Below are positions 1 through 64,000 of a stretch of DNA of 64,000 nucleotides, piece after piece (position 1 is the first letter of the stretch; the number at the start of each line of letters is the position of its first letter). The notes below the pieces were generated by a model that saw nothing but the letters and a program-made list of their open reading frames with translations, did no database searches and was not told the origin of the DNA. A program made the position numbers and the translations under genes. The DNA comes from Anaeramoeba ignava BMAN (Eukaryota > Protista > Anaeramoebae), in the NCBI GenBank assembly GCA_028826165.1, contig JAPDFW010000021.1:11645-75644 (forward strand). Direction: 5' to 3'.

Positions 1-2461
1 AAATTGAAATTTCATAATATTCTCCTCCTTTTAATCCTGAAACTGAATAATTTGTTGTTAAATTTGATAAACAAATTGAATTTGAATTATAAGTAAATGA
101 ATATGCTTTTAATCCACTTGATAAAATTAATGAATTCCAATTACATTCAAATCCATTAATTAATGAATTACAAGTTAATGAAGTAATATTTCCTAATTTA
201 GCTTTTGTTGAAATAATTGAACTAGATTCTCCTAAATATGGAGTTTCACAATTTAAATCTGAACATCCTCGAATTGAAATATTATATTCAATATTTCCTG
301 ATATTTCATTTATTATTCCAATTACTTCATTTCCACTTAAATTAAGAGATGTGAATTTTTGCCAATTTGTTTCATTATTAAGTGAAATTGAATAATTATT
401 TGCATTTATTAATTTTGTGAAATTAAATTCAATTTCTTCAATTTTGGAAATTGTTTCATAAATTGTTGGAGAAGTTGTTAAATTATCAGTTGTAATTGAA
501 ATTGATGAAATATATCCACATTTTCCATTTGAATTACATGCTGATATATTGATTTGATATTCTTGATTTGGAAATTGAACTGTAAATTGTTGATTTAATG
601 AAGTTGGTTGATAATTTCCTGAATCATTTTGATAAATTGATTGATAAGTAAAATTATAATAAAATGGAATTGAACAATTAATTGGTTGATTCCAACTACA
701 ATTAATATCTAATGAATATTGAATTGAACATGTTAAATTTGTAACTTCTCCAAATATTAATGAAATTGATGATTCAACAATTTCTCCTTTATCATCTCCT
801 TCACATTCTTGTGTTCTACATCCACAAATTGAAATATTATAATCATTTTCACATTCAAAATTATTCCAAAGATAATCAAGTGAAGAATTATCAACTGAAA
901 TTAAAGATATTAAATCAGGTTGAGATTTATTTAAATAAGAAAGATTATAATGATCAAGATGAGCAATTCCTTCATCGATTTGAACATTTGGATAATCCCA
1001 AGTAACATTAATTGAATAATTTGAAGGATTTGATAATTGAAAATCTTTTACAGAATCAATTTTTGTTGTTAAATTAATGAAAGAAGAAGATTCACCACAT
1101 TTCATTGTTTCATTATCACAAGCTTTGATTTGAATTGAATAATATTCATTTCCAGTAATATTATCATAATTTGAAGAATTAAATTGTTGATAATAAGCAT
1201 TCCCATCTTCAAGAATTGGAGAATCAATATCAATCCAATCATATCCATAATTAATTTGATAAATCAATGTTAATCCACATTCAATTTTATCCCAATAACA
1301 ATCAAATGATGAAAACAAAGATGAACAATTAACAATATTAACTTGAGGAATGAAATGAGCTTCATAAACAAATGCTTGATTTGCATCATAAGCTCCAATA
1401 ACAGTAAAATTCCCATAAATTGAAACAGAATTCCCAAAATCTGAAACTGAAGATTCATTCAAATTTTGTTCTTGATTCCAAATTGTTCCATTAAATCTGT
1501 AAATATATGCTTGATTTGCACCAGAAGCACCAACAACAATAACATCTTCATAAATTGAAACAGAACCTCCAAAAGTTGGAACTGAAGATTCATTCAAAAT
1601 TTTTTCTTGATTCCAAATTGTTCCATTATATCTGTAAATATATGCTTGATTTGCACCAGGAGCACCAATAACAATAACATCTTCATAAATTGAAACAGAA
1701 TTCCCAAAAAATAAAACTGAAGATTCATTCAAAATTTGTTCTTCATTCCAAATTGTTCCATTATATCTGTAAATATATGCTTTCTTTGCATCATTAGCTC
1801 CAATAACAATAACATCTTCATAAATTGAAACAGAATATCCAAAATCTGAAACTGAAAATTCATTCAAAATTTGTTCTTCATTCCAAATTGTTCCATTATA
1901 TCTGTAAATATATGCTTGATTTGCAACATAAGCTCCAATAACAGTAAAATTCCCATAAATTGAAACAGAATATCCAAAATCTGAAACTGAAGATCCATTC
2001 AAAATTTGTTCTTGATTCCAAATTGTTCCATTATATCTGTAAATATATGCTTTATATGAAATAGAAGCACCAATAACAATAACATCTTCATAAATTGAAA
2101 CAGATTGTCCAAAAAGTGAATATGAAGATCCATTCAAAATTTGTTCTTGATTCCAAATTGTTCCATTATATCTGTAAATAAATACTTGATCTGCAACATT
2201 AGCTCCAATAACAATAACATCTTCATAAATTGAAACAGAATGTCCAAAATATCCTGGATTTGAAAATTGATCTAATAAATTCCAAATCCAAGCTTCATCT
2301 AGAGTAGAATAATATCTTGTTGTTTCTGTTAATAATCTTGTTGTTTCTAATTCTTGAATTATTGTGGAAATTGAATTTTTTTGTTGATCTTGATTTGATT
2401 GAATTAAGAAAACATTAATAATTAAGAAAAAGGAAAAGGAAAAGAAAAGAATTAATTTCAT
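1..2461 (-). CDS. Secreted or cell-surface protein: signal peptide, 7 FG-GAP repeats (beta-propeller) and multiple fibronectin type III-like domains; 3' end runs off the window
   Basis: Manual translation from ATG 2461 gives MKLILFFSFSFFLIINVFLIQS (signal peptide). Seven 45-aa repeats follow, FGxSVSIYEDVIVIGA..AYIYRYNGTIWNQEQILN, then FN3-like motifs (SINVTWDYP, INCSWNQP, EYQINISACN, LKGGEYYEISI). The frame is open to position 1, which is why the ORF track omits it. Confidence 0.88.
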   Translation of the reverse strand, partial: MKLILFFSFSFFLIINVFLIQSNQDQQKNSISTIIQELETTRLLTETTRYYSTLDEAWIWNLLDQFSNPGYFGHSVSIYEDVIVIGANVADQVFIYRYNGTIWNQEQILNGSSYSLFGQSVSIYEDVIVIGASISYKAYIYRYNGTIWNQEQILNGSSVSDFGYSVSIYGNFTVIGAYVANQAYIYRYNGTIWNEEQILNEFSVSDFGYSVSIYEDVIVIGANDAKKAYIYRYNGTIWNEEQILNESSVLFFGNSVSIYEDVIVIGAPGANQAYIYRYNGTIWNQEKILNESSVPTFGGSVSIYEDVIVVGASGANQAYIYRFNGTIWNQEQNLNESSVSDFGNSVSIYGNFTVIGAYDANQAFVYEAHFIPQVNIVNCSSLFSSFDCYWDKIECGLTLIYQINYGYDWIDIDSPILEDGNAYYQQFNSSNYDNITGNEYYSIQIKACDNETMKCGESSSFINLTTKIDSVKDFQLSNPSNYSINVTWDYPNVQIDEGIAHLDHYNLSYLNKSQPDLISLISVDNSSLDYLWNNFECENDYNISICGCRTQECEGDDKGEIVESSISLIFGEVTNLTCSIQYSLDINCSWNQPINCSIPFYYNFTYQSIYQNDSGNYQPTSLNQQFTVQFPNQEYQINISACNSNGKCGYISSISITTDNLTTSPTIYETISKIEEIEFNFTKLINANNYSISLNNETNWQKFTSLNLSGNEVIGIINEISGNIEYNISIRGCSDLNCETPYLGESSSIISTKAKLGNITSLTCNSLINGFECNWNSLILSSGLKAYSFTYNSNSICLSNLTTNYSVSGLKGGEYYEISI
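1365..2260 (-). repeat. Seven coding tandem repeats, 135-bp period (FG-GAP blades)
   Basis: The anchor aattgaaacaga recurs at 1418, 1553, 1688, 1823, 1958, 2093 and 2228, an exact 135-bp spacing. Confidence 0.95.
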
Positions 2462-2695
2462 TTTTGTTTTGCTATTTTTTGTTTAAATTAAATATAAAAT
2501 TAATAAAATAAATTTATTTTTGTGTTTATTGTGTGTTTATTAATTAAAACAAATTAGTTTTTTTTACTTTTTTGCTTTTGTTTTGCTATTTTTTGTTTTA
2601 AATTAAATATAAAATTAATAAAATAAACTTATTTTTTGTGTGTTTATTAATTAAAACAAATTTATTTTTTTTACTTTTTTGCTTTTGTTTTTGCT
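2461..2695. repeat. Two-copy ~115-bp tandem duplication immediately upstream of the FG-GAP gene ATG
   Basis: ttttgctattttttgttt(t)aaattaaatataaaattaataaaataaa...ttacttttttgcttttg occurs twice, at ~2467 and ~2581. Confidence 0.85.
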
Positions 2696-3206
2696 TGTTG
2701 AAAAAAAAATGAAAAGAAGAAAAAATGATCAATTTTATTTTTTAAATTAAAAATCCAGTAAAAAAAATTATTTTTTCTGTTTGTTTCTTGTTTAATTAAA
2801 AAATTGAATAAATGAATTTAAAATTAAAATATATTTAAGAATAATTTTTTATTATTAATTAATGATAATTTCTATTCAAATTAATGAATAAATTTTAATT
2901 TAAATTTTCCAAAAAAAAAAATAAATTTAATAAGAATTTAATAAGAATTTAATAATAATTTAATAAGAATTTAATAAGAAAAAGAAAGAGAATTTTATTT
3001 CTAAATTAAAATTAAAATCAAAATTAAAATCAAAATCAAATCAGAAAATCAAATCAGAAAATCAAATCAAATTAAAATCTAAATTAAAATCTAAATTAAA
3101 ATCTAAATTAAAATCAAAATTAAAATCAAAATCAAAATCAAAATCAAATCAAAGGAAATAAAAAACGAAAAATTGTTATTCAAATTTAAACCTTTTTTCT
3201 TTTTGT

Positions 3207-4050
3207 AAATATAAAAAATAAGAATAGATTTAATTTAATATTTAATTTATAAATTAATTTAAAAATATAATTTTATATTTAATTTTATTATTAAAATAAT
3301 AATTTAATGTTTTAGATTTAAATATTTTATTATTTAAATATTTAACATATAAATATAAAAAATAAGAATAAGTTTAATTTAATATTTAATTTATAAATTA
3401 ATTTAAAAATATAATTTAATATTTAATTTTATTATTAAAATAATAATTTATTGTTTTAAATTTAAATATTTTATTATTTAAATATTTAACATATAAATAT
3501 AAAAATGAAAATAGGTTTAATTTAATATTTAATTTATAAATTAATTTAAAAATATAATTTAATATTTAATTCCATTATTAAAATAATAATTTAATGTTTT
3601 AGATTTAAATATTTTATTATTTAAATATTTAACATAAAAATATCAAAAATAAGAATAGATTTAATTTAATATTTAATTTATAAATTAATTTAAAAATATA
3701 ATTTAATATTTAATTCCATTATTAAAATAATAATTTATTGTTTTAGATTTAAATATTTTATTATTTAAATATTTAACATAAAAATATAAAAAATAAGAAT
3801 AGATTTAATTTAATATTTAATTTATAAATTAATTTAAAAATATAATTTTATATTTAATTTTTTATTATTAAAATAATAATTTAATGTTTTATATTTAAAT
3901 ATTTTATTATTTAAATATTTAACATAAAAATATAAAAATAAGAATAGATTTAATTTAATATTTAATTTATAAATTAATTTAAAAATTTAATTTAATATTT
4001 AATTTTATTATTAAAATAATAATTTATTGATTTATATTTAAATATTAAAC
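3207..4050. repeat. AT-rich tandem array, ~143-bp unit, ~6 copies (upstream of actin)
   Basis: The unit aaaataagaatagatttaatttaatatttaatttataaattaatttaaaaatataatt...aaatatttaacata recurs at ~3208, 3351, 3495, 3638, 3781 and 3927. Confidence 0.9.
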
Positions 4051-4566
4051 ATAAAAAAAAGTGGAATGAAATTTTATTTCTAAATTAAAATTAAAATTAA
4101 AATTAAAATTCATTTAAAATCTAAATTAAAATCTAAATTAAAATCAAAATTAAAATCAAAATTAAAATTAAAACTAAAATCTAAATTAAAATTTTGAGAA
4201 TTTTCTTTTAAAAAAAAGAGATCAAAAGAAAATAAAAAGAAATTTATAAAGAAATCTAAATTAAAATTAATTTAAATTTTTGAAATAAAATTGATTTAAA
4301 AAGAAAAAAGAGAAAAAGAGAAAAAAACTCAAAAAAAAAAGAAATTATTCATAAATTAATCATAAATTAATAAAAAAAAGAAAATAAAAGCAAAAAAAAT
4401 TAATTTGATTAAATTCATTCTTTTCTTTTCTTTTCTTTTTTTTTTCTATTTTTGATTTTCAATTCTTTTTAAAAAATTTTGTAAGAAAAAAGAAAAAAAT
4501 TCCAATTTATCCAAAAAAATAAAAAAATTTTAATCTTTTTTAAATTCTTTTTTAAATTCTTTTTAG

Positions 4567-5708
<1,142 letters not shown>

Positions 5709-5845
5709 ATCTCAATCTAAATCAAAAATCAATTTCCAAAATCAAATTCAAAAACAATTTTCAAATCCAAATCCAAATCAAATTCTTTTTCTTTTTTTTG
5801 TTTTTTTTTAAAAAATTGAAAAAGTAAAATTCCAATTCAAAATCA

Positions 5846-6535
5846 AATTTTTTAAATAGTTTTGATTTATTATTTAATTTAGAATTAAGTTTAAAAATAT
5901 AATTTTATTATTAATTTTATTATTAAATTATTATTTTGTAATTTAAATTTAATTATATTTTGTTATTAAATATTTTGATTTAATTTATATCAAATTTTTT
6001 AAATAGTTTTGATTTATTATTTAATTTAGAATTAAGTTTAAAAATATAATTTATTTTTAATTTTATTATTAAATTATTATTTTTTAATTTAAATTTAATT
6101 ATATTTTGTTATTAAATATTTTGATTTAATTTATATCTAATTTTTAAATAGTTTTGATTTATTATTTAATTTAGAATTAAGTTTAAAAATATAATTTATT
6201 ATTAATTTTATTATTAAATTATTATTTTCTAATTTAAAAATTAATTATATTTTGTTATTAAATATTTTGATTTAATTTATATCAAATTTTTAAATAGTTT
6301 TGATTTATTATTTAATTTAGAATTAAGTTTAAAAATATAATTTATTTTTAATTTTATTATTAATTTAATATTTTTTAATTTAAAAATAATTATATTTTGT
6401 TATTAAATATTTTAATTTAATTTATATCTAATTTTTCAAATAGTTTTGATTTAATATTTAATTTAGAATTAAGTTTAAAAATATAATTTATTATTAATTT
6501 TATTATTAATTTAATATTTTTTAATTTAAATTTAA
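5846..6535. repeat. AT-rich tandem array, ~146-bp unit, ~5 copies (downstream of actin)
   Basis: aaatagttttgatttattatttaatttagaattaagtttaaaaatataatt recurs at ~5855, 6001, 6147, 6292 and 6438. Confidence 0.9.
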
Positions 6536-6547
6536 ATTAAAATTGTT

Positions 6548-6576
6548 TTTCATTTTTTCATTTTTTCATTTTTTTC
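6548..6576 (+). promoter_or_regulatory. Tandem TCATTTT initiator-like elements upstream of the BEACH gene
   Basis: tttcattttttcattttttcattt lies ~150 nt before ATG 6725. The same motif precedes most ATGs in the window in sense orientation. Confidence 0.5.
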
Positions 6577-6724
6577 TTTTTTTAAAAAGTAAAAATAATT
6601 AATTTTATTTTAATAAATTTATTCGGAATATAAAATAGAAATTAAAATAATGTAAAATAATAATTTAAAACTAATTTTAATCCTTTTATTTTTTTTGTTA
6701 TTTTTTAAAAAAAAAAAAGCAAAA

Positions 6725-9700
6725 ATGAATCAAAATCAAAAAGAGTTAAAATTAAAGAAATTCAATAAATTCTTAATAAAACAAGCTAATAAACAATTTG
6801 GTTTAATTTTTGAAAATGAAGAAAGTTCAGATTTTAAAATTTATTGTGGAAAAGATAAAATTTCAATTCCTTGTCATAAATTTATTTTAGAATCTCGTTC
6901 AAAATATTTTATGATAAAAACAAAAGAAAATCAAATAAATTCAATTCATTTTAATAATTTTAGTTCAGAAATTGTTAAACCAATTATTAAATTTTTTTAT
7001 AATGGAAAATTTAAATTTGATAAACAAAAATTTGAAGAATATTTTAATTTTGCAAATGAAATCAAATCAAAAGAAATTAAAACAAAAATTGAACTTGAAA
7101 TTGAATTGATTTTAAATGTTGAAAATATTTTGGAAATTTATTCCAAAACCCAAAAAATTAAATCAAAAAATCTTTTACAAATTTGTCAACAATTCATTTC
7201 TCAAAATGTTCAATTAATTTCTCCAAATCAAGAAATTGAAAAAAATTTAAATCAAAATGAAATTGAATATCAAAATCAAAAAGAATTTTTTACAAGTTTT
7301 CCAAATGGAAGTGAATTGTTTAAAATTTGGAAAGAAATTATATCAAAGAATTATACTGAAGTAAAGAAAAAATAATTTAATTTAAAATAGTCAAACAAAA
7401 AAAAATTAATTTAATTTTCTTTTAGATTAATGAAAAAATTATTGAATTTGGTTTATTATTTCAAACTTCATTTCAAAAATGGAATCCAATTCAAACAAAA
7501 TCAAATCAAAATCAAAATGAAAAATATTTTGAAAATGAAGCAATTAATGAAGCAATTTCACAAAAAGAAGCTCATCCAATAAAATTTATTCATTTCATTA
7601 TAAATTTATTAATTTATTCAAAAGATTTTATTAAAGGTTTTTATTGTTATTTTTATTATAATTCTTTTTTTTTTTTTGAAAAAATGAAAATATTAAAAAA
7701 AATTTTTTAAAACACAAAAAAGGAAATCAAAAGGAAAACATTCAAGCTCATAAAAATTTGATTTCTTTATCAATCATTTCAATCATTTCAAAATCAAAAT
7801 TTAATCGTCAAATTTTATTTGAAAATGAAATTTTTCAAATTATTCAAGATTTATTGGAATTTACAAAAAATCTTTTTAAATTAATGGAAAACTTATTTTT
7901 TCAAAAAAAACAAAACGAATCAAATTCTTCACTTTCAATTTATTATTTAATTGAAATCCAATTTATTCTTTCAGAAATTATGGAAATTTTATATCAATTT
8001 TTAAGACCAAGAAAAGTTCTTCCAAATGAAAAAATTTTAGAATCATTTAAAAAAACAAAAATAATTTCATTATTAATTGGTAAATTTAAATTTAAATATT
8101 AAATATTAAATTATTTAAAATTAATTTAAAAAAAAATAATAGAATGTTTTGAAATTATTTTAAATCTCAGAAAATCATTCATTTTCACAACAAAACAATT
8201 TGAAATTCAATCAAAAATTCCTCAAATTTTTGAGATTTGTTATGAATTAAATTTATTATCAGAAAAAGAAAAAATTGATTTAATTTTACTTTTTTTAACA
8301 TCTTTTAAACCTCCAAATTTATCATCATCTCTTCCAAATATTGGATTTTCAAATGAAGAGAAAAATAAATTTGGCATTCAAGTTGAAATTGGTTTTGAAT
8401 TTCAAAAAGAAAATGAAAATGAAAATGAAAATCAAGAAAAAATAGTAGAATATGAAATGAATGAAATTGAAGATTTTTTCCAAACAAATTATTTTGTATT
8501 TGATCCAAAAATCAAAAAAGAAGAAAATCATTTCATTTTACAAAATTTCAAACCTTTAAAAGGAAATTTAATTCATTTTGAATTTGATTTTCGTTCAAAT
8601 ATTTTCCAATTCCTTGTTAAAATTATTGAAGAAGAAAATATAATTGAACAAATTATAAACAATAATAATATTTCATATATTGGGGATTTTATTCTTTGGG
8701 TTTCTTATTATTTTCAATTAGCCTTACCAAAAAATTTGAAAGAAGATCAAAATCAAAATGAAAATATTAAACCAAAAAAAGTATCAGAAATTAATTTATA
8801 CAACCACTATTTGGATATACTTTTTAATCATATTAGAAATTTCCAAAAGATTGAAAAATCAAATGAAAATGATTTATCAAAAAAAAATATAAGAAAAGAA
8901 TTAGATAAATTTGCAAATGAAACAAAAAGAAAAGTTAATAATTTCAAAGAAAGATTAATTTTAACTTATATTGATTTATTCAAAAATCCAAATGAAAATT
9001 CATCTTTAATTCATATTCTATCAAATCAACAAATTATTCAAATTCAAAAATTTATCAAAAATATTTACCCTCAAGTTCAAATGTATGTTTTATTTGAATT
9101 AAAGAGAATGATTATTAATGATGTAGATAAAGAAATTCTTAACTTTTTTCAAAAAAATGGAGGTTGGGAAATTTGTTTTTCTGATTATTTTATCAGAAAT
9201 AATTTCAATAATTCGAATGTAAAGAAAAAAAAAATCTAAAATTTAAATTTAATTTTAATTTTAAATTTAATTTAATTTTAATTTCAATTAGATTAAATTA
9301 AATGAAATGAATTCAGATTTACAAACATTATTAATTGATCTCATGATTAATGCTCTTTTAACATTTCAAGATTATTTTGATTATAAATTCTTATTTAATC
9401 AAATTTTCAAAAATCAAAATATCAAATCAAATTTATCGTTATTAAATCGATTTTTAGAAATGATAATTGAACTTATCAATAAAAATCCTCAAATTTCATC
9501 AAATAAGATTATTGAAATTAAAGCATTTGAAGGAATTGAAGAAATTTTGTTTCATTCAATCCAAGAAAAACAAAATAAATCAATTGAATTATGTTTAAAA
9601 ATTCTAGATTTGTTATTTCAAAAAGCAGATATTGAAATTATTTTGCAAAATCAAGAACTTACCATTAGTTTAATTAAATTATTTAAAAACAAAATTACTC

Positions 9701-12700
9701 AAAAAATTTCTTTAACTCATATTCCAAAAATTCTTGAAAAAACAAAAAATTCAAATGGAGAAAAGGAGAATCAATTCATCTATTTTTTGTTTCAAAAAAT
9801 TTTATTTTTAATTCAAGAAATCAATTTAAAACAAAATCAAAACCAAGAATCAAATGAAATTGAATTTAATGATATTGAAGAACTTTTTTCAAAATGTTCA
9901 GAATCAATTTCAAAAAACCGAGAAGTTATTCAACAAATAATTTTAAATTCAAAACTATTATTCATTTTCAGAGCATTATTAGATGAAAAAGAACAAAAAT
10001 CAACTCATCTTATTTTAATATTTTTGAATGAACTTATCAGAAACAATGAAACAATTATTTACGAATTTCATCAATTAATTCCAAAATCTGAATTTATTAA
10101 ATTACTTTATGAAACAGAAAAAGAAAAGCCAACAGAAAAATTATTACAAATTCTTTTGGATTTAATGATTAGTAATGGCAAATTTTCATTAGAGAATAAT
10201 TTTATTATCAGAAACAAAAATATGATAAATATTATTTTGGAACTTTATTGCCAAAATCAAAAGGAAAATGAAAAAGAATTTGATAAAGTTTTGGAAACTT
10301 TTATCGAATTTTGTGAGAAATCAATTCATAATATTTATTGTTTTTGTGAAAAAGAAATTATTTCCTTTTTACTTGAATTAATCCCCAATATTCAAAATTT
10401 AAATTTATTCAAAAAAATTATTCAATTTATTGGAAAACTTGGAACACATAAATTTCTTGTTTCTGAAATGAAGAAATATTTTTCCATTTTGAAAGATCAA
10501 TTAAGAAAAAGAAAAAGAAAAGCAAATCAATTTGCAAATTTAATGTTAATTGAATTAAGAAAAATGATAAATCAAAATCAAGATCAAGATCCAATAAATT
10601 TTTTTGATTTTTATGAAGAAAATTCAAATATAAAACTTCCAACTTTCAAAAATGATTTAATTTCGAAAAATTTCAGTTTTTTTACTTGGATAAGAATTGA
10701 AGATTTTCAAATGAGCAATATTCCTTTATCAAAAGAAAATGAAATTGAAAATGAAAATGAAATTTGTTTAAAAAACAAAATATTTAGTTTTTTAACAGAA
10801 AATTCAAAAGGAATTGAATTACTTTTGGAATTTAACAAAGAAAACAAAAAACCAAAATCTTTTATTTATCAAATCTATTCAAATCAAGAAAATCAAATTA
10901 TTGAATCAAGATTTCCATTTGAAATTGAAATGAAAAAATGGTATTTTTTCTTTTTCACACAAAAATACAAAAAATCAAATTCAGAACTTGAAATAACAAT
11001 TTATATTGATGGAAATCAACAGAAAACAATAAAAATTAATTTAAAAAACAAAATTGGGAATGGAAAAAATTTTATCAAAAATGAAATTGGTTCAAATTTT
11101 ACATTTTCAATTCAACAAAAAGAAATTCAAAATCAAATTCAAATTCAACAAAAATCATTTTATGGACAGATGGGAACAATTTATATTTTCAAAGAATCTC
11201 TTAATGAAAATCAAGTTAAAGCAATTCAATTTCTTGGAGCAAATTATAATTTATTTTTTTATCAAAATGAAATTTTCAAATATTCAAGTTCAGAATTTGA
11301 AAAAGAATTAAAAGAAATTTTAAATGGGAAATTAACTCAAAAAATAATAATTTATCATAATCCAAAAACAATAAAAGAAAATTTCTGTTTGAATGAATCT
11401 TCAACAAATATTATCAAAAAACATTCAAAAATAAATAATATTTATTCATTTACAACAACTAAAATACAAGATATTATTCACTGTTTAGGAGGATTTGAAA
11501 TATTTTTTTATTTAATTCTTGAAATTGATGAATTATTCCAAGAAGGAAATGAAAATCAAAATAATCAAAATGAAAATAATGAAAATAATGAAAATCAAAA
11601 TGAAAATCAAAATGAAAATCAAAATGAAAATAATGAAAATAATGAAAATAATGAAAATAATGAAAATAATGAAAATAATGAAAATAATGAAAATAATCAA
11701 AAAAATGAAAATAATGAAAATAATCAAAATCATGAAAATCAAAATGAAAATGAAAATCAAAATAATGAAAATAATGAAAATAATCAAAAAAATGAAAATA
11801 ATGAAAATAATCAAAATCATGAAAATCAAAATGAAAATGAAAATCAAAATAATCAAAATAATGAAAATAATGAAAATAATGAAAATGAAAATAATGAAAA
11901 TAATCAAAAAAATGAAAATAATGAAAATAATGAAAATAATGAAAATAATGAAAATCAAAATGAAAATAATCAAAATAACGAAAATAATGAAAATAAAAAT
12001 GAAAATCAAAATGAAAATAATCAAAATAATGAAAATAATCAAAAAAATGAAAATAATGAAAATAATGAAAATAATGAAAATCAAAATAAATTGATTTTTG
12101 AAGAAATATTAAAAATAATTCAAGATATTTTACTAAAACATCAATTTTTTCAAGAAGAAATTATCCAAAAACAAAAATTCCTAATATTCAGTCTAATACT
12201 TAAATCAATTCATTCAAAATATTTTTCAAACCAAATTTATCATCTTATCAAAACATTGAAAGAAAAAATTCAAAATGAAAAATTCCAAATACAACTTAAA
12301 GATAATTTGCTTTTTGATTTCGAAATTTGGAAAAATTTCAGTTTTGAAATTCAGAAAGAAATCATCTTTCAAAATAAAAATCAAAATCGTTCAAGTCTTG
12401 ATTTATTAATTATATTGAATTATTATGATGAATCTTTAAACAAAATACAAAAATCAAATTCGTCTCTTCAATATTCCAATTTCCAAAATCAATTTGATGA
12501 ATTATCTCAAAATTTATTTTCAATTATTGAAATTCTTTCTGATCAAATTGAAAATGATATCTCAAAATTAGAATATATAAAATCTTTGGTTTCATCATGT
12601 TTCCTTTTCAAAACACAATATTTTATGGAAAAAACACTTGAATTTATTTACAAAATTATGAAGAAAAATATAAAACAAAATTGGAAAGAATTATTTACAG

Positions 12701-15700
12701 TTGAATTATTTGAACCGTTCATTCAATTAATGAAAGAAAATAAAAACAACACAAAAATAATTGAAATATGTCTTGAAATTATTTATTTTATTGATATTTC
12801 TCTTAATGAAAATCAGGAAAGTAATCAAAATTTGGAAAAGAAAAAAGAATTAGAAATTGCTAAATTGAAAGATTTTTATCCTTTAATACACAATATATTG
12901 ATTAATAATATAAATCAAATTTCAAAAGAAATTGTGGATATTCTTTTCAAAATGATGATTTATGAAAAAAGAAGTGAGAAATCTAAATTTTCATTTATTC
13001 AAAACGCATTTATTTTAGAAACAATTTGTGAAATTTTTAATCGTTCTCCAAATTTATTTAATATCATGAATTTCAATCATCTATTCGTTTTAATAGCAGA
13101 AAATAATTTCAACAAAAAGAAAATTCTCTCACAATTTGGATGGCAAAAATGGTTAAATTCTTTAATAAATTTCAATTACTTTCATGAAAACGGAAATAAT
13201 GAAAATCAAATTGAAATTGAAAATCAAAATGAAAATCAAAAAGATATTAATGAAATTATTTTCAACATTTTCAAGTTAATGTTTATTTATTGCTTCCATA
13301 ATCAATCTTACAATTTCCCAGAAATATTTGAAAATTTTCTTTCATCTGTTTATTTAGTCCATTTTTCATCAACAGATAAAGAAACAATTCCTAAAATAAT
13401 TAAAAGAATAATAAATGATATTTTTAAGGATCTTAATCAAAATTCAAAACAAGAAATTGATAAGAAAAACACTAATCGATATTTATTTATATCAACTTCA
13501 ACAAATTCAAATATCTCAAAAGAAGATTTTTTCAAGAATTTATTTTATTTAGTCAAAGTATTAAATGGAATTGTTTTCAAATTACCAAAAAATGAATTTC
13601 AATTCCCAATTTCAGAAAAACAAATACAAGATTCATTCACTCAAACAACAATTTCAAATCATTTTACAAAAATTCTCAAAACTCCAAAATCAAATGAAAA
13701 TATCAATTTAAAAATGAAATGGATTTAAATAACATTTTAAAAACTAAATTTCATTTATTTGAAAAAACAGAACTTTTGAAAAATTTAATTCTTATTTTGG
13801 AAAATTTTGAATTTTTCAAAGAAAAAGAAATTCAAATCAAAAGAAGAGAAGAAACAAGAATAATTCACAAAATTATCATTTTCTTGATTTTTGTAACAAT
13901 TCCAAAATCAGATATTCAATTAACCGATTTTCTTCTTTCCAAATTAAATGAAATGATAAATCAATTAATAAATTTTAAATCATCTTCAATTCAAAACCCA
14001 CAAGAATTAATTACAATTTGTTTCTCTTTCTTATTTTCTTATATTCAAAATGAAAATGAAAACAAAAATGAAAATGAAAGAGAAGCGAAAAAGAAAATTT
14101 TATTAACATATTTACAAATTTTGATGCAAGAAAATTACAATTTCTTATTTGGATTATTTTCAAGTCAAAACAAAAAACATTCTTTACTTCCTCGAAAATC
14201 AAATAATTCATTTGTATTTTCATGTAAAAATATAGATGAATTTGAAGAAGAAATCATGAAAAAAAAATGGGAAAAGGCAGTAAAGATTGTTTTCTTTCCA
14301 ATAAATGAAAAAATTTGCAAAGATATTGAAGAAAATGAAAAAGAATTTGTTAGAATTCAATCAAACAATATATCTTATTTGAAAAAAATATTTAATCAAG
14401 AATATATTATCACAAAAAAAGAAATTTCAATCATTTCCAACAAACTTGAAAAACAAAAGCAAAATATCATTTCAAAAGAAAAGAAAAGAAAATTGAAAAC
14501 AGAAACTAATCAAAAGAAAGAATTATTCTCTTTACAAAAGTTCAACAAAATGATTAAAAATTTAATTTTAGAAAAATATCCTTTGAGTTCAAATTCAATA
14601 ATTATTTTAGATAAAGAATTTAAAAATGAACAACAAAATTATTATATTAAACTTTCAGAAATTGAAGATGAAATGAGAAGACAAAAGAAACTAAAATTTT
14701 ATTCTCAAAAAAATGAAAATGAAAATAAACAGAATTTGATAAAATTAAATCAAAAAATCAAAACTAAAATAAATGAAATTGAAGAAAAATTATCACAAAT
14801 ACAAAATGATGATAATAATTCATTTACAACAAAATGTGAAATAATTTCCAAAACCAAAATAACAAAAGGAATATTTGAAATTACAGAAAACTCAATTAAT
14901 TTTTTTAATTTTGATTTAAAGAAAGAAAAAGAAAAGAGTTATTCATGGAAAATTGAGAATATTGAACCAATACATAAAAGAAGATATCTTTTCAATCATT
15001 CAGCATTAGAAATATTTTTTGAAAATAGAAAATGTACATTTTTCAATTTTGAAACAATGGAAAAAAGAAATGAAATTTATGAAAAAATCCAAAATCATAA
15101 ATTAACAAGTATTTATCAATCAAAATATAATTATTCAGGAAATGAATCAACAAAATGGATTGAAAAAACACAAATAACAGAGCAGTGGCAAGAAAGAAAA
15201 ATATCTAATTTTGAATATATTATGTATTTAAACACAATATCAGGAAGATCATATCAAGATATATCACAATATCCAATTTTCCCATGGATTATTTCTGATT
15301 ATGAATCTGAAAAACTAGATCTTAATAATCCAGAAGTATTTAGAGACTTATCAAAACCCATTGGAATATTAAACAATAAAATTATTACTTATTCTGAAAA
15401 ATATCAAATAAAAGGAAAAGAACAAGAATTTGATTTCAATTATCAAACACTTTATTCAAATCCAGAAATTGTTTCATCTTATTTGATTAGATTAGAACCA
15501 TTTACTTCAATTTGTTTAGAAGAAAAATATCCAATATTCAAATCAATTCCGGAAACATGGAAAAAAATCAAAGAATCAAGTAATGATTTTAATACAGAAC
15601 TTATTCCAGAATTTTTCCATTTACCAGATTTTTTAAGAAAAAGAAAAATATTTTCAAATGAAAATGAAATTGAAAATCAAATTGAAAATGAAATTGAAAA

Positions 15701-17062
15701 TGTTGAACTTCCAAAATGGGCTAAAACACCAGAAGAATTTATTCAAATACATAAAGAAGCACTTGAATCAGAATACGTTTCAGAACATATTAATGAATGG
15801 ATTGATTTAATATTTGGATATAAACAAAAAGGAAAAGAAGCCAAAAAATCAATTAATTTATTTCATCCAAATTTATATGAAGAAAATATTGATTTTTCAA
15901 AATTTGAGAAAATGAAAAAATCAAAAAAGAAATTCAAAGAAAAGGACAAATTCCAATACAATTATTTACAAAAAAGCATCCAAAAAGATTTACAAAAAAA
16001 GAGATCCAACAAAGATCTTTTTCATCTCCTTTCCCATTATTTGAATGGGAAAATATCTTGTTATCAAATACAACTCTCAATTTTGTCAGAAAAAGATTTA
16101 CAATGAGTTCAAATCCAATTATATTTATCAATTATATAGAAATGATTGAATCTATAAAGATACTTGGGGATTTCGATAAAATTATCACATTTGATAAAGA
16201 AAGAAATATTGGAAAACATAAAATTTCTTTAGTTTATCCAATTTCAAATCAACCAAATTTTAATTTCCAAACTGAAGAAAAAATTGAAGAAAAAATTGGA
16301 GTTTCATTTGCAAAAGATTTTAATAATTTCCAAGAATGTTTAGCAATGGATAAAAATTCAAAATATATTGTTTGTTGTGGATTTTATGACAATACTTTCA
16401 AAATATTTGATATTGAAAATTTCAAAATGATTCAAAGTATTTCAAAACATCTAGATATTGTGAATTGTTCAAAAATGAATTGGAAATATATTGTTACAGG
16501 ATCACAAGATACAACAGTAATTGTTTGGGAAATTGATTTGAAAGAAGGGAAAGTGAAAGAAATTCCAAAACATATTTTTTTTGAACATGAAAAAGAAGTG
16601 AAAAGTGTTGCAATTTCAATTGAATATGATATTGTTTTAAGTGGATCTATTGATGGAAAATTAATATTTCATTCGTTAAACAAAGGAAAACTTATTCAAT
16701 CAATAATTTTATCAGATCAAAAACCAATTTCAATTATTAAAATAATTAAAGAAGGAAATATTATTACATTTTCAGAAAATTCTAATAAATTAAGATTATT
16801 TACAATTAATGGATATTTACTAAAAGAAGTTAAATGTTTACAAAATATTTATTCAATCTCAATTACAGAAGATTCAAATTTTATATTTTTAGGAGGAGAA
16901 AAAGGAATTCTTGAAATTAGGAAATTATTTAATTTAGAGCCAATTCAAAAAGTTGATTTAAAAGAAAAAATTTATTCAATTTCAATTATTGAAAAGGGTT
17001 TTTTAATTATTGGATTTGGAAATGGAGAATTAAATATTGGGAATTTTATTGAAAGAAATTGA
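6725..17062 (+). CDS. BTB/POZ - ARM-like - ConA-like - PH - BEACH - WD40 protein (~3,350 aa; neurobeachin/LYST/WDFY3 family)
   Basis: The exons join in frame across GT-AG introns 7361-7425, 7637-7722, 8080-8142 and 9219-9291. BTB motif: SDFKIYCG...CHKFILESRSKYF. ConA-like motifs: FSFFTWIRIE, FYGQMGTIYIF. BEACH motifs: SNFEYIMYLNTISGRSYQDISQYPIFPWII, ELIPEFF, WIDLIFGYKQKG, GQIPIQLF..HPKR. WD40 motif: IVTGSQDTTVIVW. Two apparent frameshifts lie in A-rich runs at ~13713 and ~15910-15940. Confidence 0.88.
11548..12087 (+). repeat. Coding (AATGAAAAT/AATCAAAAT)n tract encoding a ~180-aa N/E/Q low-complexity insert
   Basis: The tract is visible directly and is in frame within the 9307..13728 ORF. 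Confidence 0.95.
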
Positions 17063-17089
17063 AATTGAAAAATCTTTGATTTGTTTTGA

Positions 17090-20000
17090 TTAATTTTCTT
17101 TTTTATTTTCTTTTGATTTCCCTTTTAATTTTTGTTTTAATTGATCTGTTGATTGCTTTTGGAATTTGTTTGCTAATTCAATCATTTTTTTAACTTTTTC
17201 TTCTTTTAATTTCAATAATTTCTCTTTTTTTCTTTCAATTTTAATTGATTTGTTTCTAAAATCTTTCAAATTTTGATTTGCTGAAAGAGATAAAAGAAAT
17301 AAGAATTTTTTCCTCATTTTTTCCTTTTGAAATGGTTCATCAGTAATTGGATGATTTTCCAAAAACGAGATTGCCATTGAAAATTCTTTATCAGAAACAT
17401 TTGATTTCTGGGGAAGAATCGATTGAATCATTTTTCTTTGATGAGAAAGAAAATCCATCAAACAATTTGCAAAAACACGAAGAATTGGATTATTTGTTTC
17501 ATGGTCAATCAACATCATTGCAGCATAAGATTCATCAAATGATTTTTTGTCATCAAGTCTTAAAATTGAGGAAATAGAACCGCTACTTGTTCCGACAAAC
17601 TTCTTGACAGCTTCTGTTGCTGAAGAAAAAATTGACATGAAAAACTTGACAAAATCATAAACGGAAAAAACTGTTCTTTCAACCACTTTGTTGTCTCTGA
17701 TGCAGATTTTAGTCATTAATTTCTGCACAATAACCACAAATATAATCTGATATGCAATCGTAATCGCAATGAAAATGGCGACGTATTTGAGGATGTTATA
17801 CAATAAATTTTTTGAAGCAAACCAATAAATTGCTGGGATAATAAACAATATGATGAATGCAATCACCCAAACTACACAAAATGCAATTACTCCGACCCAC
17901 ACTTGCAGATTTGTATATGAAGTTACTTCGATTGGATCTACTTTACTGAATCCTGGGAAAGGCTTCTTTCCTTGTCTTAGCATCATGATTCTCTTCCGAT
18001 ACAAATTGAAAATTGATTTCCAAAGCAAAAGAAGAATAACAAATGCGGCCAATGCTGAAACACCTGAAATAACTGAGAATGCGTTGAGAATCTGATTTGC
18101 TCTTTCTCTTGAAAAGGAGTGAACAAAGCGTGAAAAAGAATTTTCAAGTGGGTTTTTATCAACTGAACACATTTCATCGATTTGTTGGATTAATTGAATT
18201 GCATAAATCGAAATTGATTCTGAATACAAACTCACAAGAGGCTTCCCAGTGAAGCAATTACTTTCTTGGATGTCTCCAATCACTTCCTGTCTCATTAATT
18301 GAAGAGTCAAACACGCGTTTTTGATGATTTTTGTTACAAGTAACACAATTAGTGCTACTAAAACAACCCAAAGCCAAAATGCTGCAAGTAATCTTTGTGG
18401 ATAATAGAAATCATAATATTCCTCATATTCTCTGTGTTCGTTTTTTTTGTTTGAAAATTTTGATTTGATTTTTTTCATCATTTCTTTTATCCATTTCCAA
18501 ATCCAACTCCAAAAAATTGAACATTTGTTTCTTTTTTTATTCTTTTCTTCATCTTTCTCATTTTCATCATCTTCTTCACTTTTTGGTTCTAGTTCTCTTT
18601 TAAATAATAGTGAATTGACAATTCTTTGAGTTTCGAAATTGTTTGTTGATTTTTTGAGTATAAAATTGATTTCTTTTTCTGACAATTCTGAAATTTTTTT
18701 ATTTTTCAAGTTTTCTTTGAATTGTTTTTTTTCAAGAGCTTTTTTTTCCTTTTCGTTTTCATTTTCTGAAACACTTTCCAATTCAATTTCTTGGTTTTGA
18801 TTTTCATTTTCATTTTCATTTTGATTTTGATTTTCATTTTGATTTTCATTTTCATTTTGATTTTCAATAAAATCATCTAAATCAAGATTTTCCAAATCAC
18901 TTGATTCTGAATCAGAAAATTTTTTCACTAATTTTCTTTCAATTTCCAAAAATTTCAAAGATTTCTTGGCTCCAATAGGAAGTATTTTTTTGAGTAAATT
19001 CCAATAACCAGACATTCTTTCATGAGCAAAAAAATGTTTTTCGATCCAAATTTTAAATTTAGGGATTATTCTTGCCAAAATAATCAACAATAAAATCAAA
19101 AGAGCCAAAGAAGAAATAATTGCTTCAAAAACCGACAAAGCAACAAATTGTCTTGATTCTGATCTTTCAGGATTTGCGATCAATTTAGGAAGAAAAGCAA
19201 TTAAAACAGCCATCAAGCCAACAACAATAACAAAAGTGAGGATATTGTGATTTTTGGGAGAATTGAGGAAGAAAGGAAGAACAAGACTAAAACTAACAAC
19301 CCAGAAAATAACAGATTGCTTGAGAGAATCAAGTGCTTTTGTGAATACAAACTTGTCAGGTGAAGAAATCAAGACTGTTTGAAAATCTGACTGAATTCCC
19401 AAAACAGAAAAGGCAATTTGAGCCTTTACTTTTCCTTCTTCATCCAAACACGAAGGAATATTTGAAGAAGAGTCAAATCGGATATTTTGCAAATTTCGAA
19501 TACCGCCAATATCTGTGAATAAATCATCTCCTGAAGCTGAAGCATTTGAGCATTCTGTGATAATCTCAATGGGAAAGGAAATGTTTTTGTGAATTTCTAA
19601 AGTGAAATCAACAGTAATAACTGCAGAGAATTTTTCTCCGATATTCAATTCACTTGGAATGTTTTGCAAATCAGCCTTTACACTTATCACTGGGTTTTCC
19701 ACATAAAAAGAGTCTGATGAGGTATGGATATCGTTGTAAATAAACTGTATTGTGTAGTTTTCGTTTGTCCCTGAATCCATTCTGAGATTGAATACTGCAA
19801 TTCCATTTTCATCAGTTGTTGCTATTGAATTTTTTGGATCGAGTCTTGCGTTGATTGAATTTTGAGACACGATAGCTGCTGTGATGATTTTACCGGGAAC
19901 AGGATACGAAAAGGAAAACAGTTGCACAATACTTGATCCCATATATGCCTTTTTATTAACCATTACTTGGTCTGAAAAAGGAAACGGGAATCCCACTTGG

Positions 20001-23000
20001 CATCCTGATGCTGGTGAACTTAATACAAATAAGTGAGTAGGATCTCTGATTATTTTGATTGATTCTTCGTATTTTTCTCCGTCACATTCAAACTTGATTC
20101 TTATTGTTTCCCACTCTTGTTTTCCAATTGCAACTACGGAAGAGAATGTTGCGATTCCGTTTTCATTTGTTTTTTCAAAACCCATTCCTTCCCACTCTTC
20201 ACTTGATTGGTTATAAACCCAGAAAGTGACATATTTATTCTCAAGAGGAATATTTGTTGATTTTTCTGAAATGAGAACTTTTGGAGATTTCGGGAATTTT
20301 TGGTCTAGCAAAATTTGATAAGGAAGATCGAAAATTTCCAATTTTACATTTTGTTTTGAGATATTAAAGAAAACTCTCTCGTAATCCGAACCAAATCCAC
20401 AATTCTGTACTAAAAAATCCAAAGAAGCATATCCGTCTTTTTTGGCATAGAGTAGTGATAAATCCCAAGTGACTTCTCCATTTTCATCTGAAGGAGCAAT
20501 GCTTTGAACGAAATTGTCATATTGTTCGGAATTAAAATCAATAGGATAAGTCTGGTTGTTATCATTTCCTCCATTTTCATCTATTTGAATGTAACCATAT
20601 AAACCTTGAATTGGATCTCCTGTTGTTGAGTCATTGATTTGGAGTTTTGGTTGATATGTCATTTTTTGATAACCTGAAATAAAAGGCAATGTTGTGTTCC
20701 AAGTCACAGTTAAAGTTATTAACTGAGATGGACTACAAATACTCACCATTACTTTAGAATTTGCAGGAACTCCATTAATAAAAACCATTAGATCAAAAGG
20801 AATATAATCCCCATCTTCATTCTTTGATTGTTTATTGATCACAAAATTTTCAAGAATAAGTTCATCTATTATCAAAATCAATTTTTTTTTTAAATTTTTT
20901 TTAAATTTTATGAAAATTATTAGATATAGTTTATAGTCTCTAACCTTGTTCTGTGATGTTTTCTTTTCCTTGATATAAATTTTGAGTTAAATTTTTGGTT
21001 ATAAAACTTGAATTTTTGCCAAAAATAGTTCCATAGTAATCATTTGTATTAAACCCAAGAACATGAACAGTCATATTAGAATAACTTTGGTGAATATTTT
21101 CTGGGAAAAGCTTGACTTTAATAGATTCATTACCAAAACTAACACCTGGAAGCAAATAATTATCACTATCTGGAGAATAGATAATTTCCACTTTTTCAAT
21201 AGCATTTAACAAGTTGATTTCAAAGCATTCCATCCAATTCCAATAGGTCATATCAGGAATATAACCTTGAGAAACAGAGAAGCAAACTTTACTTCTCATT
21301 GCAATTCCATATATTGTTGTTGAAATGGTTGCTGTTCCGTTTGTGACTTCCCAATATCCTTGTTGAGGAGAAATGGCAAAACCCATTGGAAGATCACAAG
21401 GATCAACAAATATTGTCAAGTTAAAGGTCTCGTTATCCATTGTTATTCCGTTGAAATCTTGGATAAGCAAATTCCAATGTAATTCTACTCCAGATTCAAT
21501 ATTTTCATCCCAATTTGATATGTTGATTCTGGAAACAACTCTTGGATCGAAATCCTCAAAGAAATAAATTGTCACGTTAATTGGATCCGATTGAATATCA
21601 TCGACATCTACAAAGCATGTTTGATTTGAGCCATTTACACTTGGGCCAACACAAGCCCAATCCAAACATAAAAACGCAAATCCATTTTCATCAGTTGTGA
21701 ATTGATGAGGATCAAATGTGAAGTTGTCGCAAATAAAAGTGATTAATTTGTCTGCAATTCCTTTTCTTGTTTCATCTTGGACTTGTATAATTGACCATTT
21801 ATCACTTTCAAGTTGGAAATCACTTGATATTTTGATTTCCTGAATTTTTTCAATCCAAATGATTTCCTTCACTGATGGAACAACTTGAATATCATTAGTT
21901 TCAACAACAAAATCATCGCAAACAAATTTGATTTTAAAAAAGCAATCATTTTTTGTTAATCCTTCAACTGAGAATTTTAAGTTTGAGAAATTCGCTCTAT
22001 TTAAAAGGATGAGTAAATTAATAAATAAAAATAATAATAATAATAAATTTATTATTATTATTATTATTATTTTCTAAAATGTTACATTCCATTTTCATCT
22101 GTCATAACAATCGTATTCAAAAGGTATTTTGAATTTGGAATTGGTTCTTGATTTTCAGAAACTGAATAATTGCATTGTTTGGAAATTTTTGCCACAACTG
22201 GTTTGTTTGCAATTCCGTTTGCAGTAGCATCTTTTACAGAAATTATCCATGGTTCTGCAAATTTTTCTCCTTCTTTAACACTTAAAGATCCATTTTGTTG
22301 AATTAGAACCATAGAAACTGAATATAAATCAAAAATCAAAAAAAAAAAAATTAATTCAATCAATTAATCATTTCTTTTTCTTAAATTCAAATTCAAATTA
22401 AAAAACCATTTGTTTGGAATGAGAGAATAAAATAACCAGGAATTTCAACATAAATAATTTCATCATAAGTTGAAACTTGTATTCCTTCTGCAAAAGCTGT
22501 AAATCTCATTTTTGTTTTTGTTGAACCAAGAAAAGTATAATTGATATTAGACTCAAGATTAAGATCTTCATTTATAGAAACAATCTCTATCCAACCTTTT
22601 AAATTTTGAATTTTGAAATTTTGAATTAAATTTTAAGTTTTGAATTTTAAATTGAATCAAATAAATTCTTGTTACAATAAGATTCATATTCAGGTATATC
22701 CCATGAACGAAAACCTGAAACTAAAGATACTCTAACATTACTCAAATCTGTATAATTTTCAGAACCAATTCCAAAGCTATATCTCAAAAGAATTACATCT
22801 CCATAATTTACAAGTTGATTGTGAATTGAATCATTATTTTGAAGCCATAAATTATTAACTAAAAAGTGGAACAAAAGTGAGAAGAAAAAAAAAATTTTTT
22901 TTTCCTTTTTCTTTTTAAAACAAAAATAAAAATAAAAATAAAAATAAAAAAATACTTTGAGTTTTCAAAGAAAGAGGAAAAGAAATTTGAGAAATTTCTG

Positions 23001-24916
23001 AATTGATATTGTTAAAAAGAGTAGCAGCTAAAATAGGAAAAAAATTAAATTTAAAAAATTTTTTTGAATTGAATTAAATATTAAAATTGATTATTGAATA
23101 TTGAATATTGAATATTGAATATTGAATATTAAATATTGAATTTTGAATTGAATTAAATATTGAATTTTGAATTGAATTAAATATTAAATATTGAATTAAA
23201 TTGAATTAAATATTGAATTAAATATTGAATTAAATTGAATTAAATTGAATTAAATTGAATTGAATTAAATTGAATTGAATTGAATATTAAATATTGAATT
23301 GAATTGAATATTAAATTGAATTGAATTGAATTAAATTGAATTGAATTGAATTGAATTAAATTAAATATTGAATTGAATATTAAATATTAAATATTGAATT
23401 GAATTAAATTAAATATTGAATTAAATATTGAATTAAATATTGAATTAAATTGAATTAAATTGAATTGAATTGAATATTAAATATTGAATTGAATTGAATA
23501 TTAAATATTGAATTGAATTGAATTAAATTGAATATTGAATATTAAATATTGAATTGAATTAAATATTGAATTGAATATTAAATATTGAATTGAATTGAAT
23601 ATTAAATATTGAATTGAATTGAATTGAATATTAAATTGAATTAAATATTGAATTGAATTGAATTGAATTGAATTGAATTGAATGGAATTGAATTGAATTG
23701 AATTAAATTGAATATTGAATTAAATATTAAATATTGAATTGAATTGAATTGAATTGAATATTGAATATTGAATATTAAATATTGAATTTTGAATTGAATT
23801 AAATATTGAATTTTGAATTGAATTGAATTGAATTAAATATTGAATTAAATATTGAATTGAATTAAATTGAATTGAATTAAATATTGAATATTGAATTAAA
23901 TATTGAATTGAATTGAATTGAATTGAATTGAATTGAATTGAATTGAATATTAAATATTGAATTGAATTGAATATTAAATATTGAATTGAATTGAATTAAA
24001 TATTGAATATTGAATTAAATATTGAATTGAATTGAATTAAATATTGAATTGAATTAAATATTGAATTGAATATTGAATATTGAATTGAATTGAATTGAAT
24101 TGAATTAAATATTGAATTAAATATTGAATTGAATTGAATTGAATTGAAAATGTTTTTGAATTAAATTGAATTACAAGGCCCAGAATTATTAAGTTCACTT
24201 TTAAATTCACATTGAGAAAAAAATGTCAATCTAACTGTTTCACTTGAACCTGAAAGAACAGAAATTTGAGAAAATGTTGCTATTCCATCATTATTTGTAT
24301 ATTGGGTTGTATCTCCTGATAATTCAATTCCTGTTTTTAATTTATCTCTCATTTGTAAAAGTGTTAAATCTGTTCCTTCTTCATTTTCTGGTATATCTAA
24401 AGTAGTAGCATTTACAATTACTTTACAATTTGTAATTCCATCTGATTTAAATTTTTTAGAAACTCTCAACTACAATTTTTAAATTAATTTTTATTCGTAA
24501 TTTTTAAATTAATTTTTATTCTTAATTTTAATTAATTTTTATTCTTAATTTTATTGTTACTTTTGCATTAAATGGTTGATGATAATAAACTTCAGTTTCA
24601 TTTGGGAATTGATAAAAACCTAAACTAAAAATTATAAAAAAAAATTTTTTTTAATTAAAAAGGGGAATTAAAACTTAATCAAAAAAAAAACAATAAACAA
24701 ACAATTTACTTACTTTAAACCAATTTTATCTTCATTTATTTCTGTTCCTTCAAGTAAATATCTAATAGCAACTCCAAATGTAAAAATAAAAAAAGTTGAA
24801 AGCATAAAAATTGTTAAAGACCGCCAAATAACATCATCTCCAACAAAATCAATAAATCTTGGCTTTCCAATCCATTTAAAAATTTTTTTAAATAAATTTG
24901 AACAAAATTTTTTCAT
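17090..24916 (-). CDS. STRA6/RBP-receptor-like multi-pass membrane protein with N-terminal signal anchor and large Ig-like repeat ectodomain, paralog 1 (~2,000 aa, ~9 exons)
   Basis: ATG at 24916. Canonical introns at about 24713-24625, 24561-24470, 24174-23028, 22955-22859, 22674-22597, 22438-22318, 22085-21997 and 20944-20866. C-terminal motifs FYYPQRLLAAFW, LYRKRIMMLRQGK, YTNLQVW, ERTVFSVYDFVKFF, DESYAAMMLIDHETNNPILRVF and KKFLFLLSLSANQNLKDFR match the order of STRA6/STRA6L motifs. The ectodomain has repeated T(D/N)xNGxAxF motifs. Confidence 0.8.
23066..24150. repeat. Intronic (ATTGA/ATTAA/ATATTGA)n pentamer-based satellite, ~1.1 kb
   Basis: Visible directly inside intron 3 of paralog 1. 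The homologous intron in paralogs 2 and 3 is only ~130-150 bp. Confidence 0.92.
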
Positions 24917-24999
24917 TTTAATTTTGTTTAAAAAAAGAAAGGAGAGGAAAAATGAAATTTCGAATTTTTTTGAATTTTTATTTTCTTTCTTTTTCTTTT

Positions 25000-25490
25000 T
25001 TTAATTTTGATTTTGATTTTGATTTAGATTTAATTTGATTTTGATTTTGATTTTGATTTTGATTTAATTTGATTTGATTTTGATTTTGATTTTAATTTTT
25101 GATTTAATTTGATTTTAATTTAATTTAATTTAATTTAATTTAATTTGATTTTGATTTTGATTTAATTTGATTTAATTTTGATTTTGATTTTGGTTCTGAT
25201 TTAGATTTAATTTAATTTGATTTTGATTTGATTTTGATTTGATTTTGATTTTGGTTTTGGTTTTGGTTTTGATTTTGATTTAATTTTTGATTTAATTTGA
25301 TTTTAATTTAATTTAATTTAATTTAATTTGATTTAATTTGATTTTGATTTTGATTTTGATTTTAATTTAATTTAATTTGATTTTGATTTTGATTTTGATT
25401 TTGATTTAATTTGATTTTGGTTTTGATTTTGGTTTTGATTTTGATTTTGATTTTGATTTAATTTAGTTTGATTTAATTTAATTTAATTTT
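25000..25490. repeat. Intergenic (TTTTGA/ATTTA)n microsatellite
   Basis: Visible directly between the paralog 2 stop and the paralog 1 ATG. Confidence 0.9.
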
Positions 25491-25496
25491 CTTTGT

Positions 25497-28400
25497 TTAA
25501 TTCACTGAATTGTTTTTTTCAACTAAAGATATATTAAAATCATTATCGAAAATTTTCAAATCTTTATCTTTATTATCATTATCAGAAGATAATTCATCAA
25601 ATCCTAATTCACTACTTTTGGAATCTGAATTTTTTTCTTTTTTAATTTCTTCTTTTTTAGGTTTTTGCATTCTTTCTTCTTTTGGAACCATCATCCAAAT
25701 TTCTTCTTCTTTTTTTTTAAGTGCTTTTTTCTTTCTGTTTTCATTTTGAATAGCAGTTTCTCTTTTTTCTCTTAAACTTTTGTTTGTTGCTAATGTTAAT
25801 AATAAAATAAATCTTCTTCTAAGTTTTTCTCTTCTACTTTCTTCTCCAGTAACAGGATGATGATCAAAATATGAAAGAGTCATTGATATTTCTTCATTTG
25901 TTGCATCAAATGTGTTTTTATGAATTTTTTGTATTTCTTTTCTTAAATGAATTAGATAATTCATCATATAATTCATAAATACTCGAAGAATTGGATTGTT
26001 TGTTTGATGATCAATTTTCATCATTGCTGAATAAGAACTATCCATTGATCCTTCTAAATCAAGTCGGAATAATGAATAATAAACAGAAACACCTGATGCT
26101 CCAATTAATCTTTTAGCTGCATCTGTTGCTGATGAAAATATTGAAATAAAGAATTTGATAAAATCATAAATAGAAAAAACAGTTCGATTTATGATTGTAT
26201 TATCATCAATAAAAAAATTTTTAACAAGTTTTTGAACCAAATAAATGATCACAAATTGATAGAAAATAACAACAAGTATGATAATGAAAATAACGAGAAG
26301 AAATTGAAGTAAAATTGTTTTGTTTAAGAAATAAAGCATTAACCAAATAACTGCTGGAATTATCAAAAGAACAAGGAATGTTAAAAACCAAACAAGAACA
26401 TATGCAATAAGTCCAAGCCAAATTTGAAGATTTGTGAATGATGTTACTTTAGATACATCAGTTTCTTCATATTCGTCAAATGGTGTTTTTCCTTGTCTTA
26501 AAATCATTATTCTTTTTCGATATAATTTGAAAATAGATCTCCATTGAACACACATAATGATAAATGCAAGAAATGATGCAATTCCCATTATTACAGAAAA
26601 TACATTACAAACTTTACTAATTGTATTTGGTGGAATTTGTTGAATAAACTCAGCCCATATACTTCCTAAAGCAGAAATATCTTCATTACATTGTTTATCA
26701 ATACTATTGATAAGTAAAGCTGCACCAATAGATAAAGATGTTGATGGATAATCAGATAATACAGGTTTATTATCAAAGCAATAACTTTGTTGAATTTTTC
26801 CAATTTCTTCTTGTCTATACCATAAAAGTGAAATTCTGAGACTTCTAACCAATTGTGTAATTAATAAAACAAGAATAGCAGACATAATAACCCAAAGCCA
26901 AAATGCAGTAAGTAATCTTTGTGGATAATAAAAATCATAATAAGTTTCATATTGTTCATGTGGATTATCTTCTTTCGCAAATTTTTCTTTGATTTTTTTA
27001 ATAATTTTCTTTAATAAATTAACAAATCCTCTCCAACATCTTTTAAATTTATCTGTTTTCTTTTTTGGTTTTTTTTCTATTGGGATTGTTTTCCCTGCTG
27101 CTTTTGCATCAGATAATCTTTTAAGTTCAAGATTTTTTACAGATCTTCTTAAAATTAATCCAATTTCTTTTTCACTAAGTTCTTCATAATTCTTTTCTTT
27201 AACTGATTTAGAAGTAATTTTTTGATTACTTTTTGAAGAATCTGAATAATTACCTAAAAGAGGATCATCTTCTTGTGCTTCAAGTTCAAATTCTTCAATA
27301 TATCCAACATTATCTTTTGGTTTTTCATCACTATCATCATTATCAGTAGTGGAATCTGAATCAGAAATTTCATCTTCAATAAGTTTTCTTTCCATTTCAA
27401 GAATTTTAAGATGTCTTTTTGCTCCAAGTGGTAATAAACGTTTAAATAAAAGCATATAACTTGATACTCTATCATTTATAAAACTTCGATTTTCAATATA
27501 AAATTTCAATTTTTTGAAAATTTTTGAAACTACTAATAACAAGAATGAAAAGAAGTGCAAAACTAACAAGAACTCCTTCTAAAACTGCAAGAAAAGAATA
27601 TTGCATTGGATATGTCGAATCAGTTTTAGGTATTAATTGTGGAAGAAATGCAATAAGAACTGCTGCAAGAATAAGTGCAACAATATAAGTGAGAATATGA
27701 TGATTTCTTGATGAATTAAGAATAAATGGAATTGCTAATGTAAAACAAATAACCCAAAATATTCCTGATTGGTTAAGAGAATTCTCTGCTGCTTCAAAAT
27801 CAACATTATCAATAGCATCAATAAGAAAATTTTCATATTTTGATTGAATTCCATAAGCAGAAAATGCTATTGAAGCTTTAACTTTACCTTTCTTATCCAA
27901 ACAAGAAGAATCACCAGAAGAAGCATCAAATTGTACTGTAATATCACATTCTCCATTTTCATTAGTGAAAGGAATTGAATTTACAATTGAAACATCACTA
28001 CAATTATAAAGAATTTTAATTGGAACTCTTTTTGATTCTTGACTTCCATCAAAATTAACTTGGATATGAACTGGAAATGGATTTCCAATTCCAATATTAA
28101 ATTTCTTTTTGGGATAACTTGTAGAAACAGATGTAACTGGATTACTAACATAAAATGGATCTGTTTGTGTAATAAGACTATTATAAGAAAATTCAATAGT
28201 ATAATTTCCAGATGATCCTGAATCCATTACAAAATCGAAAATAGCAATTCCATTATTATCTGTTGATGCAACAGATGAATATTCTTCAAGACTTCCATCT
28301 CCATTATTTGAATTGATCATAGCGAAGATGGGGCTATTGGGGATTGGTGTTGATTGGAAATAAAGACCAACAACAGCTGATCCAAGATACGAATCATTTT

Positions 28401-31400
28401 CAAAAAAATAGGGTTTCTGAGGAAGTGGAAATGGAACTCCAATCTTTGCTCCTATTTTAAGTGGATTTGTTAATACTGTTAATAATGTTGGTTCGTTTGT
28501 TACTTGGAAATTTATTATTGAAGAAAATGAATTATCGCAAAAGAAAAAAACATTTGATGTTTCAGTTAATGTAAAATTATAAAAAATAGCTGTTCCATTT
28601 TGATCAGTTATTGCATAACCTATTGTTTCTTCAGTGATACTTTCTGCAAATACGAATTTGTTTGCTTGAGGAACATTTGAACTATCTGTAACATTAACTT
28701 TGGGTGGAACTGTTGGTGTTTGATTGTAGTAAAGTAATGGTGAAAAACCAAAAGTTTTGATTTGATATTGATCAATTTCGAATGAAATATTAAAGTTTTT
28801 CTTTGAAGATTCATCACAAGAATTATTCATTCCAAATATACAAAAAGTAATATTGCATGAAGTATCACTTGCATAAATAAAATTCAATGGAAGTGTTGTA
28901 TATCCTGTTGAATTTGTTGGTGTTTTGCTTTGGATAAGACCAACTTGATTTTGATCTTCATAATCGAAAAGTAATGTGCAATTTCCATCTTCAGATTGTG
29001 CATATATATAATATCCTTTTGCTGATGATCCATCTGAAAAATTTGCTTGTACTAATGCTTGAGGAATAGATTTATTGTTTCCTGATTTTACTATTCCTGG
29101 ATTCCAATCAATAGTTAAAATGAAATCTGTAACTGGTGGAATAACTTGTATTGATATTTCTGAAGATGGAAATCCATTGATGAATATTGCCATATTATAT
29201 GTTCCACAATAATTAATTTGAAATCCTTCTAAATGAACTAAATCTATATTAATATTTTTTTTTAATAATAAAAATAATTTAAATATATTGATTTTGATTT
29301 TGATTTTGATTTTGATTTTGATTTTACTATTAGGCTTATCAACTGGAACTTGAAGTTCATAAAGTATTGTGTTTGTATTATTATTATTATAAACATGATT
29401 TATATCCATTGTTCCATTAAAAACATTTTGATAATCAAATGATTCTGGGAAATAAGATTGTAATAAAATATGGATAGTTACATTATTATTTAAACTTTGA
29501 TTTTCATATAATTCATATTTAATCGTTAAAGTAGAATTGTTCCATGATTTTCCTTTATAAACAACATTACTATACTCAATAACACTTGCTGTTTTAATTG
29601 GATTGTTTAAATCCATTAAATAACATCCTTCACATGTATCAAAATCTCCTGGTTTAAGTCCATTTTTTTTAGCTTGTAAACAAAACATTGTTGTCATTTG
29701 AATTCCAAATATTGGAATTGAAATATTTCCAGTTTCTGAAAGAACTAGTATTAATAATTGAATCATTCAAAAAAACATATCCCATTGGTAATTCTCCTTC
29801 ATCAATATAAGCAGTAAGAGTAAAAGTATCTGATGGATTAGAACTTAAGTTTCCATAAAATTCCAATATTTCAAAACTTATATTCAAAATATCTCCTGAA
29901 TTTACACTTATATTCCAAATTGACATATTAATAGCAGAACAATATTCAGGTGCTTCTGTAAAGTTTAAGGTTAATGTAACATTTATTTCTGAAGTTGTAT
30001 CATCAACTTTTATAATCAATTTGTAAGAGTTATTATTATGTAATGATACCATCCGAGCATATTCAATATCAAATATTCCAAATCCATTTATATCTGTTTG
30101 AACTTCTTGTTGATCCAAAAGTACATCTGGTATATAGAATTCAATATATTTTCCTGGAATTCCTGTTCCATTTTCATTAAGAACTTGTATTATAGGTCTT
30201 GGATTTGCTTCAAGAATATATGTATTAGAAATTGTAATATTTGTTGTATTCTGAAATTTGTAAATGCTTTTTACAGAAGAATTTACGTATATATTATCTG
30301 TTATAATATATATTCCATCTGAAATGAATTTAATTTGGAAAGCACATTGAGATGTAGTGTTTCCATCAACAGAAAATTTTAAATCTGAAAAATTTGCACT
30401 AAAATCAAAAATATTTAAAAAATTTAATTTATATTGAATCAAAAATTAAAATTAAAATTAAAATTTAAATTTAAATTTACAATCCTGAAGAATTTGTAAT
30501 TGCTATTGTATTTAAAAGACTTTTAGAATTGAATAATGGTTTTTGATATTCTGATATATTATAATCACAATTCATTGCTATTTTTGCAAATACTGGTTTT
30601 TCTGCTATTCCTTTTCCTCCACTATCTTCTATTTTGATAATAAATGGATCAGTAAAGTTTTTTCCTTCCTCAACATAATATTTCTCTCCATTTTTAATTT
30701 GTGGATTTGTAATTGTTATTGAAGAAACTAAAATATTTTTTTTTCATTTTTAATTTTTGGTTTTAATTTTAATTTTAATTTTGATTTTGATTTTGATTTT
30801 GATTTTAATTTTAATTTTGATTTTAATTTTAATTTTAATTTTAATTTTAATTTTAATTTTGATTTTGATTTTGATTTTGATTTTGATTTTAATTTTAATT
30901 TTGATTTTAAAATTTACCAGTTGTATTAAATTTCAAATTAAAAGGTGCATCAATTTCTACTCCTTCACAAAATGCTGTGAAAAGTATATCTCTTGATGTT
31001 GATCCTGAAACATTAAAGTAAACAGTTGTGATATTATTATTATAAGGATCAATTTGGTCAGGATTTTGAGTATTAAAATAAGCTATTAATTAAAATTAAT
31101 TTACATTATTTTAAATGAATATTTATTTATCAAGAATTATTAATATAAATATTATTATTACCAAAAGCTTCATATTCTGGATATGACCAATTTCTAACAA
31201 CTGATGGAATAATTTTAACATCTCTTGGATCTGAACTCGAAGAATTAGCAACAAATGTAATATTATTTAGTGTAAAATAATCCAATATAGAATCAACTTC
31301 AGATTGATTATAAAGACTTAATGAATCAACTAAAATACAAATTAAAAATATTTTTATCAATTTTTAATTTTAATTTTAATTTTAATTTTTAATTTTAATT

Positions 31401-32683
31401 TTAATTTTAATTTTAATTTTAATTTTAATTTTAATTTTAATTTTGATTTTAATTTTGATTTTAATTTTAATTTTAATTTTAATTTTAATTTTAATTTTAA
31501 TTTTAATTTTGATTTTAATTTTGATTTTAATTTTAATTTTGATTTTTAAATTTAATTTTGATTTTAATTTTGATTTTAATTTTAATTTTGATTTTAATTT
31601 TGAATGAAAATACCATCAGTATCAACAAAAAGTGGATAAGAAGTATTTGCAGTTTTGCTTTTGGGTGGTTTAACTAGGTATTTCGGTAAAAAAATCAATT
31701 CTATTACATCATAAATGAATCCAAATCAATAATAAATTAAAATAAATAATCATTTGATTAATTAAATAATTAAATAATTGATTAAATAATTGATTAAATA
31801 AATAAATAAATAATTAAATAATTGATTAATTAAATATTTGATTAATTAAATACCAGGTCCACTTCGAGTTAATTCACTTCCATATTCACAAACAACAGAA
31901 AAAATGAGACTAATTGTATCAGAAGGTCCATAAATAACTTGAATATTATCAAAAGTAGCAATTCCATCATTATCAGATGTTGCAGTTAAATTTCCATAAA
32001 GTTGGATTTGTGATTGTACTGAACTAATTTCTCCAAGTAATGTTAAATCAGTTTTTCCAAGTTTTAAATCTTCAAATGATGATGCTGATGCTGTTATTGT
32101 GCAATTAGCCATTCCATCTGATTTGAATTTTTTGGATACTCTTAACTATTTTATTTTTTAAAATTTTTATTTTTGGATTATTTTTCATTTTAAATTATTT
32201 TGATTGGAAATTTTACTTGTGAAGTAAAGGGTTCATAAAAGGAAACTTCATTATAATCTGGGAAATTATAAAAGTCCAAACTAAAAGAAATAATTTTAAT
32301 TTTAATTTTAAATTTAATTTTAAATTTGATTTTGATTTTAATTTTGATTTTAATTTTAATTTTGATTTTTAATTTTAAATGTGGGCATTGTTTAAAGAAT
32401 AAATTAAGGTTGAAATATCCAAAAAAAAGTGGAAAAAAAAAAAATATTCCAAAAAAAAATAAAATTAAAAAAAAACAAACTTAATATCAATATCTTGTTC
32501 ATTAATATTAACTCCTTTAAGTAAATATCTAACAGCCATTCCAAAAAAAAACAAAATAAAAGTAGCTAAAGCAATAATAGTAAAAAATCTCCAAGTAACA
32601 TCATCTCCAACAAAATCTAATAAACGAGGATTTCCAATCCAATTTGAGCATCGTTTTGAACAACTTGAACATCTTTTTTTCAT
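25497..32683 (-). CDS. STRA6-like Ig-repeat membrane protein, paralog 2 (two apparent frameshifts at ~27533 and ~29740)
   Basis: ATG at 32683 (MKKRCSSCSKRCSNWIGNPRLLDFVGDDVTWRFF). The exon structure matches paralog 1 and the ORF pieces are collinear with paralog 3. Motifs: FYYPQRLLTAFW, MDSSYSAMMKIDHQTNNPILRVF, LRRRFILLLTLATNKSLR. Comparison with paralog 3 shows net +1 indels at both breaks. Confidence 0.8.
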
Positions 32684-32909
32684 TTTAATAAATGAAATTT
32701 CTTTTAAGTAAAAAAAAAATGAATTCCTTTTTGTTTTTAATTGTTTTTGTTTTTTCAATTCTTTTTTTCTCCTTTTTATGATCGATTAAAAAAAAGAAGA
32801 AAAGATGACAAAGAAAATCAAAAGAAAAAAAAGTGTAAAATAGTTTTGGAATTTGTATTTTCTTTGTTTAATTTTGTATTTTCTTTGTTTGAATTTGTAT
32901 TTTCTTTGT

Positions 32910-35900
32910 TTAATTTACTGAATTGTTTTTTTCAACTAAAGGTGTTTTAAGATCATTTTTGAAAATTTTTAAATCTTTATCTTTATTATCATTATCAGAA
33001 GATAATTCATCAAATCCTAATTCACTACTTTTGGAATCTGAATTTTTTTCTTTTTTAATTTCTTCTTTTTTAGGTTTTTGCATTCTTTCTTCTTTTGAAA
33101 TCATCATCCAAATTTTTTCTTCTTTTTTTTTAAGTGCTTTTTTCTTTCGTTTTGTTTTTCTAATAATAATTCCTCTTTTTCTTAAACTTTTGTTTGTTGC
33201 TAATGTTAATAATAAAATAAATCTTCTTCTAAGTTTTTCTTTTCTACTTTCTTCTCCAGTAACAGGATGATGATCAAAATATGAAAGAGTCATTGATATT
33301 TCTTCATTTGTTATATCAAATGTGTTTTTATGAATTTTTTGTATTTCTTTTCTTAAATGAATTAGATAATTCATCATATAATTCATAAATACTCGAAGAA
33401 TTGGATTGTTTGTTTGATGATCAATTTTCATCATTGCTGAATAAGAACTATCCATTGATCCTTCTAAATCAAGTCGGAATAATGAATAGGAAACAGAAAC
33501 ACCTGATGCTCCAATTAATCTTTTAGCTGCATCTGTTGCTGATGAAAATATTGAAATAAAGAATTTGATAAAATCATAAATAGAAAAAACAGTTCGATTC
33601 ATAATTGTGTTATCATCAATAAAATAAGTTTTAACAAGTTTTTGAACCAAATAAATGATCACAAATTGATAGAAAATAACAACAAGTATGATAATGAAAA
33701 TAACGAGAAGAATACGAAGTAAAATTGCTTTGGTTAAGAAATAAAGCATTAACCAAATAACTGCTGGAATTACCAAAAGAACAAAGAATGTTACAAGCCA
33801 AGCAAGAACATATGCAATAAGTCCAAGCCAAATTTGAAGATTTGTAAATGATGTTACTTCAGATACATCAGTTTCTTCATATTCTTCAAATGGTGTTTTT
33901 CCTTGTCTTAAAATCATTATTCTTTTTCGATATAATTTGAAAATAGATCTCCATTGAACACACATAATAATAAATGCAAGAAATGATGCAATTCCCATTA
34001 TTACAGAAAATGCATTACAAACTTTACTAATCATATCTGGTGGAATTTTCTTAATAAACTCAGCCCATATATTCCCCAAAGCAGAAATATCTTCATTACA
34101 TTGTTTATCAATACTTTTGATAAGTAAAGCTGCACCAGCAGATAAAGATGTTGGTGGATAATCAGATAATACAGGTTTATTATCAAAACAATTACTTTGT
34201 TGAATTTTTCCAATTTCTTCTTGTCTATACCATAATATAGAAAGTGTAATACTTCTGAATAATTGTGTAATTAATAAAACAAGAATAGCAGACATAATAA
34301 CCCAAAGCCAAAATGCAGTAAGTAATCTTTGTGGATAATAAAAATCATAATAAGTTTCATATTGTTCATGTGGATTATCTTCTTTCGCAAATTTTTCTTT
34401 GATTTTTTTAATAATTTTCTTTAATAAATTAACAAATCCTCTCCAACATCTTTTAAATTTATCTGTTTTCTTTTTTGGTTTTTTTTCTATTGGGATTGTT
34501 TTCCCTGCTGCTTTTGCATCAGATAATCTTTTAAGTTCAAGATTTTTTACAGATCTTCTTAAAATTAATCCAATTTCTCTTTCAGTAAGTTCTTCATAAC
34601 TTTTTTCTTTAACTGATTTAGAAGTAATTTTTTGATTACTTTTTGAAGAATCTGAATCGTTATCTAAAAGAGGATCATCTCCTTGTGCTTCAAGTTCAAA
34701 TTCTTCAATATATCCAACATTATCTTTTGGTTTTTCATCACTATCATCATTATCAGTAGTGGAATCTGAATCAGAAATTTCATCTTCAATAAGTTTTCTT
34801 TCCATTTCAAGAATTTTAAGATGTCTTTTTGCTCCAAGTGGTAATAAACGTTTGAATAAAAGCATATAACTTGATACTCTATCATTTATAAAACTTCGAT
34901 TTTCAATATAAAATTTCAATTTTTTGAAAATTTTTGAAACTACAATAACAAGAATGAAAAGAAGTGCAAAACTAACAAGAACTCCTTCTAAAACTGCAAG
35001 AAAAACATATTGCATTGGATATGTTGAATCAGTTTTGGGTATTAATTGTGGAAGAAATGCAATAAGAACTGCTGCAAGAATAAGTGCAACAATATAAGTG
35101 AGAATATGATGATTTCTTGATGAATTAAGAATAAATGGAATTGCTAATGTAAAACAAATAACCCAAAATATTCCTGATTGGTTAAGAGAATCTTTTGCTG
35201 CTTCTAAATCAACATTATCAATAGCATCAATAAGAAAATTTTCATATTTTGATTGAATTCCATAAGCAGAAAATGCTATTGAAGCTTTAACTTTATCTTT
35301 CTCATCCAAACAAGAAGAATCACCAGAAGAAGCATCAAATTGTACTGTAATATCACATTCTCCATTTTCATTAGTGAAAGGAATTGAATTTACAATTGAA
35401 GCATCACTACATTGTGAAAGAATTTGAATTGGAACTCTTTTTGATTTTTGACTTCCATCAAAATTAACTTGGATATGAACTGGAAACTGTCTTCCAATTC
35501 CAATATTAAATTTCTTTTTGGGATAATTTGTAGAAACAGATGTAACTGGATTACTAACATAAAATGGATCTGTTTCACTACGAAGATCGTTATAAGAAAA
35601 TTCAATAGTATAATTTCCAGATGATCCTGAATCCATTATAAAATCGAAAACAGCAATTCCATTATTATCTGTTAATGCAACAGATGAATATTCTTCAAGA
35701 CTTCCATCTCCATTATTTGAATTGATCATAGCGAAGATGGGTCTTTTGGGGATTGGTGTTGATTGGAAATAAAGACCAACAACAGCTGATCCAAGATACG
35801 GATCTTTTTGGAAAAAACAGGGTACATGAGGAAGTGGAAATGGAATTCCAATCTTTGCTCCTGTTTCAAGTGGATTTGTTAATACTGTTAATAATGTTGG

Positions 35901-38900
35901 TTCACGTGTTACTTGGAAATTTATTATTGAAGAATATGATTTATCGCAAACAAAAAGAACATCTGTTTCTTCAGTTAATCTAAAATTATTAAAAATAGCT
36001 GTTCCATTTTGATCAGTTATTGCATAATCTATCAAAACTTTATAAATAGACATTGCAAACACGGATTTGTTTCCTTGAGGAACATTTGAACTATCTGTAA
36101 CAGAAACTTTGGGTGGAATTGGTGGTGTTTGGTTGTAGTAAAGTAAGTGATCAATATCAAAACTTTCGATTTGATATTGATCAATTTCGAATGAAATATT
36201 AAAGTTTTTCTTTGAAGATTCATCACAAGAATTATTCATTCCAAATATACAAAAAGTAATATTGCATGAAGTATTATTTGCAAACAGAAAATTCAATGGA
36301 AGTGGTGTATATCCTGTTGAATTTAGTGGTGTTTTGCTTTGGATAAGACCAACTTGTTCCAGATCGTCATAATCGAAAAGTAATGTGCAATCATCATCTT
36401 CAGATTGTGCATATATATAATATCCTTTTGCTAATGATCCATCTGAAAAATTTGCTTGTACTAATGCTGAAGGAATAGATTTATTGTATCCTGATTTTAC
36501 TATTCCTGGATTCCAATCAATAGTTAAAATGAAATCTGTAACTGGTGGAATAACTTGTATTGATATTTCTGAAGATGGAAATCCATTGATGAATATTGCC
36601 ATATTATATGTTCCACAATAATTAATTTGAAATCCTTCTAAATGAACTAAATCTATATTAATATTTTTTTTTAATAATAAAAATAATTTAAATATTTTGA
36701 TTTTGATTTTGATTTTGATTTTGATTTTGATTTTGATTTTACTACTATTATTATCAACTGGAACTTGAAATTCATAAAGTATTGTGCTTGTATTATAAAC
36801 AATATTTATATCCATTGTTCCATTAAAAACATTTTGATAATCAAATGATTCTGGGAAATAAGATTGTAATAAAATATGGATAGTTACAGTATTATTTAAA
36901 CTTTGATTTTCATATAATTCATATTCAATCGTTAAAGTAGAATTGTTCCATGATTCTCCTTTATGAATAGTTTTATTATACTCAATAACACTTGCTGTTT
37001 TAATTGGATTGTTTAAATCCATTAAATAACATCCTTCACATGTATCAAAATCTCCTGGTTTAAGTCCATTTTTTTTAGCTTGTAAACAAAACATTGTTGT
37101 CATTTGAATTCCAAATATTGGAATTGAAATATTTCCAGTTTCTGGAAAATTATTATTAATAATTGAATCATTCAAAATAACATATCCCATTGGTAATTCT
37201 CCTTCATCAATATAAGCAGTAAGAGTAAAAGTATCTGATGAATTAGAACTTAAGTTTCCATAAAATTCCAATATTTCAAAACTTATATTCAAAATATCTC
37301 CTGAATTTACACTTATATTCCAATTTGTAATATTAATAGCAGAACAATATTCAGGTGCTTCTGTAAAGTTTAAAATTAATGTAACATTAGGCATTGTTAT
37401 ATTTTGATCATCAACTTTTATAATCAAATCATAAGTTCCATTTAATGATGACATCCAAGCATATTCAATATCAAATATTCCAAATCCATTTATATCTGTT
37501 TGAACTGCTTGTTGATCCCAAAATACTTCTCCAAAATGAAATTCAATATATTTTCCTGGAATTCCTGTTCCATTTTCATTAAGAACTTGTATTAGAGGTC
37601 TTGGATTTGCTTCAAGAATATATGTATTAGAAATTGTAATATTTTTTACAATATCAACTGGAATAATTTGTTTTACACTTGAATTTACGTATATATTATC
37701 TGTTATAATATATATTCCATCTGAAGTAAATTCAATTTGGAAAGCACATTGAGAATTAGTTTTTCCATCAACAGAAAATTTTAAATCAGAAAAATTTGCA
37801 CTAAAATCAAAAATATTTAAAAAATTTAATTTATATTGAATCAAAAATTAAAATTAAAATTAAAATTAAAATTAAAATTTAAAATTTAAATTTACAATCC
37901 TGAAGAATTTGTAATTGCTATTGTATTTAAAAGACTTTTAGAATTGAATAATGGTTTTTGGTATTCTGATATATTATAATCACAATTCATTGCTATTTTT
38001 GCAAATACTGGTTTTTCTGCTATTCCTTTTCCTCCACTATCTTCTATTTTGATAATAAATGGATCAGTAAAATTTTTTCCTTCTTCAACATAATATTTCT
38101 CTCCATTTTTAATTTGTGGATTTGTAATTGTTATTGAAGAAACTAAAATATTTTTTTTCATTTTTAATTTTGATTTTAATTTTAATTTTAATTTTAATTT
38201 TAATTTTGATTTTAAAATTTACCAGTTGTATTAAATTTCAAATTAAAAGGTGCATCAATTTCTACTCCTTCACAAAATGCTGTGAAAAGTATATCTCTTG
38301 TTGTTGATCCTGAAACATTAAAGTAAATAGTCGTAAAATTATCATCATCCACATTGAGAATAGGGTATTGAGTATTAAAATAAGCTATTAATTAAAATTA
38401 ATTTACATTATTTTAAATGAATATTTATTTATCAAGAATTATTAATATAAATATTATTATTACCAAAAGCTTCATATTCTGGATATGACCAATTTCTAAC
38501 AACTGATGGAATAATTTTAACATCTCTTAAATCTGGATTCGAAGAATTAACAACAAATGTAATATTATTTAGTGTAAAATAATCCAATATAGAATCAACT
38601 TCAGATTGATTATAAAGACTTAATAATTCAACTAAAATACAAATTAAAAATATTTTTATCAATTTTTAATTTTAATTTTAATTTTAATTTTGATTTTTAA
38701 TTTTAATTTTAATTTTGATTTTAATTTTGAATGAAAATACCATCAGTATCAACAAAAAGTGGATAAGAAGTAATTGCAGTTTTGTTATCGAGTGGAGTAA
38801 TTAATGATTTAGCTAAAAATAAATTAAATAAAATAAAATAATTGATTAAATAAATAATTGATTAAATAAATAATTGATTAAATAAATAATTGATTAAATA

Positions 38901-40445
38901 ATTGATTAATTAATTAAATATTTGATTAATTAAATATTTGATTAATTAAATACCAGGTCCAGTTGGGCTTAATTCACTTTCAGATTCACAAACAACAGAA
39001 AAAATAAGTCTAATTGTATCAGAAGGTCCATAAATAACTTGAATATTATCAAAAGTAGCAATTCCATCATTATCAGATGTTGCAGTTAAATTTCCATAAA
39101 GTTGGATTTGTGATTGTACTGAACTAATTTCTTCAAGTAATGTTAAATCAGTTTTTCCAAGCATTTTTACATCTTCAAATGATGCTCCTGATGCTGTTAT
39201 TGTGCAGTTATCCATTCCATCTGATTTGAATTTTTTGGATACTCTTAACTATTTTATTATTTTAAAATTTTATTTTTGGATTATTTTTCATTTTAAATTA
39301 TTTTGATTGGAAATTTTACTTCTGAAGTAAAGGGTTGATAAAAGGAAACATTATTCGATTTTGGGAAATTATAAAAGTCCAATCTAAAAGAAATGATTTT
39401 AAATTTTAATTTTAAATTTGATTTTAATTTTGATTTATTTTAAATTTGATTTTAATTTTGATTTTAAATTTTAATTTAATTTTGATTTTAATTTTAATTT
39501 TAAATTTTAATTTTAATTTGAATTTTAAATTTGATCTTAAATTTGGAATTTGAATTAAGTTTTAAATTAAAAATTGAATTAAAAATAGGGAAAATTTCAT
39601 TTATAACATGAATTTAGAATAAAAAAGAATAAATTAAAATTGAAATATTCAAATAAAAAAATTTTTTTTTTTTAAATTAAGAATAAATAAGTAAAAAATA
39701 AAAAATTAAAAACAAATGTTAAATCAGTTTTTTTGTTCATTTTTATCAGCTCTTCAAATGATGATCTAACAGCCATTCCAAAAACAGTTATCCATTCCAT
39801 CTGATTTGAATTTTGGATATTTAACTATTTTATTTTTAAAATTTTATTTTTGGGATTATTTTTCATTTTAAATTATTTTTTTGAAAATTGAACATCTTTT
39901 AAATTTTGATAAACAAAATTCATTATTCGATTTTGAAATTAAAAAGTCCAATCTAAAAAAAGAAAAATTTTTAATTTTTGTTTTTGATTTTGAATTTTTT
40001 GAAATTTGATTTTAATTTTAATTTTGATTTTAAATTTAATTTTAATTTTAAATTTGAAGAAAATTTTGATTTTGATTTTAAAAAGAAAGAAAATTTTAAA
40101 GAAAATTTGAATTTGACTTTTTAAAATAAATTTTGGATTTTTAAATTAATTTTAAATTAAAAATTGAATTAAAAATAAAAATTTCATTTATAACATGAAT
40201 TTAGAATAAAAAGAATAAATTAAAATTGAAATATTTAAAATAAATTTTTTTAATTTTAAGAATAAACTTTTTAAAAATAAAAATTAAAAACAAACCAATA
40301 TCAAATTATTCAAGTAAATATCTAACAGCCATTCCAAAAACATAATAAATAATAAATATAAATAAATTAAAAATTAATTAACATCATCTCCAACAAAATT
40401 TTTTGAAATAAATTTAAATTCTTTTTGAAAATTGAACATCTTTTT
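32910..40445 (-). CDS. STRA6-like Ig-repeat membrane protein, paralog 3 (intact from exon 2; exon 1 garbled)
   Basis: The 1644-aa ORF 32910..37844 plus upstream exons (37892-38150, 38222-38385, 38460-38630, 38741-38812, 38953-39248, 39320-39383) are near-identical to paralog 2. Exon 1 survives only as corrupted fragments at ~39720-39786 and ~40300-40445. Confidence 0.78.
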
Positions 40446-40460
40446 TATTTTAATAAACAA
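39786..40460. other. Corrupted ~570-bp tandem copy of 39207-39786 (likely consensus or assembly artefact)
   Basis: cagttatccattccatctgatttgaatttt at 39786 repeats 39206. Downstream landmarks (aaaagtccaatctaaaa, ttataacatgaatttagaat, taacagccattccaaaaa) recur ~550-580 bp later with dense indels. Confidence 0.75.
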
Positions 40461-40499
40461 AATTTTTAAATAATAAATTTTAATAAAAAATGAAAAAAA

Positions 40500-42950
40500 T
40501 TAAAAAATTAAAAAATTTTTTTAATTTTTTATTCCACTTTTTGAAATAAATTTTTATTTTTAAATTTAAATTTTTAATAAAATTTTAATAAATGATCAAA
40601 TTAAAAAGAAGAAAAGATTATAAAGAAAATCAAAATAAATTAATTAATATATATTTATTCAATTTTTATTCCACTTTTTTTTGAAATAAATTTAAATTAA
40701 TTTTTAAAATATTTATAAATTAATTCCAAAAATAATAATTAATAAATAATTAATGTAAATAAATTATAAATTATTAATAAAATAATTAATATAAATTTAT
40801 TTAATTTTTATTCCACTTTTTGAAATAAATTTAAATTAATTTGAAATTTAAATTAATTATAAATTATTAATAAATTATTTCCAAAATAATAAATAATAAA
40901 TAATTTATATAAATAAATTATAAATTATAAATAAATTAATTAATATAAATTTATTTAATTTTTTTATTCCACTTTTTGAAATAAATTTAAATTAATTTTA
41001 AATTTAAAATTATTAATAAATTAATTATAAATTATTTCCAAATTAATAAATAATAAATAATTAATGTAAATAAATTATAAATTATAAATAAATTAATTAA
41101 TATATATTTATTTAATTTTTTTATTCCACTTTTTTTGAAATAAATTTAAATTAATTTGAAATTAAATTTATTTATAAATTATTTATAAATTATTTCCAAA
41201 ATTAATAAATAATAAATTAATTAATATAAATAAATTATAAATTATTAATAAAATAATTAATATAAATTTATTCAATTTTTTTATTCCACTTTTTTTTGAA
41301 ATAAATTTAAATTAATTTGAAATTAAAAATATTTATAAATTATTTATAAATTATTTCCAAAATAATAAATAATAAATAATTTATATAAATAAATTATAAA
41401 TTATTAATAAAAATAATTAATATAAATTTATTCAATTTTTATTCCACTTTTTGAAATAAATTTAAATTAATTTGAAATTAAAATTATTAATAAATTATTT
41501 ATAAATTATTTATAAAATAATAAATAATAAATAATTTATATAAATAAATTATAAATTATTAATAAATTAATTAATATAAATTTATTCAATTTTTTTATTC
41601 CACTTTTTTTGAAATGAATTTAAATTAATTTGAAATTTAAATTATTTATAAATTAATTATAAATTATTTCCAAATTAATAAATAATAAATTATTAATATA
41701 AATAAATTATAAATTATTAATAAAATAATTAATATAAATTTATTCAATTTTTATTCCACTTTTTGAAATAAATTTAAATTAATTTGAAATTTAAATTATT
41801 AATAAATTATTTATAAAATATTTCCAAAATAATAAATAATAAATAATTAATATAAATAAATTATAAATTATTAATAAAATAATTAATATAAATTTATTCA
41901 ATTTTTATTCCACTTTTTTTGAAATAAATTTAAATTAATTTGAAATTTAAATTATTAATAAAATATTAATAAATTATTTCCAAAATAATAAATAATAAAT
42001 AATTAATATAAATAAATTATAAATTATAAATAAAATAATTAATATATATTTATTTAATTTTTTTATTCCATTTTTGAAATAAATTTAAATTAATTTTAAA
42101 TTTAAAATTATTAATAAAATATTAATAAATTATTTCCAAAATAATAAATAATAAATAATTAATGTAAATAAATTATAAATTATTAATAAAATAATTAATA
42201 TATATTTATTTATTTTTATTCCATTTTTGAAATAAATTTAAATTAATTTGAAATTTAAATTATCTATAAATTAATTATAAATTAATTCCAAAATAATAAA
42301 TAATAAATTATTAATATAAATAAATTATAAATTATAAATAAATTAATTAATATAAATTTATTCATTTTTTTTATTCCACTTTTTGAAATAAATTTAAATT
42401 AATTTGAAATTTAAAATTATTAATAAATTATTTATAAATTATTTCCAAAATAATAAATAATAAATAATTAATGTAAATAAATTATAAATTATAAATAAAT
42501 TAATTAATATAAATTTATTTAATTTTTTTATTCCACTTTTTTTTGAAATAAATTTAAATTAATTTTAAATTTAAATTATTTATAAATTAATTATAAATTA
42601 TTTCCAAATTAATAAATAATAAATTATTAATATAAACAAATTATAAATTATTAATAAATTTATTAATATATATTTATTCATTTTTTTTATTCCACTTTTT
42701 TTTTGAAATAAATTTAAATTAATTTGAAATTAAAATTATTAATAAATTATTTATAAATTATTTCCAAAATAATAAATAATAAATAATTAATATAAATAAA
42801 TTATAAATTATTAATAAAATAATTAATATAAATTTATTCAATTTTTTTATTCCACTTTTTTTTGAAATAAATTTAAATTAATTTGAAATTTAAATTATTT
42901 ATAAATTAATTATAAATTAATTCCAAAATAATAAATAATAAATTATTAAA
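40500..42950. repeat. Satellite array, ~155-bp unit, ~16 copies, with conserved ATTCCACTTTT(T)GAAATAAATTTAAATTAATT core
   Basis: The core recurs at ~40531, 40669, 40810, 40966, 41123, 41283, 41441, 41597, 41753, 41907, 42065, 42218, 42374, 42530, 42689 and 42849. Two copies lack the second C. Confidence 0.93.
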
Positions 42951-42966
42951 TAAAAAAAATTAAAAA

Positions 42967-42996
42967 TTCATTTTTCATTTTTCATTTTTCATTTTT
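42967..42996 (+). promoter_or_regulatory. Four tandem TCATTTT initiator-like elements
   Basis: ttcatttttcatttttcatttttcattttt ends 35 nt before ATG 43031. Confidence 0.55.
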
Positions 42997-43030
42997 AAAT
43001 TATTAAATTGTTAAATTGTTAAATTGTTAA

Positions 43031-44515
43031 ATGCAAATCAATTACGAAGAAAATGAAGATTACCTTGAGGACATGAACGAAATCCGTGAATTAGGAAGTA
43101 AACCAACAGTAACGATAGCAGCAATAGTATCTAAAGATGAATGGCTTCCAGATGATTCACTACAAAATTGTTTAATATGTTCATCAGTATTCACAACAAC
43201 AAAAAGAAGGCATCATTGCCGGTTCTGCGGATTACTAATCTGCTCATCATGCACATCAAAATCGCTTGACTTCAACTTAGGGAAGACGACCCAACCAGCG
43301 AGAATTTGTGATGGATGTCGAGCACTTTTATCAAATGATTCAAACACAGAAAAAATTCCTGGAATTATGGACGTTGCTATAAGAGAAGGCCTGTATTCAC
43401 CCGACGAGGAATACGATGTGGCAAAGCAAAAACGTTATGCAGGCGTCTATTTTGTTAATTTGGTTCATGATTTTTCTAAATACATTTCGGTCGCAGACCC
43501 AAATAACGAAATTGAAGAGAATGAAACAACAAATCAGACTAATTTTAAGATCCAACGTCTTTCCCTACAGACGTTGATAAAGCTCACTTATAATAACGAA
43601 CGCAACCAGGAGATTATAAGAACAACTCCAAATATTTTCGATACTTTATTCACAGTTGCATTCTCACATCATCAATCAAAACACTTGGCCCTTGAGCTGC
43701 TCGCAAATATTTCAATAACAACAATTTCTAATGATTTATTCGATCCAAATCTTCGACTTTTGTCGCAAATGAAAAAAATTCCTAATTTTATTCTTAATTG
43801 CAAAGATGAAACCGCCCAAAAACCTTCTATTCGTTTTCTCTATAACTATCTCCAATTCTGTCTCGACGAAAGACTTGAGTTTATTGAGGAGGCTGAGTTT
43901 TCTTTTTTGCTCCGAATTGTTTCTGTTTACAAAACACAGAATCCAGTGCTAACAACACTTGCACTTGGTTCGATCTCAATTATTCTTTCCAATAAAAAAC
44001 TCCAGCATTTTATGATTTCAACCGGTGGCATCGGTTTGATTTTCCAGATTCTTTCCGATTTCATCCATTCCGAAACTAGAATCCCTCTTTCATGTCTTTT
44101 TTTCGCCACTAAGATTCTTTGGGATCTTGTTGAGAATGATGAAAATGTTGATTCCATTTTGATTTATGATATTCGTCCACTTCTCCGTATTGTGTTGGAA
44201 GTTCCCAATGCTCCCCAAATTATCCATCATGTCCTCAATTTCATTATGGGTGTTTCAAAGTTCCCTTCTATTGAAAAGCGCTTTTCTGAGGATGCTTGTT
44301 TGGTTCCTGTTATTTTCGCTATTTTTCAACCAAAATTCCCAAAAGCTACAAAATTAAAAGCTTTGAAAGTTGTTTCTAAACTCGCTAATTTTGTTCATTT
44401 GAAAAAGTTTTTGATTGAAAATCAGTTTATTAATTTTTTAACTGTTCTTTCTTCTTCTAATGATTCTGGAATTCAACGTTTGGCTGCTGAAGCTATTCAA
44501 GAATTAAAGAAATAA
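43031..44515 (+). CDS. FYVE zinc finger + armadillo-repeat protein
   Basis: WLPDD...CLICSSVFTTTKRRHHCRFCGLLICSSC...ARICDGC carries the WxxD, RRHHCR and RVC-like PI3P-binding motifs. The C-terminal helical repeats are ARM-like (MISTGGIGLIFQIL, LSSSNDSGIQRLAAEAI). Intronless. Confidence 0.9.
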   Translation: MQINYEENEDYLEDMNEIRELGSKPTVTIAAIVSKDEWLPDDSLQNCLICSSVFTTTKRRHHCRFCGLLICSSCTSKSLDFNLGKTTQPARICDGCRALLSNDSNTEKIPGIMDVAIREGLYSPDEEYDVAKQKRYAGVYFVNLVHDFSKYISVADPNNEIEENETTNQTNFKIQRLSLQTLIKLTYNNERNQEIIRTTPNIFDTLFTVAFSHHQSKHLALELLANISITTISNDLFDPNLRLLSQMKKIPNFILNCKDETAQKPSIRFLYNYLQFCLDERLEFIEEAEFSFLLRIVSVYKTQNPVLTTLALGSISIILSNKKLQHFMISTGGIGLIFQILSDFIHSETRIPLSCLFFATKILWDLVENDENVDSILIYDIRPLLRIVLEVPNAPQIIHHVLNFIMGVSKFPSIEKRFSEDACLVPVIFAIFQPKFPKATKLKALKVVSKLANFVHLKKFLIENQFINFLTVLSSSNDSGIQRLAAEAIQELKK

Positions 44516-44777
44516 TTTTAATTTTAATTTTGAAAAAAAAAAAAAATAAAAAAGAAAAAATAAAAAAGAAAAAAGAAGAATTCCACTTTTTTATTTTTAA
44601 AAAGAAAAGAAAAAGAAAAATTTATTGATTTTTGGATTAATTTTTGAAAAGAAAAAAAAAGAAAAGAAAGAAAGAAAAAAAATTTGTTTGAAAAAAAAAA
44701 TGATTTTTGTTAGAAAAAGAAAAGAAATGTTTTTTTAAAAAAAATTGGATTTAAAGAGAGGAAATTTCTAAATGAAG

Positions 44778-47700
44778 TTAATTATCATTTTCATTATTTT
44801 CATTTTGATTTTCATTTTCATTTTGATTTTCATTTTGATTTTCATTTTGATTTTCATTTTGATTTTCATTTTCATTTTCATTTTGATTTTCATTTTCATT
44901 TTCATTTTCATTTTGATTTTCATTTTCAATTTGATTTTCATTTTCATTTTCATTTTGATTTTCATTTTGATTTTGATTTTCATTTTCATTTTCATTTGAA
45001 TTATCTTCAACTTTAAATTTATAAACTTCAATTAAATTCTTCTTCATTTCATCACGATATTTTGGATAATCAGAAGGTAAAATAACTTTATTATTAGATT
45101 TCAAATCTTGTTCAATCTTTAAAGTAAGTTGAAAATCAGGAAATAAATTAGGATAATCAATAGGAGAAGGAATAGATTCTGAAATTTTCTTATTATTAGG
45201 ATTATCAGATAAATATTTTTTCCATAATTGAACTAATTCAGGAACTTTACTTGGCATATAAGTTCGAGCCATGATTGTTGCCTCAGGAATTCTGTTGCAA
45301 GACTGAAGCAAATTAATGCATTTCTCAACTTCTCCTGTTATAAAATAGCAAAGAAATGCTACGTTATCTTGTCCTTGGGAAATAGCTGATTCTGCTACTT
45401 GTTTTAATCCTTCTTTGTTACTTATTGATGAATAATAAAGAATTAATCCACTTAAATCTTGAATTTTCCACATGCATTTTTCTGCAATATCAAAATTGGA
45501 ATATTCTAGAGCTACTTCAACTAAATGTCTCCATTTATGTTCTGTTGGAGATTTCTCTGCAATTTGATAAGCTTTTTCGATTTGTTCTAGTTTGAGAGCT
45601 TTTATTAAATAAAAAATGAATTTTAATTTTAATTTTAATTTTCAAAATGAATTTTATAAATGAATTTTAATTTTATAAATGAATTTTAATTTTCAAAATG
45701 AATTTTAATTTTAATTTTAATTTTAATTTTAATTTTAAATTTTAATTTTAATTTTAATTTTAATTTTATAAATGAATTTTAATTTTAATTTTAATTTTAA
45801 ATTAAATTTTAATTTTAATTTTAATTTTAATTTTATAAATGAATTTTAATTTTAATTTTAATTTTCAAAATGAATTTTAATTTTAATTTTAATTTTAATT
45901 TTAATTTTAATTTTAATTTTAATTTTAATTTTAATTTTAATTTTAATTTTAATTTTAATTTTAATTTTAATTTTAATTTTAATTTTAATTTTAATTTTAA
46001 TTTTATAAATGAATTTTAATTTTAATTTTAATTTTAATTTTAATTTTAATTTTAATTTTAATTTTAATTTTAATTTTATAAATGAATTTTGATTTTAATT
46101 TTAATTTTTTAAATGAATTTTAATTTTATAAATGAATTTTAATTTTTTAAATGAATTTTAATTTTATAAATGAATTTTAATTTTATAAATGAATTTTAAT
46201 TTTAATTTTAATTTTACCCAACTCAAATTGATGCTCATAATCAGATGTAATCTCCATAGCCTTTTCATACATCCCTAACTTATCCAAAAACCTTGAAATT
46301 CGAATCAACCCAGATTGAGGAATATTAGGAATAATAGAATCAGCAAACTTCAAATCATCTCTCAAAATAGCGGATTGAAAATCAATCTCATTTGTTTCAA
46401 TAGTATAAGTATAAATATTAAAATCCTTATCAGAAAGAACACAACGACTAAACTTGGGAAGATAGCCAATAAGAAACAGCTCCTTATCAAGATGCGCAAT
46501 TGTAAAAACTTCGTCTTTTATGCAATAATTCAATTTTCCTTCATTTGTATTATAAATAAAACAATCGTGAATCCAAATACCCGAAACTACTGAGTCTTTG
46601 ATTTCAGAAACAATTTCAAAAGAATTATCAATTCCATCCTCATCAAGTTCTTGGTTCAATTCAAGACTTGTATTCACAATTTCCTTGTTGTATCTCAAGA
46701 TAAAAAACGAATTTAAAGTTGATATTGAAATATAATCGCCAGTTTGTGACCAAAAAATATTCTTTGGATTAACATCAATTCTGCGGATAAGACCAAGCGA
46801 GTTCCAGTCATAAAAGCAGACAAAATCATCTGCAGAACGGATTCCAAGGAGAGCACCGCCAAAGATGCCCTTGATGTTATTAAACGGGGAAAATTTTTTA
46901 TCTTCGTTAAAATTGGTATAAATCGCAACCGTGTTTTTGTTTTCAAGAACGGCGTATTTGGAGGTATCAGGACCCCAAACGAACTTCAAACCGGAACCGA
47001 ATGCCTTGTTGCGCCAAGCTATTGCTGTGTAAATGGTGAACTCGCCGTCTCCAATAACGCTTACAAAGCGGTCATTTGGGGAATGTTGGATTTTTGTGGG
47101 AAGAACTTCGGAATGGCCGAGATCCTTTGGAGACAAGGACAGCTTATCGCCGTCGTGGATCGTGATTGTATCGTCTGATAAGGCAAGTTTGACATTTGCC
47201 ATCTTGACTTCAGCCTGTTTTGAATAGATGATTTTTCCGTTGGAATCAAAACTAATTGCCGGGATTTCTTTCCCTATTTGTATGACAGCAAAACCGTAGT
47301 CAAAACCGAAAGAGAGCTTTGTGCTCCCGGGCTTTGCGGCGAGGCACCAGCACGAATCCAAGCCGTAATCAAGTGTCGATTCAAGACGATAAGTAACGGA
47401 ATTCCACAATTTGATTGTTCCATCTTCTGATCCACTAATTACGATTTGCAGTGAAGGATGGAACCCAATACAAGCCACATTATCCGAGTGACCCTCGAGT
47501 GTTTGGATACATGTTTTGTTCTGGTAGTCCCAAATCTTCACCATGTGATCGTCTGCTCCTGAAGCTAGAACTGGTCTGTCGTCGTGCATGCAAAATCCAA
47601 TGCAATTCACCCCTTTTTCATGTCCCATTAATGTAAACTTCGCTGTCGGGCTTTCAATCCCCCAGAACTTGATCGTCCCGTCAAGTGATGCTGTGCAGAA

Positions 47701-48724
47701 TGTCTGTGGGTCTTTTGGATTCCATGCTAATTGCATTACATAGTGACTGTGTCCTTCGTATGTTTGTTTGCATTTCCAATCTTCGCTCCAATCCCAGAGT
47801 CGTATTGTCATATCATCCGAACAGGAAACAACGTATGGAAGTGTTGGATGCACTGCAAGGTCTCTTTTTTATTTTTAATATAAATTTCAAATTCAAATTC
47901 AAATTCAAATTCAAATTCAAATTCAAAATGAATTTTATATTTATATTTATATTTATATTTATATTTATAATTATATTTATATTTATATTTATATTTATAT
48001 TTATATTTATATTTATATTTATAATTATATTTATATTTATATTTATATTTATATTTATATTTATATTTATATTTATATTTATATTTATATTTATATTTAT
48101 ATTTTATTTTTATATTTTATATTTATAATTATATTTATATTTATATTTATATTTATATTTATATTTATATTTATATTTATATTTATATTTATATTTATAT
48201 TTATATTTATATTTATATTTATATTTATATTTATATTTATATTTATATTTATATTTATATTTATATTTATATTTATATTTATATTTATATTTAGATTTAG
48301 ATTTATATTTATTTAAATATTTATAATTAAAATTAAATTCAAAAAGTACCTAACATAGTCAGGATGTCCTTCAAATTGTTTAACTTTTTCAAGTGTATTT
48401 GAATTAAAAACACGAATCATAAAATCATCAGAACAAGTAATAAACCATTCTTTTCTTGTAATCCAACGAACAGCACGAATTGGAGTTGTTGATACTTCAA
48501 TTGATTGAATAATTTGTTGAGTTGAATAATTAAAGAAAACTACTTGTCCTGTATAAAGTCCGAGTAATAAAACTGGTTGAGTTGGATGAATATCAACACT
48601 TTTTACTTTTTCAGTTCTTTGTGTTGTTTTCTTTTTAATGTTTAATTTTGATAACTTTATTTTTTATTTTTTATTTTTAATTTTAATTTTTTAATTTTAA
48701 TTTTTTAAATAAAAAACAAACCAT
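44778..48724 (-). CDS. COPB2: Coatomer subunit beta' (COPI)
   Basis: An ATG-only first exon (48724-48722) is followed by an exon encoding RTEKVKSVDIHPTQP...FEGHPDYVR. The next exon encodes HPTLPYVVSCSDDMTIRLWDW, GHSHYVMQLAWNPKD and GDGEFTIYTAIAWRNKAFGSG, and the last exon encodes NRIPEATIMARTYMPSKV. GT-AG introns lie at about 48721-48655, 48349-47864 and 46217-45599. Confidence 0.95.
45610..46216. repeat. Intronic (TTTTAA)n microsatellite with interspersed ATAAATGAA units
   Basis: Visible directly in COPB2 intron 3. Confidence 0.92.
47885..48330. repeat. Intronic (TATATT)n and (AAATTC)n microsatellite
   Basis: Visible directly in COPB2 intron 2. Confidence 0.92.
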
Positions 48725-48749
48725 TTTTTTTTATTATTTATTAAAAACA

Positions 48750-48785
48750 AAAATGAAAAAAATGAAAAATGAAAAAATGAAAAAA
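48750..48785 (-). promoter_or_regulatory. Tandem TCATTTT initiator-like elements upstream of COPB2
   Basis: The + strand reads aaaatgaaaaaaatgaaaaatgaaaaaatgaaaa, 26-60 nt upstream of ATG 48724. Confidence 0.55.
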
Positions 48786-48797
48786 TAAAAAAATAAA

Positions 48798-49898
48798 TTA
48801 AAAATTTTTGTTTTCTTGATTTGAAAAATCTTGATAATAAGGATTATATAAAGGTCCTTCTTGATTAAATTCTTGATTAAATTCTTGATTAAATTCTTGA
48901 TTTTCTTGTTGGTTTTGTTGTTGATTAAATTCTTGATTAAATTCTTGATTAAATTCTTGATTAAATTCTTGATTAAATTCTTGATTAAATTCTTGATTTT
49001 CTTGTTGGTTTTGTTGTTGATTAAATTCTTGATTTTCTTGTGGTTCTTGTTGATTAAATAATGGATTAAATCCTTTTTTATATTCATCAATTTCTGTTTC
49101 ATTTAATTCATTTGGAATTTCAATATTTCCAAATTCAAATTCATTTTTTTGTTGATTTTCTGTTTGATCTTGTTCATTTTTTTCCTTTTTATAAATTTGG
49201 ATCATTGTTTCAAAATCTTCATCTCCTTTTAATTTTGGTTCTTCTTCTTTAACAATTGTTGTTTCACTTGTTTTTTGTTTTTCTTGAATAAACAAAGGAG
49301 TATCAAGAGTATTTCGATATAAATTTTGATATGAATTTCGATATTGATTTCGATATTGATTTCTATATTGATTTTGATTTTGATTTTGATTTTGATTTTG
49401 ATTTTGATTTTCATTTTGATATTCATTTTGATTTTCATTTTCATTTCTTCTATTTCTTGAAAAACAACAAGAATCACAATTACAATTACATGAACAACAA
49501 TTCCTTTTTAAATCCAAAAAAAAATAAAAGGAAAAAAATTTATTTTTTTTGGATCAAAAAAATTTATTATTTAAAAAATTTTCAATAAATTTTTTTTTAT
49601 TAAATTCTTACCTTGCTGCGTCACAACAAGCAATAACAGGTATAGCAATAAATGGAATACCAAAAAGTACTCCTCCAAAAATCGTTAATAATTTAATTGA
49701 TAAACTAGAACCAACTACCAATAAAATAAATCCTGTCTGTTTATTAAATAAATTTTATAAATAAAAAAATTTAATTAAAATTCCAAATTTAAATTTATAA
49801 AATAGATTTGAAAGGAAAATAAATACAATTGCACATAAAAATATCAAAATACAAAAACCACCATTATGTCCAAAACAACATGAACATTTATTTCTCAT
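48798..49898 (-). CDS. Small membrane protein: two hydrophobic segments, Cys-rich juxtamembrane cluster, QEFN-repeat acidic tail
   Basis: Three exons: MRNKCSCCFGHNGGFCILIFLCAI | TGFILLVVGSSLSIKLLTIFGGVLFGIPFIAIPVIACCDAAR | NCCSCNCNCDSCCFSR..., joined by GT-AG introns at ~49826-49737 and ~49611-49504. Confidence 0.7.
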
Positions 49899-50113
49899 TT
49901 CAAAATTATAAAAAAATTGAGAAAAAAAAATGAAAACTTTTTTTTTAACAAAATTTCATCAAATTAATTTTTCATCAAATTTTTTATTTCATCAAATTTT
50001 TATTTCAATTCAAATTCATTTCAATTCAAATTAAAACAAAAGTTTCAATTCATTTTCAATCTAATTCAAGTTGATTCAATTCAATTTCAATTCATTTTCA
50101 TTTCATTTTAATT

Positions 50114-53100
50114 TCATTTCTTTCGAGGTTGAATTTCAAGTGATTTTGAATACATCGCATCTTCAGTCCATAATTTAGGAAACCCTCTTAAAAGAGACAT
50201 AATTTGATGAACAGGTTGAAAACCATAAGGAATTAATTGAAAATTTTGAATTTCAAGAATTTTTTCACAAACAAGTCTTCTTTTTTGGAAATTAATTAAA
50301 TTTTGAATAAAATCAGGATTTCCATCTTCAGTAAAAGTTAAATCAGTTAAAACAATTCCCAAATAAGGAAGACAAGGAGGAGTTGAACTTTGCAAAGTTG
50401 TTCTATATTTTTTATAAGAACCAGTAGATGCCATCAAATCCAAAAATTCCTTAAAAGAAGCTGTTCGTTTTTCTGGAACAAGCTTCCAAGTTTCTGTTAA
50501 TCGATATATTGCTGAATTATTTAATCCAGCTATTACTGCCATCATTGTGTTGTAATTCTTCATCCGCAATAAATGATCTGCTATTTTTATAAATTTAGTT
50601 ATCGTTCTTACTCTCTCTTTTGTGCTTTCTGTTGTGATTACTGTTTGTGCTATCCATATTGATAATTCATTAAATCTATCAATTAGTTTAAGTACATTTG
50701 GTGAACGATATTTTAATTTAGGTTTATTCCAAGCTTGATTTAACAATTCTTTTGACTAAATATTTTTGATTTTAATTTTAATTTTAATTTTAATTTTAAT
50801 TTTAATTTTAATTTTAATTTTAATTTTAATTTTAATTTTAATTTTAATTTTAATTTTAATTTTAATTTTAATTTTAATTTTAATTTTAATTTTAATTTTA
50901 ATTTTAATTTTAATTTTAATTTTAATTTTAATTTTAATTTTAATTTTAATTTTAATTTTAATTTTAATTTTAATTTTAATTTTAATTTTAATTTTAATTT
51001 CAATTTTAATTTTAATTTTATTTTTACTTCAATTTTAGAAAAAATTTCAAATTCAATTAATGTTAATTGTTTAGCAATTTCTTGTTTTTTAATATCATCT
51101 AAAGATAATTTTGGACTAAAAAGATTTCTTGGAATAAGAGGAGGTTCTAATTCAACTCTAATTAATTTACTTGATTGATTTCCTGATAATTTTTTAAAAA
51201 CTAAATTTCTTAATCCTTTTGCAAGATCAATATGTTTATCTCTTGCAAGGGAATTATCAATAAATAAAGAAATTTCATGTAAACTTTTTTGATCAAAATC
51301 AGCAAAATAATTTTCAATCCAATTTTTTAAAACAATAATAACTCTCATTTGAACTAAACGACGAAAATTAGGATCAAAATGAGAAGGAACATGATATCTT
51401 TTTTTAAATTGATTTTTAAATTGATTTTTAAATTGATTTTTAAATTGATTTTTAAATTAATTTTTAAATTGATTTTTAAATTGATTTTTAAATTGATTTT
51501 TAAATTGATTTTTAAATTGATTTTTAAATTGATTTTTAAATTCATTTTTAAATTGATTTTTAAATTGATTTCCAAATTGATTTTTAAATTCATTTTTAAA
51601 TTCATTTTTGATATAACTACCTTTCAATTAATTTCTTTAAAAAAAAATGAGTAGTTGTAAATGATTGATAAGTTAATAAAAAATAATTTAAGAATTTTTC
51701 ATTATATTGTTCAGGATCTGTTAATTTTTCAACTAATTTATTTAATGTAGCTGCTCTAATTTGAGATTGCTTATCTATTTTGATTTTGAATTTAATTTTG
51801 ATTTTGAATTTGAATTTGAATTTGATTTTAAATTTGATTTTGATTTTGAATTTGAATTTGATTTTTATTTTGAATTGATTTTTGAATTTGAATTTGATTT
51901 TGAATTTGAATTTGAATTTGATTTTAAATTGATTTTTGAATTTGAATTTAATTTTAATTTTGATTTTGAATTTGATTTTGATTTTGATTTTGATTTTGAT
52001 TTTGATTTTCATTTTGAATTTGAATTTGAATTTCATTTTGAATTTGAATTTAATTTTAATTTTGATTTTGAATTTGATTTTGAATTTAATTTTAATTTTG
52101 ATTTTGAATTTGAATTTGATTTTGATTTTGATTTTGAATTTTGAATTTTGAATTTGAATTTGAATTTGAATTTGAATTTGAATTTGAATTTGAATTTTGA
52201 TTTTAAATTGATTTTTGAATTTTAGTTAAACTACCATTTGGATCTAAAAATAATATATTTTCATCAGAATCTTCTCCTTCTTCCCAAATTGATTTATCAT
52301 CTGTTTTTTGATCATTTCTATTAAAAATAATTTCCAAAAAAAATGATTTAATTAAAATAAAAGAAATATAAAAGGAATTAAATATAAAGAAACCCTATCA
52401 TGAATTCATTAATTTCAACTTCAATATCTTCTCCTTTAGTTTGAGGTTCATTTTGAGGAATATTAATTCCTGAAACAATTTGAAAAAAATCTTCAATTGA
52501 AGGAGCACCCAAAATTAACATTTTTTCAAGATAATTATTTTTCAAATAAGGAAGTTGGTCTTTTTTTTAAATTGAAATTAAAATGAAATTAAATTAAATT
52601 AAATTAAATTAAAATAAATTAAATTAAATTAAATTAAATTAAATTAAATTAAATTAAATTAAATTAAATTAAATTAAATTGAAATTAAATTAAATTGAAA
52701 TTAAATTGAATTGAAATTAAATTAAATTGAATTAAATTGAAATTAAATTAAATTAAATTGAATTGAATTGAAATTAAATTAAATTAAATTAAATTGAATT
52801 GAAATTGAAATTAAAATTAAATTAAATTAAATTAAATTAAATTGAAATTAAATTGAAATTAAATTAAATTAAATTAAATTAAATTAAATTAAATTAAATT
52901 AAATTAAATTAAATTAAATTAAATTAAATTAAATTAAATTAAATTGAAATTAAATTGAAATTAAATTGAAATTAAATTGAAATGAAATTAAATTAAATTA
53001 AAATTAAATTGAAATTAAATTGAAATTAAATTAAATTAAATTGAAATTAAATTAAATTAAATTAAATTAAATTAAATTAAATTAAATTGTAATTAAATTA

Positions 53101-53960
53101 ATTGAATTAAATTATTTGAATTAAAATGAAATTAAATTGAAATGAAATTAAATTAATTAAATTATTTGAATTGAATTAAATTAAATCTTTAAACGGACAA
53201 TTAATTCCACTTTCTTGACATATAGATAAAACAGTTTTCTTAAAACCTAACAAAGAAAGATATTCTAAAATCATTTGTAAAGTTTGAGATTTAGATAAAA
53301 GAGTTGGATTTTCTGTTTTTGCTGTTTGAGAAAGAATAGAAAAACTAATTTAAAAAAATTAAATTAAAAATTTAATAAAAATTTATTCAAAAATTTTTAA
53401 TCAAAAAATTTAATTACCTTTCTAGTTTTGAAAAAAAGCGACTTCTTTCTTTCATTTCTAAAACTGCAGGATTCCGTCTCATTGCATGATTTATCCATTC
53501 AGTTTTGGGTAAATCAGTTACTTCTTGAATATCAGTTTTTTTAAAAATATTTTCTATAACTTCATGAGTTACAGTTTTTTTTAATTTTCCATAAGTTTTA
53601 TTAGCAATTGCTTCATGAATATTTCTTCCAGAACTTTTAGGTGAATAACCTGATAATAACTTAATTTTTGAAGAAGAATTTTATGATTAATTAATAGGGA
53701 AAATTTAAATCATTTTGGGAAATTTTGAAAAATTTTTTTTTGCTTTTTTTTTTAATTTAAATTTTTAATTTAATTTTTTTTTTTACTAAAGTAGAAGTTT
53801 TTGGTGAAAATTCTGGCATTTTTTCTTGTTCTGAATCAGTTGAACTTTCTATATTTTCATCATAACCTGAATCATCAACATTTTCTTCAAATAAATCATC
53901 TTCTACTGTTGTTTTTCCAAAAATTATTTGTGATTTTGAACGATCTTGATTTGGATTCAT
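50114..53960 (-). CDS. Ras guanine nucleotide exchange factor: LisH-like motif, REM (RasGEF_N) and CDC25 domain; ~8 exons
   Basis: LisH-like: QTLQMILEYLSLLGFKKTVLSICQESG. REM: AATLNKLVEKLT, FLLTYQSF. CDC25: IAKQLTLIEFEIF, RFNELSIWI, NYNTMMAVIAGLNNSAIYRL, PCLPYLGIVLTDLTFTEDGNPD, INFQKRR. The GT-AG introns are microsatellite-filled. Confidence 0.92.
50756..53190. repeat. Four RasGEF introns, each filled with a different microsatellite: (TTTTAA)n 50770-51020, (TTTTTAAATTGA)n 51400-51600, (TTTGAA/TTTTGA)n 51780-52220, (AAATT)n 52570-53185
   Basis: Visible directly; each repeat is bounded by GT/AG dinucleotides on the minus strand. Confidence 0.9.
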
Positions 53961-53978
53961 TTTTTTAAAAAAAAGAAA

Positions 53979-54004
53979 AAAAATGAAAAATGAAAAATGA
54001 AAAA
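53979..54004 (-). promoter_or_regulatory. Tandem TCATTTT initiator-like elements upstream of RasGEF
   Basis: The + strand reads aaatgaaaaatgaaaaatgaaaa, ~20-45 nt upstream of ATG 53960. Confidence 0.55.
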
Positions 54005-54134
54005 TTTAAATTTAAAATTAAAATTCTTTTTTCTCAAATTTTATTGAAAAAAAAAAAAGAAATTAAATTCTAAAAAGGAAAAAAAAAAGTGGAACAAATT
54101 TAAAAATTACTATTTTTGAATCAGTAAAAAAAAA

Positions 54135-54512
54135 ACAATTTTAATTTTAATTTTAATTTTAATTTTAATTTTAATTTTATAAATGAATTTTAATTTTAAT
54201 TTTAATTTTAATTTTAATTTTAATTTTAATTTTTTAAATGAATTTTAATATTAATATTAATTTTAATTTTAATTTTAATTTTAATATTAATTTTAATTTT
54301 AATTTTAATTTTAATTTTAATATTAATAATAATTTTAATTTTAATTTTAATTTTAATTTTAATTTTAATTTTAATTTTAATTTTAATTTTAATTTTAATT
54401 TTAATTTTAATTTTAATTTTAATTTTATAAATGAATTTTAATTTTAAAATGAATTTTAATTTTATAAATGAATTTTAATTTTATAAATGAATTTTAATTT
54501 TATAAATGAATT
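54135..54512. repeat. Intergenic (TTTTAA)n microsatellite
   Basis: Visible directly. Confidence 0.9.
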
Positions 54513-57500
54513 TTAATTTTGATGAATTAATTTCCCCAAATTACAAATTGGACAATCTTCAATTTTCAAATTAGAAATGGTTTCAAAACTAAAAATACTT
54601 TTGCAAATTTCACATTTATAAAAATGTTTTTTTTCTAAAATATTGAAATTTTCCATGCAATATAAAATTGGTTCTCCACAAGAACATTTTAATTCTTCAA
54701 TGGGAAAAGTCTTTCCACATTTATAGCAAACAAATTGAGTTAAGTTTCTATTTTCTTGGTTATTTTTATTGCATAATTGAATTTGGGATTGATAATTTTT
54801 TGATAAATCTGAATATTCTGAGATAAAATTTCCAATCATTATTTTAGCAATTCCAAAATTTTGAGATTCAATAACTTGAGAAATTGCAACTTTTTTGCAA
54901 ATGAATAAATCTCTTTTCTGCAAATTAACTTCAAGAAGAATTAATGATAAAAGAAATAATTGTTTTCGAATTTTTGTGATTTCTTGTTCATTATTTTCGT
55001 TTTGTTTAAGATTTTTTAATTCTTGAATAAGAGAATTGATTTTCGTAATAATTTTCAATGCAATTATATATGATACACACCAATTAATTGGTTGTGAATT
55101 TTGATGTTTGTCTTTAATTAAAGTTAAACTAATTCGAAAATAATTTTCAGCTTCTTTAAAATTCATTTTACGAAAACTTGAAACTGCTTCTTTAAAAACT
55201 TCTGAACTTGATTTAAATTGTGATTTTTCTGAATTAGACATGTTTTTTTCATTTTCTTTTTGTTCAATATTGGGATTCTTAATTGGAAGAGAATGGAAAC
55301 GTTGATGAAGAGGTATTTTTTGATTTTGAGTTTGCATTTCTGAATTAATTTTTGAGATTGTTAGATGTTTTTGATTTTGATTTTGATTTTGATTTTGATT
55401 TTGATTTTGATTTTGATTTTGATTTTGATTTTGATTTTGATTTTGATTTTTGTTTTCATTTTGATTTTGATTTTGATTTAAATTTTGATTTTGATTTTGA
55501 TTTTGATTTTGATTTTGATTTTGATTTTGATTTTCATTTTGATTTTGATTTTGATTTTGATTTTGATTTTTATTTTCATTTTGATTTTCATTTTGATTTT
55601 GATTTTGATTTTCATTTTGATTTTGATTTTCATTTTCATTTTCATTTTGATTTTGATTTTCATTTTGATTTAAATTTTGATTTTCATTTTGATTTTGATT
55701 TTGATTTTTCTCATTCTCTGAATTTTCTTGATCTTCCTTTTTCTCTCTAAGATTTTTAGTTAAAAATTTTTTAAATCCTTCTTTAGATGGTGATGTTAAA
55801 CTTAATTTAAATTTAAATGAACTAAGATTTGTTTTTGGAACTGATTGTTTTTCAACTTCATCTTTGGATTTAATTTTTAATTTTGATAATGAAGTTTTTA
55901 AATGTTTCATCTCATTAATTCCATCATCTGAATCTGAAAAATCTGAAAAATCTGAATTAAAATTATAATCAAAAGAAAATTTGGGATCATCAATTGTATC
56001 AATTTTTTGATCATGATATTTTGAATTTTTTTTCGTTGTTTTTTGTGTTTTTTCAACTTTTTCTGTATCTGTATCAGATTTTTTTTGATTTTCATTTTGA
56101 TTTTCATTTTGATTTTGATTTTCATTTTGATTTTGATTTTGATTCTGATTTTGATTTTGATTTTGATTTTGATTTTGATTTTCATTTTCTAAATTTAGAT
56201 TCGGAAATTTTAATTCGGTATTTTCAATATCTTGAAAAGGTTTAATTTCAAAATCATCCAAAACTTTTGTTTTTTGAATCCAATCAAAATTAATAGGAAT
56301 CCAATCAGATAATTCATTTAAATTAATTCTTTTCAAATCAAATTCAACATCAACTTCATTTTGATTGTGAATTTTGAAAACATTCTTATCAAATTTCATC
56401 AGAAATTTTTTTGGAGATTTCAATTCTTGATGAATAGGTTTTGTAATTATTTTAAAATTCCGAAATCTTTTTTGATGTTTTAAATGTTTGTTTTGGAAAT
56501 TAATTCCAAAATTTGACAATAAATTTTGCACTTGTTGAATTGGTGTTTCAAGTTGAATAAAATCATCTAATCCAAGAATATAAGAGCATTGAGAAAGAAA
56601 TAAATTGATTGAAATATAATCTTGTTTGATTTCTGGATTTAATTTCAAATTTGTTTGTTTTGCTGGTTGAGATTTGGAAATATTTCTTGTGAACCTGAAA
56701 TAAACTAGATAAATCAACCATGCAATTTCAGTAAATTCCTTCATCATAAAAAATAATACTAACAATGAATAATAATCTTGCAATAAATAAAAGCAACGAA
56801 CTGCAAACTCAAATTGTCCTTTTGATACACATTCTTTGGCAAATTTATTCATTAAAGAATCAATATTTTTTTTAGAATTTCCTGAATTAATTTCGTTTTG
56901 GATATTCAATTTGTGAGAAACAAGAAGACTAAATGCATTTTCAAATTGTTGTGAATTCAATGCAAACTCAATTTGTTCTTTAATTGATAACGAATTATCA
57001 AGCATGCATGAAACAATAAATGAAATATCAGGATAGCCTTGTTGATAAAGAAAATGAAGAATTTCTTTGTTTAATCGAGTAACTCCGTGTCTCTGAAGTA
57101 AATTAGGCAAATAAATATTGAGAAATTTATCATTAAATTGGGAATCATGAATATATAACTTGGGAATTGAAACTAATCCACAAAGTAATGGTTCTAATAA
57201 CCCAATAGGTTGTTCAATGAAAATTATTTTATTCATCAACTTCCCACAAAATATAATCCTATCATAAATAACACCAGCAATCACAAGATTGGGAATGTTT
57301 AGAGAGCACAAAGTAAGTGATTTGATGCTTCGATTTGTTGTGATATAATTCAAATGTGTGCTTGTGTTATAAAAAAGTGAATATCCAACCCAAAAACATG
57401 AATGAAAATATGGATAATTGGAATATTTTTTGGGAGCTCGAACAAAATTAACAATTCGAAACTCTGAATCAAGAATCAAAATCCTTTTGGTGGTTACAAT

Positions 57501-59522
57501 AGCTCCAAAAACAGAATTCAATTCAGAGGTTTGATGCCAATTTACAGAAATCACATACTCGTTTTTGTCAAGATGTGAAATGATGAAATTTGTGTGTTCA
57601 TGAATTGCTGTGAATTGTTTATCTTCATCAAAACTCATTGTCAAATCAATTTCCTTGCTGTTTGAATTTTCATTTTCAAAAATTTGATTTTCTCTTGCGT
57701 TATTTTGAAGAATTACACATTTGAAAACTTGTTGAAACGGTTCCTCCAAAAAAATGTAAATTTGTTCTTCAATTTCTTGCGAAAATAATTGCGAAACAGG
57801 ACTTTCCAATTGAATAATTTGGATTTGTTGAAAATCAAACTCATTTGTGATAAAACTATTGTGGAAAATTTGAAGACCATCGTTGCACAAAACTAAAAAC
57901 TCTGAATGATCCTTTTGTATAAAACAAATATCTCTTCCATCTCCAAAAATAATTTGTTCAGGTTCCTCTTCATCAAACAAGAAAAACCTGTAATGAAATG
58001 CAAATTGTAGTTGATATTCTCCAAAAATATCTTCATGAACACCAGAAAGTGTAAGAGTGTCATGCTTAATAATTTCATTCTTGATTTTTTCAATTGTAAA
58101 TTCTCCATTATCCAAATAATTTTTGTTGGGTAATTCTTCGTTATATGATTGATTGCGACTGGAAAAACTAGATTTGAATTTCTTCCTTCGATGAGGATGA
58201 TTGAAAGTGTTTGTCTTGATCACAATCGCAAAACATTTCTTGAAAGGACTAAAATCAAATTTGGTGATTTTTCCATTTCCAATTTCCTCAATAAATTGCT
58301 TTGGAAAAAAACTTCGAAATGATGTTGTTTGTTGTTGAAGTGAATATCCTTTGATTCTGTTGTATTTTTTGTTCACATAATAAATATCTTTCAAGATCTC
58401 TTGTTTTTCTGGTGAAATTAAACTATCTTTCAAAAATTGCATTTGGGTAACACGAGGAAAAGTTGAATTTGGATGATTTTTGAGAACAAAATTAAATAAT
58501 CCAATAGAAAATTCTTTTTCTGTTTCGCTTTTTTGGATTGATAAAATATAATTGAATTTTGGATGTGAAACAATTTGTGCAAATTTATAATCTTGGAAAT
58601 GGGAAACTCCGCAATTATTGGAAAAATAATTTGCAAAATACGATTTTCCTTGATTGATTTTTTGAGTGATTTCTGATTGTTGATCTTTCTTGATATTCCA
58701 ATTAATGCCAAAAGAATACAATCTGTTTGAATCTGTGAGAAAAATATACGAATCTTCAGAATGATGGAAAGAAACTGAAATAATTGGAACATGTTCTTGA
58801 AGTTGCAAATAAATAAGAAGATTTGGTTTGTTTTCTGTAGATAAATCCCAAAGTGTGATAATTCCATAATTCCCACAAATAATAATTTTGTCTGGGTTAT
58901 CTGGACAAAAATAGGCAACAAGAGGTTGAAAATATTTCATCATCCGAATCTCCTTTATGCTCCAAAAATCCAAAATACTAACAATTTCTTTTTTTTTATA
59001 ATTGAAAATTTGAGGATTTTCTTGAACAAAAACAACACATAATAACGGTTTTTGTTGATGACAATCAATTGAAATTATGTTTCTATTTGAAATTTCAATC
59101 TCTTCAAATTGCCTTTTTTCTTCTTGAAATAGAAATTTTAAATTCACTTGAGAAATGATATTTGAATTCTTTCGAAAAATAAACAATTTCAAATCATTTT
59201 CACTTATTGCTATTGATTGTATTTGATTTTTCACTTTTTTTAACAAATTGAATGTTGAAAATAATTTGGGATTTATATGTGTATTTGTTTTGTAAATATA
59301 AACAATTTCTTCTTTGCTAATTGCAATTAAATATTCTTCATTTTTTAAATGAAATAAATGCATAATTTTTGAACGAACTTTTGATATTTTATTCACAATA
59401 GAAAGTGTTTCTAAATCAAATTGAAAAATTTTTTGCTTTGTAGAAAAAAATAGTGTTGGAATTTCTGGATGAAAACAAGCAGAAAAAGATTTATTTATTG
59501 TGTGAAATTTTCTAAATTCCAT
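54513..59522 (-). CDS. TSET/TPLATE complex scaffold subunit TTRAY1 (plant TWD40-1-like): two beta-propellers, alpha-solenoid, COPA-like C-terminus with Cys clusters
   Basis: Intronless 1669 aa. The motifs ACFHP..FQFDLET, IISIDCHQQKPLL, VISVNWHQT..GAIVTTKRILIL, SCFWVGYSLFYNTST, VIAGVIYDRIIF, IGLLEPLLCG, CVSYIIAL, QNFGIAK and CEIC...CPICNLG occur in the same order as recalled plant TWD40-1 motifs. Confidence 0.8.
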   Translation of the reverse strand: MEFRKFHTINKSFSACFHPEIPTLFFSTKQKIFQFDLETLSIVNKISKVRSKIMHLFHLKNEEYLIAISKEEIVYIYKTNTHINPKLFSTFNLLKKVKNQIQSIAISENDLKLFIFRKNSNIISQVNLKFLFQEEKRQFEEIEISNRNIISIDCHQQKPLLCVVFVQENPQIFNYKKKEIVSILDFWSIKEIRMMKYFQPLVAYFCPDNPDKIIICGNYGIITLWDLSTENKPNLLIYLQLQEHVPIISVSFHHSEDSYIFLTDSNRLYSFGINWNIKKDQQSEITQKINQGKSYFANYFSNNCGVSHFQDYKFAQIVSHPKFNYILSIQKSETEKEFSIGLFNFVLKNHPNSTFPRVTQMQFLKDSLISPEKQEILKDIYYVNKKYNRIKGYSLQQQTTSFRSFFPKQFIEEIGNGKITKFDFSPFKKCFAIVIKTNTFNHPHRRKKFKSSFSSRNQSYNEELPNKNYLDNGEFTIEKIKNEIIKHDTLTLSGVHEDIFGEYQLQFAFHYRFFLFDEEEPEQIIFGDGRDICFIQKDHSEFLVLCNDGLQIFHNSFITNEFDFQQIQIIQLESPVSQLFSQEIEEQIYIFLEEPFQQVFKCVILQNNARENQIFENENSNSKEIDLTMSFDEDKQFTAIHEHTNFIISHLDKNEYVISVNWHQTSELNSVFGAIVTTKRILILDSEFRIVNFVRAPKKYSNYPYFHSCFWVGYSLFYNTSTHLNYITTNRSIKSLTLCSLNIPNLVIAGVIYDRIIFCGKLMNKIIFIEQPIGLLEPLLCGLVSIPKLYIHDSQFNDKFLNIYLPNLLQRHGVTRLNKEILHFLYQQGYPDISFIVSCMLDNSLSIKEQIEFALNSQQFENAFSLLVSHKLNIQNEINSGNSKKNIDSLMNKFAKECVSKGQFEFAVRCFYLLQDYYSLLVLFFMMKEFTEIAWLIYLVYFRFTRNISKSQPAKQTNLKLNPEIKQDYISINLFLSQCSYILGLDDFIQLETPIQQVQNLLSNFGINFQNKHLKHQKRFRNFKIITKPIHQELKSPKKFLMKFDKNVFKIHNQNEVDVEFDLKRINLNELSDWIPINFDWIQKTKVLDDFEIKPFQDIENTELKFPNLNLENENQNQNQNQNQNQNQNQNQNENQNQNENQNENQKKSDTDTEKVEKTQKTTKKNSKYHDQKIDTIDDPKFSFDYNFNSDFSDFSDSDDGINEMKHLKTSLSKLKIKSKDEVEKQSVPKTNLSSFKFKLSLTSPSKEGFKKFLTKNLREKKEDQENSENEKNQNQNQNENQNLNQNENQNQNENENENQNQNENQNQNQNENQNENKNQNQNQNQNQNENQNQNQNQNQNQNQNQNLNQNQNQNENKNQNQNQNQNQNQNQNQNQNQNQNQNQKHLTISKINSEMQTQNQKIPLHQRFHSLPIKNPNIEQKENEKNMSNSEKSQFKSSSEVFKEAVSSFRKMNFKEAENYFRISLTLIKDKHQNSQPINWCVSYIIALKIITKINSLIQELKNLKQNENNEQEITKIRKQLFLLSLILLEVNLQKRDLFICKKVAISQVIESQNFGIAKIMIGNFISEYSDLSKNYQSQIQLCNKNNQENRNLTQFVCYKCGKTFPIEELKCSCGEPILYCMENFNILEKKHFYKCEICKSIFSFETISNLKIEDCPICNLGKLIHQN

Positions 59523-59542
59523 TTTAAAAAAAAAACAAATTA

Positions 59543-59570
59543 AAAAAATGAAAAATGAAAAAATGAAAAA
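59543..59570 (-). promoter_or_regulatory. Tandem TCATTTT initiator-like elements upstream of TTRAY1
   Basis: The + strand reads aaaatgaaaaatgaaaaaatgaaaaa within a 58-bp intergenic gap. Confidence 0.55.
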
Positions 59571-59580
59571 AAAATATTTT

Positions 59581-61686
59581 TTATTTTAATTTCTTTTTCT
59601 TTTCTTTTTCAATTATTTCTAAAGCTAAATATTGACCATCTTTAAGCATTGCAACATCATCATCATCAATAATATAAATATGAGGTTCTTCTTTAGTAAT
59701 AATTTTATTAATTTGAGAAATTTCAATTTCCAATTTTTTTGATAATTTATTTCTTAATAAATTAATAGAAGGATTTTCTAAATAAATTTGAATATAAATT
59801 TGATTTTGAAAATTTGAGAAAAAATCGGAATTTTTTTTGTTGTCATTTTCTTTTGAAAAATATTTGTTTTCAACTTGAGATTTTTGAATAAAACAAAAAT
59901 ACTGATTCCAATTGATTTTTTAATTTGAGAAGAATTTTCTAAATTTTGAAAATTTTGTGGAAAAACAAAACCGAATGAATTTAAGTTAGTATTCATAGTA
60001 TCTAAATTAGAATTATTTGAATGTAATAAAGCAGTTCTTTCTGCTATTTTTCTTCTTGCTCCAAATGATTTGATTTCTATTTCTTTTTCTAATATTTCTA
60101 GTGTTAAAAATGGTAATTCAGATCCAGTTATATGATTTCTAATAAAATTTGGAACATATTCTTCAAGTCCAATCGAATAAACCCAATCAGCAACATCCTT
60201 TAAATCCCATTGAAATAAAGGTTTATAATTCAATCTCTTAATGTTTGATGGTTTATATTTTAAAACTCGATTTTTTGGAATAATAAAAGGTTGTTGAATT
60301 TGTAAATTTTTCATTTTGGATTTTGATTTGGATTTTGATTTGATTTCTTGTTGTTGATCATCATCTTCATCACTTTGTTCTGATTCACTTTCTTGTGCAT
60401 CATCTTCTTGTTCATCTTCTTGATCTTCCAATTGATTTTCTTGATTTTCTTGATTTTCTATTTGATTTTCTTGATTTTCATTTTGATTTAATTGATTTTC
60501 ATTTTGATTTTCTTGATTTGATTGATTTGATTCATTTTCAACTTGATTTGATTCATTTTCTTGTATTTCTTTTTTTTCCTCTATTTTTTTTGATTCTTGT
60601 TTTTGAGTTGGATTTCTTTCACTTTGTATTTTTCCTGGATTTAATAATGCTTCTAAACATTTTTCATTTCCAAATCTTGAAGCTAAATAATCGGGCTTTT
60701 TGTTATATCTATTTGGTTGAGATTCTGCTTTATATCTTTGAAGTGATAAAATTCCTTCAAGATTTCCTTTGAATGCTGCTTTATGAAGTGGTGTATTTTC
60801 ATCTTGATCATTTGCATTAGGATCTGCTCCTTTTTCTAATAACTTTTTAAATTTTAATTTTAATTTTAATTTTAATTTTAATTTTAATTTTAATTTTAAT
60901 TTTAATTTTAATTTTATAAATGAATTTTAATTTTAATTTTAATTTTAATTTTAATTTTTAATTTTAATTTTAATTTTAATTTTAATTTTAAATTTTAATT
61001 TTAATTTTTAATTTTAATTTTAATTTTAATTTTAATTTTAAATTTTAATTTTGATTTTAATTTTAATATCAATTTTAATTTTAATTTTTAATTTTAATTT
61101 TAAATTTTAATTTTAATTTTGATTTTAATTTTAATTTTAATTTTAATTTTAATTTTAATTTTAATTTTAATTTTAATTTTAATTTTAATTTTAATTTTAA
61201 TTTTAATTTTAATTTTTAATATTAATTTTAATTTTAATTTTAATTTTAATTTTATATTTAATTTTAATTTTAATTTTAATTATGATTTTTAATTTTTAAT
61301 TTAAATTTTAATTTTAATTTTAATTTTAATTTTAATTTTAATTTTAATTTTGATTTTAAATTTAAATTTGAATTTTAATTTTAATTTTAATTTTAATTTT
61401 AATTTTAATTTTAATTTTAATTTTAATTTTGATTTTAATTTTAATTTTAATTTTAATTTTAATTTTAATTTTAATTTTAATTTTAATTTTAATTTTAATT
61501 TTAATTTTATCGTTAAAAAAAATTTAAACAAACAAAATCAAGAATATCTATTAAATCTGGATTTGTAGCTGCATGATGTAAACTTGTCATTTCACTTTCA
61601 TCTTTTTCATTTACATCAGCTCCACCATTTATAAGTTTTTTAACTTCTTCAAAATTTCCATCTTTTACAGCTTCAATTAAACTCAT
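59581..61686 (-). CDS. Ankyrin repeat - SAM domain protein with ANKRD40-like C-terminal domain
   Basis: ATG at 61686: MSLIEAVKDGNFEEVKKLINGGADVNEKDESEMTSLHHAA. After intron ~61531-60843: LLEKGADPNANDQDENTPLHKAAFKGN, then the SAM motif QWDLKDVADWVYSIGLEEYVPNFIRNHITGSELPFL. After intron ~59902-59850: LLRNKLSKKLEIEISQINKII...DDDDVAMLKDGQYLALEI, with TAA at 59581-59583. Confidence 0.82.
60850..61510. repeat. Intronic (TTTTAA)n microsatellite
   Basis: Visible directly. Confidence 0.92.
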
Positions 61687-61718
61687 TATAATTTAAAAAT
61701 TTAAATTTAAAAAAATTG

Positions 61719-61745
61719 AAAAATGAAAAAAATGAAAAAATGAAA
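61719..61745 (-). promoter_or_regulatory. Tandem TCATTTT initiator-like elements upstream of the ankyrin-SAM gene
   Basis: The + strand reads aaaatgaaaaaaatgaaaaaatgaaa, ~33-60 nt upstream of ATG 61686. Confidence 0.55.
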
Positions 61746-61854
61746 TTTTTTGATTTTATTCTTTTTAAACTTTTTAAAAAAAAAGAAAAAAGAAAATTTA
61801 AATCAAAAAATTAAAAAATCAATTAAAAATCCAAATCCAAATTCAAATCCAAAT

Positions 61855-62245
61855 TGATTTAGATTTGAAAATTGATTTAAAAATTGATTTAAATTTGAAA
61901 ATTGATTTAAATTTGAAAATTGATTTAAATTTGAAAATTGATTTAAATTTGAAAATTGATTTAAATTTGAAAATTGATTTAAATTTGAAAATTGATTTAG
62001 ATTTGAAAATTGATTTGAAAATTGATTTAAATTTGAAAATTGATTTAAATTTGAAAATTGATTTAAATTTGAAAATTGATTTAAATTTGAAAATTGATTT
62101 AAATTTGAAAATTGATTTAAATTTGAAAATTGATTTAAATTTGATTTAGATTTTGATTTAGATTTAAATTTGAAATGGAAATGGAAATGGAAATGGAAAT
62201 GGAAATGGAAATGGAAATGGAAATGGAAATGGAAATGCAAATGCA
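61855..62245. repeat. 18-bp minisatellite (TTTGAAAATTGATTTAAA)n, ~15 copies, followed by (GGAAAT)n, ~10 copies
   Basis: Visible directly just downstream of the RasGAP-PH stop codon. Confidence 0.9.
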
Positions 62246-62247
62246 AA

Positions 62248-64000
62248 TTAATTATTCTTTCTTATTGATCTTAATTTATGAATCCAATCTTCACATTCAG
62301 TTAAATGATCAAAAGCAAAAGATAAAGGATGAGAACGATTAGGAATAGTAATTTGAAAAGTAGATTTTTTACGATAAGTAACTTTCTTAGAAAAACCAAT
62401 TAAATAAGAAGATTTAACTACAATAGTTTCTTTAGGTCGAGAATCTTTATAACTTGATTGAGAAGAGAAAATAGCAAGAATATTCTTTTTTAAAACAAGA
62501 TATCTTTTTTTCCAACTAAAAGTTCCACCAGTTTTTGAAAAATAAACATTTCCTTCTTTTGTTGCTTCAATATCACTTAAATTTCCCCAAACTTCTTTTA
62601 ATTCTGAATCACTCATTTCTGAATAATCAATAACTTCCTTTTGTTTTTGTTCTTGATTTTCATTTTGATTTTGATTTTCATTTTGATTTGTTGATTCATT
62701 AAGAATTAATTGCTTTTCAACTGATTTACTTTCATCTTTATAATTATTCAATAAAATTTCTAAATCATCTAAATATTCATTAATTTGAAGCATTTCTTGA
62801 TTTAATTCATAAATTTCTCGATGATTTTTTTCAATTTGATATGTTCCTAATCTCGTCATTAAACTAAATGGAATGTTTTTTTTTATAAAAAGAAGTGATC
62901 CAATCATAAGAAATGGATATTCTAATTCTTCTAAATTGATTTCATATTTTGGTTCTTTTTTTCCTTGGAATGAATTTTTTTGTGAATATAATTTTGCATT
63001 TTCCATTTCTTTTTTTATATCATTTTCATCAAATGAATTTATATTTAAAGACTAAAAATAATTTTTTTAAAATGAAATTTTAAAATTATTGTTTGAATTT
63101 AAATCATTTTGGAATTAAATTTTACTGATATTTCATTAATAAATTTTGAACGACCTGAAAATAATTTAATCATTGAAGTATTAAGAGGAGCATATTGATT
63201 AAGATTTGCTCCAAATGTTGAACCAATTGCTAATTTTTCAAAAGCAAATGCAATATTTTCCAAACCTCTTTTAGCTTTTGGAGACGGTTCATCTTTTTAA
63301 ATAAATTTTTTAAATTATAAATTATAAATTTAAATTGAATTTAAATTTGAATTTTTTACAATTAATTAATTCAAATTGTTTTGGATTTTTCAAAGCTTCA
63401 CAGAAATAACGAAGTAAAATAAAAGTGCAAATAACTGAAATATAATGATCAGGAAAACGAACAATTAAATTTTGTTTAATCAAAGTAGCAAACAATTTAA
63501 AAGAAAGAGGAGCAGAAGAAGCAGAAGTAAGAATAGCATTAGCAAATAAATCAAGTTGAGATTGAAAATTAGAAATATTTTGCTGAGCATCGCCTTCAAA
63601 TTGACTATCAGAAGGATCAACATCAAGAGATAAATCTGATTTACAAAAATCATCAACTAATTTCGCAATTGTTTTTTTGATATAAGATTTCCCATTCTGT
63701 CTTGAATATAAATTTACAAATTCGCCTGTAAAATCTGTTTTTAATAAAGTTCCTGCAGAAACTGTTCTTGCAACTTCTTGTGGAATCATCATTTTAATTA
63801 GATTTAAACTTTCATTGAAATCATCAAAAAAATAAAAAATAGCTCCCGATATATTTTTAACTAATTCTTGATTGTTTGCTTTGTCGAATAATGCTGTTAA
63901 AAAGTATATCTCTTCATCTGGAAGAAGATCTTTAATTATTTCTTTTCCTTTTCAAATACTCTTTTTAATTCAGTATTGTTTTGGATCTTTTATTACTTTT
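62248..64000 (-). CDS. RasGAP-domain protein with C-terminal PH domain (5' end outside the window)
   Basis: GAP motifs: QEVART..GTLLKTD, GKSYIKKTI, SLDVDPS, FILLRYFCEALKNPKQFELI and AKRGLENIAFAFEKLA. PH motifs: KEGNVYFSKTGGTFSWKKRYLVL...EDWIHKLR. Introns lie at ~63359-63294 and ~63125-63052. Confidence 0.85.

What the first reader, a model, noticed from the sequence alone, without database searches (positions are those of the whole stretch)
17090..40445. Tandem family of giant STRA6-like receptors/transporters carrying invasin-like Ig ectodomains
Seen: three head-to-tail genes with the same exon structure encode ~2,000-aa proteins. The layout is a short basic N-terminus, one TM anchor, ~1,100-1,200 aa of beta-rich, NxS/T-rich modules with a recurring T(D/N)xNGxAxF motif (~8 copies), three TMs, an acidic cytosolic loop, and then a multi-TM core. 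Established: the core motifs (FYYPQRL; YRKRIMxLRQGK; xSF/YTNLQ; NRTVFSIYDFIKFF; RLD...DxSYxAMMxIDHxTNNPILRVF; RRRFILLLTLATNxSLR) follow the order of the STRA6/STRA6L RBP-receptor family (FxFPxR; YRKxxxxLxxG; GYQIAY; NRRAFxxFxYFxFF; RxD...DxGF/YxxxxGMLxxDHxHxNPVxxxF; RxRWxLxxTLxxNPxL). Animal STRA6 is ~670 aa, imports retinol from RBP4 and has no such ectodomain. TDxNGxA is typical of bacterial Ig-like (Big_1, invasin/intimin) and related transthyretin-like folds. Inference: this is a STRA6-type lipid conduit fused to its own long capture or adhesion arm, tethered to the membrane at both ends. The TM count (1+3) places the STRA6 TM6-equivalent with the expected cytosolic start. If the organism is an anaerobe that cannot make sterols, it could scavenge sterols, hopanoids or other lipids from prey or symbionts. 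I do not know of a described system with this architecture.
Basis: partly seen in the sequence, partly recalled or inferred. Interest (0 to 1): 0.92.

Follow-up and report, generated by a model that had tools for sequence, protein, structure and literature searches.

The report
Protist STRA6-like receptors with Ig arms
Three neighbouring genes of the anaerobic amoeba Anaeramoeba ignava encode about 2,000-residue membrane proteins that join a long chain of Ig-like domains to a true relative of STRA6, the animal vitamin-A receptor, which shows that this supposedly animal-only protein belongs to an old and widespread protist family of unknown function.

Summary
The window is Anaeramoeba ignava contig C23 and carries three head-to-tail minus-strand paralogs with the same nine-exon plan. 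The C-terminal membrane core is homologous to STRA6. Pfam RBP_receptor scores above its cut-off. A family profile hits zebrafish STRA6 (5SY1) at E 1e-27 to 7e-30 over residues 259-634, including the calmodulin-binding BP2 helix. The AF2 model matches 5SY1 at Z 11, with the next match at 5.3. The ectodomain folds as about 12 Ig-like sandwiches of MG4/Big_1 type and is rich in N-glycosylation sequons.

The architecture is not special to this locus. A. ignava has about 25 loci. Full-length relatives occur in A. flamelloides, Pelomyxa, Luapelamoeba, Stygiella, Bodo, Cantina and a bicosoecid. Short forms without the Ig array occur in Physarum, Cavostelium and Balamuthia.

In this assembly copy 2 has two +1 frameshifts and copy 3 lacks an intact anchor exon. 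A transcript does join an anchor exon to a copy-3-like body and core. Aerobes also carry the family, so anaerobe sterol scavenging is unsupported. Lipid conduction is inference only. The scan also flagged another paralog on another contig of this genome. I found no paper describing this family.

The parts
17090..24916 (-). Paralog g1. It looks intact: anchor exon 24716-24916, upstream ectodomain exons, and large ORFs 20940-21872 and 17090-20881.
   Evidence: core at 17132-18460 is 48% identical to g3
25497..32683 (-). Paralog g2 (deposited as M0811_14340, 1324 aa). It has an anchor exon (32483-32683), the ectodomain, three TMs and a core ORF, but two +1 frameshifts relative to g3.
29742..29742 (-). 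First extra base in g2 relative to g3, inside the ectodomain.
   Evidence: the read contigs covering this site are g3-type, so it has no independent check
27534..27534 (-). Second extra base in g2, just after the third TM. It separates the core ORF 25497-27569 from the rest.
   Evidence: in run X1 about 118 of 309 depth keeps the extra base
32910..39382 (-). Paralog g3 (M0811_14341, 1937 aa), exons 2-9: 39382-39320, 39248-38954, 38812-38741, 38631-38464, 38384-38223, 38142-37896, 37800-36743, 36652-32910.
36653..36742 (-). 90-nt in-frame, stop-free intron of g3 (GTAAAA..ATATAG). It is read through in the 1644-aa ORF.
   Evidence: absent from P0001 and from the transcript ORF P0061
35178..39382 (-). 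g3 ectodomain exons: about 12 Ig-like beta-sandwich domains, sequon-rich.
   Evidence: AF2 mean pLDDT 76, all-beta; Foldseek matches to Ig/MG arrays; Pfam MG4/Big_1; sequons
34938..35177 (-). g3 three transmembrane helices after the ectodomain (ORF aa 890-969).
   Evidence: hydropathy; conserved in all long and short relatives
34398..34937 (-). g3 cytosolic acidic/lysine-rich loop, ending in a basic amphipathic helix before the FYYPQRL motif.
33045..34397 (-). g3 STRA6-homologous core (ORF aa 1150-1600): equivalents of TM6-TM9, the intramembrane hairpin and the cytosolic helices.
   Evidence: Pfam PF14752 38.5 bits against cut-off 25; 5sy1_A E 1e-27; Z 11.0; Atlas score 0.93
33180..33230 (-). 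g3 helix RRRFILLLTLATNKSLR, which aligns with the STRA6 calmodulin-binding peptide BP2.
   Evidence: 5k8q_B matched at E 0.12 (A1 profile) and E 2.3e-4 (A4 profile)
39400..40445 (-). Degraded remnants upstream of g3: an exon-1-like piece at 40294-40439, an exon-2-like piece near 39951, and a chimeric exon-1/exon-3-like piece at 39710-39800.

Best explanation
Shown: these are three tandem paralogs of a large A. ignava gene family (about 25 loci) that belongs to a widespread protist branch of the STRA6/RBP-receptor family. Each protein has:
- a cytosolic basic N-terminus with a conserved (F/L)D(F/L)VxDxVxxR motif;
- a type-II anchor helix;
- about 12 glycosylated Ig-like (Big_1/MG-type) domains outside the cytosol;
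- three further TM helices;
- a cytosolic loop;
- a core homologous to STRA6 from the FxFPxR motif through TM6-TM9, the intramembrane hairpin and the calmodulin-binding BP2 helix.

Inferred: the protein sits in the plasma membrane (or a phagosome/symbiosome membrane continuous with it), probably as a calmodulin-bound dimer like STRA6. The Ig arm binds an external ligand, such as a bacterial surface or a carrier protein. The STRA6-like cleft passes a small hydrophobic molecule between that ligand and the bilayer, without an energy input. The excess of amino-acid changes in the ectodomain between the two young copies points to diversification of ligand specificity.
For: - Identity of the core: Pfam PF14752 above its cut-off for g2 and g3 and for the Pelomyxa, Cantina and Bodo relatives.
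- Family profiles hit 5sy1_A at E 1e-27 and 6.8e-30 over STRA6 259-634.
- The AF2 model matches 5sy1_A at Z 11.0 over 256 residues; the next match is Z 5.3. Foldseek also ranks 5sy1_A first.
- ESM Atlas neighbours of the core are STRA6 clusters.
- The BP2 calmodulin-binding peptide is matched on its own at E 2.3e-4.
- Ectodomain: all-beta model with pLDDT 76; Ig/MG-array matches; MG4 in 9 and Big_1 in 8 of 14 relatives; the profile hits bacterial adhesin/invasin giants.
- Exposure outside the cytosol: 49 sequons against 17.6 expected.
- One mRNA: transcript ORF P0061 runs from the anchor to the core with the same exon junctions as P0001. Complete 2027-aa and 1913-aa transcript ORFs exist for other paralogs.
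- Diversification: dN/dS is 1.82 in the ectodomain (binomial p 0.004) against 0.69 in the rest.
- Family size.
Against: - There is no functional, localisation or ligand data.
- The part of STRA6 that is conserved is the dimer/cleft/calmodulin part. The RBP-binding loop is not conserved, and no match was found for the N-terminal five-helix domain.
- The TM-core model has low confidence (pLDDT 59), and no dimer was modelled.
- Outside the ectodomain, dN/dS between g2 and g3 is near 0.7-0.9, and both copies are damaged in this assembly. Part of the divergence may therefore be relaxed constraint.
- One divergent patch, the TM6-TM7 loop, has high dS (0.22), which looks like gene conversion rather than selection.
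Confidence: 0.4

Rival explanations
1. Adhesion or phagocytic recognition receptor. The Ig arm binds prey or symbiont surfaces, and the STRA6-like core acts only as a calmodulin/Ca2+-linked signalling or scaffolding module. No small molecule is conducted.
For: - The Ig/Big_1-type arrays resemble bacterial adhesins and invasins.
- The family is greatly expanded in a bacterivorous, symbiont-bearing amoeba.
- dN/dS exceeds 1 in the ectodomain.
- The BP2-like helix is conserved.
- From my own knowledge, animal STRA6 has also been reported to signal.
Against: - The most conserved part across supergroups is the membrane cleft region, TM6 to the intramembrane hairpin. A pure scaffold role would not obviously require this.
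- Short forms without any Ig arm keep the core.
Confidence: 0.3
2. Endomembrane protein whose Ig array faces the ER or nuclear-envelope lumen, in the manner of NUP210, rather than a cell-surface receptor.
For: - The best Foldseek matches of the ectodomain are human and Dictyostelium NUP210 chains.
- Sequon enrichment only shows exposure to a secretory-pathway lumen.
Against: - The matches are generic to long Ig arrays, with TM-scores of about 0.1.
- About 25 fast-diverging paralogs with dN/dS above 1 in the ectodomain are not expected of a structural luminal protein.
- The STRA6 core is a plasma-membrane protein in animals (my own knowledge).
Confidence: 0.1
3. One reading: an adaptation of anaerobes that cannot make sterols, used to scavenge sterols or hopanoids from prey or symbionts.
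For: Several carriers are anaerobes: Anaeramoeba, Pelomyxa, Stygiella and Cantina.
Against: - Full-length forms also occur in Bodo saltans, Luapelamoeba hula and a bicosoecid. Short forms occur in Physarum, Cavostelium and Balamuthia. These are aerobes to my knowledge.
- The core tree groups sequences broadly by organism (an Anaeramoeba clade and amoebozoan clades) rather than by lifestyle.
Confidence: 0.07
4. For g2 and g3 only: decaying duplicates with no present function. g2 is frameshifted twice and g3 has lost its anchor exon.
For: - Frameshifts at 29742 and 27534.
- Degraded exon 1 upstream of g3.
- A compensated frameshift in g3 at 33148-33161.
- Core dN/dS of about 0.9 outside the TM6-TM7 loop.
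- Other broken family loci on C30, C64 and C96.
Against: - A transcript about 99% identical to g3 has an intact anchor exon and an open frame through the core. An intact allele or an assembly fault therefore exists.
- The three TMs and the loop show dN/dS of 0.3-0.5.
- The g2 indels could not be checked independently.
Confidence: 0.13

Closest known systems
STRA6 / STRA6L (RBPR2), the animal retinol-binding-protein receptors (Pfam PF14752; structure 5SY1)
   Same: - Homologous from the FxFPxR motif before TM6 through TM7-TM9, the intramembrane hairpin, the RLD...DxGY...H/NNP segment and the calmodulin-binding BP2 helix.
- Same inferred topology for this half.
- Fold match at Z 11.
   Different: - About three times longer.
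- The N-terminal part has 1+3 helices instead of five, with no detectable similarity.
- About 1,200 aa of Ig-like domains sit in the first extracellular loop.
- A long acidic cytosolic loop is present.
- The RBP-binding loop is not conserved.
- The organisms are not known to have RBP4 (my own knowledge).
Short protist STRA6-like proteins (Physarum 594 aa, Cavostelium 615 aa, Balamuthia 913 aa)
   Same: - Same N-terminal motif and anchor helix, three TMs, the RLLPxG motif and the core.
- Their profile hits 5SY1 at E 6.8e-30.
   Different: They have only a short serine/threonine-rich first loop where the window's proteins carry the Ig array.
Bacterial Big_1 / invasin-intimin adhesins and alpha-2-macroglobulin MG domains
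   Same: - Repeated about 100-aa beta-sandwich modules with the TDxNGxAxF strand motif.
- Pfam Big_1 and MG4 hits in relatives down to E 4.5e-10 and 7.8e-10.
- The ectodomain profile hits bacterial adhesin/invasin giants at E 3e-93.
- Foldseek matches to A2M-family arrays.
   Different: - No outer-membrane barrel, LysM or C-type-lectin tip as in invasin/intimin.
- No thioester or bait region as in A2M.
- The window's own proteins stay below the Pfam cut-offs.
NUP210 (gp210), a transmembrane nucleoporin with a luminal Ig-like array
   Same: A long string of Ig-like domains on a membrane anchor, and the top Foldseek rows.
   Different: - NUP210 has a single C-terminal TM and no STRA6 core.
- The match is of the generic array kind, with TM-score about 0.1.

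Membership tests
STRA6 / RBP_receptor (PF14752) | Pfam PF14752 score above the gathering cut-off (25 bits) | tested here: met
   g3 ORF scores 38.5 bits and g2 core ORF 43.3 bits. The g1 ORF gave no Pfam hit at E<=1 but is 48% identical to g3 in the core. Relatives score 36.8-49.7 bits.
STRA6 / RBP_receptor (PF14752) | Sequence and fold homology to the solved STRA6 central domain (TM6-TM9, intramembrane hairpin, cytosolic helices) | tested here: met
   5sy1_A at E 1e-27 and E 6.8e-30 over residues 259-634. VIA-align Z 11.0, rmsd 5.2, 256 aa, with the next match at Z 5.3. Foldseek rank 1 at E 7e-3.
STRA6 / RBP_receptor (PF14752) | Calmodulin-binding helices (BP2) | tested here: inconclusive
   The BP2 peptide 5k8q_B is matched at E 2.3e-4 by the short-form profile and at E 0.12 by the long-form profile. 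Actual binding cannot be tested here.
STRA6 / RBP_receptor (PF14752) | N-terminal five-helix domain (TM1-TM5) with an extracellular N-terminus | tested here: not met
   Hydropathy gives 1+3 helices and a basic cytosolic N-terminus. Profile searches find no similarity to STRA6 residues 1-258, and the Atlas search of the N-terminal part finds nothing. Distant homology is not excluded.
STRA6 / RBP_receptor (PF14752) | Binding of holo-RBP4 through the TM6-TM7 extracellular loop and transport of retinol | not testable with these tools
   The loop is variable among relatives and between g2 and g3. There is no assay.
STRA6 / RBP_receptor (PF14752) | Homodimer with an outward lipophilic cleft | not tested
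Big_1 (PF02369) / invasin-intimin adhesins | Big_1 Ig-like domains recognised by Pfam | tested here: inconclusive
   Big_1 is found in 8 of 14 family ectodomains (best E 4.5e-10), but not in the window's own protein, whose best hit is MG4 at 20.7-22.7 bits against a cut-off of 24.7.
Big_1 (PF02369) / invasin-intimin adhesins | Outer-membrane beta-barrel anchor and C-terminal lectin-like tip | tested here: not met
   No such domains appear in the Pfam scans. The anchors are alpha-helical TMs.
Alpha-2-macroglobulin / complement family | Thioester domain, bait region and receptor-binding domain next to the MG domains | tested here: not met
   Only MG4, MG2 and bMG3-type partial hits are found. 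There are no thioester or A2M receptor domains.

The most novel reading that the evidence does not exclude
This architecture is the ancestral state of the STRA6 family. On this reading, early phagotrophic eukaryotes used a calmodulin-bound lipid conduit with an Ig-like capture arm to take hydrophobic molecules directly from bound bacteria or carrier proteins. Animal STRA6 is then a stripped-down descendant that later specialised on RBP4 and retinol. In Anaeramoeba the expanded, fast-diverging family would mediate recognition of, and lipid or isoprenoid exchange with, prey or the sulfate-reducing symbionts of the symbiosome.
Probability: 0.2. Interest if true: 0.9.

Novelty: new variant of a known kind. 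Interest (0 to 1): 0.72.

Why it matters
Reviews state that STRA6 arose 'from scratch' (PMC3546623) and call it animal-specific (PMC5977736). This locus and its relatives show that the dimer/cleft/calmodulin half of STRA6 is shared with proteins of metamonads, discobids, amoebozoans and stramenopiles, usually carrying a giant Ig-like arm.

This makes the origin and primitive function of STRA6 directly testable. It also gives protist cell biology a candidate surface-receptor family. In a symbiont-bearing anaerobic amoeba that family has about 25 copies, and the ectodomains of two young copies show an excess of amino-acid changes.

Tried and rejected
- Single-sequence phmmer of the core against PDB found nothing. 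Only profiles reach STRA6.
- A profile of the ectodomain against PDB sequences found nothing.
- The third word-indexed protein search, with the short-form alignment, returned only the query. Animal STRA6 sequences were therefore never obtained, and no tree including animals could be made.
- Read laying: all runs were contigs. Those showing a missing base at 27534 and 29742 carry g3-type letters at 35 of 40 listed positions, so they are the g3 copy laid on g2 and do not test the frameshifts. No RNA run was recognised, and no joints were seen.
- The 270-aa macro-domain tail of transcript ORF P0061 maps to contig C88 and is a transcript-assembly chimera, not part of the gene.
- Gene transfer among anaerobes was considered. 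The quick tree groups sequences by organism instead. Deep nodes are unresolved and the careful tree search was not finished.
- The Atlas search of the N-terminal 290 aa of a short form gave no hit.
- I did not send any self-joined spliced model to a search or fold tool. Spliced sequences were used only as database proteins returned by the tools (P0001, P0061, P0068). Full-length joined models of g1 and g2 were therefore neither searched nor folded.
Full report
**Source and gene layout.** The window is very AT-rich, with exons at about 25-31% GC and spacers down to 7%. It is G000 contig C23, bases 11645-75644. A protein search identified the organism as Anaeramoeba ignava: the deposited protein M0811_14341 (P0001, 1937 aa) is 100% identical to the long ORF at 32910-37844. 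Three paralogs lie head to tail on the minus strand:
- g1 at 17090-24916
- g2 at 25497-32683
- g3 at 32910-39382

g2 and g3 are 94% identical in DNA over 5.4 kb, and g1 is about 75% identical to them in its conserved stretches.

**Exon structure.** I rebuilt g3's exons 2-9 against P0001 inside a script. All seven introns are GT..AG and 71-141 nt long. One of them, the 90-nt intron at 36653-36742, is in frame and free of stops, which explains the apparent 1644-aa ORF. The homologous exon blocks occur in the same order in g2 and g1. The neighbouring genes are ordinary eukaryotic ones: a neurobeachin-like BEACH protein, a FYVE protein and beta'-COP.

**State of the three copies.**
- g2 has two net +1 insertions relative to g3, at about 29742 and 27534. 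All other indels are multiples of three or are compensated. Its deposited protein (P0068, M0811_14340, 1324 aa) ends at the second shift, after the third TM helix.
- g3 has no intact anchor exon. Upstream lie only degraded exon-1, exon-2 and exon-3-like remnants at 39400-40445. No other place in the genome holds the matching exon.
- A transcriptome-derived ORF of A. ignava (P0061) is about 99% identical to g3. It carries an intact anchor exon, the same exon junctions as P0001, and an open frame through the core. Its last 270 residues or so, a macro domain, map to contig C88 and are an assembly chimera.
- An intact g3-like allele therefore exists, or the assembly is faulty here.

The public read data could not settle the g2 shifts. 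The contigs that lack the extra bases carry g3-type letters at 35 of 40 listed positions. In run X1 about 118 of 309 depth at 27534 keeps the extra base.

**The core is a STRA6 homolog.**
- Pfam RBP_receptor (PF14752) scores 38.5 bits (g3) and 43.3 bits (g2) against a cut-off of 25, covering profile positions 321-603 of 605.
- Single-sequence phmmer against PDB finds nothing.
- A profile of 18 family members (A1) hits zebrafish STRA6, 5sy1_A, at E 1e-27.
- A profile of 12 short protist relatives (A4) hits it at E 6.8e-30 in one alignment over STRA6 residues 259-634.
- The last of these motifs is the calmodulin-binding peptide BP2. The isolated peptide chain 5k8q_B is matched at E 2.3e-4.
- An AF2 model of g3 ORF residues 880-1600 has mean pLDDT 59, with the core at 60-83. 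Its only outstanding structural match is 5sy1_A: Foldseek E 7e-3 with the next hit at 0.87, and VIA-align Z 11.0, rmsd 5.2, 256 residues, with the next match at Z 5.3.
- The nearest ESM Atlas clusters to the core are all STRA6/RBP_receptor (score 0.93).

The N-terminal part has one helix plus three, not five. It shows no similarity to STRA6 residues 1-258.

**The ectodomain.** An AF2 model of P0001 residues 1-1190 has mean pLDDT 76 and pTM 0.67. It is all-beta and falls into about 12 sandwich domains. Foldseek matches long Ig-like arrays: NUP210 of human and Dictyostelium, central-apparatus proteins, bacterial and human alpha-2-macroglobulins, and GhpA. All have TM-scores near 0.1, so the resemblance is of the generic array kind. 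Pfam finds MG4 in 9 and Big_1 in 8 of 14 family ectodomains, with best E-values of 7.8e-10 and 4.5e-10. The window's own protein stays just under the MG4 cut-off. A full-length family profile also hits bacterial adhesin/invasin giants at E 3e-93. N-glycosylation sequons number 49 in the ectodomain against 17.6 +/- 3.6 in shuffles, and 0.7 per 100 aa in the cytosolic parts. This fits the inferred topology of N-terminus inside, Ig array outside, three helices back in, and a cytosolic loop, with the TM6 equivalent then starting in the cytosol as in STRA6.

**Distribution.** An exhaustive HMMER search with the g3 core found 41 representatives at E<=1e-3. By name, the full-length forms (1,680-2,720 aa) come from:
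- A. ignava and A. flamelloides
- Pelomyxa schiedti
- Stygiella incarcerata
- Luapelamoeba hula
- Cantina marsupialis
- a bicosoecid
- Bodo saltans

These are, and all share the N-terminal motif, the anchor, the Ig array, three TMs, the loop and the core. Short forms of 594-913 aa in Physarum, Cavostelium and Balamuthia keep the same 1+3+core frame with only a short first loop. The A. ignava genome holds at least 18 anchor exons and about 25 core loci, several of them broken. A quick maximum-likelihood tree places all Anaeramoeba sequences together. In it g2 and g3 are sisters, and g1 sits inside an A. ignava-specific expansion. The amoebozoan long forms group together, as do the short forms. 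Deep nodes are unresolved and the tree has no animal sequences. This pattern fits old vertical descent better than transfer among anaerobes.

**Evolution of the young pair.** Differences between g2 and g3 are patchy, as two other first-stage notes also reported. By the Nei-Gojobori method:

| Region | dN/dS | Notes |
|---|---|---|
| Ectodomain | 1.82 | 150 nonsynonymous and 22 synonymous changes; binomial p 0.004 against neutrality |
| All other parts except the TM6-TM7 loop | 0.69 | |
| Three TMs | 0.32 | |
| Cytosolic loop | 0.46 | |

The ectodomain differs from the rest at Fisher p 0.003. The TM6-TM7 loop patch has high dS (0.22), which points to gene conversion. The core outside that loop is near 0.9, so relaxed constraint on a decaying copy contributes as well.

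**Interpretation.** What these genes encode is well supported: a protist branch of the STRA6 family with an Ig-like array in the first extracellular loop. How the proteins work is inference. The conserved half of STRA6 is the one that, in the solved structure, forms the dimer interface, the lipophilic outward cleft and the calmodulin grip (my own knowledge of 5SY1). The most economical model is therefore a calmodulin-bound dimeric conduit for a small hydrophobic molecule, with a ligand-capturing arm. I give this about 0.4. An adhesion or phagocytic receptor that uses the core only for signalling comes next, at about 0.3. The anaerobe sterol-scavenging idea is weakened because aerobes carry the family.

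**Novelty.** Full-text searches for STRA6 with Dictyostelium, protist or unicellular, and for PF14752 and RBP_receptor, found no description of such proteins. The Anaeramoeba symbiosome paper does not mention them. Reviews call STRA6 animal-specific or made 'from scratch'. The Pfam tag is, however, already attached to these database entries.

**Procedural note.** No self-joined spliced model was sent to any search or fold tool. Spliced sequences were used only as proteins returned by the tools.

Noticed in passing
window 39400-40445: AT-rich stretch upstream of g3 with degraded copies of exon 1 (40294-40439), exon 2 (near 39951) and a chimeric exon-1/exon-3 piece (39710-39800). It looks like the remnant of a partial duplication or of a fourth copy.
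   Followed up: partly
window 23085-24172: About 1 kb of (TTGAA)n / 24-nt tandem repeat fills g1's third intron. It makes this intron far longer than in g2 and g3. The small exon 4 was not found in g1 by tblastn.
   Followed up: partly
window 33148-33161 (g3) versus 25736-25748 (g2): g3 has a compensated -1/+1 frameshift just after the BP2-like helix. It replaces about 10 residues that in g2, g1 and other paralogs follow the family pattern (LREKR..AI..E.RK).
   Followed up: partly
window 34014-34313 (g3) / 26600-26900 (g2): The extracellular TM6-TM7 loop is a divergent patch between g2 and g3 with high synonymous divergence (dS 0.22 against about 0.03 elsewhere). This suggests gene conversion from another paralog.
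   Followed up: partly
window 8457-17062 (+): A large neurobeachin-like gene (Neurobeachin solenoid, DUF4704, PH_BEACH, BEACH, WD40) converges on g1. Its last ORF ends at 17062, only 28 bp from the end of g1's ORF at 17090.
   Followed up: partly
protein P0061 residues about 1985-2271; genome contig C88:120327-121799: The EukProt transcript ORF joins the g3-like message to a macro-domain gene from another contig, through a lysine/glutamate-rich low-complexity stretch. It is a transcript-assembly chimera.
   Followed up: yes
window 54513-59522 (-): A 1669-aa ORF with no Pfam family at E<=0.001.
   Followed up: no
window introns, e.g. 37801-37895, 38143-38222, 38632-38740: Many introns of these genes consist largely of AAAATT/AAATTT-type hexamer microsatellites between canonical GTAAA..TAG ends.
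   Followed up: no
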